Assembly (NCBI GenBank): GCA_008632985.1
Contig: QPGO01000127.1
Span: 186,001 to 242,161, forward strand
DNA from: Psammoneis japonica
Lineage: Eukaryota
Length of the DNA: 56,161 nucleotides
Direction: 5' to 3'
Part shown: piece by piece, positions 1 through 56,161 of the stretch
Layout of the letters: every line of letters starts with the position of its first letter
Position numbering within the stretch: the first letter of the stretch is position 1
Notes under the pieces: model-generated
The model's input: only the letters and a program-made list of their open reading frames with translations
Databases searched by the model: none
Told to the model about the DNA's origin: nothing
Program-made: the position numbers and the translations under genes

Positions 1-170
1 GCGCTGCCGATTCGAAACGCAAGGAAAAGGTCCCCTATAAAGTGAAAGAACAGGCTGGTCTCAGGGCTGACGAGACCACCAGAGATCACCCAGCCAGTGG
101 ATTCCACCAACACGATCGTCTGAATCTTTTCAGATGGATTTTATCGGAAGAAGATCTTTTGTTAGAAACG

Positions 171-1181
171 ATGCAGCCGGACAACGCTTGTCCGTTCCCT
201 CGGCGTTCTTGGTTGGTGGCAAATGCGAGCTGCATTTTCGTTCAAACTATCATGATCTACCTAGTCGTTGTCATCATTACGCATCTTGTCAAGACTGTCA
301 TGTTCACAAGGAAGTCTTGTGCATCAGATACCAGTGTCGGATCAAGTACCACCGCAGCTGTAGATCCTGTGAAAGAAAAGCTCGACACGAGTCGTACTCT
401 ATTCATTGACGGCGACTACGACGGTGCCTTGGAGGAACTCTACAAGGGCCTTGCTATTTCTCAAGAAGCCTTGGAAAAGGCACAGATTGACTCGGCTACT
501 TGTCACAATGACATTGGTGTTATTCTTCAAAAGCAAGGTAATCACAAGCAAGCCTTGAGGCAACATCGCAAGGCACTCGCCATGTGCAAGGCCGTCTTTG
601 GCAAGACCCATCCAGACGTTGCGGAATGCCACAACAATATCGGTTTGGTATTTGAAGAGCAGAAGCGCTACGATGAAGCCTTGGTGCACTATCACAAGGC
701 ACTTTCAATCCACAAGGCTGTCCGTGGCAAAAATCATCCCGACACTGCTTCGAGTTACAATCACATTGGATTGGTTCTGAACCGGCAAGGCAATTATACT
801 GCCGCCTTGGAAGAGTTTGAAAAGTCACTATCGATTCGCAAATCCACCCTTGGTAAGGATCATCCCGACACGGCTGAGAGTTACAAGAACATTGGCGTGG
901 CTCTGGCCAACTGGGATGACTACAGTGCGTCCGTCGTGGAGCTTGAAAAGGCGCTTGAGATTTGTCAGGCCGCCGTGGGCAACGACCACCCTGATACTGC
1001 AATTGTACACTACAGCATTGGCCTGGCTCTTGCTAAAGAAGGCAGCCATGTGGATGCCTGGGCTTCGTTTCGAAAGGCTCTAGCCATTCGTGAAGAGGTT
1101 TTGGGACTAACCCACCCACAAACCGTGGCTACTCGTAAAAGCATGAAGGAAATGGAAACAAAAATCCGTTTATGCAGCTAG
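171..1181 (+). CDS. Tetratricopeptide-repeat protein (kinesin light chain/nephrocystin-3-like TPRs) with N-terminal hydrophobic segment
   Basis: Repeated 42-aa units 'GKxHPDTAxSYNNIGxV...ALxI' in ORF 42..1181. First ATG is at 171; start uncertain. Confidence 0.85.
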   Translation: MQPDNACPFPRRSWLVANASCIFVQTIMIYLVVVIITHLVKTVMFTRKSCASDTSVGSSTTAAVDPVKEKLDTSRTLFIDGDYDGALEELYKGLAISQEALEKAQIDSATCHNDIGVILQKQGNHKQALRQHRKALAMCKAVFGKTHPDVAECHNNIGLVFEEQKRYDEALVHYHKALSIHKAVRGKNHPDTASSYNHIGLVLNRQGNYTAALEEFEKSLSIRKSTLGKDHPDTAESYKNIGVALANWDDYSASVVELEKALEICQAAVGNDHPDTAIVHYSIGLALAKEGSHVDAWASFRKALAIREEVLGLTHPQTVATRKSMKEMETKIRLCS

Positions 1182-1312
1182 AAGAAAATCCTTAGTAGTG
1201 AAAACCATACGGTAATTAGCAAGATGGTTACATGTAATGTATGTATACTGTAATCCTCAGTGCACTCGACAACTTATATATGATATAGCTAGCACTTTCC
1301 TTGTTCGTCCTG

Positions 1313-2650
1313 TTATGAATTATTCCGGCTATTACTGCGAGACAAACTTGAATCCAACAATGGCGGCATGTTCGCCTTTTCTTTCAGTGTTTCAATTTCT
1401 CTTGTCAATATTTCAACACACTCATCCATTGTTGGTCTCTTTTTTGCATTGCTATCCCAACACCTCTGCACAAGATCCTTGAGTGCCCCGGGCCATTTGG
1501 GATCGACGGGTGGGCGTTGGTTTCCAATCGCGACATGACGGAGGTGCGCCGTCTTGGTTAAAATGTCATTAAAGGGACTGCTGAGCGCCAGCACTTGCCA
1601 AAGCAACAGTCCAAAGCTGTACACATCCACCTTGTAATTGTATCTACGACAGAGTGCCACTTCGGGAGCCATGTACCGCCGACTGCCCGTTTCTGCCGAC
1701 AACTTGTACACATCGTCCGCGGACCACGTGTCGAGGTGTTTGGCGAGTCCAAAGTCAAACAGCTGAACGTCACCGTCCACCGTCAGGCCACAATTTTCGG
1801 GCTTTAAATCTCGAAACATAATGTGGTGTTGGTGCAAGTATTGAAGAGCCGACGCCAAATCCAAAGCAACGGTCAGCCGTTCGCACAAAAACAATTGTCG
1901 ATTGCGTCGCAACGAAAGGGGCATGTAAAGACGAGTCAAGCGTTGTTTGGAATACTCTTTCCATACTCGCAAACGCTTGTCCAGAGTCGAGTGTAGCAAA
2001 TCCAACAATAGAAAGAACTGATCGCCACTGGCGTCGGACGAAACGCCACGGAGTTTGATAATGTTTGGATGATTCAAGGACGCCAAGAGACGGGCTTCGT
2101 ATTCCAAATCCTTGGCACCCGTACGGCAACGTCTTGGATTTCTCAATGTTACATCACTCAATACTTTGACAGCGTATTCGTGTTGGTCTGTTGGGACAAG
2201 AAGATCATGACCCCAAACCGACAAAACGGGAGGCGGGCCGTATAGTTCATCTTGTTCATGGTTACTACTACTCGCATCAACATTATGAAATTGCTTCACC
2301 TTGTACACGGTACAAAAGCCACCCTTACCCAGAATGCGACCGAGTTCAATGCTGGATCGTGGCATTCGCCAAACACTCGATCCCGCCTGGCGATGATGAA
2401 TCGCCACTTTATTGCTGCTACTGCTGTGTGATGTTGTCGTTTCGGTTGCCGCTATTTTCATTTCATGATGATCTTCGGCAAAGACTTTGGAATTCTTTCT
2501 CGATAACATTATTTTTTTGAAATAGAGAATTTTGTGATGGGATTTGAACTGACATGACATGACACGGGTATGATGCTCTCTTTTCGTTTTGTGACATCCG
2601 TGTTGGCAGTCGCAAGGATGATGATGATGATGTGATGCCCCACTTCGCAT
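1313..2650 (-). CDS. Protein kinase (TKL-like)
   Basis: Motifs LGKGGF, YAVK, FRDLKPEN, DFGLA, GSRRYMAPE, DVYSFG. True start may be downstream (e.g. ATG at 2509). Confidence 0.92.
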   Translation of the reverse strand: MRSGASHHHHHPCDCQHGCHKTKREHHTRVMSCQFKSHHKILYFKKIMLSRKNSKVFAEDHHEMKIAATETTTSHSSSSNKVAIHHRQAGSSVWRMPRSSIELGRILGKGGFCTVYKVKQFHNVDASSSNHEQDELYGPPPVLSVWGHDLLVPTDQHEYAVKVLSDVTLRNPRRCRTGAKDLEYEARLLASLNHPNIIKLRGVSSDASGDQFFLLLDLLHSTLDKRLRVWKEYSKQRLTRLYMPLSLRRNRQLFLCERLTVALDLASALQYLHQHHIMFRDLKPENCGLTVDGDVQLFDFGLAKHLDTWSADDVYKLSAETGSRRYMAPEVALCRRYNYKVDVYSFGLLLWQVLALSSPFNDILTKTAHLRHVAIGNQRPPVDPKWPGALKDLVQRCWDSNAKKRPTMDECVEILTREIETLKEKANMPPLLDSSLSRSNSRNNS

Positions 2651-2987
2651 CGAATCGTGACACGAGCATTCGCGTTTTATGAAACAGTTTGTTCTTTGAA
2701 ATGAACACTCGAATATATCCGATCCTAAATATAATTTATGTTGTGATTCTCCGAATTTCCCTCCGACAAAAAATAACGGTCGGGAGTTCGTGGTCGTGAA
2801 GGTGTCACACCGATAACGTACAGACTGACATTCGCCAATCCCGCTTCATAGGGCCTACCGGTACATTCAACGATCGACCCTCATTTTTCTGCAAGCGAAA
2901 GTGCAACACAATGATGCGTTGAAGTCTATTCAAATCGAGCCATAAGTGTGTAAATCTACCTACCTCAGCAGCTTGAGAGAAGCTTCA

Positions 2988-4454
2988 ATGATGTTCAAAG
3001 CCATCAGGAAGCAAGAGGCTCGTGTTACAGAAGATGCAGACTCGTTGTTGTTTCCCAAAGACGAAGAAGAAATGTTTCTCAAAACTGCTCGGGCAAAATT
3101 CAATGAGCTCGACAAAAATCAAGATGGTCGTATTTCCGTGTCGGAACTCCAAGCCATGCCGGAATTAAGCGCTTCTCAACGAAAACAGGCAACGTCTGTT
3201 CACAAGCTCATGTTGGTGGATTCAAAAAAGGACGTGGTGGAGTTTGACGATTTTTTGAGATTTGCTCGTAGGCGACGAAACGCGTTGAAAAAAGCCTTTA
3301 ATACCATCCTTGGCAACAACAACAACAACAACAACAACAACAAAAATCAGCTAAAAGTAGGTAATGAGCCGTGTTTTACAGCGGATCAATTGAAACGAGC
3401 CGCCAACCAAGCCGGATTGCCCTTGTCGGATGACGATATTCAGGAATTTATGCAACAAGTCGATCGCAACCACGACGGCTATGTGACGTTTGATGAGTTC
3501 GTCACGTGCACCATGATGGTTCCACACTTGAATCCGTATCGCTTTATTGATCAGTACTTTGTGGAAGCCTTTCATTCGTCTACATCGTTTTCTTCGGACT
3601 TTACCTTTTGTCGCAATGTTCCACGACGCGAGGGAGAAGACCTACGGGATATGGTGACGCGCAAAATGACGTGTGGAGGAGCGGCGGGGATCTTGAGTAG
3701 CACCTTGACGGCTCCCATTGATCGAATACGATTGTTAATGATGACGAGTGGAACACGACTTTCCATAACGTCAGCCTATCAAAAGGCTGTATCACACGTG
3801 TCTGGCTTTCGTGCTCTGTGGATGGGCAATGGCGTGAGTTGTGTCAAGATTGCTCCAGAAATGGGCATCAAATTGTATTGTTTTGATTATTTCAAGACCC
3901 TCATTGCCAAAGATTCCAGTCATGTCACGCCAATGGAACAATTCATGGCGGGTGGTTGTGCCGGTGCCGTGGCGGAATGTACCGTCTACCCCATGGATGT
4001 GTTACGGACGCGACTGGCCACGGGAATGTATGCGGGCGTCCGAGATTGTGCGGTGTCGACATGGCAAACGGGAGGAGCACGAGCCTTTTTGGCCGGTTTG
4101 TCGCCGAGTATTGCAGGAATTATACCCTATGCATCGATTGATTTGGGTGTCAACTCGTTGCTCAAAGAAAGACTTTTAAAACGACAACAAGAGCCCAACG
4201 TCCCCATCCTGTTGGCGTGTGGCATGGCGTCGTCGGCGACTGCAGCAATCTTGACTTTTCCCATTGTTGTCGTTCGGACTCAAGCCCAAGCTACCGGGCA
4301 TTCAATTCATAATGTGATTCGGGGGTTGTGGAAGCACGGCGGGTTTTATCGAGGAATTGTTCCAAGCTTGATGAAGGTCATCCCAGCAACATCCATTAGC
4401 TATGCTGCATATGACTTGTTGAATGCGAGATGGAAATTCTCAAACGAGCATTGA
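2988..4454 (+). CDS. Calcium-binding mitochondrial carrier (SCaMC/SLC25A24-like ATP-Mg/Pi carrier)
   Basis: EF-hands (DKNQDGRISVSE, DRNHDGYVTFDE) followed by three carrier repeats (PIDRIR, PMDVLRTR, PIVVVRTQ). Confidence 0.9.
   Translation: MMFKAIRKQEARVTEDADSLLFPKDEEEMFLKTARAKFNELDKNQDGRISVSELQAMPELSASQRKQATSVHKLMLVDSKKDVVEFDDFLRFARRRRNALKKAFNTILGNNNNNNNNNKNQLKVGNEPCFTADQLKRAANQAGLPLSDDDIQEFMQQVDRNHDGYVTFDEFVTCTMMVPHLNPYRFIDQYFVEAFHSSTSFSSDFTFCRNVPRREGEDLRDMVTRKMTCGGAAGILSSTLTAPIDRIRLLMMTSGTRLSITSAYQKAVSHVSGFRALWMGNGVSCVKIAPEMGIKLYCFDYFKTLIAKDSSHVTPMEQFMAGGCAGAVAECTVYPMDVLRTRLATGMYAGVRDCAVSTWQTGGARAFLAGLSPSIAGIIPYASIDLGVNSLLKERLLKRQQEPNVPILLACGMASSATAAILTFPIVVVRTQAQATGHSIHNVIRGLWKHGGFYRGIVPSLMKVIPATSISYAAYDLLNARWKFSNEH
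3315..3341 (+). repeat. (AAC)9 microsatellite encoding poly-Asn
   Basis: Seen directly inside the carrier CDS. Confidence 0.95.
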
Positions 4455-4689
4455 TGGAACGGAAGAACTGTCCAATGCATAGTTATGAACGCCGTTCTGT
4501 ATCGAAAAAAGAATAGAAAAATAAAGTAGAAACGCTAAACGAAATCATTTCATGGTCAATGGCAAGCTAATTCCTACTAGAGAGCATCACGTACGCCATT
4601 ACTTCTGCTAGGCACACGCCGTACTCAGTTGATGGTGCACACTAGGGCCCTACAGTGTAAGAGCATTCGGGTCGTAAGGACATTCGGCC

Positions 4690-5760
4690 TCATTTGTTAC
4701 TGTTCGTGTGCGCTTTGTCGTCATTCATAGTGTTGGGTGCAGTCAACTCTCGAACAACACAATCTTTGGGAAGGAGAGTCAGGCATGGACTCGTTCTTCC
4801 AAACATTGGGAGTGGTTTGAGATCTCTATTTCACTCGAAATGTTTTTGAAAAGTCTGTCCTTCTTTTGCCTGACTCATTTTTGTCTTCAAAGTGTCCATT
4901 CCCCTCACAATGCTCTCCTCCACAACAAGGGGATTCTCCTCCCATCTCTTTAGAGGACTGAGTTCAGTGTCAATCCTGCGTCCCATGTGTGTGAAAGAGT
5001 GCAGATGTTGGCGGCATTCACTTTGTTCTTGTCATTCCATCCACAACAGAAAGTTGGACTCCCGCCCCTTGCCATCTGGAAAAGCACCTTTGAACCCCAA
5101 CATTTTGGTTTGCTGATTTGAAGTTCAACAGGAGCATTCTGGAACAGGGCGTCCACTTCTGCATTGAACAAAACCAAGTTGTGACCGATGTTCATTGTTT
5201 GCATGTGGTTCACAAATTCAACCTTGTGCTGACCGGCGGTGCTGTCAGTGGACTTGCCCATCATGAAGCACTCAAATTGAAATGCTTGAGACTGACAATC
5301 TTGTTTGCATTTGAAAATCATTGCACTTTGACCATTGAAAATTGCACCAAAAGTTTGGGCTGCACATCTCATGTGAAAAGGGGGGCATTTTTCGTGCATG
5401 TGCGCACCTCGGTCGGTCTGAAATAAGTCAGATGACCTCTCCTCCTTGGTTGTTGCAGACACCTTGTGCACAGTTGGCTTTTTCACCACACAAAATTCAA
5501 GCTGTTTTGCTCTTCCAGTTGGCGCTCACCAAGCTGCTTTGAACAAGTGCTCTTTGACTTTGCACAGCCACCACGTGCTGTGCACAAGAAAAGAGCGCAG
5601 ACAACACCTCTGAGAATCTCTTTTTGTGCTCTGAGCATGAGATATTTCCGAGACCTTGAAACCCATCATGCCCTGCAATTGAAGTGCCTTTATGTTGTGA
5701 AACTCCGTCTTGTAGCTGTCGCAGAGAGAGCTCTGCATGCGGCGATTTGCGGAGATTCAA
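4690..5760 (-). mobile_element. Degenerate retroelement fragment, possibly Penelope-like reverse transcriptase; TpA-depleted
   Basis: ORF 4950..5489(-) contains 'LVLFNAEVDALFQNAPVE', resembling the PLE RT motif 'LVSFDVxSLFTNVPV'. The block is almost devoid of TpA. Confidence 0.45.
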
Positions 5761-5915
5761 GTACAGTATGTGCGTCGTACGTACCGGGATTACTTCAGTA
5801 GTGGCCGCAGCTCACTGTTATCTGTTATCTGCTGATGTTGTTGATGCTTGATGTTTGATGGTTTATGGTTTAGCTTTCTTTGCGACTCTCTGTAGTAGAA
5901 GAAGAGTTGACAAAA

Positions 5916-6779
5916 ATGGAGAATACGATCTGCTTTAACATGGTTTATGGCTTGCTATTTCTGTTCATGTCCCATCTTTGTGTGTCTCATGGGTTGAGTT
6001 TCAGTCGTAGTCAAACAAGAGCTCGTACGCAAGATCCATGTGCTGATCGTCGCACGCTTCTCGGTTCTCTAGCTGGGACCTTGACAATTGCTGCTACCAA
6101 CCCTTCGTTTGCGGAGGATGAACAAGAGATTGAAGTGTATTTTGGTTGTGGTTGTTTTTGGCACGTTCAGCACGAATTTGTGGAGGCAGAACGTCGCATT
6201 CTGGGACGCAAAAGCGACTCGCAACTCACGGCACGGGCTGGGTATGCGGGCGGAAAGGCTGGAGCCGTCGACGGCAAGGTGTGCTATCATAATGCGGGTA
6301 TGGTTGCTGATTATGGTAAACTGGGACATGCGGAAGTGGTGCGATTGAAGATACCTGCCTCGTCGTTTACAGACTTTGCAACCGAGTATTTCAACTTGTT
6401 TGATAAGGATGGGAACCGTCCTGATCAATTTGGAGACCGAGGTACGGAGTATCGAAACCTTGTCGGTGTACCCGGGGGAACTCAGTCGGAATATGCAAAA
6501 CAACTTGTGGCGGCCTCTCAAGCTGCTGGGGATAAGCTAGATTTTGCAAAAGGCAAGGGAGACGATCCCGATGCCCGTGCGCTAGCCTTTGTCATGGATA
6601 CCGCTAGCTTTCCCTTTTTCGTTGCGGAGCAATACCACCAATTTCATGATGGATTCAACATTGGAGAGAACTATCCAAACTCCTACAATGACATCGCGAA
6701 CAAATTGTCCAAGGAAGGCACTCTGGGTGTCAGCAAGTGTCCCAACGGATTGCTAGGTATTGGGGCCTTGGGGTTGTAG
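5916..6779 (+). CDS. Peptide methionine sulfoxide reductase MsrA-like protein with N-terminal targeting peptide
   Basis: YFGCGCFWHVQ (MsrA GCFW), GYAGG, GHAEVV, GTEYR, AEQYHQ motifs. Signal-like N-terminus followed by RRTLL (possible thylakoid-targeting motif). Confidence 0.85.
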   Translation: MENTICFNMVYGLLFLFMSHLCVSHGLSFSRSQTRARTQDPCADRRTLLGSLAGTLTIAATNPSFAEDEQEIEVYFGCGCFWHVQHEFVEAERRILGRKSDSQLTARAGYAGGKAGAVDGKVCYHNAGMVADYGKLGHAEVVRLKIPASSFTDFATEYFNLFDKDGNRPDQFGDRGTEYRNLVGVPGGTQSEYAKQLVAASQAAGDKLDFAKGKGDDPDARALAFVMDTASFPFFVAEQYHQFHDGFNIGENYPNSYNDIANKLSKEGTLGVSKCPNGLLGIGALGL

Positions 6780-7862
6780 CACCTCAGTTGTGTTCAAAGA
6801 AATCTACATAAGAACGTGGCACAGCGAGAAAAGGCTCTGTGAAAGACAAGTCTAGCAGCAATGTATCTGACGAAACAAGCTGTTGTTGGCTTGTATTGCC
6901 GGAATGATTAAGCCTTTTTACGTACTTTTCGTCCCATGGCATATAATTCGCTTCGTTATACTCTCCTCCCACTAGTAGAGAAGCTGAAAAGCTTCAGAGT
7001 TTTATCTGAATCGCTGTCTTTACCTGTTACACAGCTGGCGGGGGAGCCACTCTGGCAATAATGGCTGCAGCCGCTTGCCGAATTGACTGCAGTGAGCTGC
7101 AATCTACACAGAAACAGTGCATGCATTCGCGTCTCCGTTGAGGTTCGGTTCCACAAATGCAGCACCTCGAGGCACAACAAACAAAATGGTCCCTGGGTCA
7201 TTGAATGGAATTGATATGTTGCGGAGGAATTGCTGTCGAAAGCGACGGCTCTTGTAAGTACGAACTGCGCCAATGGTGAACTGGAAGCACCAAAGGTCAC
7301 CTTTCGAGCCAACGATAGCAAAAGAAATAACGTGGCTTGTGTTTGGAGGGGTGGAGTGCTTTCCTGAAGCTGCTGTTGGATGGACTGGCCCAGCTGGCAG
7401 ATGACAGACCCACTTTAATGGCAGCATTTTGCAAACGGGCCAGTTTTCACGTTGCAGCCATGAAAGAAGCAATGTACGTGAAAAGAGAAACCGTTGAAAC
7501 TAACTTGTTTTTGAACATGAAGAATATTGGACATACTAGCTAGGTTTTGACTGACCCGAACTAGTGTGGAGTATGGCCCTAGCACTTAAAACTTGGTTTT
7601 CTATAGGACCATTGCTGTGCCGTGGGTACGAAGCAAATGATTATCAAGGAGTAATGCTGTAGGGTCCCACGACTGATAGTTTTCACCACAGTGGCTTTCC
7701 AGTGGCACTTTTGAATGGCTTGGCGGGGGAAGTTGTGGGGATCGACGACACATCTCTGCTGGGTGGCTTGTCGTTGCTCTGGAGTCTGGATCTATTTGTC
7801 TCCATTCCAATCTTCCCAAAGGTCTACTAGATAGCTTCCACCATGGCAGTTGTCAACCTCTT

Positions 7863-8753
7863 TTAATTCACAAACAACACCATGGTTGCCAATGCCACAG
7901 AAATGGTGGTCCACGACCACTGATATCTCATCCAATAAATGAGATTGCCAATCGTTTTTCCTGATAACCATGGATGGATCCGATAGAGGATGGTCCGGAT
8001 CTTGGCTTGACGTCGAAAGGCCAGTAAAAAGCTCGTGTCGGCTGTATTCACTCGCGGAAAGGGTTCCTCTCGTGGACACGTCCTGTCGGGAAGAAGAAAG
8101 TGGGCACACAGAGGTTCCCATCCGTCCTTGACACTGAACGGCACCAGTTTCTCTGGTGGCACAGTCTGTTGAACCTTGGTTTGATACTCGTGATAGGCCC
8201 GTTCGCAGGTTTTTAGGGATACCGACGCGTGTCGTTCCAGTGGATTGTCCGAGTCTTGAATGCCATGCACGTGGACTTCTTCTCGTCGAATGCCCTGTTT
8301 GGCCTTGGACCAATTTCCAAACGGATTCTTGATCTTGTCGGGATGCGAATCAAACGGTGGTTGATAGAGAATCACATCCAAACTGTGCGACATTTCCACC
8401 ATGGACCGTGCCCAATTGGAAGCATTGCGTTGTGTCATCAATACCTTAGCGTTGGGGTAGTATTCCATCAAGTCTTGGTACACAAAACAGGACGGCTGAT
8501 CGAGGGTCGCCGTAAAGCCATCTCGGCTCAGAAGTTCCACAAAGGCATCCATGCATTCGGTCCGGCGTGTTGCGTTGTGCGTGACGGCGTCGGCTTGGAC
8601 CAGATCGTACCAAATGGCACGATACTCATCGTTCCATTCCAGAGCATGAAAGACTTTGTGCCCGATCCGTTCCAGGGCGATCTTGATGGATGCTGTGCCA
8701 CTCCGTGGCAATGCGGCAGCAATGATCAATAAGGGTGTGGTAATGTTCACCAT
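7863..8753 (-). CDS. Sulfotransferase-family P-loop protein (Sulfotransfer_4-like) with C-terminal TM helix
   Basis: ALPRSGTASIKIALERIG, YPNAKVLMTQR, VPPEKL..FSVKDGWEPLCAH, PFPRVN. Confidence 0.88.
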   Translation of the reverse strand: MVNITTPLLIIAAALPRSGTASIKIALERIGHKVFHALEWNDEYRAIWYDLVQADAVTHNATRRTECMDAFVELLSRDGFTATLDQPSCFVYQDLMEYYPNAKVLMTQRNASNWARSMVEMSHSLDVILYQPPFDSHPDKIKNPFGNWSKAKQGIRREEVHVHGIQDSDNPLERHASVSLKTCERAYHEYQTKVQQTVPPEKLVPFSVKDGWEPLCAHFLLPDRTCPREEPFPRVNTADTSFLLAFRRQAKIRTILYRIHPWLSGKTIGNLIYWMRYQWSWTTISVALATMVLFVN

Positions 8754-8834
8754 GTTGTATGGAATGGGGGCAGCAGAGTGTGCTATGCATGATTTGTGAT
8801 GTTCAATGTGATTTTGGTTGCCGCCACCACGTAA

Positions 8835-9203
8835 CGTATGGGGACATACCGAATGATTTTAGCCAGTGGCTAAAATTTTGTGTAGACACATACCAGGTTT
8901 GTACGCTGGTATATTTTCTACACAGAAAATATTTACTATCCATTTTACTGAACCTATAAATGTCATATCTGTAACGGTTTGCTGCTAACTATAACGTTCG
9001 TTAATATAAAACATTCAGCTTTTAAGCGTTTAAAAATAAATACAAAAACAAAAAACCACAAATAATAGTATGTATATAAAAGAAAACAATGGGGTGGCGT
9101 TAAAAGGCGTTATCATTAAATATATCGCATACCAGGAGAAATGCGTAGAATTCTACAGGAGGTTTTTAGCCACTGGCTAAATTTATTCGGGATGTCCCCA
9201 TAC
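8835..9203. mobile_element. MITE (~370 bp) with ~40-bp imperfect terminal inverted repeats
   Basis: Left end CGTATGGGGACATACCGAATGATTTTAGCCAGTGGCTAAAA matches the reverse complement of 9164-9203. AT-rich non-coding interior; TSD not resolved. Confidence 0.8.
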
Positions 9204-9315
9204 GCCGCGCTTCGCTATCGCCTGCTATCGTGGCGTGCGCCAGAATCGCAGTGGCCGTCCGTCCGTACCACCTCCCGCCCGCGAAACAAAACGCACACTT
9301 TTGGCGCCGCTGACC

Positions 9316-12300
9316 ATGGCGGCTCGTTCGGAGACCACGACACTTCTATCACCTGCGCATAACCATCAAAGTACGGCCTCCCTTGTTGCACCTCGTCCAA
9401 TGTCAACAAGAAACAATGGCAGAACCAATGGAAACACTGCTGGTGTGGCTTCAACAGCAATGATCGTCTGGGTGCGCTGCCTCCGCTGCTGTCGTCCAAC
9501 GCTGCGCTGCGCTGCTCGTTGACCAGGATGCAATCCGTGAAGGCATCTGTCAAACTGGGAGATGTTCAGATCAATTTGTAAAAGCCAGATTTGGATTGTT
9601 GGAAGGACAGTCAGTGTCTCTGGCAGACTGACGACCCGTGTCGGCACGTGTTTTTCCACAAGCGATGTGTTTTCATCCCAGGTGAGAAACTTTTGGACAC
9701 ATCACGAGGTTTTCTACGTGTTTCTACATGAGACGTACATTTAGTGCCAAAAATCTTAGTAAAAAACGAGCTCCATGACAGCAAAAATGTGTTTTTCCAT
9801 GTCTCGAACCACAAACCACAATTTGCGCAAACCGAAAATGGCACCATGCCGTCGCCATGAACTCGTCCATTCTCACACCAACGGATGTTGTGACTGAGAA
9901 GGTAAGAATGCCGAGACAGGTCAACAAGACAACGCTCAGTGCGATGATGTGGTTGAAAATTTGATCTTTGTTTTTTGTTGTGCCTTGTGGATGGCCTTTT
10001 GACTCATGACATTTTTGATGCCTCTTTCTCTCTTCCTCAGCTTGCGAAGCAGGATTCTCATCAACGCGCTGCTCCATCCACTTGACACCGGATACTGACA
10101 ACGAAGAATGTTTCTATGACACGTTGCTGTGATTCTTGCAATGTGTCGTCCGCACTTTGAGTCATCATGGACGACGCTTTTGGGTCGCGTGACAACATCA
10201 GATTTCGCCACCGACAAGAGAATCGTCATGTGTTCGGTTTTGAGGGTGTGTGAGGATAAAGAATCTCAGATGCAAGTGTGACAGTTTCATTGTTGTAAAG
10301 TGGAACAATGCCATTAGTGACGTCTTGGTGTTGCAGCCATTTTATTTTATTCTAAGATAGAACCAGTCATTTTGAGCGGTGAAATTTTGTCAACATTTCA
10401 TCTTTAACTCCACTCAGGCATGTCAAATCACACAATGACTGGACACACATTGAACTTTGACGCCACCATTTCAATCCTGTTGTTTTATTCACTCAAGCAT
10501 CCCACACAGGTCGACAGTCGATCTTTGAAGTGGCCGATCGCGCAAAAAAATCACGTGCGAAGTCAGTTCCCCCAATTTTTCTCATGCAAACAATGGAGTT
10601 AGAACGCCGTTCTTTTTTGGTGTGAGCTCTTCACACAATGAACAATGCGTGCATTCTTTCAAAGCAGTCAGATTCGGTGAAAGAAACAGTGGGACAGTCT
10701 CTCAAATGCACCAGAGTGACAACAACGAGCAGACAGCTGTCAGTTTCACTCCAAAAAATGCCGCTTTCAAGACAGCGCTTTTCTTGCACGCACCCTTCAA
10801 CCAATGAGAATGGCGGCTGGCTTTTCAAAATAAACATGTCTGTGGAAAGAAGAAACGAAAAATCGGGGGAAAGTCCAGTCAGATTTGCTCACACAAAAAG
10901 CACGGCGACGGAAAAGGGACAGATGAAACGTCTCACCTCCGCACACGCGTTTCTCACCTGGGATGAAAACACATCAAGCTGCCCAGTGTCTGGCAAGAAA
11001 GTCAACAGGAGTGTGGCACAATGGCCAAAAATGGGAGGCAGACTAAAGAGAGAAAGACTTCTGAGCCTTTTGGGTGCCACCCACAAGTTGACGATTCTGG
11101 GTCATCATGTGGCCGCAGCTGCCAAAAACAGATTCTTGGCATCAGAGCGCGATGCTGGCTGTGAGAGCAACTCACGACAGACAACAAGCCACATTTTTTG
11201 CAACATCCGTGTGTGAGGGCAAGCAGCATGCCACCTTGGCAATTGCAACCATGATTGTTGGTGGCATTGTGGAAGAGCAAAAGCTGCACAATTTGTTTGG
11301 CATCAATGATTGCATCCACGGAGCTGTGGCATTGGGTGCATCGATTCAGCAGCACAAGGACATGTCAGAAACACGTTGGCTTTTGTTCATCAGGGAGGGC
11401 CCATTGCCAACTCCCGAAGACACGGCTTGACTGGAAGTGGTCAGATGGACTCTTAATTCTGCACCAACTCTGGACATCTCACCTGAAAATGTGCCAAATT
11501 TTCCACGATGTGAGTGCCTGCACAAATCTGCAGTTGTTTGGTCATTGTGTGAACCGACATCAGCACCACTCACTCCCAATGCCATCTCCTTGTGTTGTTT
11601 CAGCTAAAACAACATGTGCCAAAATGATGGCACTTGGGCTTGCTGAGTGCAAATGTGTTGTGTTTGTGGATGCCAGCGCCCTTGCAGTGGGGCCACTGGA
11701 TGAGCTGCTGGATTGCAAAATCTTTCATGCTGAGCCTCAGTGCAAACTTGCACTGGTGTTCTAGACTGTCATCACTGTCAGTGGCAGCACTTCAACATGG
11801 GCTCCATGTTGTGGCAAACAAGTGCAAAGGAAATGATGCGAGTCCAAAAATTGATGCGTGATGCCAGCTTCATAAAGAGATTTGAGAGTGATCAGATCTT
11901 TCTCAACCATGTTCACCCAGACCAAATGAACAAGCAAGTGTGCCAAGTGGTTGTGAGTGGCGCATGAGTTGTCAAAAAAGAAGACTCCTGGGGTGCTGTC
12001 TTGGCTCTGTCATGGGACTGCAATGCACAAACACATGTCACAGTGAAGCTCAAGGATCGTTGGATGACACACCAATCCACAGTGAAGATTGCTCGCTTTT
12101 CAGAAAAGAGAGGTTGGCAATGTGAGGAACGCCATGAACCACTGCCATTGCTGCTGACTGCTGGGCACAAAACCCAAAAAAGATGCAACCGCAGTGCTCC
12201 CATGTGCTTTTGCCGTGAAGCTCACTTGTGGTGGGACACTTTGCACAGAGCAGAGCAAATCAGCAAATTGCAGTTTAGGAGCAGCAGCATTCTCATGTCA

Positions 12301-12317
12301 CAGCATGGCACAGCATG
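9316..12317 (+). pseudogene. Glycosyltransferase family 8 (glycogenin/GUX-like) pseudogene, TE-interrupted and hypermutated
   Basis: Decayed GT8 motifs across frames: 'DCIHGAVALGASI', 'TCAKMMALGLAECKCVVFVDASALAVGPLDELLDC', 'HFNMGSML', 'SDQIFLNHVHP'. Consensus Tyr positions read Cys/His. The 5' part at 9316-9663 is inferred. Confidence 0.75.
9664..10975. mobile_element. Non-autonomous TIR DNA transposon, 27-bp perfect TIRs, 4-bp TSD AAGC
   Basis: GATGTGTTTTCATCCCAGGTGAGAAAC at 9664-9690 and its reverse complement at 10949-10975. AAGC at 9660-9663 and 10976-10979. Confidence 0.88.
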
Positions 12318-14167
12318 ATTGACGAGTCTTGTCCACATGTTGTTGAGGGTGTTGATGTTTGGGTTTTTGAGTGCAAGACTTGGAAAACTGCGTTTGCCTG
12401 CCATGCAACAGTTTGGCTTGCTCAAGAGGCACATTCTGCCATTTCTTCACAGGCACGCGCATGTGGTTTCCATGCCAGTTCTGTGCAATGCAGCTCCAGA
12501 TTGGGTCTGCCATCTGTGAAGAGCAAGCAAGTCTAGATTGAGCCCGCTGGCAGCGAAGAGCAAGCAAGTCTTGTCTGAGATGTCTGCAGCAGCAACAACG
12601 ATGGAGGCAGGCCCTGTGGCAGACTGCTGTTCAAAACAGAAAGCCGCTTGGTCTTTCAATGTTTGGCTTTCCACAGAGGCACTTGCTTGGTTCGTCATCA
12701 TTGCAAATTCAGTCTTTGACCAGAGTCGCCTCTGGAGCAATTGGGGGCACCATGACCATCCAACTTGGCCTTTTGTGGCACCATCTTCAGGCAATCAGCC
12801 ACTGCAGCTGCCACCTGCCTGTTGCAGATCATCTCTCACGAGTGCCTTGTTGCTGCTGGCTTGGTGGGAGCATCCTTCAGCACCTCTCCTTCTTTCACTC
12901 AGAGCCCTTCTGGGCTTGGCAGGAGGGCCGTTGGACCTTTGCTTTGTTGGCTCCTGCAACAGCCGATCTGGACATGAAGTTCATGGTCTTTGCTCTGCTG
13001 CTGACACTTCCAGAACATTTTGGCCTGCCAAGGCTCCCACGCTCCAGCTTGTTCATCTCTGCCATGGAGCTCCTGCTGGCACACTTTCGGCGGCTCTTGG
13101 AGGTGGCTTTCACAGCCAACAACCTCTCTCCACTCTTCTCCACAGAGTGCCTCCTCTTTGCTCCTCTTCACCAGCTGCTGCTCAATCTTTTGCTGTGCAC
13201 TCACAAGGTGTGCAAACATTGGGAATTGAGCAAGGCACATCATCTCGCCCACTCGTTTCACTTCTTGTGCTGCCTCGTGGAGCTGTTGGGCTTGCTCTTT
13301 GCTTGGGACTCACAGGACAGGCTGGTCCATCTGGTGGCTGATTCCCACTGCAGCTGCTCCAAACTGCCCGTGCTGAAGCCAACTGTGCAGTGTGGCAGAG
13401 TGTGTCAAATGATCACAGCCATCCTGGCACACTGGACAGAACAAACCGTCAGCCCATTTGAGACAAATCTGCACTCTGACATGAGGTTGTGCTCTGCCCC
13501 ACCTGATGTGGTGCCAGCTCCCTTGCCAACAGCAGCATGCAAAAATGCTCTCTGGCTGCTCCCGCTGGATCTGCAGACCCACTCTCTCAAAAAGGGAAAA
13601 AGCTCAAGGAAGGGTCACCAAAGATCTGCACTGTTGCTGGCAAGTGCCTGTTCAAACAGAAATCTGAGGCTGACACCTGCAAATTTGGGGATCTTTTTGT
13701 TCTCTCCATGCGCACAGCCCACCTTCTGTCACCACCACAGGCACCAAGAAAGGAGCCAACATTTGTTTGTCCTTCACGACAGAAGGTGGACCCAACCCGG
13801 GATGCACCAACAAGCACTGCTCCATGTTGCACATTGATCTGGCAAAGAACAAATGGACCTCATGGCCGGTCGGCAACTTCGCGGACTTGTGTGATTGGAT
13901 CCATTGCCCAGCCATCACAGCGAAGCTGGCCCCTGCTAAGGCCTTTGCTGAATTGGTCATGTTTCAGCCCACAGCTTCATCTGAGGCATCCAGCTGGGAT
14001 GCATGCCACCCAGCATCGCTGTCGCCTCTCTCGCCCATGAGCCCAAAGAGCCATCTGACAGCGGTGATGGCTGGGGTGTCCCCCTTTCTGGGCTCCTTTG
14101 TCAAGCTGAGAAAAAGAAAGTGAAACTTGGCACTCACACACATCCCGCCCTCACATTCAAAGCTGGA

Positions 14168-14258
14168 ATCATTTTGGAATGAGATCCCATGGGACACAGT
14201 CCGGTCAAAGGATCATGTTGTCTTTGACATTCGTTGGTCTCAATTTAAGCATCCCCAA
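14168..14258 (+). repeat. ~90-bp dispersed repeat, second copy at ~24831-24920
   Basis: Both copies contain CGGTCAAAGGATCATGTTG and end in CAATTTAA(G)CATCCCCAAG; probably a decayed TE terminus. Confidence 0.75.
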
Positions 14259-15139
14259 GTGAGAGGGTGGGCCGACAATCTTGCTGGGGCCAAAAGAGTT
14301 TCCAAGGCCGTCATCAACATGCAGAAGAAAGTTTTCAAAGTGAGGAAGGGACAAAGGAACATGGAAGACAACAGGGAGGGGACGTTCACCATCGGCCGCA
14401 AGTGCCAGGAAAAAGAAAATGACAGATTGGAAGTGATGCTAAGTTGGTGGAGGAATTGGAGGACTCAAGGAGGACAGTGACAGGGTGGAAGCTTGAGGGA
14501 AAAGCAAGGAGGAGCTGAAGGATCAAAGAGAAAATGGGCAAAATGGGGTGGCAGTGGAAGGACTGCAAATGGAGGAAAATGGGACGCAGATGAAGTGCTC
14601 GCGCAGAAGGTGATCAGAGGAAGAGTGATGTCATGGCAAGTGAAGCCTGGCAAGTCTGCATTGGAGCAATGTTGATGCAGCAGATGAAGAGGGATGAGAT
14701 TTGGAGAGTCTTGGTGACACCAAGTTTTGGAGTCAAAGGTTGGGGAATCAGAGCATGCGGTTGTGTTGCCAGCAGCAGGATGAAGTGAAAAGAGAAGGAA
14801 AAGAAGGAGACCATCATGTTGGTGGTGCAGCTGTGCTTGATGGAGCGTGGATTGTTGTCAGAGGAGGATGAAGCATGAAAGACATCAGAAGGATGGCAAA
14901 GGTCACCAGAAGGATCATCAAATGGATCTGGGTCAAAGAAATGCTGGCACATGTCAAAGTGACAATCAGCAAAAAAAGGCTGGCAAGTGCCTGGTCAAAG
15001 ATTCTTGTGTGTCATGGGAAAACTGCTGGCTTTTAATCCAGCAGAGTGACACAGCAGTTGGCAACCAGCACAATTGCCGAAGGTGTTGGCATGGTCATGT
15101 TGAAGGAAGGAAAAAGCAAAAGTGTTGAAACATCATTGT

Positions 15140-15570
15140 TGCAGTGTGCCTCGCTGCTGGACAACACGGCGAGACCGTGCATGAGCCTCTTGTGTGTGGC
15201 AACGTAGTGTTGTTAACACGCACCTGGGAAGCACGACCACAGGAGGGCGTGGCTCCAGGTCTCAGGCAATTCCAGATGGATGCTGAGAGAGCATCCGTGT
15301 GAAGCACACTAGCCCGTCGTCTGGCCCACGATGGCAGCGTGATTCCACACGATGACATCACTCGTGCATGGCGCGTGATGGCTTCATTCACACGATCCAC
15401 AATGCGAGTGCACGATCGATTCAATGCGATCCAAATGCGAACGAACAGGGATTTGGCAAGATTCCCCATTCGCACGATCCCATTTTCTCTGCTCTGAACT
15501 GGCCCACAATTTTCACAATGACAAAGTCGTAACACATCTTCTTTTCAGCGCCCAGTGCATGCACAGGGCA
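15140..15570 (+). repeat. 5' LTR of Gypsy-1
   Basis: Direct repeat of 22437-22867. Confidence 0.95.
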
Positions 15571-15664
15571 CAGCAATGTTGCTCCCGCACATTGTGCGAG
15601 GTGACGAAATCTGCAGAAACGAAACTGCGAAATGTTGGCAGGACCGACAAATCTTAAAACGACC

Positions 15665-18600
15665 ATGAAGAAGCGGATTGAGCCACCGACTCCATTTGCA
15701 CGGCCAGAGAAGAAAGAGCTGCAGCAAGGCGAGTGCCAGACGTTCAAGCTGCGTAACAACCCCACTGATCCGGACAGTCCAATGCACAAGATGGGCATTC
15801 CGCACCTTTCTGCGGCTGCATGCAAGACACTCCTGATCTTTCTGTGCAACGTGGATCGCGTGCACGAAGGACAAAACATCACGACCGGGCCAGCGAAATT
15901 TGCCCTTGTGCGTGACCTGCTGCAGGGCGATGCTCTGACGTCATTTGACAATGCCGCTGACAAGCAGGCATCCCAAACCAATGCTGCATGCGCAGCATGC
16001 GTCGCAAAGCTAAAGGAAAGTGTCTTCCCACATGGGGCGGCACCATTGCAGAAGCGTTGTCTGAGGCGCTTCATGTGCAAGCCCGCAGAGGTTTCTGCTC
16101 GTGACTGCGTCGCGAGGGCTGTTGAAATTAACGGCCACATCTCTCAGTTTCCACCCGTGACGGAGGATGGAGAAGCACCGGCACCATCACCTGATGACGA
16201 ACCATGCAACATGTTCAAGTGCGGTGTGCCGAACGCATGGCAGAAGTTCATGACGCTGCAGAATTTTGACCTGTTGGTGCGTGCTGTCGCCGAATTCATG
16301 CAGTTCTGTGAGCGCATCGAGCAGGTCGAGCTTGCCGAAGGTAACCAGGACCAACATGCTAAGGTTCCACACAAGCGGGGACGTAGAACGGACAATCCTG
16401 AGTCATTGATCACGACCCAACGGAACACCCAGAAGTCGTGCACGCTGCACGGGACTAACTGTGGACATCATGCGGAGGATTGCCGTCAGCTCAAGCACCA
16501 CACGGTGCCAATCTCAGTGACATGGCATCGCAGAAACATGTTCTTTGTGCCAGAGACACACATTTATGAACAATGTGTTTCGCTGGCAGCACTGCCGACA
16601 GATTTCTCTTTTTTCCACACTTCACCGTGACGAAAAAAATGGTGAGTCGCCGTTGCTTTCGACGATGTCGTTCGCCAGAAGTGATGAGTGCGAGTGTGAT
16701 GTTTCAACAAATTGTTGCCAATCAATGTCAGCACTGACGACATCACCAAAAACATCACACTCACACTCATCAGGAGACCGTTTTTGGACGATGCCACTGT
16801 TGGCACCGCTGCAAAGCAAAATGGCATGTGCAGCTGCTTTCGACGATGTCGTTTGCCAGAAGTGATGAGTGCGAGTGTGATGTTTTGACAAATTGTTGCC
16901 AATCAACGTCAATGCCAATGACATTGATAAAAACATCACACTCATGTTCATCAGGAGACCGTTTTGTGACGACCCTGCTGTTGGCACCGCTGCAAAGCAA
17001 AATGGCACGTGCAGCTGCGCTGTTGATGACACAGTTTGCCGAAAACAACACGTGTGAGGACCATGTTTTGATGCAACATTGGTGTTCAATGTCAATGCCA
17101 ACCACACATGCAAAAACATTGCTCTTGCACTCATCAGGAGACCGTTTTGTGACGACCCTGCTGTCTGCTGTTGTCGCCGTGACAAATGTTTCAGCATGTT
17201 CCCTCGGCGAGTCAAAAGTTGGGAATGCTCGTTGCTTGTTCACTTTGGCTCTTGTGGTCAGCTCTCATGCTGTCTTGTGGACACATGGGAATGGAAAAAT
17301 GGTGCTCACGAAGCGCACTGCCATTTGGTGGTGGCTTTGATGCGCCCAGACCAGTCCATCTCGTCGTTTTTCAGCATGTTCCCTCCACCGAGTCAACAGG
17401 CAAGAACACTCATTGCGCTTTCACTTTGGCCCTTCTAGTCATCTCTCATGTTGTCTTACAGACACATGTGAGTGCAAAAACAGTGTTCAGGGAATGCATT
17501 TGGAGGCCCTCTGATGGCTTGTCCCGTCTCTTCCGTTCGCCGTCGGCAGTTTTCGGAAGGTTCGCACTTCAGTGCGTCATTCCAGTTCCTCTCTTTGCAC
17601 CTGATTGGCTTGATGTTTGCCACAATGACATGCAAACAATCCACAAAAAACAACTGTGTTGCACTGGGTTTAGAAGTTCTTCAGACAGCAGGAGCGACTA
17701 GCCACCCCCTGACCTTGACGACCAAATGCGCCCAAAAATGCCAAGTTCCGGCCTCTCCTTGTGCCACCAAGGTCGCAAATTGCAATGAGTCAAACATGCA
17801 TCTCGTCATGACAACCCAAAACAATGTTGGATGCACTGTTGCAATGCGGCACTCTGCACCGTTCCCAGCCCCACAAGCGACCGGCAACTGCAGACCGAGG
17901 ACCAAAGCTCGAAACAAAAATGTTGTGTTCCAGCCTCTCATTGCACCACCAAGACCGCATGCTGCAATGACTCAAGCACACATCTCGTCATGACGACCCA
18001 AAGCAACACTGGATGCCCTGATGCAGTTTTCTGCATCATTTCCAGCCCCACAAACAACCGGCAACCAACAACCAGAGAAAACAAAAAACCTCCATGTCCA
18101 TCTAAATGCCAAAGAAACATGAAACCTTTGGAAGATTCCAACAAAACAACTGCACCACCAAACTCAGCGTGTTCGAATCACCTTGCACCAATGTCATTGA
18201 CGCCAAAATGTCGTCCCACTGATGGCCGATTTGTGAACAGAGACAAGTTGCGGAGAAAACAAAAAACTACCCTGTCCATCCAAATGCCAAAGAAACACAA
18301 AACCTTTGGAAGACACCAAAAAAAAACCAGCACAATCGTGCTCATTACACTCGAATTGCCTTGAATCAATGCTCTTGACCCTGTGACATTTTCCCAGTGA
18401 CGGTGCATTCATGAACGCCGTGCCGCCATGGTTGTTTTGTTCTCGCCTTTTTCACGAGTCCAGACAGTTTTTGAGGTTGTGGGCCCAAACCACACTGTGT
18501 CGCTCCGCGCGCAGAAAAAAAGCACCGTGACCACGTGAAACGTGTCAAGACTGGACGCTCCAGTGACGGAGGCAGCAAGCCCAATGCAAAACCTCGGAAT

Positions 18601-18741
18601 GAGGAAGATGTCAATGCTCTCATCGGATCGAAGGTCGAGGAGTTCTTTGCCAACGCTCAGAAAAAGCGCAAGGCACGCGAGGAGGAGCTCAATCACTTCC
18701 GCGACCTCAACTTGAGTGATTCCGAAGATTCGGGCGCCTGA
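15665..18741 (+). pseudogene. Gypsy-1 gag, split by the 16501-18529 insertion
   Basis: Gag-like ORF ending in a CxxHxxxxxHxxxxC knuckle. Removing the insert plus one TSD restores the frame (..CRQLKHHVKRVK..). Confidence 0.8.
16501..18529. mobile_element. Non-autonomous DNA transposon with CAC...GTG termini and 4-bp TSD ACCA (Chapaev/CMC-like), filled with ~180-bp internal repeats
   Basis: Starts CACGGTGC, ends GCACCGTG. ACCA at 16497-16500 and 18530-18533. Superfamily assignment is inferred from termini and TSD length only. Confidence 0.8.
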
Positions 18742-21700
18742 GAAGGGGGCCGACACGATGCAGGCAGTTTTGGCACATTGGATGAATGTGTGAATGAACA
18801 ACTGAATTACCATCGTACACGTGTTGCAGGCCAATCCCGCAAACGAGTTAAAAAGACTCATCTTGCTCCAATCTTGTTTACAGCTGTGAACACTAAACAT
18901 GGCAAGGGCAAGACTCAAACCATTAAGGCACTACTAGATAGTGGCGCCAGCAGTGCTCTACTCGACAGTCGACACTGTAAACGTCTGCGAAGCCATTCAA
19001 CGGCTGAGACAAACTGGACTACGGTAGCAGGCTCGTTCAGTACGTCTAACGACTGTACCGTTAAATTTTGGTTACCAGAATTATCCGAAACTGCAGAACT
19101 TAAATATACCGTCCACGTACACAACGGAAAGTTGGGCAAGTACGATATGATTATTGGACGTGACATTCTGGAGACATAAGGCATTGATATTGTCTTCTCT
19201 AAACAGATGATAGAGTGGCCATTAGTCAATGGAGAAGTACCAATGAGGCACGTAGATGCTACGGTGGAAACCTCCTTCTATCTTCAAGATCCAGAAGGCT
19301 TATCTTCGGAAACCGACCGGATTTCGCGTATTTTAGACGCTAAGTACGCGCCGGCCTGCCTCGAGGACATAACGCGAGGGACAATAGGACATTCTATAGT
19401 TCAACAAAACGACCTTTTGGCACTATTGAAACGCCATGAGTCCTTATTTGATGGGACATTAGGAGAATGGAAGGGAGAACCCTACCATATCCAACTCAAG
19501 GAGGGTGTAGAACCACACCACGCTCGTCCGTATAAAGTACCTCGTGCGTACGAAGCTACGCTACGCAAAGAAGTAGAACGCCCAGTGCGTGTCGGTGTTC
19601 TCAAACGCGTTAACCGATCCCAATGGGCAGCTCCATCATTTATCATGCCGAAGAAAGATTTAACGGCACGCTTTATTAATGATTTGAGAGAGCTGAATAA
19701 ACGGATCAAGCGATTGCCTCATCCGATTCCTCACATCCAAGATGTGCCACTTGAGCTCGAAGGCTTTGTGTGGGCTGCATCGCTGCATTTAAACATGGGC
19801 CATTGTCACACCCGATTGGATGCTGATGGCAAGAAGCTCTGCACGCTCATCTTCCCGTGGGGCAAGCATGAGATGCAGGCATTGCCCATGGGATTGTGCA
19901 ACTCGCCAGACATTTTCCAAGAACGCATGTCAGGCTCATTTGAGGATCTGTCGTTCGTTCGAACGCACTTGGATGACCTTCTCGTCGTGACGAAAGGCAC
20001 CTGTGAAGATCACCTCAACAAACTTGAAGAAGTTTTGTTGAGGGTCCAGAAAGCAGGACCAAAAGTCAACGCAACTAAATCTCACTTCTGTCAAACCCAG
20101 TTGGAGTGCTTGGGTTGTCTGGTCAACAGAGACGGAATGCGACCAACACCTGACAAAGTCGACGCCATTGAACGAATCGCGACCCCAACCAACAAACGCG
20201 GCCTGCGCTCATTTGTTGGCATGGTGAGCTGCTGCCGCGACACATGGATTAGACGTTCTGAAGTCTTGGCTCTGCCCAACACGACTCGCAAGCGAGACTG
20301 TCAAGTGGGAGTGGACGTCCGTTGAAGATGAGGCATTCGAAACCGTCAAACGGGTGATGTCGGATGATGTTTCATTGTCACATCCCAATTTTAACAAACC
20401 CTTTGAGATGCATGCCGATGCCTCTAAATGTCAATTGGGAGCAGTCACATCCCAAAATGACAAACCTGTCGCCTTTTACAGCAGAAAGCTCAACAGTGCG
20501 CAGTTAAATTGTGCAACAACGGAGAGAGAATCACTCGCCATTGTGGAGACGTTGAAAGAATTTCGAACGATTCTCCTTGGTCATCGTGTGATTGTGTGTG
20601 CTGATCATAAAAAATCTTGCGCACAAAGCACTCAACACCGAGCGCGTCATGCGCTGGCGGCTGACATGCGAAAAATGCGGCCCCGAATTACGTTGTGTTG
20701 AGGGCACCCACAACCCAGTCGCTGACGCTCTTGGTCGCCTTCGACCAGCACCCAGCTTGCCTTCCGAGGCCAATCCGGATGTAAAAGACACTCCATCGAG
20801 TCGTCCTTTGCATGAAGCTTTTAATGCAGACGCACAAGAGGAGATGTCTCTGCCCGTTGGCTTCAAGCGCATTCAAAAAGCACAACAAAAGGACAAGCGC
20901 CTGCTCTCACGAGCCAAGGACTCGTCCGACTGCTCCATTCGCGCATGTCGTGGGGGGAGGGTCATCACGACAGTTAATCTGTCATGAGGACAAAATCGCA
21001 GTGCCACAGTCATTGCAGGTTCCGCCCAACTGAATGGTGCCACGAGACACTGTGTCATCCAGGTGAGACACGTGCGGAAACATCTGTTGCCCAGCACTTC
21101 TGTTGGCCTGGTGTGAGGTCTACGGTGCATTCTACGTGCGTTAAGTGCGATCGATGCCAGAAGACAAAACGCCGAACGCAGCGTTGTGGGAAGCCACCAG
21201 AAAAGGTCGCAGAGACAATTCCATGGGAGACTCCATGCACAGACATGACAGGGCCACATGAAATTCAAAGACGCGGAAAGGACACTTTGCAATTGTGGTC
21301 AGTCACAATGATTGACCCAGCAACCGGGTGGTTCGAGATTAAAGAAGTGTCTGCGAAACGCGCAGACGTCGCAGCAAACGTCGTGGAACAAACGTGGCCA
21401 CGCAGATGTCCGTGGCCAACCCAGGTGGTTTGTGACCGTGGGACAGAATTTATGGCAGAATTTAGCCAGATGATTAAAAATGACTGTGGGATTTTGAAGA
21501 AACCCACAAGCAAACGGAATCCACAGGCGAATGCCATGGTGGAACGTGTGCACCAGACACTTGGTGACATGGTGCGTTCCTTTTCAGTGCAGGACATGGA
21601 GCTGGACGAAGATGACCCATGGAGTGGCATCCTCTCCGCAGCAGCCTTCGCTGTCAGAGCTGCGGCACATGCGACCACGCGTGCAAGTCCCATGCAATTG

Positions 21701-22397
21701 GTCTTCGGACGCAATGCGGTTTTGTCTGTTGCCCATCGTGCCAAGTGGAAGCACACAGAAACTAGAAAGCAGAAGCTCATCCACTTGAACAACAAGCGTG
21801 AAAATCAGAAACGCAAGGAGCATCAATGTGCCGCAGGGCAATTGGCACTTGTCAAACAGGAACAATCCTCTAAGTGCGGTTCTGACAGCTGTGCAGGACC
21901 CGCCAGAGTTGTCCGTGCACATGACAACGGCACGTTGCGTGTCCAGAACGGAGCGCTGACAGACGGGTTCCAGTCCTAGGTGGGACTCCGTGTGACATTG
22001 GGCCCGTAGAATTCTACGTGCGAGCTCTGTAGTACGAGAATTTAATTAATGGATGTGTTTATCTTCACTGTCAAATAAACGGCCAAGTTTGTGGTACAAA
22101 TATGCCTCTTGCCACTCGACGTTTTTGCAAATGCGCCTGCCCTACGCGATTCTTAAGACATTGTAGAATCGCGCTGTAACAAAAAATGTCAAAAGTTGTT
22201 GGACGGATCGCTCAATAAGTGTACCGTAAAATGACACAAAATATCGAAAAAATCACGTAGAAATCTACGTGCGCGACATACAACGTGATTCAAAAAACTA
22301 TCGATGTCACAGTTCAGTAGTACGAGGTCCCACCTAGACCTGGAACGCGTCGACAGACACGTGCAATCTACGGCAGATTGCACCCTGTCGCCAGTGA
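18742..22397 (+). pseudogene. Gypsy-1 pol (protease, RT, RNase H, integrase) with stop, frameshifts and Tyr->Cys/His substitutions
   Basis: LLDSGA; LPMGLCNSPDIFQ; THLDD (from YLDD); DASKCQLGAV; HETLCHPG..C..C; DRGTEF; PQANAMVERVH. Confidence 0.92.
21962..22351. mobile_element. MITE (390 bp) inserted in Gypsy-1 integrase, TSD GACA
   Basis: TIR GACGGGTTCCAGTCCTAGGTGGGAC versus the reverse complement of GTCCCACCTAGACCTGGAACGCGTC. GACA at 21958-21961 and 22352-22355. Removal restores GALTDTCNLRQIAP. Confidence 0.9.
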
Positions 22398-22436
22398 GAC
22401 ATCCTGTCACTTAACGGCCCTGATCATGGGGGAGTG

Positions 22437-22867
22437 TGCAGCATGCCTCGCCACTGGACAACACGGCGAGACCGTGCACAAGCCTCTTGTGCGTGGCAAC
22501 GCAGTGTTGTTAACACGCACCTGGGAAGCACGACCACAGGAGGGCGTGGCTCTGGGTCTCAGGCAATTCCAGAAGGATGCCAAGAGAGCATCCGTGTGAA
22601 GCACACTGGCCCATCGTCTGGCCCACGATGGCAGCGTGATTCCACACGATGACATCACTCGTGCATGGCGCGTGATGGCTTCATTCGCACGATCCACAAT
22701 GCGAACGCACGATCGATTTAATGCGATCCAAATGCAAACGAATAGGGATTTGGCAAGATTCCCCATTCACACGATCCCATTTTCTCTACTCTAAACTAGC
22801 TCACAATTTTCACAACGACAAAGTCGCAACACATCTTCTTTTCAGCGCCTGGCACATGCATGGGGCA
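22437..22867 (+). repeat. 3' LTR of Gypsy-1
   Basis: Direct repeat of 15140-15570, followed by TSD TTGT. Confidence 0.95.
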
Positions 22868-24029
22868 TTGTGTGACACCCAGATGTCAGTTTGAAGCAAC
22901 CCAGAAACATTGAAAGGAGAGATGCTTTTGACTTCTGACATGCAGTTCTTGACAAAATGGGACATTCTTTGAAGAGATCAGAGCTGCCGTTGACATCCTG
23001 TCATGTGTGTTTTGTTCTTGCACTTTGGAAAAAATCATTTGGTTCACATGATGATTGTTGTTTGGCATCAAGAGGTGCCTGTTGTCACACCAGTCATGCA
23101 GTGATGCCAAGGCAACCCACAGCCACCATTGCACTGCCAAGGCAAGTGTGCTGAGCAGCACAGAAGACCCCACAGGACTCCTTTTTAGAAACATTGACTT
23201 GCTGGCTCAGCACTCACTCTGCAGAGTCATTGACACTGTGCTCAGTGCTCACAAATTTCAGATCACTGCCTGCACCAAGCCAACTCAATGCTGGCACTGT
23301 GAGTGGCAGAGGAGGTGGCAGAAGTGGCTGACATGGTCATGGCAGAGGCAACAAGAGTCCCAGGTCCTCTGACAAGAACAAGGAGACCAATGACAAGACA
23401 TGCTTTTAGCTTGAGATGAAGTTTCTCACATTTCATCACTGAGCAGCAACACCTGCAATGCAACATGCAACAAAGATGTCAAGGAAAAGGTCATCCAACA
23501 CATGCAGAAAGAATGCATTCAAGGTGTGCATTTGACAAAGTCTCTGCAAGATGTGAAATGCAAGGATTTTAAGAGGCCAAGATGCCAGCCTTGTGAGCAT
23601 CTGCAGCAACTGCATGAAAAGAAGACAGTGTGGAGTGCCAGAACAAGCTGCAACAGAAAGAATGCAAGAGGGGACAAGGAGCTGAAGCAAGCAAATGCTG
23701 TGAGGAGAAGATTGAGAAGTTGAAAGAGAACAAGACAATCATGCTTGCCAAGATTTTGGATGACTGTGCTGCACCAAACAATTCAAACAAAGGGTGCCAG
23801 CAAGCAGACCCCAGTTTCCTTGCTGTTGGATTCTGCCAATGAAACTTGTCCAACTCCTGACATTTGACTCAATGGGTTGACATCCATTCCACCTGCACAC
23901 TTGCCAAGGCCCTTTGATGCGAGGCAACAAGACAACAAATTGCTGCATGATTGCATCTCAAGATTCAAGAATCAGCAAGATGCCACCAAACAATGACTGG
24001 GAGACAAGATGCTGGGTCTTCCATTGTGC

Positions 24030-26265
24030 AAAAGTGCAGTGCAAAGCCCTGCTGGTGTGTGGTCAATGCTCGCAGGCATGGAGCAGACCGCTCATGTCAC
24101 TTTGGCTTGAAGGTTCCCTGCTGCTGCAGGGCAAAGCACTTGGCTCTTGGTTGTGCCCCTGCAACATGTGAGACAGTGGGTGAAATTGAACAGACCAAAT
24201 GACCCACAAAGCACTTGCCCTCACATCTTTGTCTTTTGCCAAAGACAGAAAGAAGGCTTTGCCATCTCCTGATCATGAATTTGTGCCATCGCTTAGCTGC
24301 AGCCAATTTGTGAGATGGCAACAAAAGCAAGCTGGCAAGAGATTTGACAGCTGTTTTTTTTTTGGCAAGAAAAGTGTGGCAGCTGAACTCTGGTTGATTT
24401 CTGTTCTTTGGTTGTTCCAACAATGGAGACAAAGTTGGAGTCAAGCCAATCCAAGCTCTTGTTGTTCCACAGAGGTTGACCAAGCTGCTCAGTGGCAGGC
24501 TCAGTTGGGCTGGCTTGCCAGAAAAGATGAGGAGGGGCAAAAAGAACACAGGCTTGGCAATTCTCAATTTCTGGCTCAGCTGGATGGTCACTCATTCAGC
24601 TGGAACAAGCGAGTCTTTCTCTGGGATGGAATCTGCAACTGATTTCTGGACCTTGGCTCCAGTGCAACAAACTCCATTGCTCCCCTTTTGTTGCTCTGGG
24701 CAGACAAATTCATTTGTTCTTGTTGCCTGCCAGTTGCCACTGACTGAGAGAGTTGACAGGCAGTGGAATTTGCATTCTTGGAGCCTCTCTAATGCTCTGG
24801 AGCAGGGACAGAGCAGGATGTCCAGCACAATCATTTTTGAACAAAACCCCATGGAACATGGTTCGGTCAAAGGATCATGTTGACTTTGATGTTTGTTGGT
24901 CACAATTTAACATCCCCAAGTTTTTTGTGTCACATTGCCACCAATTGCTGCATGCATGCATTCACTCATTTGCAGCTCAGTTTCACCAGTCACATCATTT
25001 CATCCCCCACACCTGCCTGCTTTGAACAACATGACAAAACAAATGGCATTGCCTTCTTCATGGAAAACATCAACTTGTCGAGGTTGTGCTTTGCACCTTT
25101 AAAATCTTCACATTGAAGGAAAACCAACCAACCTTTCACTGTTCCCACACCTTGAAAAGTTCCTTGTTGTCCTTCAAATGAATCCATGCTGCCCTTGATG
25201 TGAAGCAGTTGGCAGGGCAAGTGACCACATCACACACAGCTGGAGCCAACAAATCATGCATTGAGCATTGTGCCCTCAAAAATGCCGTGATCATCAATGA
25301 AAGATGTGGCAAGAAATGCACACTGTTTTGCTCTGGTCATGGCTTCCAAACACATGCACTGTGGAGGTGCTGGGCACCAAGTTTTTGGCACCATCATTCC
25401 TCCAAAGGATGCTCCAGCAGTCTTGCTCTGTCTTGCAAGCACTGTTTCCTGTTGCACTCTTTCACACAGCTGTCAAAAGCCCCTCTTTTAATTCTTGCTG
25501 TTTAGTGATGCCCAAGTTTTCTTGCTTGGAGCAGGCCGGCTCTAACTCTCACCTCACAACATTGTGCACAAAAAAACATGCAATTGGCCTGTCATTTGTT
25601 TGGGTGGTGGTTGCCATCTGTGATGGATGATGGTGGCCACAAAGAGATGACAATTGGTGGCTTCCATGTGGAAAAGTGCAGCAAAGCATCACTGTGTGAT
25701 CAATGCTCACAGGCGTGAAGCAGACCATCTGCGGCACTTTGGCTTGTCAGCTCCCTGCTGCTGCAGGAGCAAAGTGCACCAGGCTGGTTGTGCACCCAGC
25801 ATGACATTTGAAGATGGCAAGTGAAAGCAAATGCAGGCCAAAGAACTCACAAAGTGCTCACACTTGCATTTCATGTTTCAGCTGCAACCAATTTGTGAGA
25901 TGGCAAACAAAAGCCAGCTGGCAAGAGATTTGACGGCTGGCTTTCCTTGTTTGGCAAAAGTGGCAGCTGGCCGAACTGGTTGGTTTCTCTTCTTTGGTTG
26001 CTTTGTCCAACAATTTAGCCAAAGTTAGAGTCAACAAGCCAAGCTGTTGTTGTTTCTGACAGAGGCCATCCAAGCTGCTTGGTGGCTCAGCTGGGCTGGC
26101 AGCACAGAAGAAGGGGAGCAAACACAACACAGGCTTGCATTTTCTCAATCTCTCCTTGGCCCCAGTGCATCAAACTCCCATTGCTCTCCTTTTGTTGCTC
26201 TGGGTGAACAAATTCATTTGTTCTTGCTGACTGTCAATTGCCGCTGAGAGAGTTGACAGGCAGCA
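24030..26265 (+). repeat. Diverged direct duplication (~24030-24770 versus ~25670-26265) of decayed sequence
   Basis: Collinear shared blocks, e.g. CCAATTTGTGAGATGGCAA..GCTGGCAAGAGATTTGAC and CTGAGAGAGTTGACAGGCAG. Confidence 0.8.
25021..25085 (-). pseudogene. Short decayed fragment of the 3' end of an M8 protease gene
   Basis: Aligns to ~32676-32735: VFYKEGDAIYFV becomes VFHEEGNAICFV. Confidence 0.7.
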
Positions 26266-27919
26266 GGTTTTTGCCAGCACACAATCTGCACAGTCTGTGT
26301 GGAGCACAAATTTGTAAATTTTTCTGATGCTTTCACATGTCATCAAATTTTCTCTGCAGAGTGGTTCGCCAGCTGTGTGTTGCTTTGCTTGCGAGTCTCT
26401 AAGAAAGCAGCATTGCAAGTGTGTGCACAAGGTTTTGTGCTGAGACTGGGTTTGCAGCAAGCACAAGGACACTGAGCAGAAGGAGGAGCCACAGCTCCAC
26501 ATCATCATTTGTTGATTGTCTCACTGACCAGAAATCTGACAATGACAAGACAGCCGCAACAGTTGCTTGAGAATGACTGAACAAATGAATGTGAGATTGA
26601 CTTTTCCAATCTGAGTTTTTGAACAACAATGAGACAATTTTAACAGCTGTGCTCATGTTCACACCCATCTCTCACTGCTGCCTTGTTGAGTTGTTGGCTG
26701 CCCTCAAGAACACAGACAATGGGGGGGGCATGTGCACTGCCAACTTGCAGCAGCTTTCATGGTGGGAAATGTTCTGCAGAAAGAAGTTGACACCTGTCAT
26801 TTTCCCAAACAAGTGCGAGTCTCACAACTTGGCTTGGCCCTGGCTTGGGTGCTGATTGCTTTTTTGCATGCCACAGCAGACATGGCCACAGCACCAGCTC
26901 AAGCTTTGGTGGTGTCAGCAGCACCAGCAGTGGATGTTCTTGACAATGCACCACTGCACATTTGTGGCATTGCTGATGTTGGCACAAGGGCTTCTTTGGC
27001 ATTTCACAATGAACATGTTGTCTTGGGAAACATTGCAGGTCATGGAGAGAAACTCAGACATCCAGGAAATGGTGAACAGAGTGGGGCAGTGGGGCTTCAT
27101 GAAGCATCTGCATTTTTTGTTGGATGCAATGCATGTTGGTCTTGAGACAGGAAATGTTCCTTCATTTGTTGTGGCCTGGAATGTGTGAGCATGGAAAAAA
27201 GAGCAGCCTGTTCAGCAGCTCTGTCATGTCATGCAGCATGTTGTGGTGAGATTGTGCACACACTGCAGAACAGCTGCAGCTGCAGCAGGCAGTGCTCTTG
27301 GCATGTTGTGCAGTGCTGCTGGCAAGCACTCTCACTCTTGACCCAACATGTCTTGTGTGCCAACATTGTTTGCCATGGAGGTGGTTGGGTCTGATTCAGC
27401 CTTGACTTTGAGGACAGAAGAAGTGCAATCCTTGGCAAGGTGAGATGCGCGACATTCATGTTTTGCTTGCAATGCTTGTGTGTGTGATGCACCAGGCTTG
27501 TTTGCCACAGAGCAGAGCTGGCACTTCAGGCATCTGATGGATGGGATCTTGAACATTGAGCCCTTTTTCTTTGGCTTTGTTGCCCCTGGCAGAGGAGTTC
27601 TGAGTGCTCACAGTGCTGCCACTGAGGGAGCATGGTGCATGGTGAGCTTTATTCTCATGGAGAGTCTTTGCTTCTTTGGGTGGAGCCATGATGGTTTGCT
27701 GCTCTTTTGCAGGAGAAATCCACTTTTTTCAGATTCCATGAGGATCCTGTGCCATGGTTCTCAGCTTTGAACATGTGTTTGCAGATGCCAACATCTGACC
27801 CATCTTTTCACAGTGAATCTTGCACTTGTTCTTGATGTCTGTGATGAAATCTGAACTGGCAAACATGAGGTGAGCCTCTTGAACACAGTGAGGATTCTTC
27901 AGCAGTGAGATGGAATTTT

Positions 27920-28435
27920 TGTTTGATGAGGATGGGAACCATCCCAGTCAATTTGGAGACCAAGGCATGGAGTGTTGAAACCTTGTGCGTGTGCCCAGAG
28001 GAACTCAGTCAGGACATGCAAAACAACAGGCAGTGGCCTCTCAAGCTGCTGGGGATGAGCCAGACTTTGCAAAAGGCAACAATCCTGATGCCCGTGCACA
28101 GCCTTTGTCATGGATGCTGCTGCAGCTTTCCCTTTTTCATCTCATGGGTGGAGCAACACCACCATTTTCAGAATGGATCAAACATTGGAGAGAACATCCA
28201 AACTCCTGCAATGATGTCGTGAACAAGTTTTAGCCAAGGAAGGCACTTTGGGTGTCAGCAAGTGTCCCAACAGATTCCAGGTGTCAGGGCCTTGGGTTTG
28301 CAGTGCCTCAACTGTGTTCATCAAAATCTGCATGAGAACCAAGGAAATGCTCTGTGAAAGATGAGTCTGGCAGCAGTGTGTCTGGCAAAATTCCTTCTCA
28401 CGCAGTTTTCCTCACATGCCATGATTCGCTTCATT
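27920..28435 (+). pseudogene. Decayed partial copy of the MsrA-like gene (3' half plus 3' flank)
   Basis: Collinear with ~6397-6955; TpA and most CpG replaced by TpG/CpA. Confidence 0.93.
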
Positions 28436-28954
28436 TCACCCGCCAAAGTCTGCCAAAAGCAGACATTTGCTCGATGTTGCTGTCACGCATTCTCCATGAT
28501 TTGTTGCAAAATTGTCACAATCTCTTGATGGACTCAACATTGGCAAAAATTGTGGACACTCTTGAGTGAAAAGATCTGTCCAATGAAGGCGCTTTGTGTG
28601 CCAGTGAGAGTCCATGCGGATTGCTGGACTCGCCACCTGTTGGCATTGTGCTGCAGTCCTTGCAGTGCTTTGACATCATGCAAAACTCAATGAAACCATC
28701 CATGGCACAGAGAAGGTAAACAGAAGGATCACTGCTGTGTGTGTGTGTGCTGTGGAAACAAGATCTGTTCATGCATGCTTCCAATCAATCTTCCATCCTA
28801 ATGTGAGTCATTTGACATGCAACAAGCATGAGTCTGCAAAGTCCATAAAAATGCCAATCAATTTTTCACCCTCAAATCAATGGGCAAGCTGCAACACGCA
28901 TCAGAGTGGCACCACATGACAAGTCGTTTGCACGACTGGCGCCTGCTTCATGAT

Positions 28955-29746
28955 TCATGACATCCACCACAACATCAGAGGAACAGCAAGGAGGAGCATC
29001 ATGGCAAGCAGCGCCGTCGCATGCAAGGAGCAAGACATGCCAGAAGAAGTCAAGGGCATCTTCTCTGTTGGCAAGGGCGTCTCCACTGGCAAGGGTGTCT
29101 CTGCTGGCTTGAACACAATTTCATCATCGCAGGCAACAACAGAGTGATCCGCAAGCTTGAGAATCAAGCCCATGTTGTCGCACTCAGCCGAGACCAAGTC
29201 ACCACCCGGAGCATTCTTGCAGTTTGGCAAAGTCAGTGGATCAGACATGAGGCCACAGAGTTCACAGCCAAGACACTCTGTGCCTTTGAGCGCTGCCTCG
29301 CATTCGGTCACAAAAGTCCCAAGACCACAGAAGAGCTTCATGCAATGGGACTCTCCATCAAGGACATCAGTTCCCGCAGTGTAAAATGTGCAAATCAACT
29401 CGGATTCGGGGCAGCCAGCAAAGAAGTCATGCTCCACAATGTGCTGCATTGTTCTGCACACTTCGCCGCAGCATGCTTCTCCTGTTGCATTGCAAGAAAT
29501 GCTGTGTCTGCCGCTGCAGCTGCAGCTGAAAGGACAGCCACACATGTCTTGACCTTCTGATTCGTGTGTGTCTTCGAGCTCCTCACAGGTTGAAGAATCC
29601 AGGCAGCGACCATCTTTCACCATGTCTTGGAAAATTGGAACGAGCTTCATTCCCACACAATGCATCATCGCAGGTTCGACAACACATGACACGTCGGTGA
29701 TGGCACCGAGAATCATCACCAGGGATGGAGAGGACACTTTCACCAT
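28955..29746 (-). CDS. Secreted Cys-rich, probably GPI-anchored surface protein; hypermutated and probably non-functional
   Basis: Open 263-aa frame with signal-like N-terminus, Cys-rich core, ETPLP repeats, then SSG and a hydrophobic C-terminus. Only one Tyr; sequence nearly TpA-free. Confidence 0.65.
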   Translation of the reverse strand: MVKVSSPSLVMILGAITDVSCVVEPAMMHCVGMKLVPIFQDMVKDGRCLDSSTCEELEDTHESEGQDMCGCPFSCSCSGRHSISCNATGEACCGEVCRTMQHIVEHDFFAGCPESELICTFYTAGTDVLDGESHCMKLFCGLGTFVTECEAALKGTECLGCELCGLMSDPLTLPNCKNAPGGDLVSAECDNMGLILKLADHSVVACDDEIVFKPAETPLPVETPLPTEKMPLTSSGMSCSLHATALLAMMLLLAVPLMLWWMS

Positions 29747-30220
29747 GTTGACAGTGGGATGCTTTTTCTTGCGTTTTAGTTCTTTGTGGGATTGACAATT
29801 CTGTTGCATCGTTTGCTCTCTCGTACAGCTACGCAGAAATGAATACGATGTACGAGACATCCTTGACAACATGGTTCGCATCGCAAATTGTCATCATTCA
29901 TGTTCATCATGACCAACTTTCGCGCTTCCAGCTTTGAGCTTTGTGCTGTCCATCCATCGCGCGCACAAATAATGTACTGTAGGTTGGGCCCTCTATTATT
30001 CTAATTTTCTAATGAATGGATATAACAAATTTATACATTTATATGATCATTATAAAGATATTTCACCAACGACAATCCCGTTGCTCACAATTTTGAAGTT
30101 TTGTCAGTTGTTAGTTGTTTGTTACGATGAGGTTGTTCATTCGCATCGCGATCCCTTCATCTTGATGAAGCCTTCATCAATCCGTTGCTCATACTTTTTA
30201 TGCTCTAGCTATTGTTGACG

Positions 30221-32487
30221 ATGAGGTTGACCGTTCGACCATGCTCTGCTATCCCTTTTGCTTCTTGTGTGATGTTTGCTTGGGCTGTATTGTTGGCGGA
30301 TGCAACTGAGACAGTTCCAATTACAGTGGCGATATTGTATGATCGAAACCCAAGTGAAGTGGGTTGGAAACTTATTTGTAACGACGAGGTTTACGCAGAT
30401 CGACTTCCTTCGGATCATGGGGTGTACTTTATGGAGCAGCTTGCTTTGGAAACCTTTCATGTTGAGGAAGGATCCTTGTGCAACTTTGTCATTTATGATG
30501 AATACGGAGACGGCATATGTTGTGCTAGCGGAGATGGGTGGTACAAAGTACTTCTCGGGGAAGTAAGAGATAGAACTGCAATGTACTCACGAAAACAAAA
30601 ACACGTGATACTAGAGGGAGGGAATTTTGCCGAGAGAGAGGAATATGTCTTTCTAGCACAAGTATCATCACCTACAGTTTCACCGAGTCCAACTATACAA
30701 CCCTCTGCGGTGCCCTCCATGAGTCCAACAATATCTTTGGTACCTTCACAGACTCCTTCCATAAGTCCTTCTTTGACACCATCAAAGTCTATGACTCCGT
30801 CCATGACACCATCATATCTACCAAGTGTGATACCGTCAGTCTCGGCTGCACCAACTCTCCCCACCTTTCCCATCACAATCGCTATTCAGCTTGATCGCTT
30901 TCCACAAGACACGGGATGGAGCCTAGATTGTGACGGAATCAGTTACGCAAACTACAAAGCAAACTCTTATTCTGGACAGCTTTATCACCTTATTCAAGAA
31001 ATGATCCTCGTTAAGGAGGGCTCTGAATGCGTTTTCTCCATCACGGATGTGTTTGGTGACGGGTTATCCATCGGAGGCTATTTTCATGCGTTTTGGAACA
31101 ATGAGCTGCTCTTTCAGGGACAAGAATTTGACTATTTGTTTCAGATAAAGTTTGACGCAATTCCTTTTGCACCAACGGCTTCACCAGTGCCGTCCATTTC
31201 TCCTTCACTTGCACCTACCAGTAGTCCGACCACTTCATCTGTGCCCACTGTTTTTAGTGGTAAGTTTCAATCTCAAACCGAGATTTTGCGCTTTCTTTCC
31301 TACGTCGGTTTATGTCTTCTTAATCAAATCGTCTTACCTATTGTTCTTCAGACTGCCAACTAGATGATCCGACCAAGTTCAATATCTGTGTCGACTCTCA
31401 GTCGGGTGGGACTTACTCTGTTGATTGGACTCAATACGTGAATGATGCCAAGGACAAATGGGAGAGAATCATCACAAACGACACAACGATTGGCGTTCCC
31501 GCTTCGGAGTTGGAAGAAATGAACGTTCCATTTTGCAATGGTTTCCCGGCTGTTGTCGACGACCTATACATCTGTGCTCGTGATGTTGACTATGACGGTG
31601 TTGGAGGAATCTTGGGAGAAGCAGTGGTATCAGCTCGCAGTTGGAGCTCTGGTCTTCCTATTGCCGGATACATACAGTTTGATACCGCCGACGTTGAATC
31701 GCTCCTAGCTTCTGGTACTTTCGAGTCACTGATTTTGCACGAAATGGGCCAGTAAGTTTGTCGTATCATTCCTTTTATTTCCCGCTGCGCTTGACTCTTC
31801 TAATGCTCGAAAAACTCGATTTAAACTCATTCGTAGTCTGCTGGGTATAGGCCCGTAAGTTCTCGCCATTTCGCTTGATGCGTGATATTGTAACTCGTTG
31901 TCTAATCCCTCTGCGTTGCTGTTCATTCAATCCTCAAAAGCTTGTGGAAATCAGCCGGCCTCTTATCAAATTCGGGATCATATGACGAGCCGAACTGGGA
32001 TTATGTTGGGCCTCATGCTTGTGCGGAGTGGCGGAATATCACAAACTGCACAGGTTGCCCGCCACTAGAGAATTTTGACTTTCCCGGTTTTGTTCCGGGT
32101 CATTGGGAGGAAAGCGTCATGGAGCACGAGTTAATGACAGGTCTATCTGAGCCGGAAGGAATTCTAAATGCCCTATCGAGAATAACTATAGGAAGTTTGG
32201 AGGACTTGGGATACGTTGTGGATTATAGTCAAGCGGACGATTATTCGTTTGAGAATCTCGAGTGTCCAACCGCCAACAAAAATCGTCGTTTAAATACAAG
32301 AAAAAGCCTCAGCCAGGAAGGAAAACAGATTGCACTGGAGCATGGTAAACAACTCTTGAATGAAGCCAAAAAGAATAGAGACGGTGACCGTGCTGAAGAG
32401 TCTGACATTATGTACACAGCTGATAGTCACATCAGTGTAATGTACCAAGAAGATAACACCATATTTATCGTCGATGTCGACGCATAA
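30221..32487 (+). CDS. Secreted leishmanolysin-like (peptidase M8) zinc metalloprotease, 4 exons
   Basis: Exons 30221-31259, 31352-31751, 31837-31854, 31941-32487 (GT-AG). Spliced HEMGHLLGIG, GHWEE..ELMT, LSRITIGSLEDLGY, plus PS/PT-rich linkers. Confidence 0.88.
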
Positions 32488-32663
32488 GTTAAACGACAGT
32501 CAGCATAGCTAGCGTTACTTATTCTTAGAGCCTAGGAACAGAGCAGGAGAGAGAGTCCGTTGAACGGAGTCCGGGCAAGAAGCGTATTGCCACGTGTTTA
32601 GTATGTCACGCTCCGATACATTCATGAGTTTATTATGTGTGGCTATTTTACCATTCACACCAG

Positions 32664-34445
32664 TCAGTCCCCCGTTTGAACAACATCGACAAAATAAATG
32701 GCATCGCCTTCTTTGTAGAAAACATTGAGTTCTCGACCCCCCGTATATTCTACGCCATTGTTGTTTCCCCCCAGTGTCGCTCCAGTAGCCTTGCTCTCTT
32801 GCAAGAGCCGTTCCCCGTGCTCGCGTGCAATTCTCAAACCCTCTCACTCAATCTTGGTAATGTTCTTTGTTTTCTTTTCTTTTTTAAATACCGTTTGCTA
32901 CCCAACGTTGCCGTAGAACACGACGCAATCGAATAACCATTTGGATAGTCATCCGCCATGGTGTAATCTACACTGTAGCCCAAATCCTCCAATGCTCCAA
33001 TTGTGACGCGCGACAGCGGATTGGTTGCAACTCCACCGGCTTGAGCATAGCTCGTCATTAGCTCATACTGCATAGACGATTCGTCCCAATGTCGTCCCGC
33101 ACTCACACCGTTCCAATGCTGTTATCAATGGGTGGACAAGCACCGGTGCAGTTGGAAATGTCGGCCCATTCGTCACAAGCGTGCTGGCCTGTGTAGACCC
33201 ATTCGCTATTGTTGTTGCGTGACACCAAATTCTTGTATCGCCACATGGTCCCGATTCCCAATAAACTATACGAGTAGACGGCAGGAACACACAAAGTAGA
33301 AGAGAAAAGAAAATGAGCTCCCCCAAACATCTTTGTTACTCACTGTCCAATTTCATGGAGAGCCACATCGTAGGCTGCCCCATTTTCAATAAAACTTGGT
33401 AAATCCTCCGAATCAAACCGAATATATCCCGTGAGAGGCATTTTGTCTTGGGACGAAATGGCGGTAATTTCCGCTTGTCCCAAGATACCACCGCGCCCAT
33501 CAATGGTTCCGTCTTGAACACAAATGTACAAGTCATCCAGATAGGGTGGCAGCTCATTGCAAATGGGAATGTTGAAATTCTGCAACGCAGACGAAGCAAT
33601 GGGCGGACGTGGGTTATTCGTATTGCCATCCAGGACGCGTTCCCATTTGGACTTGGCTTGTTGTACGAGAAGCGTCCAATCACTCGTGTAGTTATTGTTG
33701 CTCATAAATTCCATGCAAATGTTGAAATTGGAAGAATTCATAGCGGAACATGCTGGAAATATAAACAAAAATAGTTGTGGTGAGAAAAATACAGAAACTT
33801 GCAATCAGCAGTACAAACTGCACAAGATAATAGCATACCATGATATTGCGTTGGTGCAATTGATGGAGCGATTGATGGACCCACTGTTGGGCCCACTGAC
33901 GGTGCTATTGTTGGGCCCACTGTCGGTGCTGTTGTGGGGCCCACTGACGGTGCTATGCTTGAGGTCGTCGGTTCCACGGACAGAAGTTGCAGCGGTGCCG
34001 GTGGTTCCACCACCACGAATGCAAATTCCTCCATGGACTGAAATTCTCCTCCCTCGTGCAACAGATCCGTTGCATCATTATAAAACAGCTGATAATATCC
34101 GCTTCCAGCTACACAACACAATCCGTCATTGCCCATGTCGACTATAATCCACTGACACGAAGCTCCCACGTTTAATTCAAATTGTATTGTAATTTCTTGA
34201 CCCGCCATGTTGATGTACGCCGAAGGCGATGCCGAATCGACTTGAATACCATCACAGACCAAACTCCATCCCGTTTCTATTGGGTTGTTATCCAGCATCA
34301 ACGTTAGAGTCAAATTGACGGTACTAGGTGCCAGAGTGGGAGCAACCGTGGTCTGTGCGTATGTTGCGTATGGCAGTAGCAACAAGCATAACACGCTCAC
34401 AACAACTAGACTTGATACAAACATGGTTGAATACATGGTCTGCAT
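32664..34445 (-). CDS. Paralogous leishmanolysin-like (M8) protease, 3 exons, two apparent 1-bp frameshifts
   Basis: Exons 34445-33839, 33752-33344, 33265-32664. Spliced HEIGHLLGIG, HWDE..ELMT, LSRVTIGALEDLGY. Frameshifts near 33108 and 32842. Confidence 0.82.
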
Positions 34446-35099
34446 GAACTTTGTCCGGGTGAGAAACCCGAGGCACTGCGACTTTGCTGCTGTGAGAATG
34501 TGACGTGGTATCTTACACGGGTTTGACTCTGATGAATCTGTGTACGTGCAAAGAATTCCTTACACGTTGATTCTCGCTGTATGCTCGCAACACCACACGT
34601 TTTTCAACCAACCAAAGAAGGGTCTTTTTCCGCCTCGTTTCCTCTTGATTGCAGGCGCTGGTTGTCATTAACGTCCTTGCGTATTTCGCACGAGTATGCT
34701 GTTGTTTTTGTTGGCTGTTGCTTTTTTTGTGTCTCTCGGCATTTTTCAGAATTTTCTCCCGCGCGCACTTTCACCATCACTGACAAAACACAATTTTATG
34801 AAAAGCATACAGGTATTTATAATATATTTTTTCAATCCGATTCGTGTTTTCATTCAGTTTTAAAAGTCACTAAGGTTTTTATGTTAAAAACGAATTTGTT
34901 AAAGGTGCGGTATCTTTCTTAAGTAGATTCAACCGTTGAAAGTATCCGTTCAGGTCAGTATCGAAATAATTGAGAATAAGAATTTCAGGGACACATATGT
35001 TCATGGTTTTCATCGACAATTTTTCTTGAGACTCCTCTTCATTGTCCCTGCACCAAGAAGCAAAAGTCCATTGTTATAGTGCCACCATGCCCCCCCCCT

Positions 35100-36890
35100 G
35101 AAAAGCTTGCAACATTTAGCTTGCACCCCCAGCATGCTGTTTAAAAAGTGCAGCAGGAGGAATGGATCCAGCCAGAGTGGTGGCACACAGCCCAAGATGT
35201 CGCCCCTGTCTCAGGCTTGAGAAAAAACAGGCAGAGGGGCACGACTGAGCACCATGATTCTCCCAGCATGTGCAACAGCTCTTTTGTGTCATCAACTCAT
35301 TGAGCACCCTGTCAGCCTGTCCCCGGGAGTGAGCCTGTCCACAATGTGATGGATGCGTTCCAGCCCTGGGGTGGGAGCTCGCAGCGCACATTTCCTCCAC
35401 GTGTGATCTTCGAAAAAATTGTTCTGGACTCGCTGTTTTGCAAAATCCCAGATGTTTTGCCAGACAAAGTTGTCGGAACATGAAGAATGAGCCAGGCACG
35501 CTCTTCTTCAATGTCCAAAGAATGCACCTGGCCAAGCAAAAAATGATGCACTGTGCTTCAATCATGGACGACTTTGTGCTTTCGCAAAATTGCCTCATTT
35601 TCTGTTGGCAATCATTGAAGCATTCACAATCTTGCAATTTTGCTGTGGAGCTTGCACACAGAATTCTGTGAGCCCAATGTCACACGGATTCCCGCACACA
35701 TGTCTGGAGTGCATCAATGGACAGACTGCGGGTGGATGTGATGACCAGACCATTTGGACAGACAGACAGATCTCTCTGAGATCTTCCTCTCACTTCTTTC
35801 CCACTGGCACTCATGTTGTCCCAGTCCCAGTGCTTGGGGAGTCTGTCACATTGCTGTCCTCATTGCCCTTCGGTGCACTGCCACTGACATTTTTTTTGTG
35901 GTGGCCTCCCTGCTGCACACTCCCCCTCGTTTGTTGTGCACTGGGCTTTGGCACTTGTCGTGTCCATTGGTCTCTCTCTGCATCATCCCCATTCTTTGGA
36001 TTGATCTGCATTGTCTTCTGCTTTTAGACATTGCAGATCAGGGGAGGGTGTCAGTCCATCTGCCACACTGCAGACACAGATTGCACATGCGGATGATGAC
36101 CAGACCATTTGGACAGACGAGAGCAGATCTCTCTGAGATGCCCAACATGATGCTTGCAAGCCCCATGTCAAGCCCGCCATTGGCTGCGCCGCTGGTGTCT
36201 TTCCTTCTTTTGCATCTCCAACTTGTGTTTTGAAGCCACAGTGAGATTCAATGAACCACCCTGAGCTGACCCCCACCCAGCCAAAACAGCCAGGCTGTGC
36301 TGCACACACTGTGAGAGAGGAGTTGCCAAGCATGAGGTGGTGGATTTGAGTGTTGGCTTTGCCATTGCCAACCAGCTCTGCCGTTCATCACATGGGTGGA
36401 GCAGGTGTGACAGATGCTCCTCCAGGGTGCCCGTCAGCTGTGCTTTGGTCTCATGACTCACAAGTCCAGCAACCTGTTGAAAGAGCCAGTGCACAGTGTT
36501 TTCCAAATCCCCTCCTCCCCAAAACACACATGAGAAATTCTGCAAGGCAAAGAGCTTCTGATGATGGCATCCTGGACACAGTGGCTGTGTCTGAGACCAA
36601 GGGAGCAGAGCAGTTGAGGAATCCAAACAGGAAGAAACTGCCAGATGCATCAAAGCAGGTGCTGTTTGTGTGTGAGTCATTGGGCATTTCTGCCATGCAA
36701 TCACCACAAAAAGTCCACAGAGGGAAGGAGGAAGCCATGGGAGGAGAAAAAGAGAAGTGTGCACAGGCCGCTCTCCACCTGGTCCGAGTCCATGTCATCT
36801 GAGGCGTGCAGCAAAATGTGCATCGGACACTTTCTGAGGATGCTGAGAGATGCCTTCTCCTTCCCTTTCTTCACACTGATCTGTCTCGAT
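35100..36890. other. TpA/CpG-depleted decayed block, probably TE-derived
   Basis: Near absence of TpA with many Cys/His-rich spurious ORFs; no recognisable domain. Confidence 0.6.
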
Positions 36891-37091
36891 TAAACTTTTA
36901 ACACAATGACTGTTATCTACAAGATGCATTAGCCTTGCGGTTGAGGGCAAGATCTTCAATCTCTCTTCTGCATGGCATTTAGAAAGCACTTCAATCATCT
37001 GTGCCGGATCGCTGACAGGTTCAATTCTTTCCTGTTATACTTAGCATCTAGAGAGTGTGATTGCTGGTCATAAAAGTGGCACAAAGATAAG

Positions 37092-38127
37092 TCACCACGG
37101 TCTGTAATGCCGTCTTATAGCACCATAGTGTCTGCCCCGAAGCCTCGTCGCAGATTCACTGTCTCTGTGAAACAGTGGATACCTTGTGGCCCTGTTTCTT
37201 CCTGACAGGCCTATGTTGTAGTTTTTCCAATAAGGAAACGAATGAGTTGAAGTCTGACTTCCGTGGTATCCAGGTCTTTGATGACTCGGGCGAGAATTTC
37301 GATACGATACACTCCAATTTAGTTGGTACCAAGGACGCCAGTTAGGGTTGATCCTTGTTGCGAGTGAGCTTGTCTCGTCCCTGGGAGGTGTCTCTGATGT
37401 TGGCGCTTGGATAATTGGCGCGGAGATGGTTGGAGCGGTAGGCGCTGGAGTATTCTCATCTTTTCTATAGCAATAATCCCTTCCGTCGCTTCCGCTTCCT
37501 TGACACCCTGGAACCTATTTGACCAAAAAGAAGTTTAGTGACATCGGCTGCAATTTTACATTATCATAAATACAAAAGGGGATACATACCTTTTCATCAT
37601 CAGCACGCTGGAAACAAAGCAACTCTCCCTCGCAGTCATTATCGTCATCGCAGTCAGCCTGACGAGAAAACGTGCGAAGAAGGAAGAATCAAGAGTGACG
37701 CGAGCCCATTCACACGTGAGCACAGAGAGGAGGCGAGAAGAAGAAAGAGTGAGTCAAACAAGCGCTCGACTGAAAAGACGAAAGCAACACATTGATGACC
37801 ATGTCAAAGGAACAAGACGTCTCTTACCTGGCACTCTTTCAAAGGAAAAGCAGACTCAGGCACGTACGTGCCGTTGTAGTCATCGCCAGAATGAACGAGA
37901 AATCCTGGAGGTGGCACATAGCACAAATCGATTCCTCTCTCAGCTGCAGCACTCTCTTGTTCACAACCAGGAACGATTTCTTCGTCATCTCGAGCGTAGC
38001 AGTTTAACCCAAAGCCACAGACAGTGTCATCACCACCGCAATCGCCATTGCAATTTCTTATGGCTTCCAATTGCGCAGAAGCTGAAACAGAGAACGTGAC
38101 CAGCAGCAACAATTGAATGAGCGGCAT
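37092..38127 (-). CDS. Frustulin-like secreted protein with two acidic cysteine-rich (ACR) domains, 3 exons
   Basis: Exons 38127-37828, 37658-37590, 37514-37092 (all phase 0). Signal peptide; CNGDC..C..GLNCYAR..VPGC..DLC and CQADCDDDNDCEGELLCFQR..VPGCQG..DYC; Pro-rich linker. Confidence 0.85.
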
Positions 38128-38429
38128 TATGAACCTCTTCGATGCGACTGCTTCTTTTACTCGTTGATCTTTACTCCCCATGTTCTTTCTTGATTTGGAG
38201 GAACGGCAAAACACATAATTTCGCTATTGTTTGGTTGAATACGGTGACAGCTGCAGGAGAGCGTTTTCGTTCATGTTTTTCCGACTGGCGGTTGATTCGT
38301 GATTCGGGATTGCGGACCTTAAATGTGTGTCTGCGACAAAATTGCAATAAATAAGCAAACTATGTTTCCTAATGTCAATGTCATACTAGGTGTAGTACCC
38401 ACATTATGTCCTTTCTTTTTCAAGACGAA

Positions 38430-40950
38430 AACAGCCAATGTGGCCACACTGAGTGTGCACCGGTGCTGTGTGGCCGAGGTGCAGTGGAGAAATCAATCTG
38501 CATCGATCGACAGCAGAGCGGTGATGAAAGCATGCTGTACAGCATTTCGGATGGAAGGAACTGAGGTTGTGCACCATGTCTAGAGAGGGCCAGCATTGTG
38601 GTCTGCATTGATGATCATGCACAGCTTGATTGTGGCAAGGAGAGCAAGGGGGGCAAGCAGGCAAGGAGGAAGCACACTGTCAAAAGAGAGCTGGCCATTC
38701 ACTGGCTGGAGTTTTCCACTTGTGGTGCTCCATGACATCAGTCAAGAGATCTTCTGGTGATCCAATTCTTGTTCATCTCTTTCTTGTTCTCCTTGCTGCT
38801 GGTTGTTGGCGGTTCATGAACAAGGCCACTCTCTTCCTCTCCAAAGCCCACCGTGCATCTCTCCTCTGCCAACAAGCCTCTCTAAAGTCAGGCTCACATG
38901 CAGGCAATGTGGCAGCCAAGCAGACTGCCTGCCCCTGTGCTCTCAATCTCTTTCCAAATTGAGTCATGAAATGTTGCTTCTTGGCTTGTGCTGGGACTTT
39001 TGTCCTCTTGACACACACGAGCTTCCAAAGAAATTGGCTTGGTGTGCGGCCCCTCAAAGTGCTGCCCACAATTTGAGCTTTGCACTTGGGTTGAAGAAGA
39101 GCATGAGTTTTTCACTGCTCTGACACTCTCAGGTCAATCTTGTCAAAATCTGAGCTTGCAAGCTCACGGCCACATCTCTGGCGCACTCGCCTTTTTCAAC
39201 TGGTGTTTTGCAAAATGGCATTTGAAAAGTGCACAAACAGACAGGATACAAACCAGTGCTTCAAAATGACTGTGAACCACCTGCTTTGATTTTGCCTTGT
39301 TGGCAACCATGAGTGACACCCTTGGCAATGTTGCCATTGAGTTTGCTGGTCCGCCAGCAACACAGTCGAGCAAGGATTTTGCCCAAGTGTCAGGATGAGC
39401 ATGTGTTGACAGCAAAAATCCAAGTCAGTCTGTCAATCACCTGCTTGCCAGCACAGCTGACAAGTTTGAGCTCAGTTTTGCTCTCTGACCCAACAAAAAT
39501 TCACACTCTGTTTTTGGCGCCAAAAAATTGGGGCCTCTTGGTGCTCTCAGCTTCTGTGTGGCAGAGCTCCTGCACACCTTCTCTGCAACTTTCTTGCAAA
39601 ACAATGGGAAAATGGCACACAAGGATTGTGCCCACAATTTCCAACAACTGGCTGGTCACAATGGTGCAAACAGCCAGGCAAGTCTTGCTGCATGCATTTG
39701 GCTGATGCCAGCACTGCTGCCAATTGATGTGTGCAGCGTGCATCAGAGCTGTGGACTTTTCTGGTCCCCTCCTCTGTCAATGCCCCCCCCTCCAGTGCCA
39801 CCATGAAACCTCATGATGCCATCCTTTTTATGATGCAACAGGCTGTTTTCATTGCTTTGAGCTTGGGACTGGGCTTTCAAGATTTGTTTCATTGGAGGGG
39901 CCAAAAATTGTTCTGCATTGCTGGAGCCAACTGTGCAGCTCTTTGCTTTGCCCACTTGTTGAGGTGTCTTGCAGGTGCCATGAGCACACAGAAAAACCAA
40001 GCTCAGCACCCCATTGCTGGGGCCACAACCCCAGGGGTGCTTGCACTTGGACTTGGCAAGATTGACACCCTGCAGTGCACTCCAGCCATGGCTGGGTGGG
40101 GCTCTCTGTGTGTGACAGGGGCCACAGAGTTCCACATCATGTGAGCTCTGCAGCTTGCATGTTGACAGCAGTGGGGGACTTGACTTTGACATCTGAGTGG
40201 CTGAATGACCAGGTTTGCAGCTCAGTTGTGCCTCTTCACACTCAAACATTTTGAAAATCTGCCTGCACCAATGTGCTCTGCAAAATGTCAAAAGTTGTTG
40301 GGTGGATCACCAAACAATTGCACCACAAAGTGCCACAAAATGCAACCAAAAACACATGGAAATGAAAGTGAATGATGTGTGGTGCATGACAAAAAATGTC
40401 GATGCAAAAAATTTCACAGCCCAGTGTTGTGATGTCCCACCCGGAGCTGGAGTGTGCCCTCATCTGTGCCCCCACTTGTGAGCCAGAATTGTCCATTGCA
40501 TTAAGGCTCAAACACATTGTGCCACAGTCACTTGCAGAGGAGAGCTTGTCTGTCCATTGGCCATGATTCAATCATGGTGGCAGATTGCATGTTTCAAGCC
40601 AGTGTTGTGCCAGCAAGCGGAACATCCATGTGTCATGGCAGCTGGCTGGAGAGCAGCTCAGTGTCTCAGCCCACCCAAGACCATGGAAATGCCAAAGAAA
40701 TGAAACACAATGAAAGCATTTCAATGCAGGAAAAAGGCCGGCCAATGCAATCTGTTCACAACACCCACAAAAATGTTTTTCTTGTGAACTTTTCAAGGAA
40801 GAGTGTGAAAATGCACAGATCCACATTTGTCCAAACCAGACTTGTCATGCTCAAGCCACTGACACTGGTGAGCAACTGTTCAACCATTTGATTCTTCTTT
40901 CCCTGTTGCATCAATCACATGGTTCACATGGCCTTCCAAGTCGAGAACTC
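38430..40950. mobile_element. TpA/CpG-depleted decayed block, possibly a Mutator-like transposase relic
   Basis: Near absence of TpA. 'FTAQCCDVPPGAGVCPH' near 40410-40465 loosely resembles a SWIM finger; weak. Confidence 0.35.
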
Positions 40951-41144
40951 GATAAAGCGTGGCCTGCCACCGCAGAGGTGGCTCTAGCTAACAAAGCAAA
41001 CAGCAGGCATCGTACAAGAATGGGAAAGGGGTGGACAGACACCGGGAGCAAGTATAATTGAATTGGATGCACGTGCTGAACTAGATATATGGTCCATCTC
41101 TCTAGAAGAATGAATTCTAGTGCATGCCCCCTTTTGAACAGGCC

Positions 41145-42579
41145 TTAAAGAGGGGAATCCACCAAGACTGCTCCTCGACCACGTTCTTCGATGCAAGTAA
41201 TCATTGCATCCACGACAATCATAAATCGCCGGTCTAACGCAGCAAGGTCGTCACGGGTCAAAATGGCTTTGTTCTCATTATTCGGGTTATACCACGGATG
41301 CGTTGCAATGTCAACTGACGTTAGGTACAGTAGGATATCAGATATCTGTGCGTCCCATCTTGATATTTGTAGGAGATGCTCATATTTAGTATTGCGTAAC
41401 GTACAACAGCTCGTCAAGGGCATCAGCAGTTTCATGTCATCGTATGAAGAAGAATTTGGTTGAAAGCCCTTTCCCTGATCAATAAGTAGAACCCCACCAT
41501 TTTCCTCCTTGTCAATGAACTCATGTTGATGGCGGTCGCCATTCTGGATTAGGAAATCTATTATCGATGTCTCGACGACATCAAGGATCCGAGGTTCAAT
41601 GGGAAAATCGGGCTTGACATGGACATCGCAGTAATCCTTTGAGTTCATGAGTTCCATTGGTTTCTTGGAAGTGTCGCCAAGCGCGTGAAGTGGAAATCTG
41701 GTACGCTCTTGCCCAATGACAAGGGCTGATCTATTGCGTATTTCCTTGGGCAGCATCAGAATCATGACACCCTCCATCCTACTGTCTCTCTCTTCCGGGC
41801 ACACGGGATCGATGCAGAATTTGCATATTCCATTGAAACAATTCCTTTTCCCATGTTCATCTTCCATAAAGGTGTTGCGAAACTCGGGTGTCGCCACAGG
41901 ATATATTTCCTTTTCAATGTCCAGTCGTCGTCCAACCGCAATCGGCGCTCGTAGAATGTTCAAGAGTCGGGATAAATGAAACGCAGCAATCTCCGAGTTG
42001 TGGAGGTCAGCGCCTTCTTCCGTTTGCTTCGGTTTGAAAATCGCTTCTTGACCACCCTCGAGTTCCAATAAGAGCTTGAGCTGGGTGCCGCCTGTTGCGG
42101 AACGCGCCTTGAGAATCGTTCCGTTACGAAGAAGTTCAAGATGCGAGCGAGTTCCTCATTGTCGATGACCGGTGGCAGGACCTGCCTTGGGGTAATCCAT
42201 TTGTAAGGAGCCTGCCAAACTTTCGCGGGGTCTCGGTGGCAGTTTGTTTGTTGTCTGATAAAATCGTGTCGTTTCTTAGCATTTCCAGCCATGCATTGGC
42301 TTGAATAATCGCGGGACCAAGGTGATCGCTCGTTGATTCAGATGATTCCCAAATGTTCAAAATGTCGCGATGTGAGAAATTACTTTCGAAAGTAGCCATG
42401 GTGTTTTGGGAGATACAAATCTCGTCTACAAGAAAAAAGGTCCACATTGTCGCCACAGCCAAGAGCAAACATTTTCGGAACGACCAAACAACATCCCAGA
42501 TTGGCTGGCCAAGACGAATCATCAAACTCTGCGTCATGTTTGTATTTTTTAATAAAGTGCGCAACGATTTTTTAAGCAT
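41145..42579 (-). CDS. FAM20-family secretory-pathway kinase (FAM20B/C-like) with N-terminal TM; two apparent 1-bp frameshifts
   Basis: GGTQLKLLLELEGGQEAIFKP, HNSEIAAFHLSRLL, DFLIQNGDRH, LLIDQGKGF. Three ORF pieces join by adding one base near 42228 and 42140. Confidence 0.85.
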
Positions 42580-43007
42580 CTTCTATTCTATTGAAGCCTT
42601 TCTTGCCATTGGTAGAGTAGTGCCATCAAACATGACGACAACCCCAACACCCAAACGCCGAGAAAACCATTGTCAACGCGTCCTCCGCTGACGCTCGAAG
42701 CCGAGTCATTGTGCACATGCCTTTGATAAAAATCTGAAAATGTCTGGCTTATGTATCATAAGATTTCCAAGATCGAATGATGACCATTTAGCCCTGAATA
42801 ATATTCATAGAGTTTTTTGAAATATTTGCACTGAAGGCGTTGCGCGAATGAGATGCTTTGCGCGATTGGAGAACGAAGGAACAGGGAAAGCAGCTGCCGA
42901 CATCAAATTCCAAAATGCTCTGCTAGCTAGTACGGAACTTGTGTCACAAACTTCGACACAAACAAGATCTTTGGCGTTTCACAACTCGTTACCAGGATTA
43001 TATCATC

Positions 43008-43621
43008 ATGTCTCCAATGGAACCGGTTCTCAGCATGGTCAAGGAAGTCCTTGACTCTGCGGCGATGGACAAGATCCCCAAGAAATTCTGCAGGGCTGCA
43101 AAGGTGTCGCAATCATTTCTTCCATGGAAATCGCCTTTATGATTAGTGGTGGAGGAGGTGACGGCGTCGTCTTAAAGAAGAACGAAGACGGTAGTTGGAG
43201 TCCTCCATCTGCTCTAGCCATTAACTTTGTCGGTGCCGGAGTCAATTTCGGTATGGCCGAGAAGTACGTTCTTCTATTCCCCATGTCTGAGAAAGGCTTG
43301 GAGCAACTTGTGGACGATCAGTTCAAGGGAGGCCTCGAAGCAGGCTTTGCGGCCGGACCAGTAGGCCGTGAAGTGGAAACCGCCCTGACGGCGGGAGGCG
43401 AGGGTCTCAGGACAACCTTCTCGTATGTAATCGAGAAGGGAGCCATTATCAAGGCTGGAGTCAGCGCGGCTTCGATTCACCAAGCCAAAAAGGCAAACGC
43501 CGAGTTTTATGACTCTGATGAAGCATCGCAGGCCATTGTCTTTAGGCCTGGTGCCGTCAAGATTCCGGAAGGAAAGGGCGTTGAGGAGATTCACGAAAAG
43601 TTGACGGCGCTCTGTGCTTAG
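43008..43621 (+). CDS. YSC84/SYLF lipid- and actin-binding domain protein; one apparent 1-bp frameshift
   Basis: IPKK(I)LQGCKGVAII..AFMISGGGGDGVV..GSWSPPSA..AAGPVGR..ANAEFY. Frameshift in the A-run near 43085. Confidence 0.85.
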
Positions 43622-44296
43622 AAAAGGATGATCTGGAGTAGAGATCTTCAGTATACGCTGAAACCAGGATTCTGGACACTTCATTAATGTTAAAAATATA
43701 ATAATATTCCCATTGGATTGTCTTCATCTTCCGCATTTCGCCTTCGTTGACTTGTTAGTCGAGCCATTCCTCGTCGCCAGCTAAACGAGCCTAATTGTCA
43801 TCTTCTGCGTTTTCATCCTCGTGGACATGCCAGTCATTCCAATCTAGGCCACCAGCTTGTTTATACATAAAAAAGATCAGAATCTCCCATTCACCAATGG
43901 TCAATCGATATATTCAAACGATCTTAAGATACCCAGGATCATAATCTCCCCTGCAATCAATCTCCTCTTTAGTCTCTTTGCAAAGCATGAACTATCGCCT
44001 GCTCATGACTGTGCTTCCTGCTTTGATTGCGCTACTCCTTTCCGAACGGAAGCACGAAGAGAATGCCCGAATGATACTTTACAATCAATCCCGTGGATAT
44101 GTGGAAAAAGTAATACCAGATAAACTATGGAGGAGGAAATCCTTCGAGAGTGACGTAAGTAGCTTCTATTATGCGAGCACCAAAACCGAAGCTTTCACTC
44201 TGATTGACAGGGTATACAGCCTTCTGGAAACGAGGCAAAAGATGTGTAACCATGGACTACAATGACAATACCGCCGAGTCAAATTCTGTAAAATTA

Positions 44297-44806
44297 CTAA
44301 AGGATATTCAAAACAAGATCGTCAGGCTTCTTTCCCATTTTGCCTTCTGCCTTGACGCCACATTCGGTCTTTTTGGAAAACTTGCCATCCTTTTTCGCAT
44401 ATGTAACTTTACATCCCCACTCCATGTGCGCCTTTCCACCAAATTCAATTGTCTTTTCAAAACCCTCCTCTTCGTCTTCGGGATCCATGACATCCAGAAA
44501 ACCAGCCAATTCTTCAAATTCCCCCAGTACGTCGTGTTTGTCGGGGACCACCAAGCAATCCTTGGCACTCAAATCATCCACAAGCGCTTGTGCCACATCC
44601 TCATACGAGGCTCCCAAGGAAAATTCCTGTCTCATGCCACCCTCACACGTCTTGGTGCCACCCTTTCCAATCTCAAACCCACCGTGACACTTGAAACCCT
44701 TTTCAATGCAAAACTCTGCACCGTCAACACCATCACGCGTTTCGTCTTGGGCATGCGCCACACTGAGAATCAAAAACGAGATAGTGGTGGTGGTAGTGAA
44801 TCGCAT
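44297..44806 (-). CDS. Small secreted acidic/Lys-rich protein of unknown function
   Basis: 169-aa frame with a signal peptide (MRF..SVAHA-Q) and six Cys. Confidence 0.7.
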   Translation of the reverse strand: MRFTTTTTISFLILSVAHAQDETRDGVDGAEFCIEKGFKCHGGFEIGKGGTKTCEGGMRQEFSLGASYEDVAQALVDDLSAKDCLVVPDKHDVLGEFEELAGFLDVMDPEDEEEGFEKTIEFGGKAHMEWGCKVTYAKKDGKFSKKTECGVKAEGKMGKKPDDLVLNIL

Positions 44807-44832
44807 GGTTGTGTGGATATGGAATAGAAGTG

Positions 44833-47800
44833 TGCCGAGTATCGCGGTCATCTATATTCATTCGTATATTCATTCGTGGGTGTCAACCTGGTGTCAAAAG
44901 TGTCAAAAGGATGTCAACGATGACACTTTCTAGAAACCTCTTCTCCTTTCTCGATACATCTCGATGCCTTTCGAAAGATTGTTTCTTTATATTTCTACGC
45001 GGTTTCTTAGTATTAATTCTACGAGATTTCGGAGTAGCCGAATCTCTTTCATTTCTTCTCACAACATTAGCAACAGTCAACTTTACAACGCTACTTTATA
45101 CTATTACTTGGCGCCACTTGGCATAGTAAATTTACTCCCAAACACTTATTCATCTCTCTTGAGATATATCTACCGATCATATTGTCCTGACCAGACATGT
45201 CAGCAGAAAACTGCCCATTCGAACTTGAGCGTCCTGACCGCTCTGAGGAAGAGCGACGCAAAGACCAATTCGTGTCTTTTGAAAGCCCCATTGATCCTGA
45301 CGATCCAGATGGGCTTAAAACTACGATCGAGGTACGTAAGTTAGCTTCAACTGAACCGGAAGATGTTCTTACCTTCTGGTCAAACTTCGATGAACTTATC
45401 AACGATCTCGGTGCGGCTGAAGGACAGCCACGTTTCCGGCTCGTGACCAGACTTATGACCGGAACACCAAAAGACGACTGGGAAATCGTCGTAGACGATT
45501 ACGAAAACCGCGACCAAGTTACATTCGATACTTGTCGTGAAGAATTTCTACTCCAACACATGGATAGAGAAATTGCCCTTGATGCTAAGGAATGGCTTCA
45601 AAGCCTTAAGAAACCCAGGAACCAAACTGTCAAGTCATTTGTTAATGACATCCGTCGCTTTAATAAGTTGATTAATATCATGCCTACGCCAACCGAAGAT
45701 GACGCCGAAAGAGTTCCGTCATTCACGGAAGCGGAATTATCCGCAATCCTTCGAAAATGTGGACCAAGATCATGGGCCGAAACTCAGACTAAAGCCCGTC
45801 TTCGCAACTTAAACTTGAACGACCAAGCTCAATACTACGAGACTCTCCGACGTATGGAACGACGTGGTGACAAAGGGTCTACCGACAACAACAGACGCAA
45901 CAACAATGGGAATCAACGCAACAACGGTCGACATGCGCGTCACGGCCAGAACAACGACCAAAATCGCGATGCCAGGAACAGGAACCAAAACAATCGTGAA
46001 CAAACATGTCCAATCCATGGCGTTGTACATCCGAACGGTCAAGAATGCAATATCATCCGTCGTGAACGTGAAAATTATGAGCGGAACCGCGCAAATCGGA
46101 ATGCGCCGAATCAACAAAATGACTCTCGAAACGAGCCGACACACCGCCATCCCACACGGAGCCGCACACGGAACGTCGAAAACAATGATGTGGACTCCAA
46201 AGCCAGTCGCTCCGCTTCTAACGATGTCGATAGCGTCGCGTCAGACGATGTCAACGACATTTTTGAAGACGTCACGTCTCTTCTAGACGATTCCATCGAA
46301 TCCGAAATAGAAGACAATCTTACCACGGAAGCGCGTGTCCAGATGATTGATGCTCATTCTGGAATGCACAAGTTCCGTGTTGCTCTACTCGATACCGGCG
46401 CAAATCGCAATTTTGTGAAGCGCTCAGCCCTTCGCGGGATTCCTCACAAAATCCGTAAATGTAACGTTCCCGTTAAAGGCCGTTACAGTGCCGTTAATCT
46501 ACACGAGATTGCGACGCTGACATTGAAGTTCCCAGACTTCGCATCGTCCAAGAAGGTTTCCGTCGATGCTCATGTGGAAGACAAAGCCGTAGGAAAACAC
46601 GACATTATCATCGGAAGAAAAACCGCCACAGAAATGGGACTCGTTTTTGATTTTCGACATCAAACAATCACGTGGGGCGATGTTACCCTATCCATGCGAT
46701 CCAAGGGCTCTTTCGACCAAGTCGAAGTTAATGCAATTCATCCCGGCGATGCTGAATTACCCAAGTTCTTCCAGAATGCCGTCAACCGTCAGGTTCGAGG
46801 TATGACGAGCAATGCGTACGACAAGCACAATTATCGCGACATGGTTCTACGCTGCAAACACCTTGATGACGATCAACAGCACCAACTCATCGAACTCTTC
46901 GGACGATACCCGCAATTATTCGATGGCACACTTGGAGCTGTACCCGGTAAACCCGTCCATTTGACCCTGAAACCAGGATCGCGTCCGTACTGTGCGAAAG
47001 CTTGCACTATTCCGCAAGCGTTACATCCCATGGCTCGCAAAGAAGTGGATGAATTGGAAAAAATCGATGTCACCACGCGCAAACTTCACTCTCCTTGGGG
47101 CGCACCCTGTCTTTTCCGATCGAAGAAAAGCGGTGGTATCCGTTTCTTATCCGATTTACGGAAACTCAACGAGTGTCTCGAACGGCATCCATGTCCACTA
47201 CCTGTTGTCGACGACGTCGTATGGAAAATGAACGGCTTTACCCATGCGACATGTTTGGACCTCAACCGAGGCTACTGTCACTTCGTGCTTGACGACGAGT
47301 CAAAAAAACTCTGCGGTATCATCCTGCCGTGGGGCAAGCATTGCCACAACCGCCTGCCGCAAGGAATCAAACCGGCAAGCGATGTTTTTCAAGCTTACAT
47401 GACAGATGTTTTTCATGATGTGGAAGACATCACAGTCTACATCGACAACATCATCCTCTTTACCAAGAACAACTTCAACCATCACTGTCAACGACTCGAA
47501 CTCGTCTTGCAACGGCTCCTCGCGAACAATCTTCACGTACATGTCGAAGAATCCTATCTCGCCGCCAAGACCGTCGACTGCTTAGGCTGTGCCATGACTA
47601 CAAAAGGTGTTCAGCCTCAGAAAAAGAAAATCCTACCCTTGCTTCGCTTCGCTCGCCCTCAAAACCGTCGACAATTACGTGGTTTCATCGGGTTCGTGAA
47701 TTATTACAAGAAATTGTGGCACCGACGCAGCCACACTCTTACGCCCTTAACTGCGCTGTCATCAGACAAAGTCAAATTCAAGTGGACTGACGTCCACACG

Positions 47801-49735
47801 GAAGCTTTCAATCAGATGAAAAAAATTGTGGCGCGCGAAATCCTCCTCCGATTCCCCGACTTCTCTCAACCTTTCAACATCTATCCGGATGCGAGTGATT
47901 ATCAACTTGGTGCAGTAATTGCTCAAGATTTTGACGATGGCGAATGGCCAATTGCATTCCACAGCCGAAAATTATCTCAAGCGCAACGAAACTACACGAC
48001 AATGGAAAAAGAGCTGCTGTCGCTCGTGGAAACGACCGAAAATTTCAAAAGCATCCTTTTTGGTCATCGATGCTACCCACCCACCGATCACAAAAATCTT
48101 ACATTTGACAAATTCAAGTCAGAACGCATCAAACGCTGGCGTTTACTTCTCGAGGAATACGATTGCTCTTTCGAGTGCCTGCCAGGCCACAAGAATGTCG
48201 TGGCTGATTTTTTGAGTCGCCACCCCATTGTCCAAGTCGATCAAAGCGATTACGAGGAAATGACTTCGTTGGAAATCGATCCTTCAATATTCCCCGTTAC
48301 TTTCGACATTATCGCCGACCATCAAAAAAAAGATTCTGCTCTTCAGCAACGACTCGACAAGTCCGAATCCTACTCAGCCGAACTGTTCAACGGAAAACAG
48401 ATTATCCTTTACAAGAACAAGATTGTCCTCCCTCCAATGCTTTTTCCTGCAGTTCTACGGTGGTGCCATGAAACTCTCTGCCATCCTGGTGCCAATCGCA
48501 CCTGCCAAACTTTGGCTTCACATTTTTACATTCGCGACATGCAGACGAAAGTCCGTACTTTTGTCCGTAAGTGCCGCACGTGTTCCAAATCCAAGCGTAC
48601 TACGGCAAACTATGGCGAATTACCTCTTCCAGATACTGCTTATAAACCTTGGCAGGCAACTCAAGTCGATCTTTTCGGTCCCTGGACGTATGCCGACAAA
48701 AATGGTGTCGATCGCAAAATCAGAGCCGTTTCAATTATTGATGTCGCAACCCGTTGGGTCGAACTCGGCGAACTATAAGTTCAAAAACGTCCGAAGACAT
48801 TTCACTTATCGTCGATCGCGAGTGGTTTTGTCGCTATCCGCGACCAGAAATTGTCATTTATGACAACGGTTCCGAATTCACTTCCGAGTTTACAGATCTC
48901 CTCTACAGTTATGGTGTTAAACCGAAACCTACAACAATCAAGAATCCTCAAGCCAACGCGTTCGTTGAACGTATTCATCAAGTGATAGCCGATTCTCTCC
49001 GTGCGATGGATCTCCCTTCTCGCGATCATGATGAAGACACAATTCATGGAATTTTGCAATCCGTTGCATGGGCCTTGCGCAGTACCTACCATACTGCCCT
49101 TATGTCGTCTCCCGGACAAATTGTCTTCGGTCGAGACATGATCATTTCTGCTACTTATCTTGCGAACTGGAAAATGATTAATACCCGTCGCAAGCGCGAT
49201 GTCCTACGCAATAATCTCCGCGAAAACGCAAAACGTCTTACTTACGACTACAACATCGGCGATCAAGTCTTCGTTATGACCAAAGACATCCAACGCAAAC
49301 TCAACACCAAAGATGGTCCTTTCTGTATCGTACGTGTCCATACCAATGGAACCGTTACCATCCAGCGCTCGCCTCACGTCACTGAACGTATCCATATCCG
49401 CCGTCTTCACCCTGTCTTCTAACGTCTCAATTGGGGAAGCGAGTGCCGAGTATCGCGGTCATCTATATTCATTCGTATATTCATTCGTGGGTGTCAACCT
49501 GGTGTCAAAAGTGTCAAAAGGATGTCAACGATGACACTTTCTAGAAACCTCTTCTCCTTTCTCGATACATCTCGATGCCTCTCGAAAGATTGTTTCTTTA
49601 TATTTCTACGCGGTTTCTTAGTATTAATTCTACGAGATTTCGGAGTAGGCCGAATCTCTTTCATTTCTTCTCACAATATTAGCAACAGTCAACTTTACAA
49701 CGCTACTTTATACTATTACTTGGCGCCACTTGGCA
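44833..49735 (+). mobile_element. Ty3/Gypsy LTR retrotransposon 2 (young, full length)
   Basis: LTRs TG...CA at 44833-45123 and 49444-49735 with 3 differences, TSD AAGTG, PPT GGGGAAGCGAG. Confidence 0.97.
45197..49422 (+). CDS. Gypsy-2 gag-pol polyprotein, one frameshift near 48765, RT active site YIDN
   Basis: LLDTGA protease, RLPQG and YIDN in RT, DASDYQLGAV RNase H, HETLCHPG..CRTC, DNGSEF, PQANAFVERIH. Confidence 0.93.
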
Positions 49736-50643
49736 AAGTGACGATGAGACGCAAACAACGAATACAAGAGCAAAAGCAACAAGCAACGGCACGACTCAAA
49801 GATGTGCAGAAGGATCTTCGCTGAAGATTTTATGGATTCGTTGAAGAGAAGTTCTGGCCAGCTATGTTTATTATCATATATTCATGACTAAAGATTTAAT
49901 TAAACGAACACATATCGTAGATTCTACGTGGGGTTAGTATGAGACGTAGCTTTGACACCAACACCCACGGCGGCGGCGGCGTTCTCGTCTTTTGCTTGGT
50001 CGCGAAAAGAAAAAAAGCACAATCAGCCCAATAAGATGTGTCTTACAGAGAAAGAATCAAAAGATCGCAAGCTGATCGCAATTGTCATCTATTGACTATT
50101 CGTTTACAGCTTTTGAAGACTTGAAACTCACTGGAAATTTCGAAAAAGCGCATGCCCAAGATCGCCCAAAGATCGATCGTCGGAGCAGCGGGGAATGAAT
50201 CACACGCACCAAAACAACAACGGTGGCGTATGTGGCGTGTGTGGTGGCGTCCGCGTAGTATGATGATGGACCGACATGACAACTTCTGCGGCGCTGTGTT
50301 GACGACGGGGACGATCTGATTTTTAAAAAAGCAGCACACACCAAAAATACAACACAACATGACTAATGACGAATGTGAGTCTTTCATCCAGCTTCTATGC
50401 CATGCACAAAGCATTGTAAGAATCATTCAATATATGTCAATTGGAGAATAAAAGCTCATAACGCCGATTACGGTGTAAGACACATGCACCCAGCTTATGT
50501 TACCCAGCTTTATGTGTCGTTGTTTTTATTGTACAGTACACAAAATGCCCAATTTAAAATAGCAAACAATAAGGCCGACTCCACATCGCAAAAACCAAGA
50601 CGCCAGAATTTGAAAATGATCTGACTTTGGTCACTATTTTTTT

Positions 50644-51579
50644 TTAACAATGCGATTCTACTTGTAGTGACTCGTCGTCGTCCAACACAGTTTCACCATC
50701 ATTTTCATTCTCCGTGACTTCCACTTCAACAAAGCGCTTGCGAAGAATTGGAGACAGTAGAAGAATAAATGCAGCAACAGCGGCACAACTAATCGAAGCG
50801 ACACGCATCCGCCGGAGTCTGGTATTAGAAGGGATATCCCAGCAAAAGGAGCAGCCTGCACTTTCGCCGACGCGAGCGGAACAAGTGTCACAATCTCCGT
50901 AGGCAATAATGCTCGGCCAATCCACATCATTCGAGGGGCCCACAAAAGGATCGTAGGGAGTATAGTTGGCGGCTGGGTCATATATGCTCTCCGCAAGAGC
51001 CATCAAGTTTTTCAATGCTTTATCAACCTTGGCGTCAGGGCAGGACTCGTGAGAATCGCACGCCAAAGAACTGAAATAGATCAGTTCTGATGAAATCGTG
51101 TCGTTATTGCATATGACCGGCTCCTCGGTCTGGTCCATTCTTGGGCAAGCCCATTCATAACCCCAATCCACAGCAAAAATGGCATCATAATAGAGGTCAT
51201 AGAAAGGCCCTGCTTTTTCGCTCCTGGTGTCCTCCAATCTCGTCTCGTAGCGAACCCCAGTCACGCGCATTTTCCCTTGATAGTCAATCACGTCCCGGGT
51301 TTTGAGGCGTCGTTCATAAGCCTTGGCAATGCTGCTGGCCACAATGAATAAGAAAAAGGAGAATAGAATGGTAAAATAGAAGACAGCAGTTCGTTTTGCG
51401 AGGCGAGATCGGATGTCTTGGCGGAGCCTGAGTTCTCTGTGCCGTTCACACTTCCAGGAGCACACACACAGTGATGCAAAGAAGAGCACTAGCGAAGCAA
51501 GAAGTCCATAATGGGCAAGGGTGCTGGCGATTTCGGGGTCAATTTTTTCAGTATGGCTTTCAAGAATGTTCTCGTCCAT
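50644..51579 (-). CDS. Membrane protein (about three TM helices, Cys-containing luminal loop), function unknown
   Basis: 311-aa ORF with normal composition and three hydrophobic segments. Confidence 0.75.
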   Translation of the reverse strand: MDENILESHTEKIDPEIASTLAHYGLLASLVLFFASLCVCSWKCERHRELRLRQDIRSRLAKRTAVFYFTILFSFFLFIVASSIAKAYERRLKTRDVIDYQGKMRVTGVRYETRLEDTRSEKAGPFYDLYYDAIFAVDWGYEWACPRMDQTEEPVICNNDTISSELIYFSSLACDSHESCPDAKVDKALKNLMALAESIYDPAANYTPYDPFVGPSNDVDWPSIIAYGDCDTCSARVGESAGCSFCWDIPSNTRLRRMRVASISCAAVAAFILLLSPILRKRFVEVEVTENENDGETVLDDDESLQVESHC

Positions 51580-52069
51580 GTGAGATTCTGTTTCAACAGA
51601 ATTTGTGAGACGAGATCATCCTTCTTTTTTTGTCCAATCACGAATCACCAGCAAACCACGATCCACGACCTGACCGCGCATGACCCGCGGTTTGCCGAAA
51701 CTCGGCAACATTCAGGAAACATGACACCACACAACTCCAATCTTCACACTCTGCCGCAAGCCAAATCTGTCCTTGCCACAAGGGCACGGATTCTTGGCCT
51801 TCAGAGCCTGGTGCACCCCAAATTTGGATGGATGGCTTTGTGCAACATTTGGTCATCCTCTCTCCTGCTGTGCACACACCAGCAAGGCACGGCGAGATCT
51901 CTCTCTCCAAGAGAGATGTGTTTTTCTCTTTTTTGAGCTTGCAAAAAGGCTTTTGGTGACAGAGCCAGGTGCACTGCACACATGGCACAGCAGGAGAGGC
52001 TTGCAAGCTCAAGAGAACATCTGTGCGCAAACCACCAATTTCCATGAAAAAAAATGGCTTTGACAGCAG

Positions 52070-54805
52070 GAGCAGCCATGTCATGATTTTTAGCCAGCCC
52101 AGAGAGTTTTCAGCTCCCCCAAAAGGCAAAAGAGAGCATCAAAGTGCCACACAGAAATGATGTGTTCGAGCCATGCATGAACCAAATTGGGCACAAAAAT
52201 GACATTTGTGTGGTTTTCCACGTGGGCTCTAACTTGTGGACAAGCTTTTGCCGCAGCAAGCACAGATTTGTCCAAGCGCTGGTGTTTTTCAATGCTGGCA
52301 AAACTTGCTGCATCAGTGTTGCAGCATCATTGTTTTTGTGCTGCCAATGCACTTCATTGCAACAAACAAATCACAATGCAGTGGATGATTTTTGTTCATG
52401 AAAAATGTCAAAAATTTGTGTGCACCAAGTGGTTGCATGTCAGCACTGGGGTGGTTGTTTGTGACATTCCTGGCAGGCAATCTGCCCACAAAAGCTTTGC
52501 CATGCCCAGTGCACTGTTGCACAATCAGTGCTGAGTCCACTGCAGAGGAGTTTGTGGCACATGTCCCATGAGGACTCTTGATTGAGTGGTGCCACAAAAA
52601 ATGTTGCCCAGCTGTTCATGCTCCAGACACTGGCAAAAGCCCACATGATTCTTTGCACTTAAAATGGGTTGTTGTTTTGTGTGGCACCTGGGGCTGGAGA
52701 GCACATCAAACAACAAAAAGAAAATGGCAGATTCAGGGGAAAAATGACCCAAGAAATGACACAAAGCCGCTTGCGCCAAACTTGGAAATTGAGTCTGAGC
52801 ATGCACCAGGAACAGGAAAGGAAAAAGAAAAAAGGAGGATCAGATGGCAAGCTTCAAGAAAAGAAGCTCAACAAAAAGCTTGCCCAGACTCTCGTCCCTC
52901 TGTGTGTGTTGTTCTGCGATGTCTGCAGCACCGGCTTTGGCTGGGTGCTTGTGTCATCATTGTGAGCTGGCTGTTGCATCTCAGAAAACAAAAGCTCTGT
53001 TGCAGCCAGAAAAGCAATGCAAAAAGATCATGTGTGCAACATGGCAGCCTGCTTGCAAGAAGTCCCCAGCCGGGCCACAGGCAGACCCAGGGCAAACATG
53101 TGCCTTGATGACGCTGTGCATGCCTGCTTCTCTGCTCCTTTCTTGGTGGCGATCATTGCTCAACAAATGTTGGCAAAGCTGCAAATCTGTCTGTTCCTTC
53201 TCTGCTCCTTTGTGGTGATCTTCAAATTTGCAACCACCAATCCATCTCTGATGCCAAGCACACAGGCCACATTGACATGGCAGATCCAGCGTCTCACCTG
53301 CCTCCATCTGTCACATCCGTCCGTGCTGCCTTCGTGACTCGTGACTGATGTTTTTTGTTCTTTCCACCGAACTTCTTACGTCACACGTGCGTCATAGAGC
53401 CTTTGACACGTGGGCAACCCGAAAAGTTGAACCGCTCTGCGAGCAGCCATGTCATGATTTTTAGCCAGCCCAGAGAGTTTTCAGCTCCCCCAAAAGGCAA
53501 AAGAGAGCATCAAAGTGCCACACAGAAATGATGTGTTCGAGCCATGCATGAACCAAATTGGGCACAAAAATGACATTTGTGTGGTTTTCCACGTGGGCTC
53601 TAACTTGTGGACAAGCTTTTGCCGCAGCAAGCACAGATTTGTCCAAGCGCTGGTGTTTTTCAATGCTGGCAAAACTTGCTGCATCAGTGTTGCAGCATCA
53701 TTGTTTTTGTGCTGCCAATGCACTTCATTGCAACAAACAAATCACAATGCAGTGGATGATTTTTGTTCATGAAAAATGTCAAAAATTTGTGCGCACCAAG
53801 TGATTGCATGTCAGCACTGGGGTGGTTGTTTGTGACATTCCTGGCAGGCATTCTGCCCACAAAAGCTTTGCCATGCCCAACGCACTGTTGCACAATCAGC
53901 ACTGAGTCCACTGCAGAGGAGTTTGTGGCGCATGTCCCATGAGGGCTTGATTGAGTGCCACAAAAAATGTTGCCCAGATGTTCGTGCTCCAGACACTGGC
54001 AAAAGCCCACATGATTCTTTGCACTTAAAATGGGTTGTTGTTTTGTGTGGCACCTGGGGCTGGAGAGCACATCAAACAACAAAAAGAAAATGGCAGATTC
54101 AGGGGAAAAATGACCCAAGAAATGACACAAAGCCGCTTGCGCCAAACTTGGAAATTGAGTCTGAGCACGCACCAGGAACAGGAAAGGAAAAAGAAAAAAG
54201 GAGAGGATCAGATGGCAAGCTTCAAGAAAAGAAGCTCAACAAAAAGGCTTGCCCCAGACTCTCGTCCCTCTGTGTGTGTTGTTCTGCGATGTCTGCAGCA
54301 CCGGCTTTGGCTGGGTGCTTGTGTCATCATTGTGAGCTGGCTGTTGCATCTCAGAAAACGAAGGCTCTGTTGCAGCCAGAAAAGCAATGCAAAAAGATCA
54401 TGTGTGCAATGTGGCAGCCTGCTCGCAAGAAGTCTCCAGCCGGGCCACAGGCAGACCCAGGGCAAACACGTGCCTTGATGACGCTGCGCATGCCCGCTTC
54501 TCTGCTCCTTTCTTGGTGGCGATCATTGCTCAACAAATGTTGGCAAAGCTGCAAATCTGTCTATTCCTTCTCTGCTCCTTTGTGGTGATCTTCAAATTTG
54601 CAACCACCAATCTATCTCTGATGCCAAGCACGCAGGCCACATTGACATGGCAGACCCAGCGTCTCACCTGCCTCCATCTGTCACATCCGTCCGTGCTGCC
54701 TTCGCGACTCGTGACTGATGTTTTTTGTTCTTTCTACCGAACTTCTTACGTCACACGTGCGTCATAGAGCCTTTGACACGTGGGGCAACCCGAAAAGTTG
54801 AACCG
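52070..54805 (+). repeat. Tandem duplication of a ~1.37-kb decayed TE-like segment (52070-53434 and 53441-54805)
   Basis: Both copies start GAGCAGCCATGTCATGATTTTTAGCC and end CCCGAAAAGTTGAACCG. The TpA-depleted block begins at ~51690. Confidence 0.92.
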
Positions 54806-55086
54806 AACGGAGGCTCTTTTTTCATTCACAACAACGTCAGGTCCATGGCCTTCAATAACATGGCATCACTTTTTTGAATTGATTCTCCAATTGACACACC
54901 GTATCCTATCCATCATCATTATCTCATTCAAGATTGATTGACATTGCTCTTGATCTAATTGATTTGATTGCTTATCATCACTTTTTAAAAAACTTGCTTC
55001 GGAAGAACCTCCCCTGCAAACGGCCTCACTCCAACAATAAACTCCGATTGTCCGCGGCAAACAATAATATGAGACAGACCGATACA

Positions 55087-56161
55087 ATGTCTGCCGAAGT
55101 GAAGAAGAAACCGCAATCCAAACTTGGTAGAAGGGGAGGTAAGTAAAGACATATGTGATGGATATAAGAGGAAGTAGGAGAACTCTCATGTGGCTTTTAC
55201 AGTCATTTCTGGATACTTACAGAACTTGTGCTTTTCTCTAACATAGACCCCCGCATGCACCGTGCCGTGGCGGCTCGTCTTGCCAATCCCAATTTGTCCT
55301 TGATTGAAGCACTCGAAATGGGTGGCTTTGAATTTGACTCCAACGGCGTGGAAGATGCCAATGTCAAGGACAAGGACGGTGTCACCATGGGACAACGCAA
55401 GAATCAATTGAGTCGTCGCTTGCGTCTGGCTAAACAGAATTCCAACGAAGTTCCACAAGAAGGAGGAGTTTCTAGTACCAGGAGCAGCCGCCGTCAAAGT
55501 AGTATATCTGTGGAAGCGCAAGAACAACTCCAAAAGATTATGCAACACAGTTCTCAGGCAATTGTTGGAACTGGAGGAGGAGGAGCACTGACGACGAGAA
55601 ATTCTCTCAAGCGCAGCTTGGAAGAACAACAAGAAGAACCAGAAGACGCCAATCGCATGGCCAAGTTTCATCCCAACTATCATCCCATTTTGGTACCTCA
55701 ACCCAATGCGGCTACGGCTCTTGCCAATACTACCACGTCTGCTTCTGCTGCTGTTCTTGAGACATGGACTGGCACGACCTTGGCAACTCAGCCTCCGCCA
55801 CTCCAAAAACAAAAGAGTAGTTCTTCTTCTACTACCAATTTGAATCTGCTGTCACACAGTGTCCCCCCGACGGTAGTCAACAATACCAGTGCTCAACCGT
55901 CCGGTGTCGCGGTGGCATCGTTGCGTCACACGGCTTCCACGGTGGGCATGACGTTGGAACAACTCGCCATGACGCTTCACGCTACTCCCAATTTGTCAGC
56001 CATTCTCCAAAATCAAAACAAGGGCAACGAACAAGCCAAACAAGAGGTGGCTTTGAATTTGTACAGGTCAGAAATTGCTGCATTGTACAAACGATGCATG
56101 CACTTGGCAGGCTTTTCGACGGAACAAACCCAAGACGATCATGCCGCGTATACGGAATTTA
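55087..56161 (+). CDS. Conserved diatom protein with GDPRMHRAV..QRKNQLSRRLR domain (putative DNA-binding), runs off the window
   Basis: Exon 55087-55138, GT-AG intron, then an exon from 55247 open to the window end. Confidence 0.75.

Follow-up and report, generated by a model that had tools for sequence, protein, structure and literature searches.

TpA-depleted blocks of probable mobile or foreign DNA in the diatom Psammoneis japonica point to a locus-targeted TpA to TpG/CpA mutation process

TpA-depleted blocks and their content

The window (the whole analysed stretch of 56,161 bp) carries host genes, two Ty3/Gypsy elements and several blocks almost free of TpA (Table 1). The TpA observed/expected ratio (o/e) is 0.07 across 26,849 bp of depleted blocks and 0.59 elsewhere; transposon-type TpA-depleted DNA makes up nearly half of the window. 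The pooled blocks contain 116 TA (o/e of CG 0.42, TG 1.75, CA 1.70) against 1139 expected from the density in the rest (Poisson P(<=116) prints as 0), where 1243 TA are found in 29,312 bp (CG 1.03, TG 1.19, CA 1.18). The loss of TA and CG in the blocks (1814, with a CG deficit of 792) is balanced by a gain of 1821 TG and CA. The longest TA-free stretches are 1403 and 1009 bp, and the block borders are sharp, less than about 50–100 bp wide. The limits were computed as 4952–5643, 9373–18808, 19791–29777, 35143–36891, 38582–40953 and 51553–54562, the third block being broken by a TpA-normal 397-bp insert (21960–22356). The TpA-poor, TpG/CpA-rich blocks described in the initial annotation are thereby confirmed, with limits shifted by about 100–260 bases. 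The ratio TG/(TG+CA) is 0.39–0.54 in individual blocks, therefore both strands are affected.

Table 1. Features of the window (o/e, observed/expected ratio)
Feature	Positions	Strand	Remarks
Short TpA/CpG-depleted block	4952..5643	.	Flanked by two host genes; 1 TA/692 bp (o/e 0.02), CG 0.37, TG 1.78, CA 1.72
Unmutated source segment (ancestral proxy)	6396..6875	+	PMSR-domain gene 5880-6779 and 3' flank; Pfam PMSR
Old depleted block	9373..15139	.	32 TA/5767 bp (o/e 0.09), CG 0.41
Hypermutated Ty3/Gypsy LTR retrotransposon	15140..22867	+	gag, protease, RT, RNase H, integrase
5' LTR of mutated Gypsy	15140..15570	+	92.1% identity to 22437-22867
TpA-normal patch within mutated Gypsy pol	18809..19790	+	62 TA/982 bp (o/e 0.90), CG 1.10
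TpA-normal, very high-copy MITE inside mutated Gypsy	21960..22356	.	30-nt TIRs 21962-21991, 22322-22351; TA o/e 0.85, CG 1.44
3' LTR of mutated Gypsy	22437..22867	+	Pairs with 15140..15570
Most strongly depleted block, low copy	22868..29777	.	21 TA/6910 bp (o/e 0.04), CG 0.16, TG 1.78, CA 1.91
Hypermutated copy, 3' part of neighbouring PMSR-domain gene	27919..28390	+	79.4% identity to 6396-6875
Depleted block, partly high copy	35143..36891	.	1 TA/1749 bp (o/e 0.01), CG 0.27
Depleted block	38582..40953	.	4 TA/2372 bp (o/e 0.03), CG 0.12
TpA-normal Gypsy, internal control	44832..49739	+	LTRs 44832-45127, 49443-49739
Depleted block with 1.37-kb tandem duplication	51553..54562	.	8 TA/3010 bp (o/e 0.04)

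The Gypsy element is the sole block content recognised as mobile. None of 146 ORFs of the older blocks, the block 9373–15139 included, has a Pfam match, and the Pfam search of the block 4952–5643 gave none either. The 431-aa ORF at 12542–13834 has no relatives among 1.84 billion representatives and is therefore probably spurious, arisen through loss of TAA/TAG stops. Depletion is only partial in the left part of the same block (9373–10500).

Copy number was estimated from summed k-mer depth in the sequencing run X1. It is 62–182 over the block 22868–29777 (35–64 for neighbouring genes), 15,994 at 35342–36008, and 10^3–10^5 for contigs resembling the mutated Gypsy (about 35–55 for unique DNA). 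This Gypsy carries the Pfam domains RVT_1, RT_RNaseH_2, Integrase_H2C2 and rve, aligns by tblastn to the other Gypsy of the window and is nested within older depleted DNA. Its TA o/e is down to 0.10–0.16 while CG is still 0.83–0.88, and TG/(TG+CA) is 0.47–0.48. The MITE inside it is flanked by an ACAGAC repeat, and in X1 contigs lacking the MITE position 21959 is joined directly to 22356. The TpA-normal pol patch belongs to an uninterrupted alignment with the other Gypsy and shows few variants among the X1 rows listed; this 982-bp patch was counted against the explanation preferred below.

The control Gypsy has retained its pol domains, and 2 substitutions and 1 indel separate its two LTRs (98.65% identity). 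Its TA o/e at 45001–49500 is 0.33–0.76 and CG 1.19–1.69. The process is on at some loci and off at others. The initial annotation regarded the mutation as repeat-induced. This reading is not supported: the low-copy block is saturated, yet the very high-copy MITE is untouched, as is the control Gypsy, whose background LTR divergence is similar.

Direction, strand and flanking context of the changes

The direction of change is seen in three polarised comparisons. In the hypermutated copy of the PMSR-domain gene all 17 TA of the source are converted (11 to TG, 6 to CA) and 18 of 20 CG are changed; outside TpA only 9 of 107 A became G and 6 of 88 T became C. The two LTRs of the mutated Gypsy differ at 8 TG/CA double sites, 8 sites with TA against TG/CA, 7 with CG against TG/CA and 3 others. 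Under a maximum-likelihood fit, 24 TA were present ancestrally and a fraction of 0.79 of them has been converted in each LTR; the TpA rate comes to about 166 times the background per base and about 13 times CpG decay, the base of these ratios being 3 background differences only.

The third comparison concerns tyrosine codons. The TpA-normal Gypsy has 34 Tyr; the residues that align to them in the mutated element include 12 Cys, 8 His and 1 Tyr. Of 16 conserved-Tyr columns defined from 120 relatives, 15 have a residue in the window Gypsy: Tyr 3, His 5, Cys 5, Trp 1 and Met 1. The RT YxDD motif is destroyed in this way. All peptides named in the initial annotation (THLDD, ECLGC, SCCRD, DASKCQLG, WCHETL, RCPWP) are present in the window. 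As a caveat, the Cys of ECLGC and WCHETL is also Cys in the TpA-normal Gypsy; for ECLGC the 120 relatives carry Tyr at both positions (92% and 87%). The share of Cys/His at conserved-Tyr columns is 53–81% in 6 of the 120 protein relatives and at most 21% in the others.

The conversion of TA to TG or CA, both already noticed initially, acts on both strands and after integration, as demonstrated by the host-gene copy, the LTR pair and the Tyr codons. That the elements were always TA-poor, through donor composition or TA avoidance, agrees with the mild under-representation of TpA throughout the window (o/e 0.59). It has practically no probability given existing TA converted in the host-gene copy, the LTRs and the element L017 (below) and conserved Tyr replaced together with the YxDD motif.

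The same signature is found on unrelated contigs in metagenome assemblies from other projects. For the independent element L017, its relatives L010 and L006 (91% identity) and four outgroups served as references. Among 67 L017-specific changes 44 are TpA>TpG/CpA and 2 are of CpG type, L010 and L006 having 0 each. Of 79 shared TA, L017 retains 16; 20 now read TG and 34 read CA, and outside TpA 8 of 464 A/T sites are changed. No strand-coordinated runs were detected in L017 (24 runs versus 26.1 +/- 3.4). Both strands are equally hit, without strand-coordinated patches. Contig L071 contains a block with TA o/e of 0.06–0.19 adjoining normal DNA.

Survival of TA depends on its flanks. In the old blocks of the window it is 0.28 for YTAR, 0.029 for mixed flanks and 0.008 for RTAY (Fisher p 6e-18). 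In L017 19 RTAY are converted and 0 kept, with 11 YTAR converted and 11 kept (p 5e-4), and the residual TA of the mutated Gypsy are 29 YTAR, 20 mixed and 0 RTAY. The preference RTAY > mixed flanks > YTAR holds in three data sets (window, L017, L071). CpG decay has no flank effect of this kind. The TpA process outruns CpG decay, without depending on it.

These results bear on a heterochromatin repair by-product, either error-prone synthesis by Pol eta, which makes A>G at WA, or an aberrant glycosylase tied to 5mC repair at methylated repeats (aberrant thymine excision by TDG is reported in one paper, PMC4041421). Loss of both CpG and TpA from older blocks speaks for it. However, A after A is no hotspot (AA>AG 2/45 in the host-gene copy against 17/17 TA), so the Pol eta idea of the initial annotation fits poorly; TpA loss is far ahead of CpG loss in the Gypsy and in L017, and CpG decay ignores the RTAY/YTAR flanks. 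We regard this origin as distinctly unlikely.

Reality of the signal and time of its origin

Sequencing, basecalling or polishing might misread a base modified at TpA within silenced DNA as G or C; a symmetric modification misread from either strand would give random TG or CA. X1 may be the sample behind the window assembly and is then not fully independent, and no platform is recorded for it. Nevertheless, X1 contigs at 22838–23950 (1113 nt) and 26406–27073 (668 nt) carry the TG/CA exactly, with 0 differences from the depleted block at unique depth (36 vs 35), which strand-conflicting reads would not give. The tandem copies 52070–53434 and 53441–54805 (97.3% identity) share their TG/CA states and differ mainly by CpG versus TpG/CpA, and in the older LTR pair 8 such sites differ; this means inheritance and no per-site coin toss. 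Among the 40 of 984 X1 variant rows listed, 19 read TA in other copies of the family against TG/CA in the window, with 1 in the opposite direction. The signature also occurs in the metagenome assemblies and in the 6 database proteins, and in Bigelowiella natans such mutations were seen arising in Illumina-sequenced lines (bioRxiv 10.64898/2026.01.13.699255). An artefact, named initially as a possible refutation, was not borne out and is very unlikely indeed, since X1 reproduces the depleted sequence exactly and unrelated metagenome contigs share the signature.

Editing before integration, of retrotransposon RNA (ADAR-like A-to-I) or cDNA with insertion of the mutated copies, has highly improbable standing. 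It would agree with sharp block edges coinciding with element-like boundaries, with LTRs that can differ already at integration if derived from edited cDNA, and with the ADAR preference for U 5' of the edited A given in the same preprint (bioRxiv 10.64898/2026.01.13.699255). But editing of RNA or minus-strand cDNA would mark one strand only, and in the Gypsy the strands are equal by both TG/(TG+CA) and the Cys/His counts (12/8 and 5/5). The host-gene fragment, low-copy non-retroelement blocks and the older DNA around the Gypsy are depleted too, and in B. natans it is single-copy DNA, already integrated, that acquires the mutations in situ (bioRxiv 10.64898/2026.01.13.699255).

Proposed process and comparison with known systems

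Very probably, a locus-targeted TpA to TpG/CpA process acted after integration on blocks of mobile or foreign DNA in the diatom chromosome. Such DNA would integrate, and the process would then convert TpA to TpG or CpA (A:T to G:C at TpA on either strand) at some two orders of magnitude above the background rate. A base-flipping enzyme may alter the pairing of one TpA base, with replication fixing the change, and the domains may represent silenced chromatin. The co-located CpG loss is the one feature suggesting this link to silencing; diatoms place 5mC on transposons, which CpG loss fits.

As for the chemistry, adenine deamination to hypoxanthine is a tentative leading guess for the candidate enzyme. 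Presence of ADAT2/3 would not discriminate, being to our knowledge universal in eukaryotes. Oxidation of thymine by a TET/JBP-type oxidase to 5-hydroxymethyl- or 5-formyluracil at TpA, with mispairing to G and T>C, is rather unlikely. A TA>CA change reads as TA>TG from the complementary strand, therefore sequence cannot tell the target base, and the palindromic RTAY preference fits an enzyme reading double-stranded DNA. TpA-type sites are the preferred location of dinoflagellate 5hmU and trypanosome base J, and 5-formyluracil mispairs with G. A chemistry other than these two has nearly an even chance. The authors of the preprint favour adenine deamination, themselves without a test (bioRxiv 10.64898/2026.01.13.699255).

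By analogy, the process appears to be of the same kind as in mutation-accumulation lines of the chlorarachniophyte B. natans, where TpA-only A:T to G:C hypermutation of integrated foreign DNA was demonstrated in a 2026 preprint (Mettrop et al., bioRxiv 10.64898/2026.01.13.699255). Two viral inserts carried 231 mutations in that work, of which 230 are A>G/T>C and lie without exception at TpA; the rate is about 1000 times that of the genome (bioRxiv 10.64898/2026.01.13.699255). Common to both are A>G/T>C almost exclusively at TpA on either strand, restriction to particular foreign or mobile regions without constant activity, a rate exceeding background by two to three orders of magnitude and a lasting shortage of TpA combined with abundant CpA+TpG; 23 of 56 1-kb windows here pass the preprint's thresholds. 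In contrast, the host here is a diatom, the identified target is an LTR retrotransposon (giant-virus/virophage inserts there) and depletion is near saturation (o/e 0.01–0.16 versus 0.45 in their NCLDV region). Depletion is also much denser, with 3 clusters in 56 kb here and 124 in their genome, of which 85 Mb were callable (given as 90% of its size). CpG is also lost from older blocks here, but no C>T excess is reported for B. natans, therefore the mechanism may differ between the two; nor is a flank preference reported in the preprint sections examined.

Fungal RIP likewise inactivates mobile DNA by mutation in a dinucleotide context and leaves sharply bounded skewed blocks. However, the C>T changes of RIP fall mainly on CpA and create TpA, which is destroyed here, and RIP requires duplication and a sexual cycle, whereas in this window the mutations affect a low-copy block and leave high-copy elements untouched. 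Deamination of 5mC also yields TpG/CpA and explains the CG deficit of the blocks, but it cannot remove TpA, lacks the flank preference and is slower in the LTR pair. APOBEC3 and ADAR leave deaminase-type transition clusters inactivating animal retroelements; their targets are cDNA or RNA prior to integration and a single strand is marked, whereas in this window resident DNA carries the marks on both strands, non-retroelement DNA included. The proposed distinction from RIP and 5mC decay is upheld by domain-restricted A:T to G:C change at TpA in chromosomal DNA (host-gene copy, LTRs, L017).

From the initial interpretation a real TpA mutator destroying transposon genes remains; the repeat trigger is not supported and Pol eta fits poorly. 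Its remark that no description was known is right for diatoms, for which the literature searched held no report of TpA hypermutation, but the same process has been shown in B. natans. The coding capacity of transposons is wrecked through Tyr replaced by Cys or His and through loss of TAA/TAG stops. New from this window are the near-saturation of an LTR retrotransposon and other blocks, the RTAY flank preference, the independence of CpG loss and the differences between loci. So far, the footprint of a targeted A:T to G:C mutator has been reported only once before, in an unrelated alga.

Composition and reality of the depleted blocks

The 500-bp profile of the window shows TpA falling to 0.00–0.10 of expectation in the blocks, with TG+CA rising to 1.6–2.0; the longest TA-free run is 1403 bp. 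The pooled blocks (26,849 bp) hold 116 TA steps (observed/expected, o/e, 0.07) with CG at 0.42, TG at 1.75 and CA at 1.70, versus 1243 TA (o/e 0.59), CG at 1.03, TG at 1.19 and CA at 1.18 in the other 29,312 bp. With these other bases as the standard, TA is short by 1023 in the blocks and CG by 792, and the summed deficit of 1814 is a near-exact match to the TG+CA excess of 1821. TG/(TG+CA) is near 0.5 in the blocks, so the two products are about equally common. 5mC-driven CpG decay alone is rejected by the TA deficit, which is larger than that of CG; CpG decay is present as a separate, slower process. The block boundaries proposed in the initial annotation proved correct within ~100–260 bases.

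The edges of the blocks are sharp (less than ~50–100 bp). Photoproducts of TpA formed by UV were rejected as a cause, as they would not yield sharp domains or leave the neighbouring genes intact. One of the genes of the window encodes a sulfotransferase, for which the best named relatives are those of Thalassiosira exigua (62%) and Seminavis robusta (49%), and on this basis the host is a diatom; for an EF-hand mitochondrial carrier no informative named relative was found. The three successive ORFs with a position in the table lie on the plus strand in different frames, the last with a weak leishmanolysin (Peptidase_M8) match, and possibly represent one gene with introns or frameshifts.

With thresholds taken from the accessible text of a preprint on the chlorarachniophyte Bigelowiella natans (a Rho of ≤ 0.43 for TpA combined with one of ≥ 1.52 for CpA+TpG in 1-kb windows; bioRxiv 10.64898/2026.01.13.699255), 23 of 56 1-kb windows carry the footprint and form 3 runs of at least 3 consecutive windows.

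Positions of the features discussed (nt of the window)
Feature	Position	Description
TpA-depleted blocks	4952–5643, 9373–18808, 19791–29777, 35143–36891, 38582–40953, 51553–54562	
PMSR-domain gene piece	6396–6875	
Copy of the PMSR piece	27919–28390	79% identical, 21 kb away, inside a depleted block
Mutated Ty3/Gypsy	15140–22867	gag, RT, RNase H, integrase; nested in older depleted DNA
LTRs of the mutated Gypsy	15140–15570, 22437–22867	92% identical
Patch in the mutated pol gene	18809–19790	982 bp; normal TpA (o/e 0.90), sharp edges on both sides
MITE-like element	21960–22356	397 bp, 30-nt terminal inverted repeats, flanking ACAGAC repeat; inserted in the mutated Gypsy
Bin of highest k-mer depth	22002–22668	summed depth 134,523
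Saturated low-copy block	22868–29777	summed depth 62–182
Contigs of run X1 identical to the window	22838–23950, 26406–27073	0 differences
Three successive ORFs	30209–32484	
TpA-normal Gypsy	44832–49739	
Overlapping ORFs sharing its integrase	45197–48778, 48754–49422	
Adjacent direct copies	52070–53434, 53441–54805	1.37 kb, 6 bp apart, 97.3% identical

The DNA surrounding the mutated Gypsy is older and has TA at 0.04–0.09 and CG at 0.16–0.41. A search of such old blocks gave no terminal repeats by which elements could be delimited, and none of 146 ORFs (≥ 75 aa) matches Pfam at E ≤ 1e-3. The longest ORF (431 aa) has no relatives among 1.84 billion representatives and is probably false, because TAA and TAG are gone. 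In 9373–29777 and in the other blocks TGA is the sole remaining stop, and all six frames carry long ORFs (up to 431 aa) with no homologues. Such ORFs are a trap for gene callers.

A sequencing artefact was considered with the help of X1, a sequencing run for which the platform is not on record and which possibly comes from the same sample as the source of the window. X1 contains 76% of the words sampled from 22000–31999, and the depth of its two contigs identical to the window is 36 vs ~35 for unique genes. Among the 40 variants listed of 984 in X1, other copies have TA where the window has TG/CA at 19 and the reverse holds at 1. Moreover, the adjacent 1.37-kb copies have common TG/CA states and the older LTR pair does not, so these states are inherited rather than drawn at random at each site. 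An artefact is very unlikely, with the recurrence of the footprint in data of other projects as the strongest argument, and the initial observation of TpA-poor blocks stands.

Direction of the change within the window

Three comparisons polarise the change: a gene against its copy, the LTR pair, and Tyr codons. Between the PMSR-domain gene and its block copy all 17 TA are converted, to TG (11) or CA (6), and CG is altered at 18 of 20 sites; outside TpA, A>G was found at 9/107 and T>C at 6/88 sites. The excess of A-to-G change at TpA over other contexts, as suggested initially, is thus borne out. Mutagenesis by Pol eta at WA motifs, one of the two sources named in the initial annotation, fits poorly, as AA became AG at 2/45 sites vs 17/17 conversions of TA, the sample being small. 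The copied fragment spans sequence past the stop codon and is still ~10% diverged without counting TA and CG sites.

The differences between the LTRs of the mutated Gypsy comprise 8 TG/CA double differences, 8 of TA vs TG/CA, 7 of CG vs TG/CA and 3 others. A double difference is what would be left if the same ancestral TA was hit independently in each LTR. According to a simple likelihood fit, there were 24 ancestral TA, a fraction of 0.79 being converted per LTR; TpA conversion would run at ~166x background per base and ~13x the rate of CpG decay, both rough values since the background consists of 3 differences.

At the protein level, the 34 Tyr of the TpA-normal Gypsy, which serves as internal control, are aligned in the mutated element with Cys (12), His (8) and Tyr (1). 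Of the columns where Tyr is conserved among 120 database relatives, 15 are occupied in the mutated Gypsy, by Tyr (3), His (5), Cys (5), Trp (1) and Met (1), and downstream of nt 19790 Tyr is kept in 0 of 9. In the YxDD motif of RT, His stands in place of Tyr. Other conserved residues are mostly retained, e.g. Gly at 13/16 and Arg at 15/17. The reading of Tyr codons as Cys or His is therefore confirmed against both the second Gypsy and the 120 relatives. Both strands are affected, as shown by the equal frequency of Cys and His and by TG/(TG+CA) being near 0.5.

The same footprint in metagenome loci and its flank preference

The relatives compared in the RT region, all 120 from ENA or JGI assemblies, are split cleanly and bimodally: 6 have Cys/His at 53–81% of the conserved-Tyr columns, the rest at no more than 21%. 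A profile of the mutated proteins retrieved 78 metagenome loci, none of which exceeds 75% DNA identity with the window. Most are TpA-normal (o/e 0.6–1.0); L017 and L071 are clearly depleted and L073 weakly.

L017 (TA about 0.2, CG about 0.95) shares 91% identity with L010 and L006, which are TpA-normal. Against four outgroups, 44 of its 67 lineage-specific changes are TpA>TpG/CpA and 2 are of CpG type; L010 and L006 have none. Of 79 shared TA, 16 are retained in L017, 20 read TG and 34 read CA; outside TpA, 8 of 464 A/T sites are altered. L071 contains a 2-kb block (TA 0.06–0.19, CG 0.08–0.39, TG/CA 1.6–1.8) adjoining normal DNA, and its Gypsy part (1–4000) is half depleted (TA o/e 0.28–0.54). 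As RTAY accounts for only 2 of 106 residual TA there, this part is a snapshot of the order of site loss.

The survival of TA depends on the flanking bases. In the old blocks, relative to the rest, it falls from 0.28 at YTAR through 0.029 where flanks are mixed to 0.008 at RTAY (odds ratio 13, p 6e-18), and the same order with RTAY lost first recurs in the mutated Gypsy, L017 and L071. CpG survival in the old blocks shows no such flank effect (0.24–0.31). A single deaminase responsible for both CpG and TpA changes is rejected, as the flanks have no such effect on CpG decay, which trails far behind; TpA loss runs ahead of CpG loss in the mutated Gypsy and in L017. The flanks of the 36 polarised events show no clear bias, the signal coming solely from which TA survive.

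TA steps by class of flanking bases
Locus	Count	RTAY	Mixed	YTAR
Mutated Gypsy parts	residual TA	0	20	29
L017 (p 5e-4)	converted/kept	19/0	24/5	11/11
L071, saturated block	residual TA	0	2	11
L071, partly depleted part	residual TA	2	49	55
L071, normal flank	TA	24	46	24

Where flanks are mixed in L017, the A affected was flanked by pyrimidines in 16 cases and by purines in 8, which is not significant and gives a weak hint of a TAY preference. The tRNA substrate of TadA/ADAT-type deaminases is UAC, which resembles this hint. The hits on the two strands of L017 are interspersed (24 runs vs 26.1 ± 3.4 expected), which argues against long single-strand patches. Editing by ADAR or APOBEC before integration, confined to one strand and present at insertion, is rejected by the similar frequencies of TG and CA and of Cys and His and by the lack of strand runs.

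Targets, comparison with known systems and meaning

The targets in the window are one Gypsy retrotransposon and a host-gene fragment within a block, which is also converted; the other blocks have no identifiable content. The mutated Gypsy has TA at 0.10–0.16 with CG still at 0.83–0.88. The MITE-like element, TA 0.85 and rich in CpG, lies untouched inside it; X1 contigs join across this element, whose bin far exceeds all others in summed X1 k-mer depth. The second Gypsy has TA at 0.33–0.76 and CG above 1.2. Divergence of the LTRs at sites other than TA and CG is about the same in both Gypsy elements (3/431 in the mutated and 1–2/297 in the TpA-normal one) and only one was hit, so the process differs between loci and is not a clock running on every element.

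The TpA-normal Gypsy is itself incompletely preserved: YIDN replaces YxDD as its RT motif, its integrase is divided over two ORFs, and it has Cys at both "ECLGC" positions, at which Tyr is found in the 120 relatives of the other family. For the patch of normal TpA in the mutated pol gene, ectopic gene conversion with an unmutated copy as donor and an assembly mosaic in a high-copy family are both possible origins. The adjacent 1.37-kb copies differ mostly at CpG vs TpG/CpA sites, so CpG decay continued after TpA loss and duplication.

Fungal RIP changes C to T at CpA and raises TpA, whereas in the window TpA was lost and CpA/TpG gained. RIP is also triggered by duplication; here, with summed k-mer depth as a rough proxy for copy number, the low-copy block is saturated and neither the high-copy MITE nor the second Gypsy departs from normal. 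The outcome is not decided by copy number, and RIP is rejected on both direction and trigger. The initial statement that neither RIP nor 5mC decay removes TpA is consistent with the loss of TpA and with the TA deficit exceeding that of CG.

A closer match is found in mutation-accumulation lines of B. natans. According to the accessible text of the preprint, 231 of 302 mutations fell within two integrated viral regions, 230 of these 231 being A>G or T>C and all at TpA, at ~1000x the genome rate and in some lines only; clusters elsewhere in that genome that are poor in TpA and rich in CpA+TpG are enriched for reverse-transcriptase and DDE domains (bioRxiv 10.64898/2026.01.13.699255). The same text names an ADAT2-like deaminase as a tentative candidate and makes no mention of diatoms or flank preferences. 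This type of process is marked by mutations that arise de novo in resident DNA, about 1e-7 to 1e-6 of them per site and generation; in the window the LTR divergence (~166x background per base) bears on this indirectly. As far as that description goes, the window shows the defining features of the B. natans process that can be checked: A>G/T>C almost exclusively at TpA (17/17 in the window and 44/67 in L017 agree), low TpA with high CpA+TpG, and activity at some loci or lines only, in the window by locus. Other descriptions were not found in the open-access PMC and bioRxiv literature, where the initial statement that none is known for diatoms also holds.

The finding is real and striking, and its initial interpretation was largely right. 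The process is not categorically new, as the same kind has just been shown in another alga; the diatom belongs to a different major lineage. The window adds the saturation of blocks, LTR-retrotransposons as targets, a replicated RTAY preference, the separation from CpG decay, and switching at the level of the locus. The enzyme would have to prefer RTAY and be resisted by YTAR, act on both strands without strand runs, be independent of and faster than CpG decay, and be switched on locus by locus. As to the chemistry, adenine deamination is a tentative candidate with somewhat less than an even chance, thymine oxidation is improbable, and some other reaction comes close to even chances. It is rather doubtful, though conceivable, that diatoms and chlorarachniophytes share a chromatin-guided DNA base editor that reads palindromic RTAY in silenced foreign DNA and converts A:T to G:C.

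Proteins from depleted blocks are Tyr-free and rich in Cys and His, and ages estimated from the LTRs of such elements come out far too high if TA and CG sites are not first left out. In the accessible literature the only earlier report of a TpA-erasing mutator is a 2026 preprint, which covers a single chlorarachniophyte. The present footprint moves the question toward a group having genetic tools and opens comparative gene hunting for deaminase or oxidase families that track it across genomes. The process shows signs of being common among protists in the environment: its footprint in a diatom and in unrelated environmental contigs suggests that it is widespread among marine protists and no curiosity of one species. 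A shared editor, if it exists, would amount to a naturally occurring editor of adenine (or thymine) in DNA that serves as a mutagenic genome defence and, as the unrelated metagenome contigs suggest, equally widespread.

What the first reader, a model, noticed from the sequence alone, without database searches (positions are those of the whole stretch)
15140..22867. The two LTRs of Gypsy-1 show TpA changes arose independently after insertion
LTRs are identical at integration. By manual alignment, 8 sites keep TA in one LTR and have CA or TG in the other (e.g. CTCTGCTCTGAACTGG vs CTCTACTCTAAACTAG; AACGTAGT vs AACGCAGT). Another 8 sites have TG in one and CA in the other (e.g. CGCTGCTGG vs CGCCACTGG; GCTCCAGGT vs GCTCTGGGT), as expected from a shared TA (or CG) ancestor hit on opposite strands. 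This places the process on chromosomal DNA rather than on RNA or cDNA during retrotransposition.
Basis: seen in the sequence. Interest (0 to 1): 0.85.

Follow-up and report, generated by a model that had tools for sequence, protein, structure and literature searches.

The report
TpA-eroding hypermutation dated by retrotransposon LTRs
The two end repeats of a dead Gypsy retrotransposon, identical when it inserted, have since each lost about 80% of their TA dinucleotides to CA or TG, which shows that a TA-specific mutation process acts on chromosomal repeat DNA in what is probably a diatom.

Summary
The LTRs 15140-15570 and 22437-22867 align without gaps: 431 bp, 34 differences, 33 of them transitions. 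Termini are TG..CA and the target-site duplication is TTGT.

The direction is TA loss. I could not see family states at the LTR sites themselves. Four other lines agree:
- A likelihood fit of the LTR pair.
- Conserved Tyr codons of pol now read His/Cys at 10 of 15 columns, with none reversed.
- Other family copies read TA where this copy reads CA/TG in 19 rows, against 1 reversed.
- A host-gene fragment and a MITE copy lying in TA-free blocks lost 17 of 17 and 14 of 15 TAs.

Each LTR lost about 80% of its TAs, on both strands. That is about 12 times the CpG decay rate and about 200 times the rate at other sites.

The window is a mosaic of genic DNA and blocks almost free of TA and CG. The same signature has so far been reported only in a 2026 preprint on Bigelowiella natans. 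This host looks like a diatom, so I file it as a new member of a very recently described kind. The enzyme is unknown; adenine deamination at TpA is an inference.

The parts
15136..15139 (.). Left copy of the target-site duplication, TTGT
   Evidence: Same four bases at 22868-22871.
15140..15570 (+). 5' LTR of Gypsy-1: 431 bp, TG..CA termini, 4 TA left, TA observed/expected 0.18, CG observed/expected 0.89
15571..22436 (+). Internal region of Gypsy-1 with broken frames. Protease at 18742-19179, reverse transcriptase at 19180-20325, RNase H at about 20279-20701, integrase at 20978-21979.
   Evidence: Pfam hits RVP, RVT_1, RT_RNaseH_2, Integrase_H2C2 and rve. Frames from tblastn. The in-frame TAA at 19177 is private to this copy.
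16636..18416 (+). Internal array of roughly 181-bp tandem units. Most family copies lack it.
   Evidence: read laying joint 16496->18530 and low depth there.
18750..19750 (+). Sharply bounded patch with normal TA content (63 TA in 1001 bp). Its conserved residues are intact: 1 of 38 strongly conserved columns differs.
   Evidence: Unexplained. A gene-conversion tract from a young copy, local protection and an assembly or polishing mosaic were not told apart.
21960..22356 (.). Nested, younger MITE-like insertion of about 390 bp with 30-nt terminal inverted repeats. It has 26 TA and is not hypermutated.
   Evidence: Inverted repeat 21962-21991 / 22322-22351. X1 contigs join 21959->22356, and depth there is about ten times the rest of the element. 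TA counts.
22437..22867 (+). 3' LTR of Gypsy-1: 431 bp, 6 TA left, TA observed/expected 0.26, CG observed/expected 0.95
22868..22871 (.). Right copy of the target-site duplication, TTGT
11001..15135 (.). Older saturated block to the left of Gypsy-1: TA observed/expected 0.02-0.08, CG 0.24-0.30, CA+TG 1.6-1.9
   Evidence: No Pfam hit in its ORFs.
22872..29000 (.). Older saturated block to the right of Gypsy-1: TA observed/expected 0.02-0.07, CG 0.02-0.25
   Evidence: No Pfam hit in its ORFs.
27919..28390 (+). Copy of a host-gene fragment (original at 6396-6875) lying in the saturated block. All 17 TA became TG (11) or CA (6), and 17 of 19 CG became TG or CA. No change runs the other way.
40092..40451 (+). 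Old copy of the MITE family in another saturated block. 14 of 15 TA became TG/CA, and 16 of 16 CG became TG/CA.

Best explanation
Gypsy-1 is a dead Ty3/Gypsy LTR retrotransposon that inserted once, flanked by the duplication TTGT, into a repeat block that was already degraded.

After integration its DNA was hit by two context-specific transition processes, each acting independently at each site and in each LTR.

(i) The dominant process converts TpA to TpG or CpA, which is an A-to-G change on one strand or the other.
- It removed about 80% of the TAs in each LTR (95% CI 65-90%), or about 1.6 events per TA per lineage.
- That is about 12 times the CpG rate and about 200 times the rate at other positions.
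- TAA is refractory and TAT/TAC are preferred.
- TG and CA products are equally frequent and show no strand-coordinated runs.

(ii) Ordinary CpG-to-TpG/CpA decay removed about 12% of CpGs per LTR.

The 8 reciprocal TG/CA sites are ancestral TAs that were hit on opposite strands in the two LTRs.

The TpA process is regional. It spares neighbouring genes and young insertions, and with time it drives repeat blocks to TA observed/expected 0.02-0.08.

Shown: the direction, the dinucleotide specificity, action on both strands, timing after integration, and confinement to regions.

Inferred (my probability about 0.45): the agent is an enzyme that deaminates adenine in DNA at 5'-TA, giving inosine that is read as G, and it is directed at silenced repeat or foreign DNA. 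This is what the preprint proposes for the same signature in Bigelowiella natans.
For: LTR anatomy and difference classes.

Likelihood fit: TA-gain and CG-gain rates are estimated at 0, and the loss model beats the RIP-like model by 10.7 log-likelihood units. q = 0.80 with CI 0.65-0.90, CpG p = 0.123, ratios 12x and 205x. The implied ancestral LTR had about 25 TA, 5.8% of its dinucleotides. That matches the unmutated patch (63 TA per 1001 bp) and the young MITE (26 TA per 382 bp).

Protein polarisation. Outside the patch, majority-Tyr columns are His/Cys in 10 of 15, Tyr in 1 and other residues in 4. This includes the Tyr at 19966 that is Tyr in 83% of 140 homologues. Inside the patch, 3 of 4 are still Tyr (Fisher p = 0.016). 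None of 13 majority-His/Cys columns is Tyr. Twelve of 17 departures at conserved columns are single TA>TG or TA>CA steps.

Family copies: 9244 X1 contigs were laid. 782 of 891 variant places are transitions, balanced in all four directions. In 19 of the 40 rows shown, other copies read TA where this copy reads CA/TG, and in 17 of those TA holds more than half the depth. One row is reversed.

Regional natural experiments. The host-gene fragment kept 17 TA in the gene and none in the block copy. Hits on A within TpA were 17 of 34, which is saturation, because a single hit destroys the dinucleotide. Hits on A in other contexts were 6-10%. The young and old MITE copies show the same.

Mosaic of TA-free and CG-free blocks.

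Both strands in both LTRs, with run counts as expected by chance. Preference at the 3' neighbour, chi-square p = 8e-5.

Precedent. In B. natans mutation-accumulation lines, 230 of 231 hypermutations are A>G or T>C, all on TpA, at about 6e-7 per site per generation, in integrated viral DNA (preprint 10.64898/2026.01.13.699255; I read the Results and Discussion sections).
Against: - Family states at the 16 LTR sites themselves were never seen, because the read-laying output was truncated.
- The 8 single TA sites are no more than random transitions would give. The direction therefore rests on the reciprocal sites and on evidence from outside the LTRs.
- The likelihood argument assumes equal rates among CpGs. 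A hidden class of hypermutable CpGs could mimic the reciprocal sites.
- Many of the read-polarised rows lie in the internal tandem array. There the laid contigs are few (3-13) and may be paralogous units.
- At several rows 100% of X1 depth differs from the window. This copy's private bases are therefore not independently confirmed by that run.
- One clear reverse change exists: 19177 is CA in the other copies and TA here.
- The TA-normal patch at 18750-19750 is unexplained.
- No deaminase gene, DNA-modification data or mutation-accumulation data are available for this organism, and no genome is held. The enzymatic step is pure inference.
Confidence: 0.85

Rival explanations
1. The direction is reversed, as in fungal RIP. 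C-to-T changes at CpA/TpG create the TAs, and the reciprocal TG/CA sites come from methylated CpGs deaminated on opposite strands.
For: Both routes need two hits per reciprocal site. The 8 single TA sites are compatible with either direction on their own. CpG decay does occur in the same LTRs, at 7 sites. One CA-to-TA change is seen at 19177.
Against: - lnL is -228.67, against -217.98 for the loss model.
- The expected number of reciprocal sites from CpG is 0.25, so P(>=8) = 2.6e-10.
- TA is depleted to 0.02-0.08 in the old blocks, not enriched.
- None of 13 His/Cys columns became Tyr, while 10 of 15 Tyr columns became His/Cys.
- The host-gene fragment and MITE pairs show 17:0 and 14:0 in the loss direction.
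Confidence: 0.03
2. The changes were made on RNA (ADAR-like editing) or on cDNA during retrotransposition, not on the chromosome.
For: By my recall, ADAR-type enzymes prefer a 5' U. The whole family shows transition-rich divergence. Some of that could predate each insertion.
Against: - LTRs are copied from one template, so differences between the LTRs arise after integration.
- Each LTR carries both TG and CA products, and each keeps TAs that the other has lost.
- A fragment of a host gene and the flanking non-element DNA are hit in the same way.
- The loss fraction in the LTRs, which can only be post-insertion (0.8), matches that in the internal region, where about 1 of 11 Tyr columns is kept.
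Confidence: 0.03
3. The pattern is a sequencing, base-calling or polishing artefact of the assembly.
For: This copy's private bases are not represented in X1 contigs at several places. The sharply bounded TA-normal patch could be a polishing mosaic.
Against: - Identical local contexts read differently in the two LTRs.
- The changes are coherent at codon level.
- Contigs of an independent run show the same transition spectrum across thousands of family fragments.
- Five of 220 homologous proteins from other public data contain no Tyr at all.
- A family of metagenome contigs shows the same asymmetry in 2 of 13 copies.
Confidence: 0.03
4. The direction and the chromosomal location are the same, but no dedicated editing enzyme is involved. 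A chemically or replicatively mutable modified base at TpA in silenced chromatin raises T:A-to-C:G errors. A thymine or adenine modification would be a candidate.
For: - The hits are independent from site to site and show no strand-coordinated clusters, unlike processive deaminase tracts.
- The process co-occurs with CpG decay in the same blocks, which suggests a link to modified or silenced DNA.
- By my recall, dinoflagellates carry hydroxymethyluracil preferentially at TpA. No call tested this.
Against: The B. natans lines show on/off behaviour between lines (preprint Results), which fits a regulated activity better. No modification data exist for this organism. The young MITE inside the mutated element is untouched, though that may only reflect its age.
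Confidence: 0.2
5. Part of the LTR divergence was imported by gene conversion from other, independently mutated copies, rather than arising base by base in place.
For: The family has thousands of fragments in run X1. The 1-kb TA-normal patch looks like a conversion tract.
Against: The differences are spread along the whole LTR, not in tracts. The counts fit independent per-site loss exactly: 1, 8 and 8 observed against 1, 8 and 8 expected. Even if this were true, the mutations would still have arisen on chromosomal copies.
Confidence: 0.1

Closest known systems
TpA-specific hypermutation of integrated viral DNA in Bigelowiella natans (bioRxiv 10.64898/2026.01.13.699255, 2026; I read the abstract, Results and Discussion)
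   Same: Changes are almost exclusively TpA to TpG or CpA, on both strands. The process is confined to particular regions, runs orders of magnitude above background, and leaves TpA-poor, CpA+TpG-rich clusters. Reverse-transcriptase and transposase domains are enriched among TpA-poor coding sequences.
   Different: - The host here is not B. natans. The best database identity of a conserved carrier is 54%, and the best named relatives of a host gene are diatoms.
- The targets here are an LTR retrotransposon, a MITE, unannotatable repeat blocks and a copy of a host-gene fragment, not giant-virus or virophage inserts.
- Depletion goes much further: TA observed/expected is 0.02-0.08, against 0.45 for their viral region.
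- It is accompanied by CpG erosion. The preprint text holds no occurrence of CpG, LTR, retrotransposon or diatom.
- The evidence here is historical (LTR dating), not de novo mutations.
Repeat-induced point mutation (RIP) of ascomycete fungi
   Same: A dinucleotide-specific transition process degrades repeated or mobile DNA in the chromosome and inactivates its genes.
   Different: RIP runs the opposite way: C-to-T at CpA creates TpA and makes DNA AT-rich. Here TpA is destroyed and GC rises. RIP mutates both copies of a duplication, whereas here the genic copy of the duplicated fragment is untouched.
CpG decay by deamination of 5-methylcytosine in silenced transposons
   Same: It is present here as the second, slower component: 7 LTR sites, and CG observed/expected 0.02-0.3 in the old blocks.
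   Different: It cannot explain the TA sites. At the measured CpG rate it cannot explain the reciprocal sites either.
ADAR or APOBEC hyper-editing of retroelement RNA or cDNA
   Same: A deaminase-type transition signature on retroelements. By my recall, ADAR prefers a 5' U.
   Different: Those act before integration, on one strand, and give both LTRs the same changes. Here the LTRs differ, on both strands.
tRNA adenosine deaminases TadA/ADAT2 and the DNA base editors derived from them (recalled, apart from the preprint's Results section read)
   Same: By my recall, their natural substrate is A34 preceded by the invariant U33, a 5'-UA context. The preprint cites DNA editing by ADAT2 in amphioxus and trypanosomes, and a B. 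natans ADAT2 homologue.
   Different: No such gene could be looked for here because no genome is held. TAA is the refractory context and TAY the preferred one. No known enzyme preference was tested against this.

Membership tests
Ty3/Gypsy LTR retrotransposon | Two direct long terminal repeats with TG..CA termini | tested here: met
   431-bp LTRs, 92.1% identical, beginning TGCAG and ending GGGCA.
Ty3/Gypsy LTR retrotransposon | Short target-site duplication flanking the element | tested here: met
   TTGT on both sides. A 4-bp match has a chance probability of about 1 in 256.
Ty3/Gypsy LTR retrotransposon | Pol domain order protease, reverse transcriptase, RNase H, integrase | tested here: met
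   RVP at 18742-19179, RVT_1 at 19180-20325, RT_RNaseH_2 at 20228-20701, Integrase_H2C2 and rve at 20978-21979.
Ty3/Gypsy LTR retrotransposon | Primer-binding site and polypurine tract next to the LTRs | not tested
   A purine run, GGGGGAG, ends 2 bp before the 3' LTR. No tRNA match for a primer-binding site was sought.
TpA-specific hypermutation of foreign DNA (B. natans type) | Mutations almost exclusively A:T to G:C and restricted to TpA | tested here: met
   The likelihood fit gives TA loss only. Twelve of 17 conserved-codon departures are TA>TG or TA>CA. A within TpA is hit 17 of 34 times (saturation), against 6-10% in other contexts.
TpA-specific hypermutation of foreign DNA (B. natans type) | Both products, TpG and CpA, meaning either strand is hit | tested here: met
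   LTR1 has 8 TG and 5 CA; LTR2 has 4 TG and 7 CA. The gene-fragment copy has 11 TG and 6 CA.
TpA-specific hypermutation of foreign DNA (B. natans type) | Confined to particular regions, at rates orders of magnitude above the rest of the genome | tested here: met
   Blocks with TA observed/expected 0.02-0.08 lie next to genic DNA at 0.5-0.7. The rate is about 205 times the rate at other LTR positions. The genic copy of the duplicated fragment is untouched.
TpA-specific hypermutation of foreign DNA (B. natans type) | Targets are integrated foreign (viral) sequences | tested here: inconclusive
   The targets here are a retrotransposon, a MITE and blocks with no recognisable coding content (0 of 95 ORFs hit Pfam). 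A copy of a host-gene fragment is hit as well. Position or silencing state may matter more than origin.
TpA-specific hypermutation of foreign DNA (B. natans type) | De novo events seen in real time, switched on in some lines only | not testable with these tools
   Needs mutation-accumulation lines or population data for this organism.
Fungal RIP | C:G to T:A transitions, mostly at CpA, which create TpA and AT-rich DNA | tested here: not met
   The TA-gain rate is estimated at 0. TA is depleted and GC is not lowered in the blocks. No His/Cys column became Tyr.
Fungal RIP | Both copies of a duplicated sequence are mutated | tested here: not met
   Only the block copy of the 6396-6875 / 27919-28390 pair is mutated, with 17:0 and 17:0 asymmetry.
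CpG decay through cytosine methylation | CG to TG or CA transitions with CpG depletion in silenced repeats | tested here: met
   Seven LTR sites. CG observed/expected is 0.02-0.3 in the blocks. In the paired copies 17 of 19 and 16 of 16 CG are lost.
CpG decay through cytosine methylation | 5-methylcytosine present on the affected DNA | not testable with these tools
   No methylome is available.
Pre-integration editing of retroelement RNA or cDNA (ADAR/APOBEC type) | One-strand bias, with changes shared by both LTRs | tested here: not met
   The LTRs differ at 16 TA-derived sites, with both strands hit in each LTR.

The most novel reading that the evidence does not exclude
A TpA-directed DNA adenine-editing defence is not peculiar to one chlorarachniophyte. 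It is an old system shared across distant SAR lineages, diatoms included. It is aimed at silenced DNA by position or chromatin state rather than by sequence origin, prefers TAY over TAA, and works alongside cytosine methylation. Over time it converts mobile elements into stretches free of TA and CG, and therefore free of TAA and TAG stop codons. If so, LTR pairs could serve as a genome-wide clock of its activity in any assembled genome.
Probability: 0.4. Interest if true: 0.85.

Novelty: new member of a known kind. Interest (0 to 1): 0.7.

Why it matters
Until the 2026 B. natans preprint, I knew of no eukaryotic genome-defence-like process that destroys TpA by A-to-G change. Six full-text searches found no other report, and none for diatoms.

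This window shows the same signature in what is probably a diatom, a group of major ecological weight. It adds four things the preprint does not have:
- A clean dating argument: LTRs are identical at integration, so the process acts on chromosomal DNA. This also gives relative rates of about 12 times CpG decay and about 200 times background.
- New target classes: a retrotransposon, a MITE, and a copy of a host-gene fragment.
- Coupling with CpG erosion.
- A preference at the 3' neighbour.

There are practical consequences. Such blocks carry no TAA or TAG stop codons and so throw up long false ORFs. Their elements escape homology-based repeat annotation. LTR-divergence dating will overestimate ages several-fold unless TA and CG sites are masked.

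Tried and rejected
- Whole-genome search for other LTR copies: no genome is held for this window.
- Read laying on 15000-23000 with runs X1-X3. It printed only 40 of about 900 variant rows, none at a polymorphic LTR site, and its cap is one call. Runs X2 and X3 hold next to none of the words and are not used as evidence.
- An exact 24-base stretch of the LTR found nothing in the metagenome contigs.
- No other copy of the LTR lies in the window (blastn).
- The protein-atlas search gave no usable lineage.
- Rfam and tRNA scans of the window found nothing.
- The search of earlier findings by place, words and sequence returned nothing.
- Gypsy-2 is too distant from Gypsy-1 to polarise codons: 32-45% identity in pol.
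- Columns 1-17 of the RNase H alignment were dropped. That stretch is out of frame, because the frameshift lies near 20271-20279.
- Strand-coordinated clustering of the hits was tested and not found.
- TG-versus-CA imbalance in the blocks was tested and not found: 453/440, 723/702, 211/213, 236/233, 233/229.

Full report
**What is there.** The window is eukaryotic and no prokaryote-type genome is held for it.
- Compact genes without visible introns lie at 1-9 kb and elsewhere: a TPR protein, a protein kinase, an EF-hand mitochondrial carrier, a sulfotransferase and a Fam20C-like kinase.
- The conserved carrier finds nothing closer than 54% identity in the protein collection. The organism is therefore not Bigelowiella natans, whose transcriptomes should be in that collection.
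- The best named relatives of the sulfotransferase are diatoms: Thalassiosira exigua at 62% and Seminavis robusta at 49%.
- The named relatives of the element's RNase H are from the diatom Cylindrotheca fusiformis, at 63-65%.
- I infer a diatom host. This is an inference from best hits, not a proof.

**The element.**
- The LTRs begin with TG and end with CA, and TTGT flanks both ends.
- Between them lie protease, reverse transcriptase, RNase H and integrase, in that order and in broken frames.
- This is a single, dead Ty3/Gypsy insertion on the + strand.

**The observation.** There are 34 differences, of which 33 are transitions. Sorted by pyrimidine-purine dinucleotide column (120 columns):

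| Class | Columns |
|---|---|
| TA/TA | 1 |
| TA versus CA or TG | 8 (LTR1 keeps TA at 3, LTR2 at 5) |
| Reciprocal TG/CA | 8 |
| CG/CG | 25 |
| CG versus TG or CA | 7 |
| TG/TG | 27 |
| CA/CA | 44 |

- Only 3 differences fall in the 191 positions outside such dinucleotides (binomial p = 7.7e-6).
The 7 CpG sites were not mentioned.
- Random placement of 33 transitions gives 0.51 reciprocal sites on average and never more than 5 in 20,000 trials.
- The same simulation gives 6.9 single TA sites, so the 8 observed are not remarkable on their own and do not show a direction.

**Direction, from the LTRs alone.** I fitted a four-state model (CG, TG, CA, TA) with separate rates for CG loss, TA loss, TA gain and CG gain, and with free ancestral frequencies.
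- The full model sets both gain rates to zero.
- Loss only has lnL -217.98. CpG decay plus RIP-like TA gain has -228.67, with the same number of parameters.
- In plain counts, 25 shared and 7 single CpG sites give a per-LTR loss of 0.123 and predict 0.25 reciprocal sites, so P(>=8) = 2.6e-10.
- One shared and 8 single TA sites give a loss of 0.80 and predict 8 reciprocal sites. Eight are observed.
- The implied ancestral LTR had about 25 TAs, 5.8% of its dinucleotides. That is the density still seen in the unmutated parts of the element: 63 per 1001 bp and 26 per 382 bp.
- The weak point is the assumption that all CpGs mutate at one rate.

**Direction, from outside the LTRs.**
1. *Proteins.* I laid 220 homologous pol proteins on the internal region by tblastn.
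   - Outside one patch, the 15 columns where most homologues have Tyr (TAY) read His (CAY) or Cys (TGY) in 10, Tyr in 1 and something else in 4.
   - The column at 19966 is Tyr in 83% of 140 homologues and is His here.
   - None of the 13 columns where most homologues have His or Cys reads Tyr.
   - At columns with at least 70% agreement, 17 of 136 differ outside the patch. Twelve of the 17 are a single TA>TG (9) or TA>CA (3) step. None is a CA/TG>TA step and none is a CpG step.
2. *Other copies.* Run X1 gave 9244 contigs of the family at 80% likeness or more.
   - 782 of 891 variant places are transitions, balanced among the four directions.
   - Of the 40 rows printed, other copies read TA where this copy reads CA/TG in 19, and in 17 of those TA holds more than half the depth. 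One row is the reverse (19177).
   - Four rows are CG in the others against CA/TG here, and 1 is the reverse. Six rows are transversions and 9 are other transitions.
   - Many of these rows lie in the internal tandem array, where the contigs are few and may be paralogous units. I give this line less weight.
3. *Natural experiments in the window*.
   - A fragment of a host gene (6396-6875) has a copy inside a TA-free block (27919-28390). All 17 TAs of the genic copy are TG (11) or CA (6) in the block copy, 17 of 19 CGs are TG or CA, and nothing runs the other way.
   - Per adenine, hits are 17 of 34 within TpA. That is saturation, since one hit destroys the dinucleotide. Hits are 6-10% in other contexts.
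   - The young MITE nested in Gypsy-1 and its old relative at 40092-40451 show 14 of 15 TAs and 16 of 16 CGs lost in the old copy.

**Timing and place.** LTRs are copied from one template, so the 16 TA-derived differences arose after integration.
- Each LTR keeps TAs that the other has lost, and each carries both products: 8 TG and 5 CA in LTR1, 4 TG and 7 CA in LTR2, with run counts as expected by chance. Editing of one strand of RNA or cDNA cannot produce this.
- The loss fraction measured in the LTRs (0.8, CI 0.65-0.90) matches the internal region, where 1 of 11 informative Tyr columns is kept. Most of the element's TA loss therefore came after insertion.
- Relative rates per lineage are 1.61 per TA, 0.131 per CG and 0.0079 per other position, the last resting on only 3 events.
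- As a rough guide only, take the Phaeodactylum base-substitution rate of 4.77e-10 (PMC6604790, abstract). The element would then be on the order of 1e7 generations old, and the long-term rate about 1e-7 per TA per generation.

**Surroundings.** The window is a mosaic.
- Blocks at 11001-15139, 22868-29000, 35001-37000, 39001-41000 and 52001-54000 have TA observed/expected 0.02-0.08, CG 0.02-0.4 and CA+TG 1.6-1.9.
- Genic stretches have TA 0.4-0.8 and CG about 1.
- Gypsy-1 landed inside an already saturated block. Its own CG is still about 0.9 while its TA is about 0.1, so TA goes first.
- None of the 95 ORFs of 90 residues or more in the blocks hits Pfam.
- Gypsy-2 (44832-49739) is young. It has a 1195-residue ORF, LTRs with 3 differences in 296 bp, TA 0.57 and CG 1.39.

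**Context preference.** For 42 polarised events, the base 3' of the edited A is C in 14, G in 12, T in 9 and A in 7. Among the 100 strand contexts of TAs that survive outside the patches it is A in 51, G in 29, C in 15 and T in 5 (chi-square p = 8e-5). TAA resists, and TAT and TAC go first. The only TA kept by both LTRs sits in TTAA.

**Unexplained.** Two stretches of Gypsy-1 have normal TA content and sharp edges.
- Stretch 21960-22356 is a nested MITE-like insertion with 30-nt inverted ends. Other copies lack it, as shown by the joint 21959->22356. Its youth explains its TA content.
- Stretch 18750-19750 belongs to the element itself (protease and the first half of reverse transcriptase). 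It keeps 3 of 4 conserved Tyr and differs at only 1 of 38 strongly conserved columns.
- For the second stretch I could not tell apart a conversion tract from a young copy, local protection and an assembly mosaic.

**Comparison with what is known.**
- The only report of this signature that six full-text searches found is a 2026 preprint on B. natans. I read its abstract, Results and Discussion.
- In its mutation-accumulation lines, 230 of 231 hypermutations in two integrated viral regions are A>G or T>C, all on TpA, at about 6e-7 per site per generation and in some lines only. It also reports TpA-poor clusters and an enrichment of reverse-transcriptase and transposase domains among TpA-poor genes. 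It proposes an ADAT2-like adenine deaminase acting on DNA.
- Its text does not contain the words CpG, LTR, retrotransposon or diatom.
- The case here shares the signature, the two-strand symmetry and the regional confinement. It differs in host, target classes, depth of depletion and the accompanying CpG loss, and it rests on historical rather than de novo evidence.
- It is the reverse of fungal RIP in direction. It also differs from RIP in sparing one copy of a duplication.

**Leads on generality (partly followed).**
- Five of the 220 homologous pol proteins from public data contain no Tyr at all, with His+Cys at 7-10% against a median of 4.1%. One of them is 699 residues long.
- A family of 13 metagenome contigs related to one of these was fetched. 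Two copies (L001, L012) have CA/TG at 24 of 42 and 19 of 32 sites where most copies have TA. The other 11 copies have 0-3 such sites.
- L001 and L012 may share ancestry, so these are not two independent cases, and their organism is unknown.

**Verdict.** The mechanism behind it, whether a deaminase or a mutable modified base, is open. I rate it a new member of a kind described only months ago, with interest 0.7.

Noticed in passing
window 18750-19750: A 1-kb stretch of Gypsy-1 (protease and the first half of reverse transcriptase) has normal TA content (63 TA) and intact conserved residues. It has sharp edges and lies inside an element that is otherwise about 90% TA-depleted.
   Followed up: partly
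window 21960-22356: A nested MITE-like element of about 390 bp with 30-nt inverted ends. It is absent from other Gypsy-1 copies, has about ten times the element's depth in run X1, and is rich in TA and CG (unmutated). An old, TA-free relative lies at 40092-40451.
   Followed up: partly
window 6396-6875 and 27919-28390: A fragment of a host gene (the ORF with a PMSR hit, and beyond it) is duplicated into a TA-free block. The block copy lost 17 of 17 TA and 17 of 19 CG, and the genic copy lost none.
   Followed up: yes
window 11001-15139, 22868-29000, 35001-37000, 39001-41000, 52001-54000: Blocks almost free of TA and CG have no TAA or TAG stop codons and so give long ORFs (for example 12542-13837, 431 residues). 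None of these matches Pfam (0 of 95), so they are likely false genes in any annotation.
   Followed up: partly
window 44832-49739: A second, young Gypsy element has a 1195-residue open gag-pol frame and LTRs differing at 3 of 296 positions. Its TA observed/expected is 0.57 and its CG is 1.39. It is not hypermutated and may be active.
   Followed up: partly
window 52070-54700: A tandem duplication with a period of about 1370 bp lies inside a depleted block. Its 25 differences in 1256 columns are mostly at CpG: 7 CG/TG, 4 CA/CG, 2 reciprocal sites and only 2 TA sites. TA was already exhausted when it duplicated.
   Followed up: partly
window 16636-18416: An array of roughly 181-bp tandem units lies inside Gypsy-1. 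Most family copies skip it (joint 16496->18530 in run X1).
   Followed up: no
window 19177-19179: An in-frame TAA between protease and reverse transcriptase is private to this copy; all 17 other contigs read CAA. It is the one clear CA-to-TA change, an ordinary C-to-T nonsense mutation.
   Followed up: partly
window 17305, 17318, 17815, 17962: At these four rows the other copies read T and this copy reads C, with T or C as the next base. These are T-to-C changes outside TpA. They may be a weak secondary context or noise from paralogous units.
   Followed up: no
proteins P0154, P0192, P0265, P0273, P0329; loci L001 and L012: Five of 220 homologous Gypsy pol proteins in public data contain no tyrosine. 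In a metagenome family related to one of them, 2 of 13 copies show the same TA-to-CA/TG asymmetry. L001 and L012 also have CG at 10 and 8 sites where most copies have CA or TG.
   Followed up: partly
window 20271-20279: A frameshift lies between reverse transcriptase and RNase H in this copy. Other copies lack one base at 20275-20278 (read-laying table 4).
   Followed up: no

What the first reader, a model, noticed from the sequence alone, without database searches (positions are those of the whole stretch)
27920..28435. Decayed copy of the MsrA-like gene has lost every TpA while the source gene is untouched
In ~6397-6870 I count 20 TpA; none survives in the aligned copy (GATAAG->GATGAG, GGTACGG->GGCATGG, AGTATCG->AGTGTTG, TCTACATAAG->TCTGCATGAG, stop TAG->CAG). 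The functional gene polarises the direction. Fungal RIP hits both duplicates; here only the copy inside the repeat domain is altered, so targeting appears chromatin- or location-based rather than pairing-based.
Basis: partly seen in the sequence, partly recalled or inferred. Interest (0 to 1): 0.8.

Follow-up and report, generated by a model that had tools for sequence, protein, structure and literature searches.

The report
TpA-erasing hypermutation in diatom repeat domains
A dead copy of a diatom gene lies in a stretch of DNA where almost every TA step has been rewritten to TG or CA, the mark of a targeted A:T-to-G:C mutation process so far reported only in one unrelated alga.

Summary
The copy at 27919-28444 aligns to 6396-6966, the last 128 codons plus 3' UTR of the MsrA-like gene. 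All 22 aligned TpA are gone: 12 to TG, 9 to CA, 1 to TT. Sixty outgroup proteins show the gene is ancestral and untouched.

CpG also decayed (17 of 23 to TG/CA). TpA loss is also not special to this copy: seven sharp-edged islands, 47% of the window, are almost TA-free.

An old gypsy element gives independent proof. Its two LTRs show 8 TG-versus-CA double differences, and its conserved Tyr codons became Cys or His. CpG is kept there, so TpA loss is separate from CpG decay and faster.

In 43 copies of another gypsy family from metagenome contigs, TpA retention runs from 7% to 95% and does not track ordinary divergence. Conversions are independent between copies, strand-symmetric, and favour 5'-TAY-3'. 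TpA survivors in the window show the same bias.

This matches the TpA hypermutation seen live in Bigelowiella natans (2026 preprint) and extends it to a diatom. The enzyme is inferred only; a TadA/ADAT-like DNA adenine deaminase is the best guess.

The parts
5916..6779 (+). Intact MsrA-like (PMSR) gene, the source of the copy. TA o/e 0.62, CG o/e 0.92.
   Evidence: Pfam PF01625 E 1.9e-9. 745 homologues, the named ones all diatoms, best 74-76% identity. Composition and conserved Tyr kept at 10 of 12 columns.
6396..6966 (+). Source segment that was copied: the last 128 codons plus about 190 bp of 3' UTR. 28 TpA, 26 CpG.
27919..28444 (+). Pseudogene copy. 1 TpA and 6 CpG, an in-frame TGA, indels, and stop TAG->CAG.
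22868..29770 (.). TA-free, CpG-free domain holding the pseudogene. TA o/e 0.02-0.18, CG o/e 0.02-0.64, TG+CA o/e 1.6-1.9. Depth is like single-copy DNA.
   Evidence: Contigs of run X1 identical over 22838-23950 and 26406-27073; depth 46-88 against 35-64 for 29.7-35 kb.
10500..15139 (.). Left half of the same old TA-free, CpG-poor domain, split from the right half by the gypsy insertion.
   Evidence: The 4-bp target-site duplication TTGT on both sides of the element was read from the print.
15140..22867 (+). Old, hypermutated Ty3/gypsy LTR retrotransposon. LTRs at 15140-15570 and 22437-22867 are 92% identical. TA o/e is about 0.1 while CpG is near normal. The family has very high copy number.
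   Evidence: LTRs. (RT, RNase H, integrase; YxDD read as HLDD). (11 of 11 conserved-Tyr columns not Y). (depth 1e4-1e5).
18808..19698 (+). TA-normal stretch of native pol (protease to N-terminal RT), in frame with its TA-depleted flanks. Edges are sharp.
   Evidence: The joint 18788->19761 in other copies comes.
21962..22351 (.). MITE-like insert, TA-normal, inside the mutated gypsy. 30-nt terminal inverted repeats; depth about 130,000.
   Evidence: inverted repeat, 83% complementary. (joints 21959->22356, depth)..
4750..5700 (.). Small TA-poor, CpG-poor island directly upstream of the intact MsrA-like gene.
35000..36880 (.). TA-depleted island
38420..40940 (.). TA-depleted island
51400..54600 (.). 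TA-depleted island holding a 1.37-kb tandem duplication (52070-53434 / 53441-54805).
44832..49739 (+). Intact Ty3/gypsy element, used here as the unmutated control. LTRs are 99% identical with 23 TpA each; the pol ORF is 1193 aa; CpG o/e is 1.3-1.5.

Best explanation
What it is: 27919-28444 is a dead, 5'-truncated copy of the MsrA-like gene. It lies in an old heterochromatin-like island of a diatom nuclear genome.

How the TpA were lost: a DNA-level, locus-selective hypermutation rewrites TpA to TpG or CpA. This is A:T->G:C at the double-stranded trinucleotide TAY/RTA. Either strand is hit independently, site by site, until almost only YTAR sites survive.

Timing: the process acts in episodes on particular loci or copies, not as a clock. 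It is much faster than CpG decay, which is a second, independent process in the same islands and is presumably 5mC deamination.

Relation to known work: the signature is the one seen arising de novo in Bigelowiella natans mutation-accumulation lines.

Enzyme, inferred and not shown: a nuclear DNA adenine deaminase of the TadA/ADAT kind. The natural target of that family is U(-1)A(0)C(+1)G(+2).

Consequence: inactivation of retrotransposons (Tyr codons become Cys or His; YxDD becomes HxDD) and of any sequence lying in the targeted chromatin.
For: SHOWN IN THE WINDOW
- Gene versus copy: 21 of 22 aligned TpA became TG or CA and 0 were kept. Outgroups polarise 8 of 10 changes toward the gene and none toward the copy.
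- Extent: 110 TpA in 26,417 bp of islands against 1,260 in 29,744 bp elsewhere. TG is about equal to CA in all 7 islands.
- LTR pair of the old gypsy: 31 of 34 differences lie in shared YR steps. These are 8 TG-versus-CA doubles, 8 TA-versus-TG/CA and 7 CG-versus-TG/CA. 25 CpG are kept in both LTRs but only 1 TpA.
- My hand estimate: about 80% of TpA, about 11% of CpG and about 0.5% of other positions changed per LTR.
- Old gypsy RT against 120 outgroup RTs: 11 of 11 conserved-Tyr columns in the depleted half are C, H, W or M. In the TA-normal stretch 3 of 5 stay Y.
- The intact gypsy has 23 TpA per LTR and 3 LTR differences.

SHOWN IN A SECOND DATA SET
- 43 copies of one gypsy family from metagenome contigs keep from 5 of 74 to 228 of 240 TpA. 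Correlation with background divergence is r=0.21 and with CpG loss r=-0.26. Outcomes total TG 825 and CA 765. Runs tests show no strand-coordinated runs.
- Outcomes agree in 939 of 1616 pairs of converted sites (58%), so conversions are independent between copies.

CONTEXT
- The target A is converted at TAC 0.39 and TAT 0.34, against TAA 0.14 and TAG 0.14. RTAY is converted at 0.77-0.83 and YTAR at 0.17-0.33. TACG is nominally the highest at 0.51.
- Window survivors show the same bias: YTAR is 64% of island TpA against 16% elsewhere, and RTAY is 4% against 29% (chi-square p about 1e-31).

LITERATURE
- B. natans de novo TpA->TpG/CpA hypermutation (10.64898/2026.01.13.699255; abstract, Results and Discussion read).
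- TadA recognises U33 A34 C35 G36 (PMC10586758, passages).
Against: - No enzyme was seen, because no genome is held for this window.
- The sequence signature cannot tell an A-directed event at T-A-Y from a T-directed event at R-T-A on the other strand.
- The only natural ADAT2 shown to deaminate DNA adenine preferred GAA, not TA (PMC10354150, passages).
- Differences among TAY-N contexts are small, and sites are counted repeatedly across copies.
- No real-time mutation data exist for this organism.
- The TA-normal pol stretch and the MITE-like insert inside the mutated gypsy show that targeting is neither uniform in space nor continuous in time.
- The very high copy number of partly TA-depleted gypsy sequence leaves open that some depletion was inherited through amplification of an already mutated copy.
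- Run X1, which confirms the sequence, may be the sample the window was assembled from, so it is not independent.
Confidence: 0.8

Rival explanations
1. Same phenomenon, different chemistry. The thymine of R-T-A is the target. An oxidised or otherwise modified thymine, for example 5-hydroxymethyl- or 5-formyl-uracil made by a TET/JBP-type dioxygenase, mispairs with G and gives T->C on either strand.
For: The signature is strand-symmetric, and TAY on one strand is RTA on the other, so the data fit equally well. From memory, not from any call: base J and dinoflagellate 5hmU sit preferentially at T followed by A, and 5-formyluracil is mutagenic toward T->C.
Against: Modified thymine is not known to me in diatoms. 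No enzyme or modification data are available here. TACG being nominally the top context matches the TadA target UACG, weakly favouring the adenine route.
Confidence: 0.2
2. Pairing- or homology-dependent process of the RIP type, with a new specificity. Duplicated DNA is recognised as such and mutated.
For: Most mutated sequence is or was repetitive (gypsy family, tandem repeats, a duplicated gene fragment).
Against: The source gene is untouched. The pseudogene domain now has single-copy depth. The intact gypsy with 99%-identical LTRs is unmutated. Copies of one family with equal background divergence range from 7% to 95% TpA kept. The very high-copy MITE-like insert is TA-normal.
Confidence: 0.1
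3. RNA-level A-to-I hyper-editing (ADAR-like) of transcripts, followed by reverse transcription and insertion of the edited copy.
For: The 5' U preference matches ADAR as stated in the preprint. The copy carries 3' UTR and is 5'-truncated. Retroelements are affected.
Against: Outcomes are symmetric (12 TG and 9 CA in the copy; 825 and 765 in the family), whereas a cDNA copy inherits edits of one strand only. The two LTRs of one inserted element diverged from each other after insertion. The 3' neighbour preferred here is a pyrimidine; ADAR's preference for 3' G is recalled, not from a call. In B. natans the mutations arise in situ in single-copy DNA.
Confidence: 0.03
4. Reverse polarity: the copy keeps the ancestral TG/CA states and the gene gained TpA (classical RIP-like C->T at CpA/TpG).
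For: None beyond the formal symmetry of a two-sequence comparison.
Against: At 8 of 10 informative codons the outgroups carry the gene's residue and 0 of 60 carry the copy's. The gene is intact and the copy has a stop and frameshifts.
Confidence: 0.01
5. Artefact or native composition. Either systematic base-calling or assembly error at modified bases, or foreign DNA that never had TpA, or selection against TpA.
For: Modified bases can cause transition-type consensus errors in long-read assemblies (recalled, not from a call).
Against: Contigs of run X1 agree with the window with 0 differences over 1113 and 668 bp of the TA-free domain, though possibly from the same sample. Independent metagenome assemblies show the same signature. 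The gene-derived copy and the Tyr->Cys/His changes in pol prove conversion from TA-bearing ancestors. Dead copies are not under selection.
Confidence: 0.02

Closest known systems
TpA-specific hypermutation of integrated viral DNA in Bigelowiella natans (Mettrop et al., bioRxiv 10.64898/2026.01.13.699255; abstract, Results and Discussion read)
   Same: Changes are exclusively TpA->TpG or CpA, on both strands. Regions are kb-scale with the rest of the genome normal. TpA-depleted, CpA+TpG-enriched clusters are enriched in RT and transposase domains. Activity is heterogeneous: only some lines there, only some copies here.
   Different: The host here is a diatom (stramenopile), not a chlorarachniophyte. 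Depletion is near total (TA o/e 0.02-0.1, against 0.45 for their NCLDV region). Targets are LTR retrotransposons, anonymous old repeats and a host-gene pseudogene, and no viral genes were recognised. CpG decay co-occurs but is separable. A 3'-pyrimidine (TAY) preference is seen here. A search of their main text found no 'trinucleotide', 'flanking', 'CpG' or 'diatom'. Their figures and supplements were not visible to me. No real-time mutation data exist here.
Repeat-induced point mutation (RIP) of fungi
   Same: Transition hypermutation that riddles repeated or selfish DNA and kills transposons. It is dinucleotide-specific and leaves a diagnostic dinucleotide skew.
   Different: RIP is C->T, mainly at CpA, and therefore creates TpA and lowers GC. 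Here TpA is destroyed and GC stays about 47-53%. RIP hits both duplicates, whereas here the source gene and many family members are spared. Diatom DNMT4 is related to RID but its function is unknown (PMC9998398, passages).
5-methylcytosine deamination (CpG decay) in methylated diatom transposons
   Same: CpG->TpG/CpA loss in the same islands (CG o/e 0.02-0.3; 17 of 23 in the copy). Diatom TEs are CpG-methylated through DNMT5a (PMC9998398, abstract and passages).
   Different: It explains only the CpG half. TpA loss occurs without it (old gypsy: CG o/e 0.65-1.0 against TA about 0.1) and is uncorrelated with it (r=-0.26).
TadA/ADAT tRNA adenosine deaminases and their DNA-editing derivatives
   Same: The natural target is U(-1)A(0)C(+1)G(+2) (PMC10586758, passages). 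The context found here is T-A-Y, with TACG nominally highest.
   Different: Wild-type TadA does not deaminate DNA, and amphioxus ADAT2 preferred GAA on DNA (PMC10354150, passages). No such gene could be examined for this organism.

Membership tests
B. natans-type TpA hypermutation | Substitutions essentially confined to TpA, giving TpG or CpA | tested here: met
   21 of 22 aligned TpA in the copy. In the LTR pair, 24 of 34 differing bases are TA-related: 8 doubles and 8 singles. In the 43-copy family, TG 825 and CA 765.
B. natans-type TpA hypermutation | Both strands hit (A->G and T->C on the reference strand) | tested here: met
   12 TG and 9 CA. TG is about equal to CA in all 7 islands. No strand runs.
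B. natans-type TpA hypermutation | Confined to kb-scale regions while the rest of the genome has a normal spectrum | tested here: met
   Seven islands whose edges resolve within one 250-bp bin. Neighbouring genes have TA o/e 0.4-0.8.
B. natans-type TpA hypermutation | Targets DNA of foreign or selfish origin | tested here: inconclusive
   One gypsy element is clearly targeted. A host-gene fragment is also hit, and most island sequence has no recognisable origin: 121 of 124 ORFs have no Pfam hit. An intact gypsy and a MITE-like insert are spared.
B. natans-type TpA hypermutation | Arises de novo at about 1000-fold elevated rate in real time | not testable with these tools
   Only historical inference is possible. 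LTR pair: about 80% of TpA against about 0.5% of other positions changed per LTR (hand estimate).
B. natans-type TpA hypermutation | Not constitutive: active in some lineages or copies only | tested here: met
   TpA kept ranges from 7% to 95% among 43 copies at similar background divergence (r=0.21).
Fungal RIP | C->T at CpA (or CpG), creating TpA excess | tested here: not met
   The direction is opposite and TpA is erased.
Fungal RIP | All duplicated copies mutated | tested here: not met
   The source gene is untouched. Family copies are spared.
Fungal RIP | Depends on a RID-type methyltransferase homologue and acts premeiotically | not testable with these tools
   No genome is held.
5mC-driven CpG decay | CpG->TpG/CpA with CpG o/e well below 1 in silenced repeats | tested here: met
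   CG o/e 0.02-0.3 in 11-15 kb and 23-29 kb. 17 of 23 aligned CpG in the copy.
5mC-driven CpG decay | Cytosine methylation present on the region | not testable with these tools
   No methylation data.
ADAR-type RNA hyper-editing fixed by retro-copying | A->G on the transcribed strand only | tested here: not met
   Outcomes are symmetric. LTRs diverged after insertion.
TadA/ADAT-type deaminase substrate | Target A preceded by U/T and followed by C(G) | tested here: inconclusive
   TAC 0.39 and TAT 0.34 against TAR 0.14. TACG is 0.51, the highest of 16 contexts, but margins are small and sites are pseudo-replicated. The same data fit a T-directed R-T-A model.
TadA/ADAT-type deaminase substrate | A candidate nuclear deaminase gene in the genome | not testable with these tools
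   No genome is held.

The most novel reading that the evidence does not exclude
Diatoms, and at least one further unidentified microbial eukaryote, run an 'adenine RIP'. This would be a locus-targeted natural DNA adenine deaminase of TadA/ADAT descent that reads T-A-Y, erases essentially every TpA from silenced DNA independently of cytosine methylation, and thereby kills retrotransposons. Together with Bigelowiella, that would make it an ancient SAR-wide genome-defence system and the first natural double-strand-symmetric A->G DNA editor.
Probability: 0.3. Interest if true: 0.9.

Novelty: new member of a known kind. Interest (0 to 1): 0.72.

Why it matters
TpA-specific A:T->G:C hypermutation has been in print for less than a year. 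It is known from one organism and has no known enzyme.

Finding the same signature, taken to near completion, in a diatom genome and in a second retrotransposon family from environmental contigs has several consequences.
- It suggests a widespread genome-defence or heterochromatin-linked mutator in an ecologically dominant algal group, not a curiosity of one chlorarachniophyte.
- The data here add constraints that any mechanism must meet: a 3'-pyrimidine preference (TAY/RTA), strand symmetry without processive runs, independence between copies, independence from CpG decay, and a rate well above CpG deamination.
- A natural DNA adenine editor would be of clear interest for base-editing technology.
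- On the practical side, TA-free DNA has no TAA or TAG stops and so yields many long spurious ORFs. In this window 124 stop-to-stop ORFs of 90 aa or more fall in 26 kb, and 121 have no Pfam hit. This is a trap for gene prediction in diatom genomes.

Tried and rejected
- Whole genome: none is held for the window. No genome-wide map, no other gene/pseudogene pairs and no deaminase search were possible.
- Earlier notes of this scan: nothing for this genome or these words. The 8 notes listed concern phages or organelles and do not bear on this.
- Pfam on 124 stop-to-stop ORFs of the islands: only the 3 gypsy pol pieces hit, so the origin of most island DNA stays unknown.
- RNA: no RNA holder was listed for the stretch, so nothing can be said on expression.
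- Location versus element test in the metagenome family: flanks outside the element are short and give mixed values, for example L024 flank TA o/e 0.46 against element 0.26, L015 0.59 against 0.37, and L012 flank 0.31 against element 0.67. Inconclusive.
- A second, more diverged MsrA-like fragment that I thought I saw by eye at about 28480-28660 was not recovered by tblastn at E<=1. Dropped.
- The other 37 of 80 metagenome loci (59-79% protein identity to the query, under 79% nucleotide identity to L004) were left out of the copy analysis. As whole loci they have TA o/e 0.24-0.83.
- Reference positions 3452-4151 of L004, an internal tandem duplication, were excluded from the counts.
- L014 duplicates L011 and L005 is 98% identical to L004. 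They were not removed, so 43 is a slight over-count of independent copies.
- Literature searches for a diatom report and for TA-dinucleotide depletion with adenine deamination returned nothing relevant among the listed titles and abstracts.
Full report
1. THE OBSERVATION

A local alignment pairs window 6396-6966 with 27919-28444. It has 516 aligned columns, of which 431 are identical (83.5%).

The first segment is the last 128 codons plus about 190 bp of 3' UTR of an intact ORF, 5916-6779. That ORF carries a PMSR (MsrA) domain (Pfam E 1.9e-9). It has 745 homologues at E<=1e-5, and the named ones are all diatoms: Seminavis, Skeletonema, Thalassiosira, Cyclotella, Cylindrotheca. The best identity is 74-76%. 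I therefore take the window to be diatom nuclear DNA. This is an inference from homologue names.

The copy interval 27920-28435 has a single TpA, at 28231, inside a small insertion.

Over the whole alignment the gene segment has 28 TpA and the copy 1. Of the 22 TpA with both bases aligned, 12 became TG, 9 became CA, 1 became TT and none survived. Under uniform 16.5% divergence, the chance that all 22 change is about 4e-12.

Of 23 aligned CpG, 10 became CA, 7 became TG and 4 were kept.

Of the 85 substitutions, 66 are transitions. 22 sit in gene TpA, 20 in gene CpG and 43 elsewhere.

2. POLARITY

I aligned the gene product with 60 homologues (P0002-P0061) and read the copy in the gene's frame.
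- Of 10 non-synonymous changes at gene TpA, 8 have the gene's residue in 36-60 of 60 outgroups and the copy's residue in 0 of 60. These are Y179, Y193, K207, L208, T229, Y240, Y257 and L280.
- Two are ambiguous (K164, 25 against 17; I282, 19 against 19). None favours the copy.
- No CpG-type non-synonymous change has the copy's residue in more than 1 of 60 outgroups, and 12 of 14 have the gene's residue as the outgroup majority.
- The copy has R180->TGA, stop TAG->CAG and frameshifts.
- The gene keeps Tyr at 10 of 12 conserved-Tyr columns; the other two are N and F, not C or H. Its CDS TA o/e is 0.62 and CG o/e 0.92.

So the copy is derived and the gene is untouched.

3. THE COPY IS NOT SPECIAL: THE WHOLE NEIGHBOURHOOD IS TA-FREE

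In 1-kb bins, normal sequence has TA o/e 0.4-0.8, CG o/e 0.6-1.5 and TG+CA o/e 1.0-1.4. Blocks at about 10.5-18.8, 19.8-22, 22.4-29.8, 35-36.9, 38.4-40.9 and 51.4-54.6 kb, plus a small one at 4.75-5.7 kb, have TA o/e 0.02-0.2 and TG+CA o/e 1.4-1.93.

Edges resolve within one 250-bp bin. Together the islands cover 26,417 of 56,161 bp (47%). They hold 110 TpA, against 1,260 in the other 29,744 bp.

GC content stays about 47-53%, because TA->TG/CA and CG->TG/CA offset each other.

Contigs of a public DNA run of the same coded organism match the window with 0 differences over 22838-23950 and 26406-27073. They give the 23-29.7 kb domain a depth of 46-88, like the single-copy genes at 29.7-35 kb (35-64). 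The run may be the assembly's own sample, so it is not independent.

4. INDEPENDENT PROOF FROM A RETROTRANSPOSON IN THE WINDOW

Self-BLAST finds a 92%-identical LTR pair at 15140-15570 and 22437-22867. It is flanked by a 4-bp duplication TTGT, read from the print. Between the LTRs lie RT, RNase H and integrase.

LTRs are identical at insertion, so their differences are post-insertion events. Of 34 differences, 33 are transitions, and 31 lie in shared YR steps:
- 8 are double differences, TG in one LTR and CA in the other;
- 8 are TA against TG or CA;
- 7 are CG against TG or CA.

Twenty-five CpG are kept in both LTRs, but only one TpA is.

A TG-versus-CA double needs one change in each LTR from a TA or CG ancestor. 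With CpG this well kept, the ancestor must have been TA.

My hand estimate from these counts is about 25 ancestral TpA, of which about 80% were converted per LTR. That compares with about 11% of CpG and about 0.5% of other positions. TpA loss is therefore one to two orders of magnitude faster than background and roughly ten-fold faster than CpG decay. These numbers rest on small counts.

At the protein level I compared the RT with 120 outgroup RTs (P0122-P0241). All 11 conserved-Tyr columns in the TA-depleted half are C (5), H (4), W or M. In the TA-normal stretch, 3 of 5 are still Y. The catalytic YxDD reads HLDD.

The flanks on both sides of this element are older: they are TA-free and also CpG-poor. 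The order of events was therefore old island, then gypsy insertion, then TpA erasure of the gypsy with CpG still largely present.

A second, intact gypsy (44832-49739) lies between ordinary genes. It has 23 TpA per 296-bp LTR, 3 LTR differences and CpG o/e 1.3-1.5. It has not been hit.

5. PATCHINESS

Inside the mutated gypsy two stretches are TA-normal.
- 21962-22351 has 30-nt terminal inverted repeats. Other copies of the family lack it (joints 21959->22356), and its depth is about 130,000. It is a very abundant MITE-like element that inserted after the erasure.
- 18808-19698 is native pol, in frame with its depleted flanks. A contig joint 18788->19761 shows that other copies differ just there. 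It could have escaped, or it could have been restored by recombination with an unmutated copy. I cannot tell which.

The family's summed depth of 1e4-1e5 also leaves open that some depletion was inherited through amplification of an already mutated copy.

6. A SECOND, LARGER DATA SET

Six of the 120 outgroup RT proteins (P0163, P0191, P0193, P0145, P0236, P0203) show the same Tyr->Cys/His signature, with 0-2% Tyr.

An alignment of these with normal relatives (A2) was used to scan metagenome contigs. It returned 80 loci.

Forty-three of these loci are copies of one gypsy family, at 79% or more nucleotide identity to L004. They are only 62-67% identical to the window's element. The organism is unknown.

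I projected the copies on L004, excluding L004's internal duplication at 3452-4151, and used per-column majority states for polarity.
- The fraction of 261 family TpA sites kept runs from 5 of 74 (L028) to 228 of 240 (L022).
- It is uncorrelated with background divergence (r=0.21; both extremes have about 4.5%) and with CpG loss (r=-0.26).
- Outcomes are balanced (TG 825, CA 765).
- Runs tests show no strand-coordinated runs and little clustering of converted sites (|z| below 2 in most copies).

Between nine heavily converted copies, the outcome at sites converted in both agrees in 939 of 1616 comparisons (58%). That is close to the 50% expected for independent events.

The process therefore strikes individual copies, saturates them, and is not a steady clock.

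7. SEQUENCE CONTEXT

In ten partly converted copies I treated each strand's A as a target.
- Conversion is 0.39 for T-A-C and 0.34 for T-A-T, against 0.14 for T-A-A and 0.14 for T-A-G.
- The base 5' of the T matters little.
- As tetranucleotides, RTAY is converted at 0.77-0.83 and YTAR at 0.17-0.33.
- TACG is nominally the best of the 16 T-A-N-N contexts (56 of 109, 0.51). Margins are small and sites are counted in several copies.

The window shows the same rule independently. Among TpA surviving in the islands, 70 of 110 (64%) are YTAR and 4 (4%) are RTAY. Elsewhere the figures are 16% and 29% (chi-square p about 1e-31).

The same signature in two unrelated element families argues for one mechanism.

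8. WHAT IS KNOWN

A full-text search led to Mettrop et al., bioRxiv 10.64898/2026.01.13.699255. I read the abstract, Results and Discussion.
- In Bigelowiella natans mutation-accumulation lines, 231 of 302 nuclear point mutations fell in an integrated NCLDV and a virophage region.
- Almost all were A->G or T->C, and all were at TpA.
- The rate there was about 1000 times the rest of the genome, and only some lines were affected.
- They also report 124 TpA-depleted, CpA+TpG-enriched clusters and propose an ADAT2-like DNA adenine deaminase.

Their main text does not contain 'diatom', 'CpG', 'trinucleotide' or 'flanking'. Their figures and supplements were not visible to me, so a motif beyond TpA may be shown there.

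Searches for a diatom report found nothing relevant among listed titles and abstracts: diatom + TpA + transposable elements gave 7 papers, diatom + RIP + retrotransposon gave 7 papers of which 5 were listed, and TA dinucleotide + depleted + TE + adenine deamination was also searched.

Diatom TEs are CpG-methylated via DNMT5a, and many diatoms carry a RID-related DNMT4 of unknown function (PMC9998398, abstract and passages). That fits the CpG half of the pattern but not the TpA half.

9. MECHANISM

Shown:
- DNA-level, post-insertion change;
- TpA-specific, with a TAY/RTA preference;
- strand-symmetric and non-processive;
- selective for particular copies or loci;
- independent of CpG decay.

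Inferred: the enzyme.

E. coli and S. aureus TadA recognise U33 A34 C35 G36 (PMC10586758, passages). That matches T-A-Y, with TACG on top, and supports the preprint's deaminase idea. However, the one natural ADAT2 shown to deaminate DNA adenine preferred GAA (PMC10354150, passages).

A thymine-directed route at R-T-A fits the sequence data equally well. An example would be oxidised thymine mispairing with G. The precedents for T modification at TpA are recalled by me, not from a call.

RNA editing followed by retro-copying is rejected by the strand symmetry and by the post-insertion divergence of LTR mates. Reverse polarity is rejected by the outgroups. An artefact is rejected by the independent assemblies.

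10. TARGETING

- the spared source gene;
- the single-copy depth of the pseudogene's domain;
- the contrast between the gypsy that landed in an old island and the one that landed between genes;
- the spread of 7-95% among equally diverged family members.

It is qualified by the TA-normal MITE-like insert and pol stretch inside a mutated element. These show that the action is episodic.

Flanks of the metagenome copies are too short to test it.

11. VERDICT

The phenomenon belongs to the kind just described in Bigelowiella. Here it is extended to a diatom, taken to near completion, and given new constraints on the mechanism. I rate it a new member of a known kind, with interest 0.72.

Noticed in passing
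window:52070-54805: Tandem duplication of 1.37 kb (97-98% identical) inside a TA-depleted island. All 12 CpG-type and all 3 TpA-type differences have the first unit in the TG/CA state and the second in the CG/TA state. The first unit has therefore decayed further than its neighbour.
   Followed up: partly
window: all TA-depleted islands (26,417 bp): Without TpA there are no TAA or TAG stops, so all six frames are full of long ORFs. There are 124 stop-to-stop ORFs of 90 aa or more, often overlapping, and 121 have no Pfam hit. Gene finders are likely to call false proteins here, and such Tyr-less 'proteins' are present in public protein collections.
   Followed up: partly
window:21962-22351: A 390-bp MITE-like element with 30-nt terminal inverted repeats. 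Its summed contig depth is about 130,000, roughly ten times that of the gypsy it sits in. It is TA-normal and CpG-rich.
   Followed up: partly
window:44832-49739: An apparently intact Ty3/gypsy element: 1193-aa gag-pol ORF, LTRs 99% identical, unusually high CpG (o/e 1.3-1.5) and normal TpA. Possibly active and unmethylated.
   Followed up: no
window:24018-24763 and 25661-26263; 14167-14260 and 24829-24921: Decayed internal repeats (73-86% identical) inside the old TA-free domain. One pair links its two halves on either side of the gypsy insertion.
   Followed up: no
protein P0122: The best RT homologue is labelled by its source as a Flagellimonas marinaquae (bacterial) protein, although it is a eukaryotic gypsy-type RT-RNase H. 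This is probably eukaryotic contamination of a bacterial assembly.
   Followed up: no
L004:2758-3451 and 3456-4149: The reference copy of the metagenome gypsy family carries an internal 694-bp tandem duplication (90% identical), which had to be masked for the counts.
   Followed up: yes
window:4750-5700: A TA-poor, CpG-poor island of about 0.9 kb ends only about 200 bp upstream of the start codon of the intact MsrA-like gene. The mutated state can therefore abut a functional gene without spreading into it.
   Followed up: partly

Follow-up and report, generated by a model that had tools for sequence, protein, structure and literature searches.

TpA-restricted hypermutation in two Ty3/Gypsy retrotransposons, with most scars of the young Gypsy-2 copy probably older than its insertion

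The closest described system is that of the chlorarachniophyte Bigelowiella natans, in which Mettrop et al. reported that integrated giant-virus and virophage DNA undergoes hypermutation restricted to TpA (10.64898/2026.01.13.699255). According to this preprint, two integrated viral regions received 231 of the 302 new mutations detected in B. natans lines, 230 of them A>G or T>C and all of these on TpA, and the TpA-depleted genes of B. natans were enriched for reverse-transcriptase and DDE domains (10.64898/2026.01.13.699255). Searches of open PubMed Central papers and bioRxiv preprints returned the TpA signature in this one 2026 preprint, for integrated viruses only. RIP in fungi also riddles repeated or mobile DNA after integration with transitions in a dinucleotide context and skews dinucleotide ratios, but it changes C to T, mostly CpA to TpA, which raises TpA and makes stops, whereas at the locus described here TpA is destroyed, CpA and TpG go up and no stops are made. 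ADAR hyperediting in animals shares the A→G change with U or T before the edited base and can likewise leave permanent scars in retroelement copies; unlike ADAR products, the changes described here lie on both strands, are interleaved, spare AA and arise in integrated DNA. Host editing by APOBEC3 also knocks out retroelements, with near-identical LTRs remaining around ruined genes, but it deaminates C to give G→A on one strand with many stops, none of which is seen here.

The window, that is, the whole stretch of DNA analysed, comprises 56,161 nt, and the element Gypsy-2 occupies positions 44833-49735 of it on the + strand, as do all element features given below. Gypsy-2 is bounded on both sides by a perfect 5-bp target-site duplication, AAGTG (44828-44832 on the left and 49736-49740 on the right). 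Comparison of its 5′ LTR (44833-45123, 291 nt, TG..CA ends, 22 TpA, TpA o/e 0.86) with its 3′ LTR (49444-49735, 292 nt, 23 TpA) revealed 2 substitutions and one 1-nt indel, one of the substitutions being CA (5′) vs TA (3′), in agreement with an earlier note on this DNA that had counted three differences over about 291 positions, one of them CA vs TA. A polypurine tract read from the sequence (49433-49443) abuts the 3′ LTR. The full open frame around gag-pol has 1195 codons (45191-48778), of which 1193 follow from the ATG (45197-48778) and encode gag, protease, RT, RNase H and the N-terminal part of integrase up to a frameshift-made stop; a second frame with an rve match (48742-49422) encodes the integrase core and C-terminus. 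The integrase frame is disrupted jointly by two single-base homopolymer insertions relative to most sibling depth (48767-48783), namely a G at 48767 and an A at 48783, which are missing from 448 and 513, respectively, of the 585 units of sibling depth. Pfam matches were obtained for RVT_1 (residues 645-800), RT_RNaseH (890-990), RT_RNaseH_2 and Integrase_H2C2 (1081-1136), followed by rve in the next frame, and the match to Retrotrans_gag was weak. Gypsy-2 was identified as Ty3/Gypsy by its TG..CA LTR ends, its target duplication and the order RT, RNase H, integrase, and it shares with the Ty3/Gypsy elements (Metaviridae) of diatoms and marine protists the same LTR ends, the 5-bp duplication and the order gag-PR-RT-RNase H-integrase. 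A contig of public run X1 spans the empty site, joining 44827 to 49736 with 5 shared letters and 0 mismatches over 228 + 215 flanking bases, and the insertion is therefore polymorphic; it is also young.

The top matches of Gypsy-2 are uncultured marine sequences with 53-56% identity, and named diatom proteins reach about 40%. Protein searches returned no relative above 56% for the full pol region, above 61% for shorter proteins or above 70% for a 150-residue piece, and a 26-base pattern taken from the mutated patch of Gypsy-2 had no match in metagenome or viral contigs. The RT catalytic box of Gypsy-2 is YIDN, the canonical YxDD being absent, which the earlier note had taken for a YIDD→YIDN mutation. 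However, YxDN or FxDN was found in 19 of 120 homologues, including all 18 of the closest relatives, and because it is common to all 18, which have long open frames, YIDN is a clade trait and not decay, so that no such change occurred in the Gypsy-2 copy. The Gypsy-2 clade differs in this box from the Ty3/Gypsy elements of diatoms and marine protists, whose usual box is YxDD. A change from YIDD to YIDN would be G→A in kind and would fall outside the TpA signature.

Tyrosines were scored by comparing Gypsy-2 with 10 close and 10 more distant relatives, a column being taken as conserved if at least 9 of the 10 close relatives have Tyr. Eleven conserved-Tyr codons are now Cys or His (47003, 47276, 47339, 47345, 47579, 47588, 47960, 48164, 48176, 48221 and 48464), and two further Cys/His codons, 47192 and 48503, lie at mixed Tyr/Phe columns. 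The changes are concentrated in a hypermutated patch (46980-48520, TpA o/e 0.32-0.39), in which 13 of 23 Tyr or Tyr/Phe columns are Cys/His compared with 1 of 18 outside it (Fisher p = 7e-4), and 3 of 4 T-preceded conserved Ile codons have become Val. The replacements in the patch, 9 Cys and 4 His, are interleaved, and every Tyr→Cys/His change in Gypsy-2 is TA→TG or TA→CA. All ten Cys/His peptides that the earlier note had listed in pol are present in the open frame, and the conserved Tyr of the second frame is intact at 7 of 7 columns. Its estimate of about a dozen Tyr→Cys/His changes stands in the 11 conserved and two Tyr/Phe columns, but two of its examples were not confirmed as Tyr losses, since the column of the middle Cys of WGKHCHNRLP is variable and that of the His of FTHATC is Phe in 10 of 10 close relatives.

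Leave-one-out analysis of 121 sequences revealed Cys or His at 7 of 17 deeply conserved Tyr columns in Gypsy-2, whereas in the other 120 the count averages 0.06 and never exceeds 1. Likewise, Cys/His occupies 24 of 1292 conserved-Tyr cells in 78 related metagenome loci vs 8 of 19 in Gypsy-2. At 266 columns conserved in close and distant relatives Gypsy-2 differs at 24, and 11 of these 24 changes are TA→TG or TA→CA; by residue, they affect Tyr at 7 of 17 columns (all to Cys/His), Ile at 6 of 11, Lys at 2 of 13 and Asn at 1 of 10. Four conserved Ile became Val, with T directly before the codon in 4 of 4, and a change of the AA→AG type was found at none of 23 conserved Lys/Asn columns of Gypsy-2. 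The signature is thus TA→TG/CA and is restricted to TpA, and inspection of mutated and kept Tyr codons gave no flanking-base rule beyond TpA. A>G or T>C turns no sense codon into a stop.

The second element, Gypsy-1, belongs to a family unrelated to Gypsy-2 (amino-acid identity 32-45%) and provides an internal control. It consists of a 5′ LTR (15140-15570, 431 nt), an interior with several broken frames (15571-22436, TpA o/e 0.30) and a 3′ LTR (22437-22867). Of its 22 Tyr columns 17 read Cys/His, and tblastn gave 16 of 19. Comparison of the two LTRs revealed 34 mismatches in 431 nt, 31 of them within the CG/TG/CA/TA network and 24 at inferred TpA sites. The site pairs comprise TA/TA at 1 site, TA vs CA or TG at 8, CA vs TG at 8, CG/CG at 25, and CG vs CA or TG at 7, the last allowing either direction of change. 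Because CpG is intact in both LTRs at 25 of 32 sites, the eight CA-vs-TG doubles did not come from CpG. A model in which 25 ancestral TpA sites decay independently with p = 0.8 per LTR predicts 1, 8 and 8 visible pairs of the first three kinds, matching the counts. In relative terms, about 80% of TpA was lost per LTR, compared with about 11% of CpG changed and 3 mismatches at about 317 other positions. The LTR pair dates the TpA decay of Gypsy-1 as post-insertion, and TpA hypermutation thus acts on DNA after integration. Within Gypsy-1 the decay is uneven, with TpA o/e ranging from 0.06 to 0.51 in 1.5-kb steps. When both elements were pooled, the strand bias amounted to 21 Cys vs 10 His, with p = 0.07 only.

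TpA o/e in pol is 0.77 ± 0.11 in the 78 relatives (minimum 0.57) vs 0.50 in Gypsy-2 and 0.43 in Gypsy-1, and it reaches 0.86-0.90 in the Gypsy-2 LTRs. Across the window, in 1.5-kb steps, host-gene stretches have TpA o/e of 0.44-0.74 and fossil (repeat-derived) blocks 0.02-0.14. The host genes in the window are intron-poor, and we take them not to be an obvious match to the B. natans genome. One fossil block (22868-30000) combines TpA o/e of 0.02-0.14 with CpG of 0.02-0.5 and CA/TG of 1.65-2.03, and blocks of similar composition lie at about 10500-15000, 35000-37000, 39000-41000 and 52000-54000. The two thresholds of the B. natans preprint (10.64898/2026.01.13.699255) class 23 of the 56 1-kb windows as nearly TpA-free, and the TpA-poor blocks are short of CpG as well. 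Hypermutation, as read from composition, appears restricted to repeats; selection on genes could also preserve TpA there. What the available text of the preprint describes for B. natans is the same in several respects: TpA→TpG/CpA on either strand with few other changes, a rate orders of magnitude above background, confinement to foreign DNA, and TpA-poor, CpA+TpG-rich blocks as the end product. The B. natans data are new mutations in two viral inserts, whereas the present data are LTR pairs, conserved codons and sibling LTR-retrotransposon copies; the words LTR, retrotransposon, Gypsy and CpG have 0 occurrences each in the preprint text available, and CpG depletion in TpA-free blocks is a feature of this window. 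Judged by signature alone, the process may be the same in both.

For the sibling comparison, reads and contigs of public run X1 were set against the window, with 40 of 549 variant places listed; run X2 yielded one sibling LTR contig only, and no sibling sequence was found in run X3. All X1 variant places together comprise 478 transitions and 66 transversions. Among the 40 places listed for X1 and X2, the window has TA where siblings have CA or TG at 16 and the reverse holds at 5. Of the listed A>G changes 8 of 10 lie at TA, for which the base rate is 14%, and of the listed T>C changes 8 of 12, against a base rate of 16%; TpA thereby accounts for 16 of the 22. The earlier note's notion of a fast process is supported, the signature being mutational and no chance effect, context-specific and present also in Gypsy-1, in the X1 siblings and in large blocks of the window.

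The timing that the earlier note proposed, a hit soon after insertion, is not supported. The two Gypsy-2 LTRs hold 45 TpA sites, of which 1 differs between them; siblings carry both CA and TG at this CA/TA site, which marks TA as the ancestral state and places the change in the 5′ LTR, after insertion. Among the places listed, about four internal TpA losses are private to this copy relative to X1, at 45744 and 46187 in gag and at 47074 and 48078 in the patch, and none falls at a Tyr site; private T>C changes at the non-TpA positions 47073, 48080 and 48081 depart from a strict TpA rule. The 31 listed places at which X1 wholly differs from the window include none of the 13 Tyr sites, which is strong if incomplete evidence, for the 40 of 549 places listed, that the Tyr scars are shared with siblings. 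Such sharing is what the earlier note had named as refuting its reading, and it therefore probably applies here. At 47901, where the window retains Tyr, the X1 depth is entirely TGT, indicating that Cys/His scars are passed on by transposition. Most scars of the patch were thus probably inherited and not made after Gypsy-2 landed, and the loss of TpA sites from Gypsy-2 since then comes to about 2-3% only. Non-TpA LTR substitutions number 1 in Gypsy-2 and 3 in Gypsy-1, and TpA loss is about 2% and about 80%, respectively, a hint, by a clock argument, of episodic action for which the counts are too small.

We propose, with a probability of about 0.62, that the scars result from host TpA hypermutation of DNA and that most of those in Gypsy-2 pre-date its insertion, the copy having been mobilised in trans. 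A host process would convert the A:T pairs of 5′-TpA-3′ steps to G:C on either strand, giving TA→TG or TA→CA, and we infer that it chooses its target loci in mobile or foreign DNA and spares ordinary genes. The enzyme may be an adenine deaminase acting on DNA, as hypothesised in the preprint (10.64898/2026.01.13.699255), and thymine oxidation at TpA would yield the same outcome. In coding sequence, Tyr codons (TAY) would thereby become Cys (TGY) or His (CAY) codons, Ile codons preceded by T (T|ATH) would become Val (T|GTH), and the crippled pol would remain an open frame because the process cannot create a stop codon. The RT-RNase H segment would have been scarred already in the progenitor, or would have been donated by a co-packaged sibling RNA via template switching. 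Intact LTRs and gag in the progenitor would have allowed transcription, packaging and copying with proteins supplied in trans; a progenitor scarred in the 1.5-kb patch alone would require a patchy process or recombination.

An unlikely alternative in our judgement is that TpA hypermutation struck this copy after insertion, in the RT-RNase H and integrase zinc region only, leaving the Cys/His residues copy-private. The process does act on integrated DNA, as in the Gypsy-1 LTR pair, the one TA/CA difference arose in the 5′ LTR after insertion, decay of the Gypsy-1 interior is similarly uneven, and the available text of the preprint has the process switched on in some lines only (10.64898/2026.01.13.699255). 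Such a hit would nevertheless have to account for the loss of 13 of 23 Tyr in the patch while 44 of 45 LTR TpA and 17 of 18 other Tyr columns stayed intact, and for private TpA losses relative to X1 that, among the places listed, are divided half and half between gag and patch. Any process acting before integration would leave a mutated interior between near-identical LTRs, and one such process is A-to-I hyperediting of the transcript (ADAR-like or ADAT-like) before reverse transcription, after which the LTRs would start identical; ADARs are known to favour U ahead of the edited A (10.64898/2026.01.13.699255). About one third of the Tyr changes, however, are sense-strand T>C (4 His vs 9 Cys) interleaved with A>G, and editing of genomic RNA alone is therefore insufficient. 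ADARs are, to our knowledge, known only from animals, AA→AG is absent at the 23 conserved Lys/Asn columns, and the same changes arise after integration in the Gypsy-1 LTR pair, all of which makes RNA hyperediting decidedly improbable.

An artefact, with TpA systematically miscalled or misassembled, for instance because of a DNA modification, could be suspected from the two homopolymer-length differences from siblings within 17 nt, which are typical of long-read assembly, and from the roughly 31 listed places that differ from all X1 depth. We regard it as very improbable: TA vs TG/CA polymorphism also occurs among contigs of the independent runs X1 and X2, the Gypsy-1 LTRs would need different miscalls at the same sites, and TpA is retained both in the Gypsy-2 LTRs (22 and 23 sites) and in the host-gene stretches. 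Scarcely credible is lineage-specific protein evolution, with Cys/His tolerated or adaptive in a functional polymerase. The 1193-codon frame, a conserved-column change of 27/255 that lies inside the close-relative range of 17-31, and an unusual YxDN box already present clade-wide would fit it, but 7 of 17 deeply conserved Tyr are lost where no other of 120 homologues loses more than 1, the unrelated and clearly dead Gypsy-1 shows the same replacement, and an open frame is expected anyway from changes that make no stops. Other candidates were rejected on their own terms: Cys/His derived from Arg codons by CpG decay would need Arg at columns that are Tyr in every relative; the lack of AA→AG changes speaks against a polymerase-eta-type WA motif and against the ADAR U=A preference; GC-biased gene conversion carries no TpA restriction; and fungal RIP does not apply where TpA is lost and not gained, a polarity set by the conserved Tyr columns and the CA-vs-TG doubles.

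Taken with host TpA hypermutation as the preferred reading, Gypsy-2 and Gypsy-1 add a case to this recently described process, in which A:T editing at TpA mirrors what fungal RIP and APOBEC editing do. New here are LTR retrotransposons as direct targets, a clock-free measure in which the two LTRs of one element serve as independent replicates (about 80% of TpA lost, 25 of 32 CpG kept), and the long-term end state, DNA nearly without TpA and CpG. Tentatively, TpA editing may extend beyond two viral inserts in one chlorarachniophyte and serve a second marine protist, an intron-poor one, as a general defence against retrotransposons; in this protist about 40% of 56 kb is already TpA-free and CpG-poor, switching proceeds locus by locus and is not clock-like, and open but dead pol is copied in trans by active elements. 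As Tyr→Cys/His changes come without stops, "intact ORF" tests overcount live elements in such genomes, and LTR-divergence dating needs TpA sites masked if it is not to overestimate ages. Together with its abundant siblings, the young, polymorphic Gypsy-2 insertion constitutes a natural system that could reveal at what point a locus is targeted and whether copies with scars keep spreading.

The hypermutated patch, which covers the RT-RNase H-integrase region at 46980-48520, is enclosed in a complete Ty3/Gypsy-type element, Gypsy-2 (44833-49735). Its two LTRs (5′ LTR 44833-45123, 291 nt; 3′ LTR 49444-49735, 292 nt) have TG..CA ends and are identical except for two substitutions and a 1-nt indel, and the 5-bp duplication AAGTG is found at either end of the element. 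The first frame opens with the ATG at 45197 and ends with the stop codon 48776-48778, and the second, carrying the integrase core, extends up to 49422. Pfam analysis placed RVT_1, both RT-linked RNase H families, the integrase zinc domain and rve in this order, with a weak gag match. A small minus-strand gene (ATG 44806-44804) has its start codon about 25 bases from Gypsy-2, which lies on its upstream side. A 5991-nt contig of the public sequencing run X1 spans the empty site, linking 44827 directly to 49736, and matches the flanks without mismatch, indicating that the insertion is polymorphic, being absent or heterozygous in the X1 sample. The G at 48767 and the A at 48783 are missing from 448/585 and 513/585 of the sibling depth in X1 contigs, respectively, and their removal fuses the first frame to the second, giving a joined sequence alignable to relatives. 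Since the siblings mostly lack both bases, these single-base homopolymer insertions, which break the integrase, may be real lesions private to this copy or assembly errors in two homopolymers.

To evaluate the Tyr changes, Gypsy-2 was compared with two sets of 10 relatives: a close set (50-56% identity), drawn entirely from uncultured marine sequences, and a more distant set in which diatom proteins are represented. All ten peptides quoted in the earlier note as carrying Tyr to Cys/His changes were found in the Gypsy-2 frame. At 11 positions Cys or His stands in place of a Tyr shared by at least 9 of the 10 close relatives, and at two more it falls in a mixed Tyr/Phe column. The changes are localised as claimed, affecting 13/23 Tyr or Tyr/Phe columns within 46980-48520 vs 1/18 outside (p = 7e-4). 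Leave-one-out analysis of 121 sequences revealed Cys/His at 7/17 deeply conserved Tyr columns of Gypsy-2, vs a mean of 0.06 and a maximum of 1 for the other 120, and across 78 related metagenome loci, compared at the DNA level, Cys/His was present in 24/1292 conserved-Tyr cells vs 8/19 in Gypsy-2. The excess is thus far beyond chance, and total change at conserved columns (27/255) does not exceed the 17-31 of the listed close relatives. The observation is therefore real, except for two over-read residues and the proposed YIDD to YIDN mutation of the RT catalytic box (47438-47449, YxDD expected). YxDN/FxDN is present in 19/120 homologues including all 18 closest relatives, which have long open frames (about 1400 residues in many YxDN/FxDN relatives), so that Asn at the last position seems, from these alignments, to be used by a whole Gypsy-like clade.

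At the codon level, Tyr to Cys is TA to TG and Tyr to His is TA to CA. Of 266 columns that both sets of relatives conserve, 24 differ in Gypsy-2, among them 7/17 Tyr and 6/11 Ile. In all four Ile to Val cases the A to G change is immediately 3′ of a T, and the four conserved Ile codons preceded by another base all escaped the change to Val; likewise, no change of the AA to AG type was found at conserved Lys (2/13 changed) or Asn (1/10 changed). This pattern indicates that the rule is TpA on either strand rather than A in general. As A>G and T>C cannot convert a sense codon to a stop, the pol frame has stayed open despite heavy damage. With conserved Tyr columns of both LTR elements of the window pooled, Cys (A>G on the sense strand) and His (T>C) occur at 21:10, which hints at a sense-strand bias (p = 0.07).

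The second of these elements, Gypsy-1 (5′ LTR 15140-15570, interior 15571-22436, 3′ LTR 22437-22867), is older and unrelated, with an amino-acid identity to Gypsy-2 of only 32-45%. In its pol, almost all canonical motifs have His or Cys where Tyr is expected, corresponding to 17/22 Tyr columns, or 16/19 by tblastn. The two LTRs of one element are identical when integrated; those of Gypsy-1 now show 34 mismatches over 431 nt, 31 of which lie inside the CG/TG/CA/TA network. The pair classes are TA/TA 1, TA vs CA 4, TA vs TG 4 and CA vs TG 8, and, for CpG, CG/CG 25, CG vs CA 4 and CG vs TG 3. Each CA-vs-TG double represents two hits on one ancestral dinucleotide; CpG was ruled out as the source because 25/32 CpG sites are intact in both LTRs, and the ancestor was thus TpA. 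The counts fit a model in which 25 ancestral TpA sites were each lost with probability 0.8, independently in the two LTRs, which predicts 1 intact site, 8 changed in one LTR and 16 changed in both (8 of them visible). These counts demonstrate that the process acts on integrated DNA. In these LTRs TpA is lost at roughly ten times the rate of CpG and, per base, at about a hundred times that of other substitutions, the latter ratio being our own arithmetic from 3 mismatches at ~317 other positions. Tandem repeats of ~181 nt between gag and pol of Gypsy-1 (16636-17164) contain 13 CA-vs-TG doubles and no shared TpA.

Observed/expected TpA is 0.86-0.90 in the Gypsy-2 LTRs, 0.52 in its interior and 0.32-0.39 in the patch, compared with 0.30 in the Gypsy-1 interior and 0.77 ± 0.11 (minimum 0.57) in the pol region of the 78 relatives. 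Stretches of the window with host genes (kinase, EF-hand mitochondrial carrier, sulfotransferase, Fam20C and others) gave 0.44-0.74 for TpA and 0.8-1.2 for CpG in 1.5-kb steps. Blocks at about 10.5-15, 22.5-30, 39-40.5 and 52.5-54 kb fall to 0.02-0.14 for TpA and 0.08-0.53 for CpG, with CA/TG at 1.65-2.03. Delimited as 10500-15000, 22868-30000, 35000-37000, 39000-41000 and 52000-54000, the TpA-poor blocks (0.02-0.14) reach CpG values down to 0.02. They are complex sequence rather than simple repeats, no Pfam match was found in their long spurious open frames, and other repeat pairs within the window again show CA-vs-TG doubles and no shared TpA. The blocks probably represent what this decay eventually leaves of old mobile DNA. 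A tandem duplication of ~1370 nt (52070-54805, 97.3% identity) is located in TpA-poor DNA, and all but two of its 27 mismatches are transitions, most of them CpG-linked.

The earlier note had correctly described a fast, patchy process and placed it soon after insertion of Gypsy-2, a timing that is probably wrong. Only one change was found among 45 TpA sites of the LTRs, and siblings carry both CA and TG at this site, indicating that TA is ancestral and that the 5′ LTR was altered after insertion. In X1 (X2 and X3 come from the same sample), 52% of the sampled Gypsy-2 words were present and the family is abundant, with 780 contigs aligned, 202 of them at ≥99%, and a summed depth of 230-2750 over Gypsy-2 vs 57 in the flanks. 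Variant places among these contigs comprise 478 transitions and 66 transversions. Among the 40 of 549 variant rows listed, TA in the window faces CA/TG in siblings in 16, the reverse holds in 5, and 6 reflect sibling CpG decay; A>G rows are at TA in 8/10 cases (base rate 14%) and T>C rows in 8/12 (base rate 16%). In 31 of these 40 rows the entire X1 depth disagrees with the window; the only window-derived TpA losses among these 31 are 45744 and 46187 in gag and 47074 and 48078 in the patch, and none of the 13 patch Tyr codons appears. The expectation that the Tyr changes are private to this copy was thus not borne out among the rows listed, which hold about four copy-private TpA losses. Two copy-private T>C clusters, 47073-47074 (sibling TTA, window CCA) and 48078-48081 (sibling CTATTC, window CCACCC), have one base each within a TpA step and depart from the strict TpA rule. 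At 47901, X1 has TGT in all depth and the window retains the Tyr of the DASDYQ motif, indicating that scars have been passed on to whole sub-lineages. TpA loss since insertion is about 2-3% and evenly spread vs 57% loss of conserved Tyr within the patch, so that the patch is most simply older than the insertion, and a copy-private patch hit after insertion is unlikely.

Taken together, the two elements demonstrate a strand-symmetric A:T to G:C change at TpA steps in integrated mobile DNA, one that far outpaces other changes and varies in extent both from element to element and along a single element. Editing of the RNA ahead of reverse transcription could generate A>G changes, but it fails to account for the interleaved T>C changes of Gypsy-2, the absence of AA editing and the Gypsy-1 LTR evidence. 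An assembly artefact is contradicted by independent runs and by the intact TpA of the Gypsy-2 LTRs, and functional divergence of pol by the 120-homologue control and by Gypsy-1; both explanations fail.

The older patch would have been inherited from a partly hit progenitor, or alternatively picked up when reverse transcription switched to a scarred co-packaged RNA as template. Any copy whose LTRs and gag region work could be mobilised by proteins supplied in trans, which would explain the scars surviving in pol. We infer an enzyme recognising TpA in DNA, which might deaminate adenine to hypoxanthine or oxidise thymine to a base mispairing with G; either would suffice, the oxidation because each event amounts to T>C on one of the strands. 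Targeting would depend on the silencing of the locus, and this would account for the accompanying slower CpG loss as well.

Full-text search of open PubMed Central papers and bioRxiv preprints for the signature returned one description only, in Bigelowiella natans (Mettrop et al., bioRxiv 10.64898/2026.01.13.699255). According to this preprint, 231/302 new nuclear mutations in mutation-accumulation lines fell in integrated giant-virus and virophage regions; 230/231 were A>G or T>C, every such GC-biased change being on TpA, at ~6e-7 per site per generation and in some lines only. TpA-depleted genes were enriched for reverse-transcriptase and DDE domains, and an ADAT2-like deaminase was proposed as the candidate enzyme. 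LTR, retrotransposon, Gypsy and CpG do not occur in the preprint's main text. Its thresholds for hypermutated clusters are reached by 23/56 1-kb windows here. The two processes are alike in outcome, symmetry and target class, a likeness read here from sequence. A process of this kind is thus already described once, for viral inserts, and the Gypsy elements represent a new and informative target class with a built-in measure of the process.
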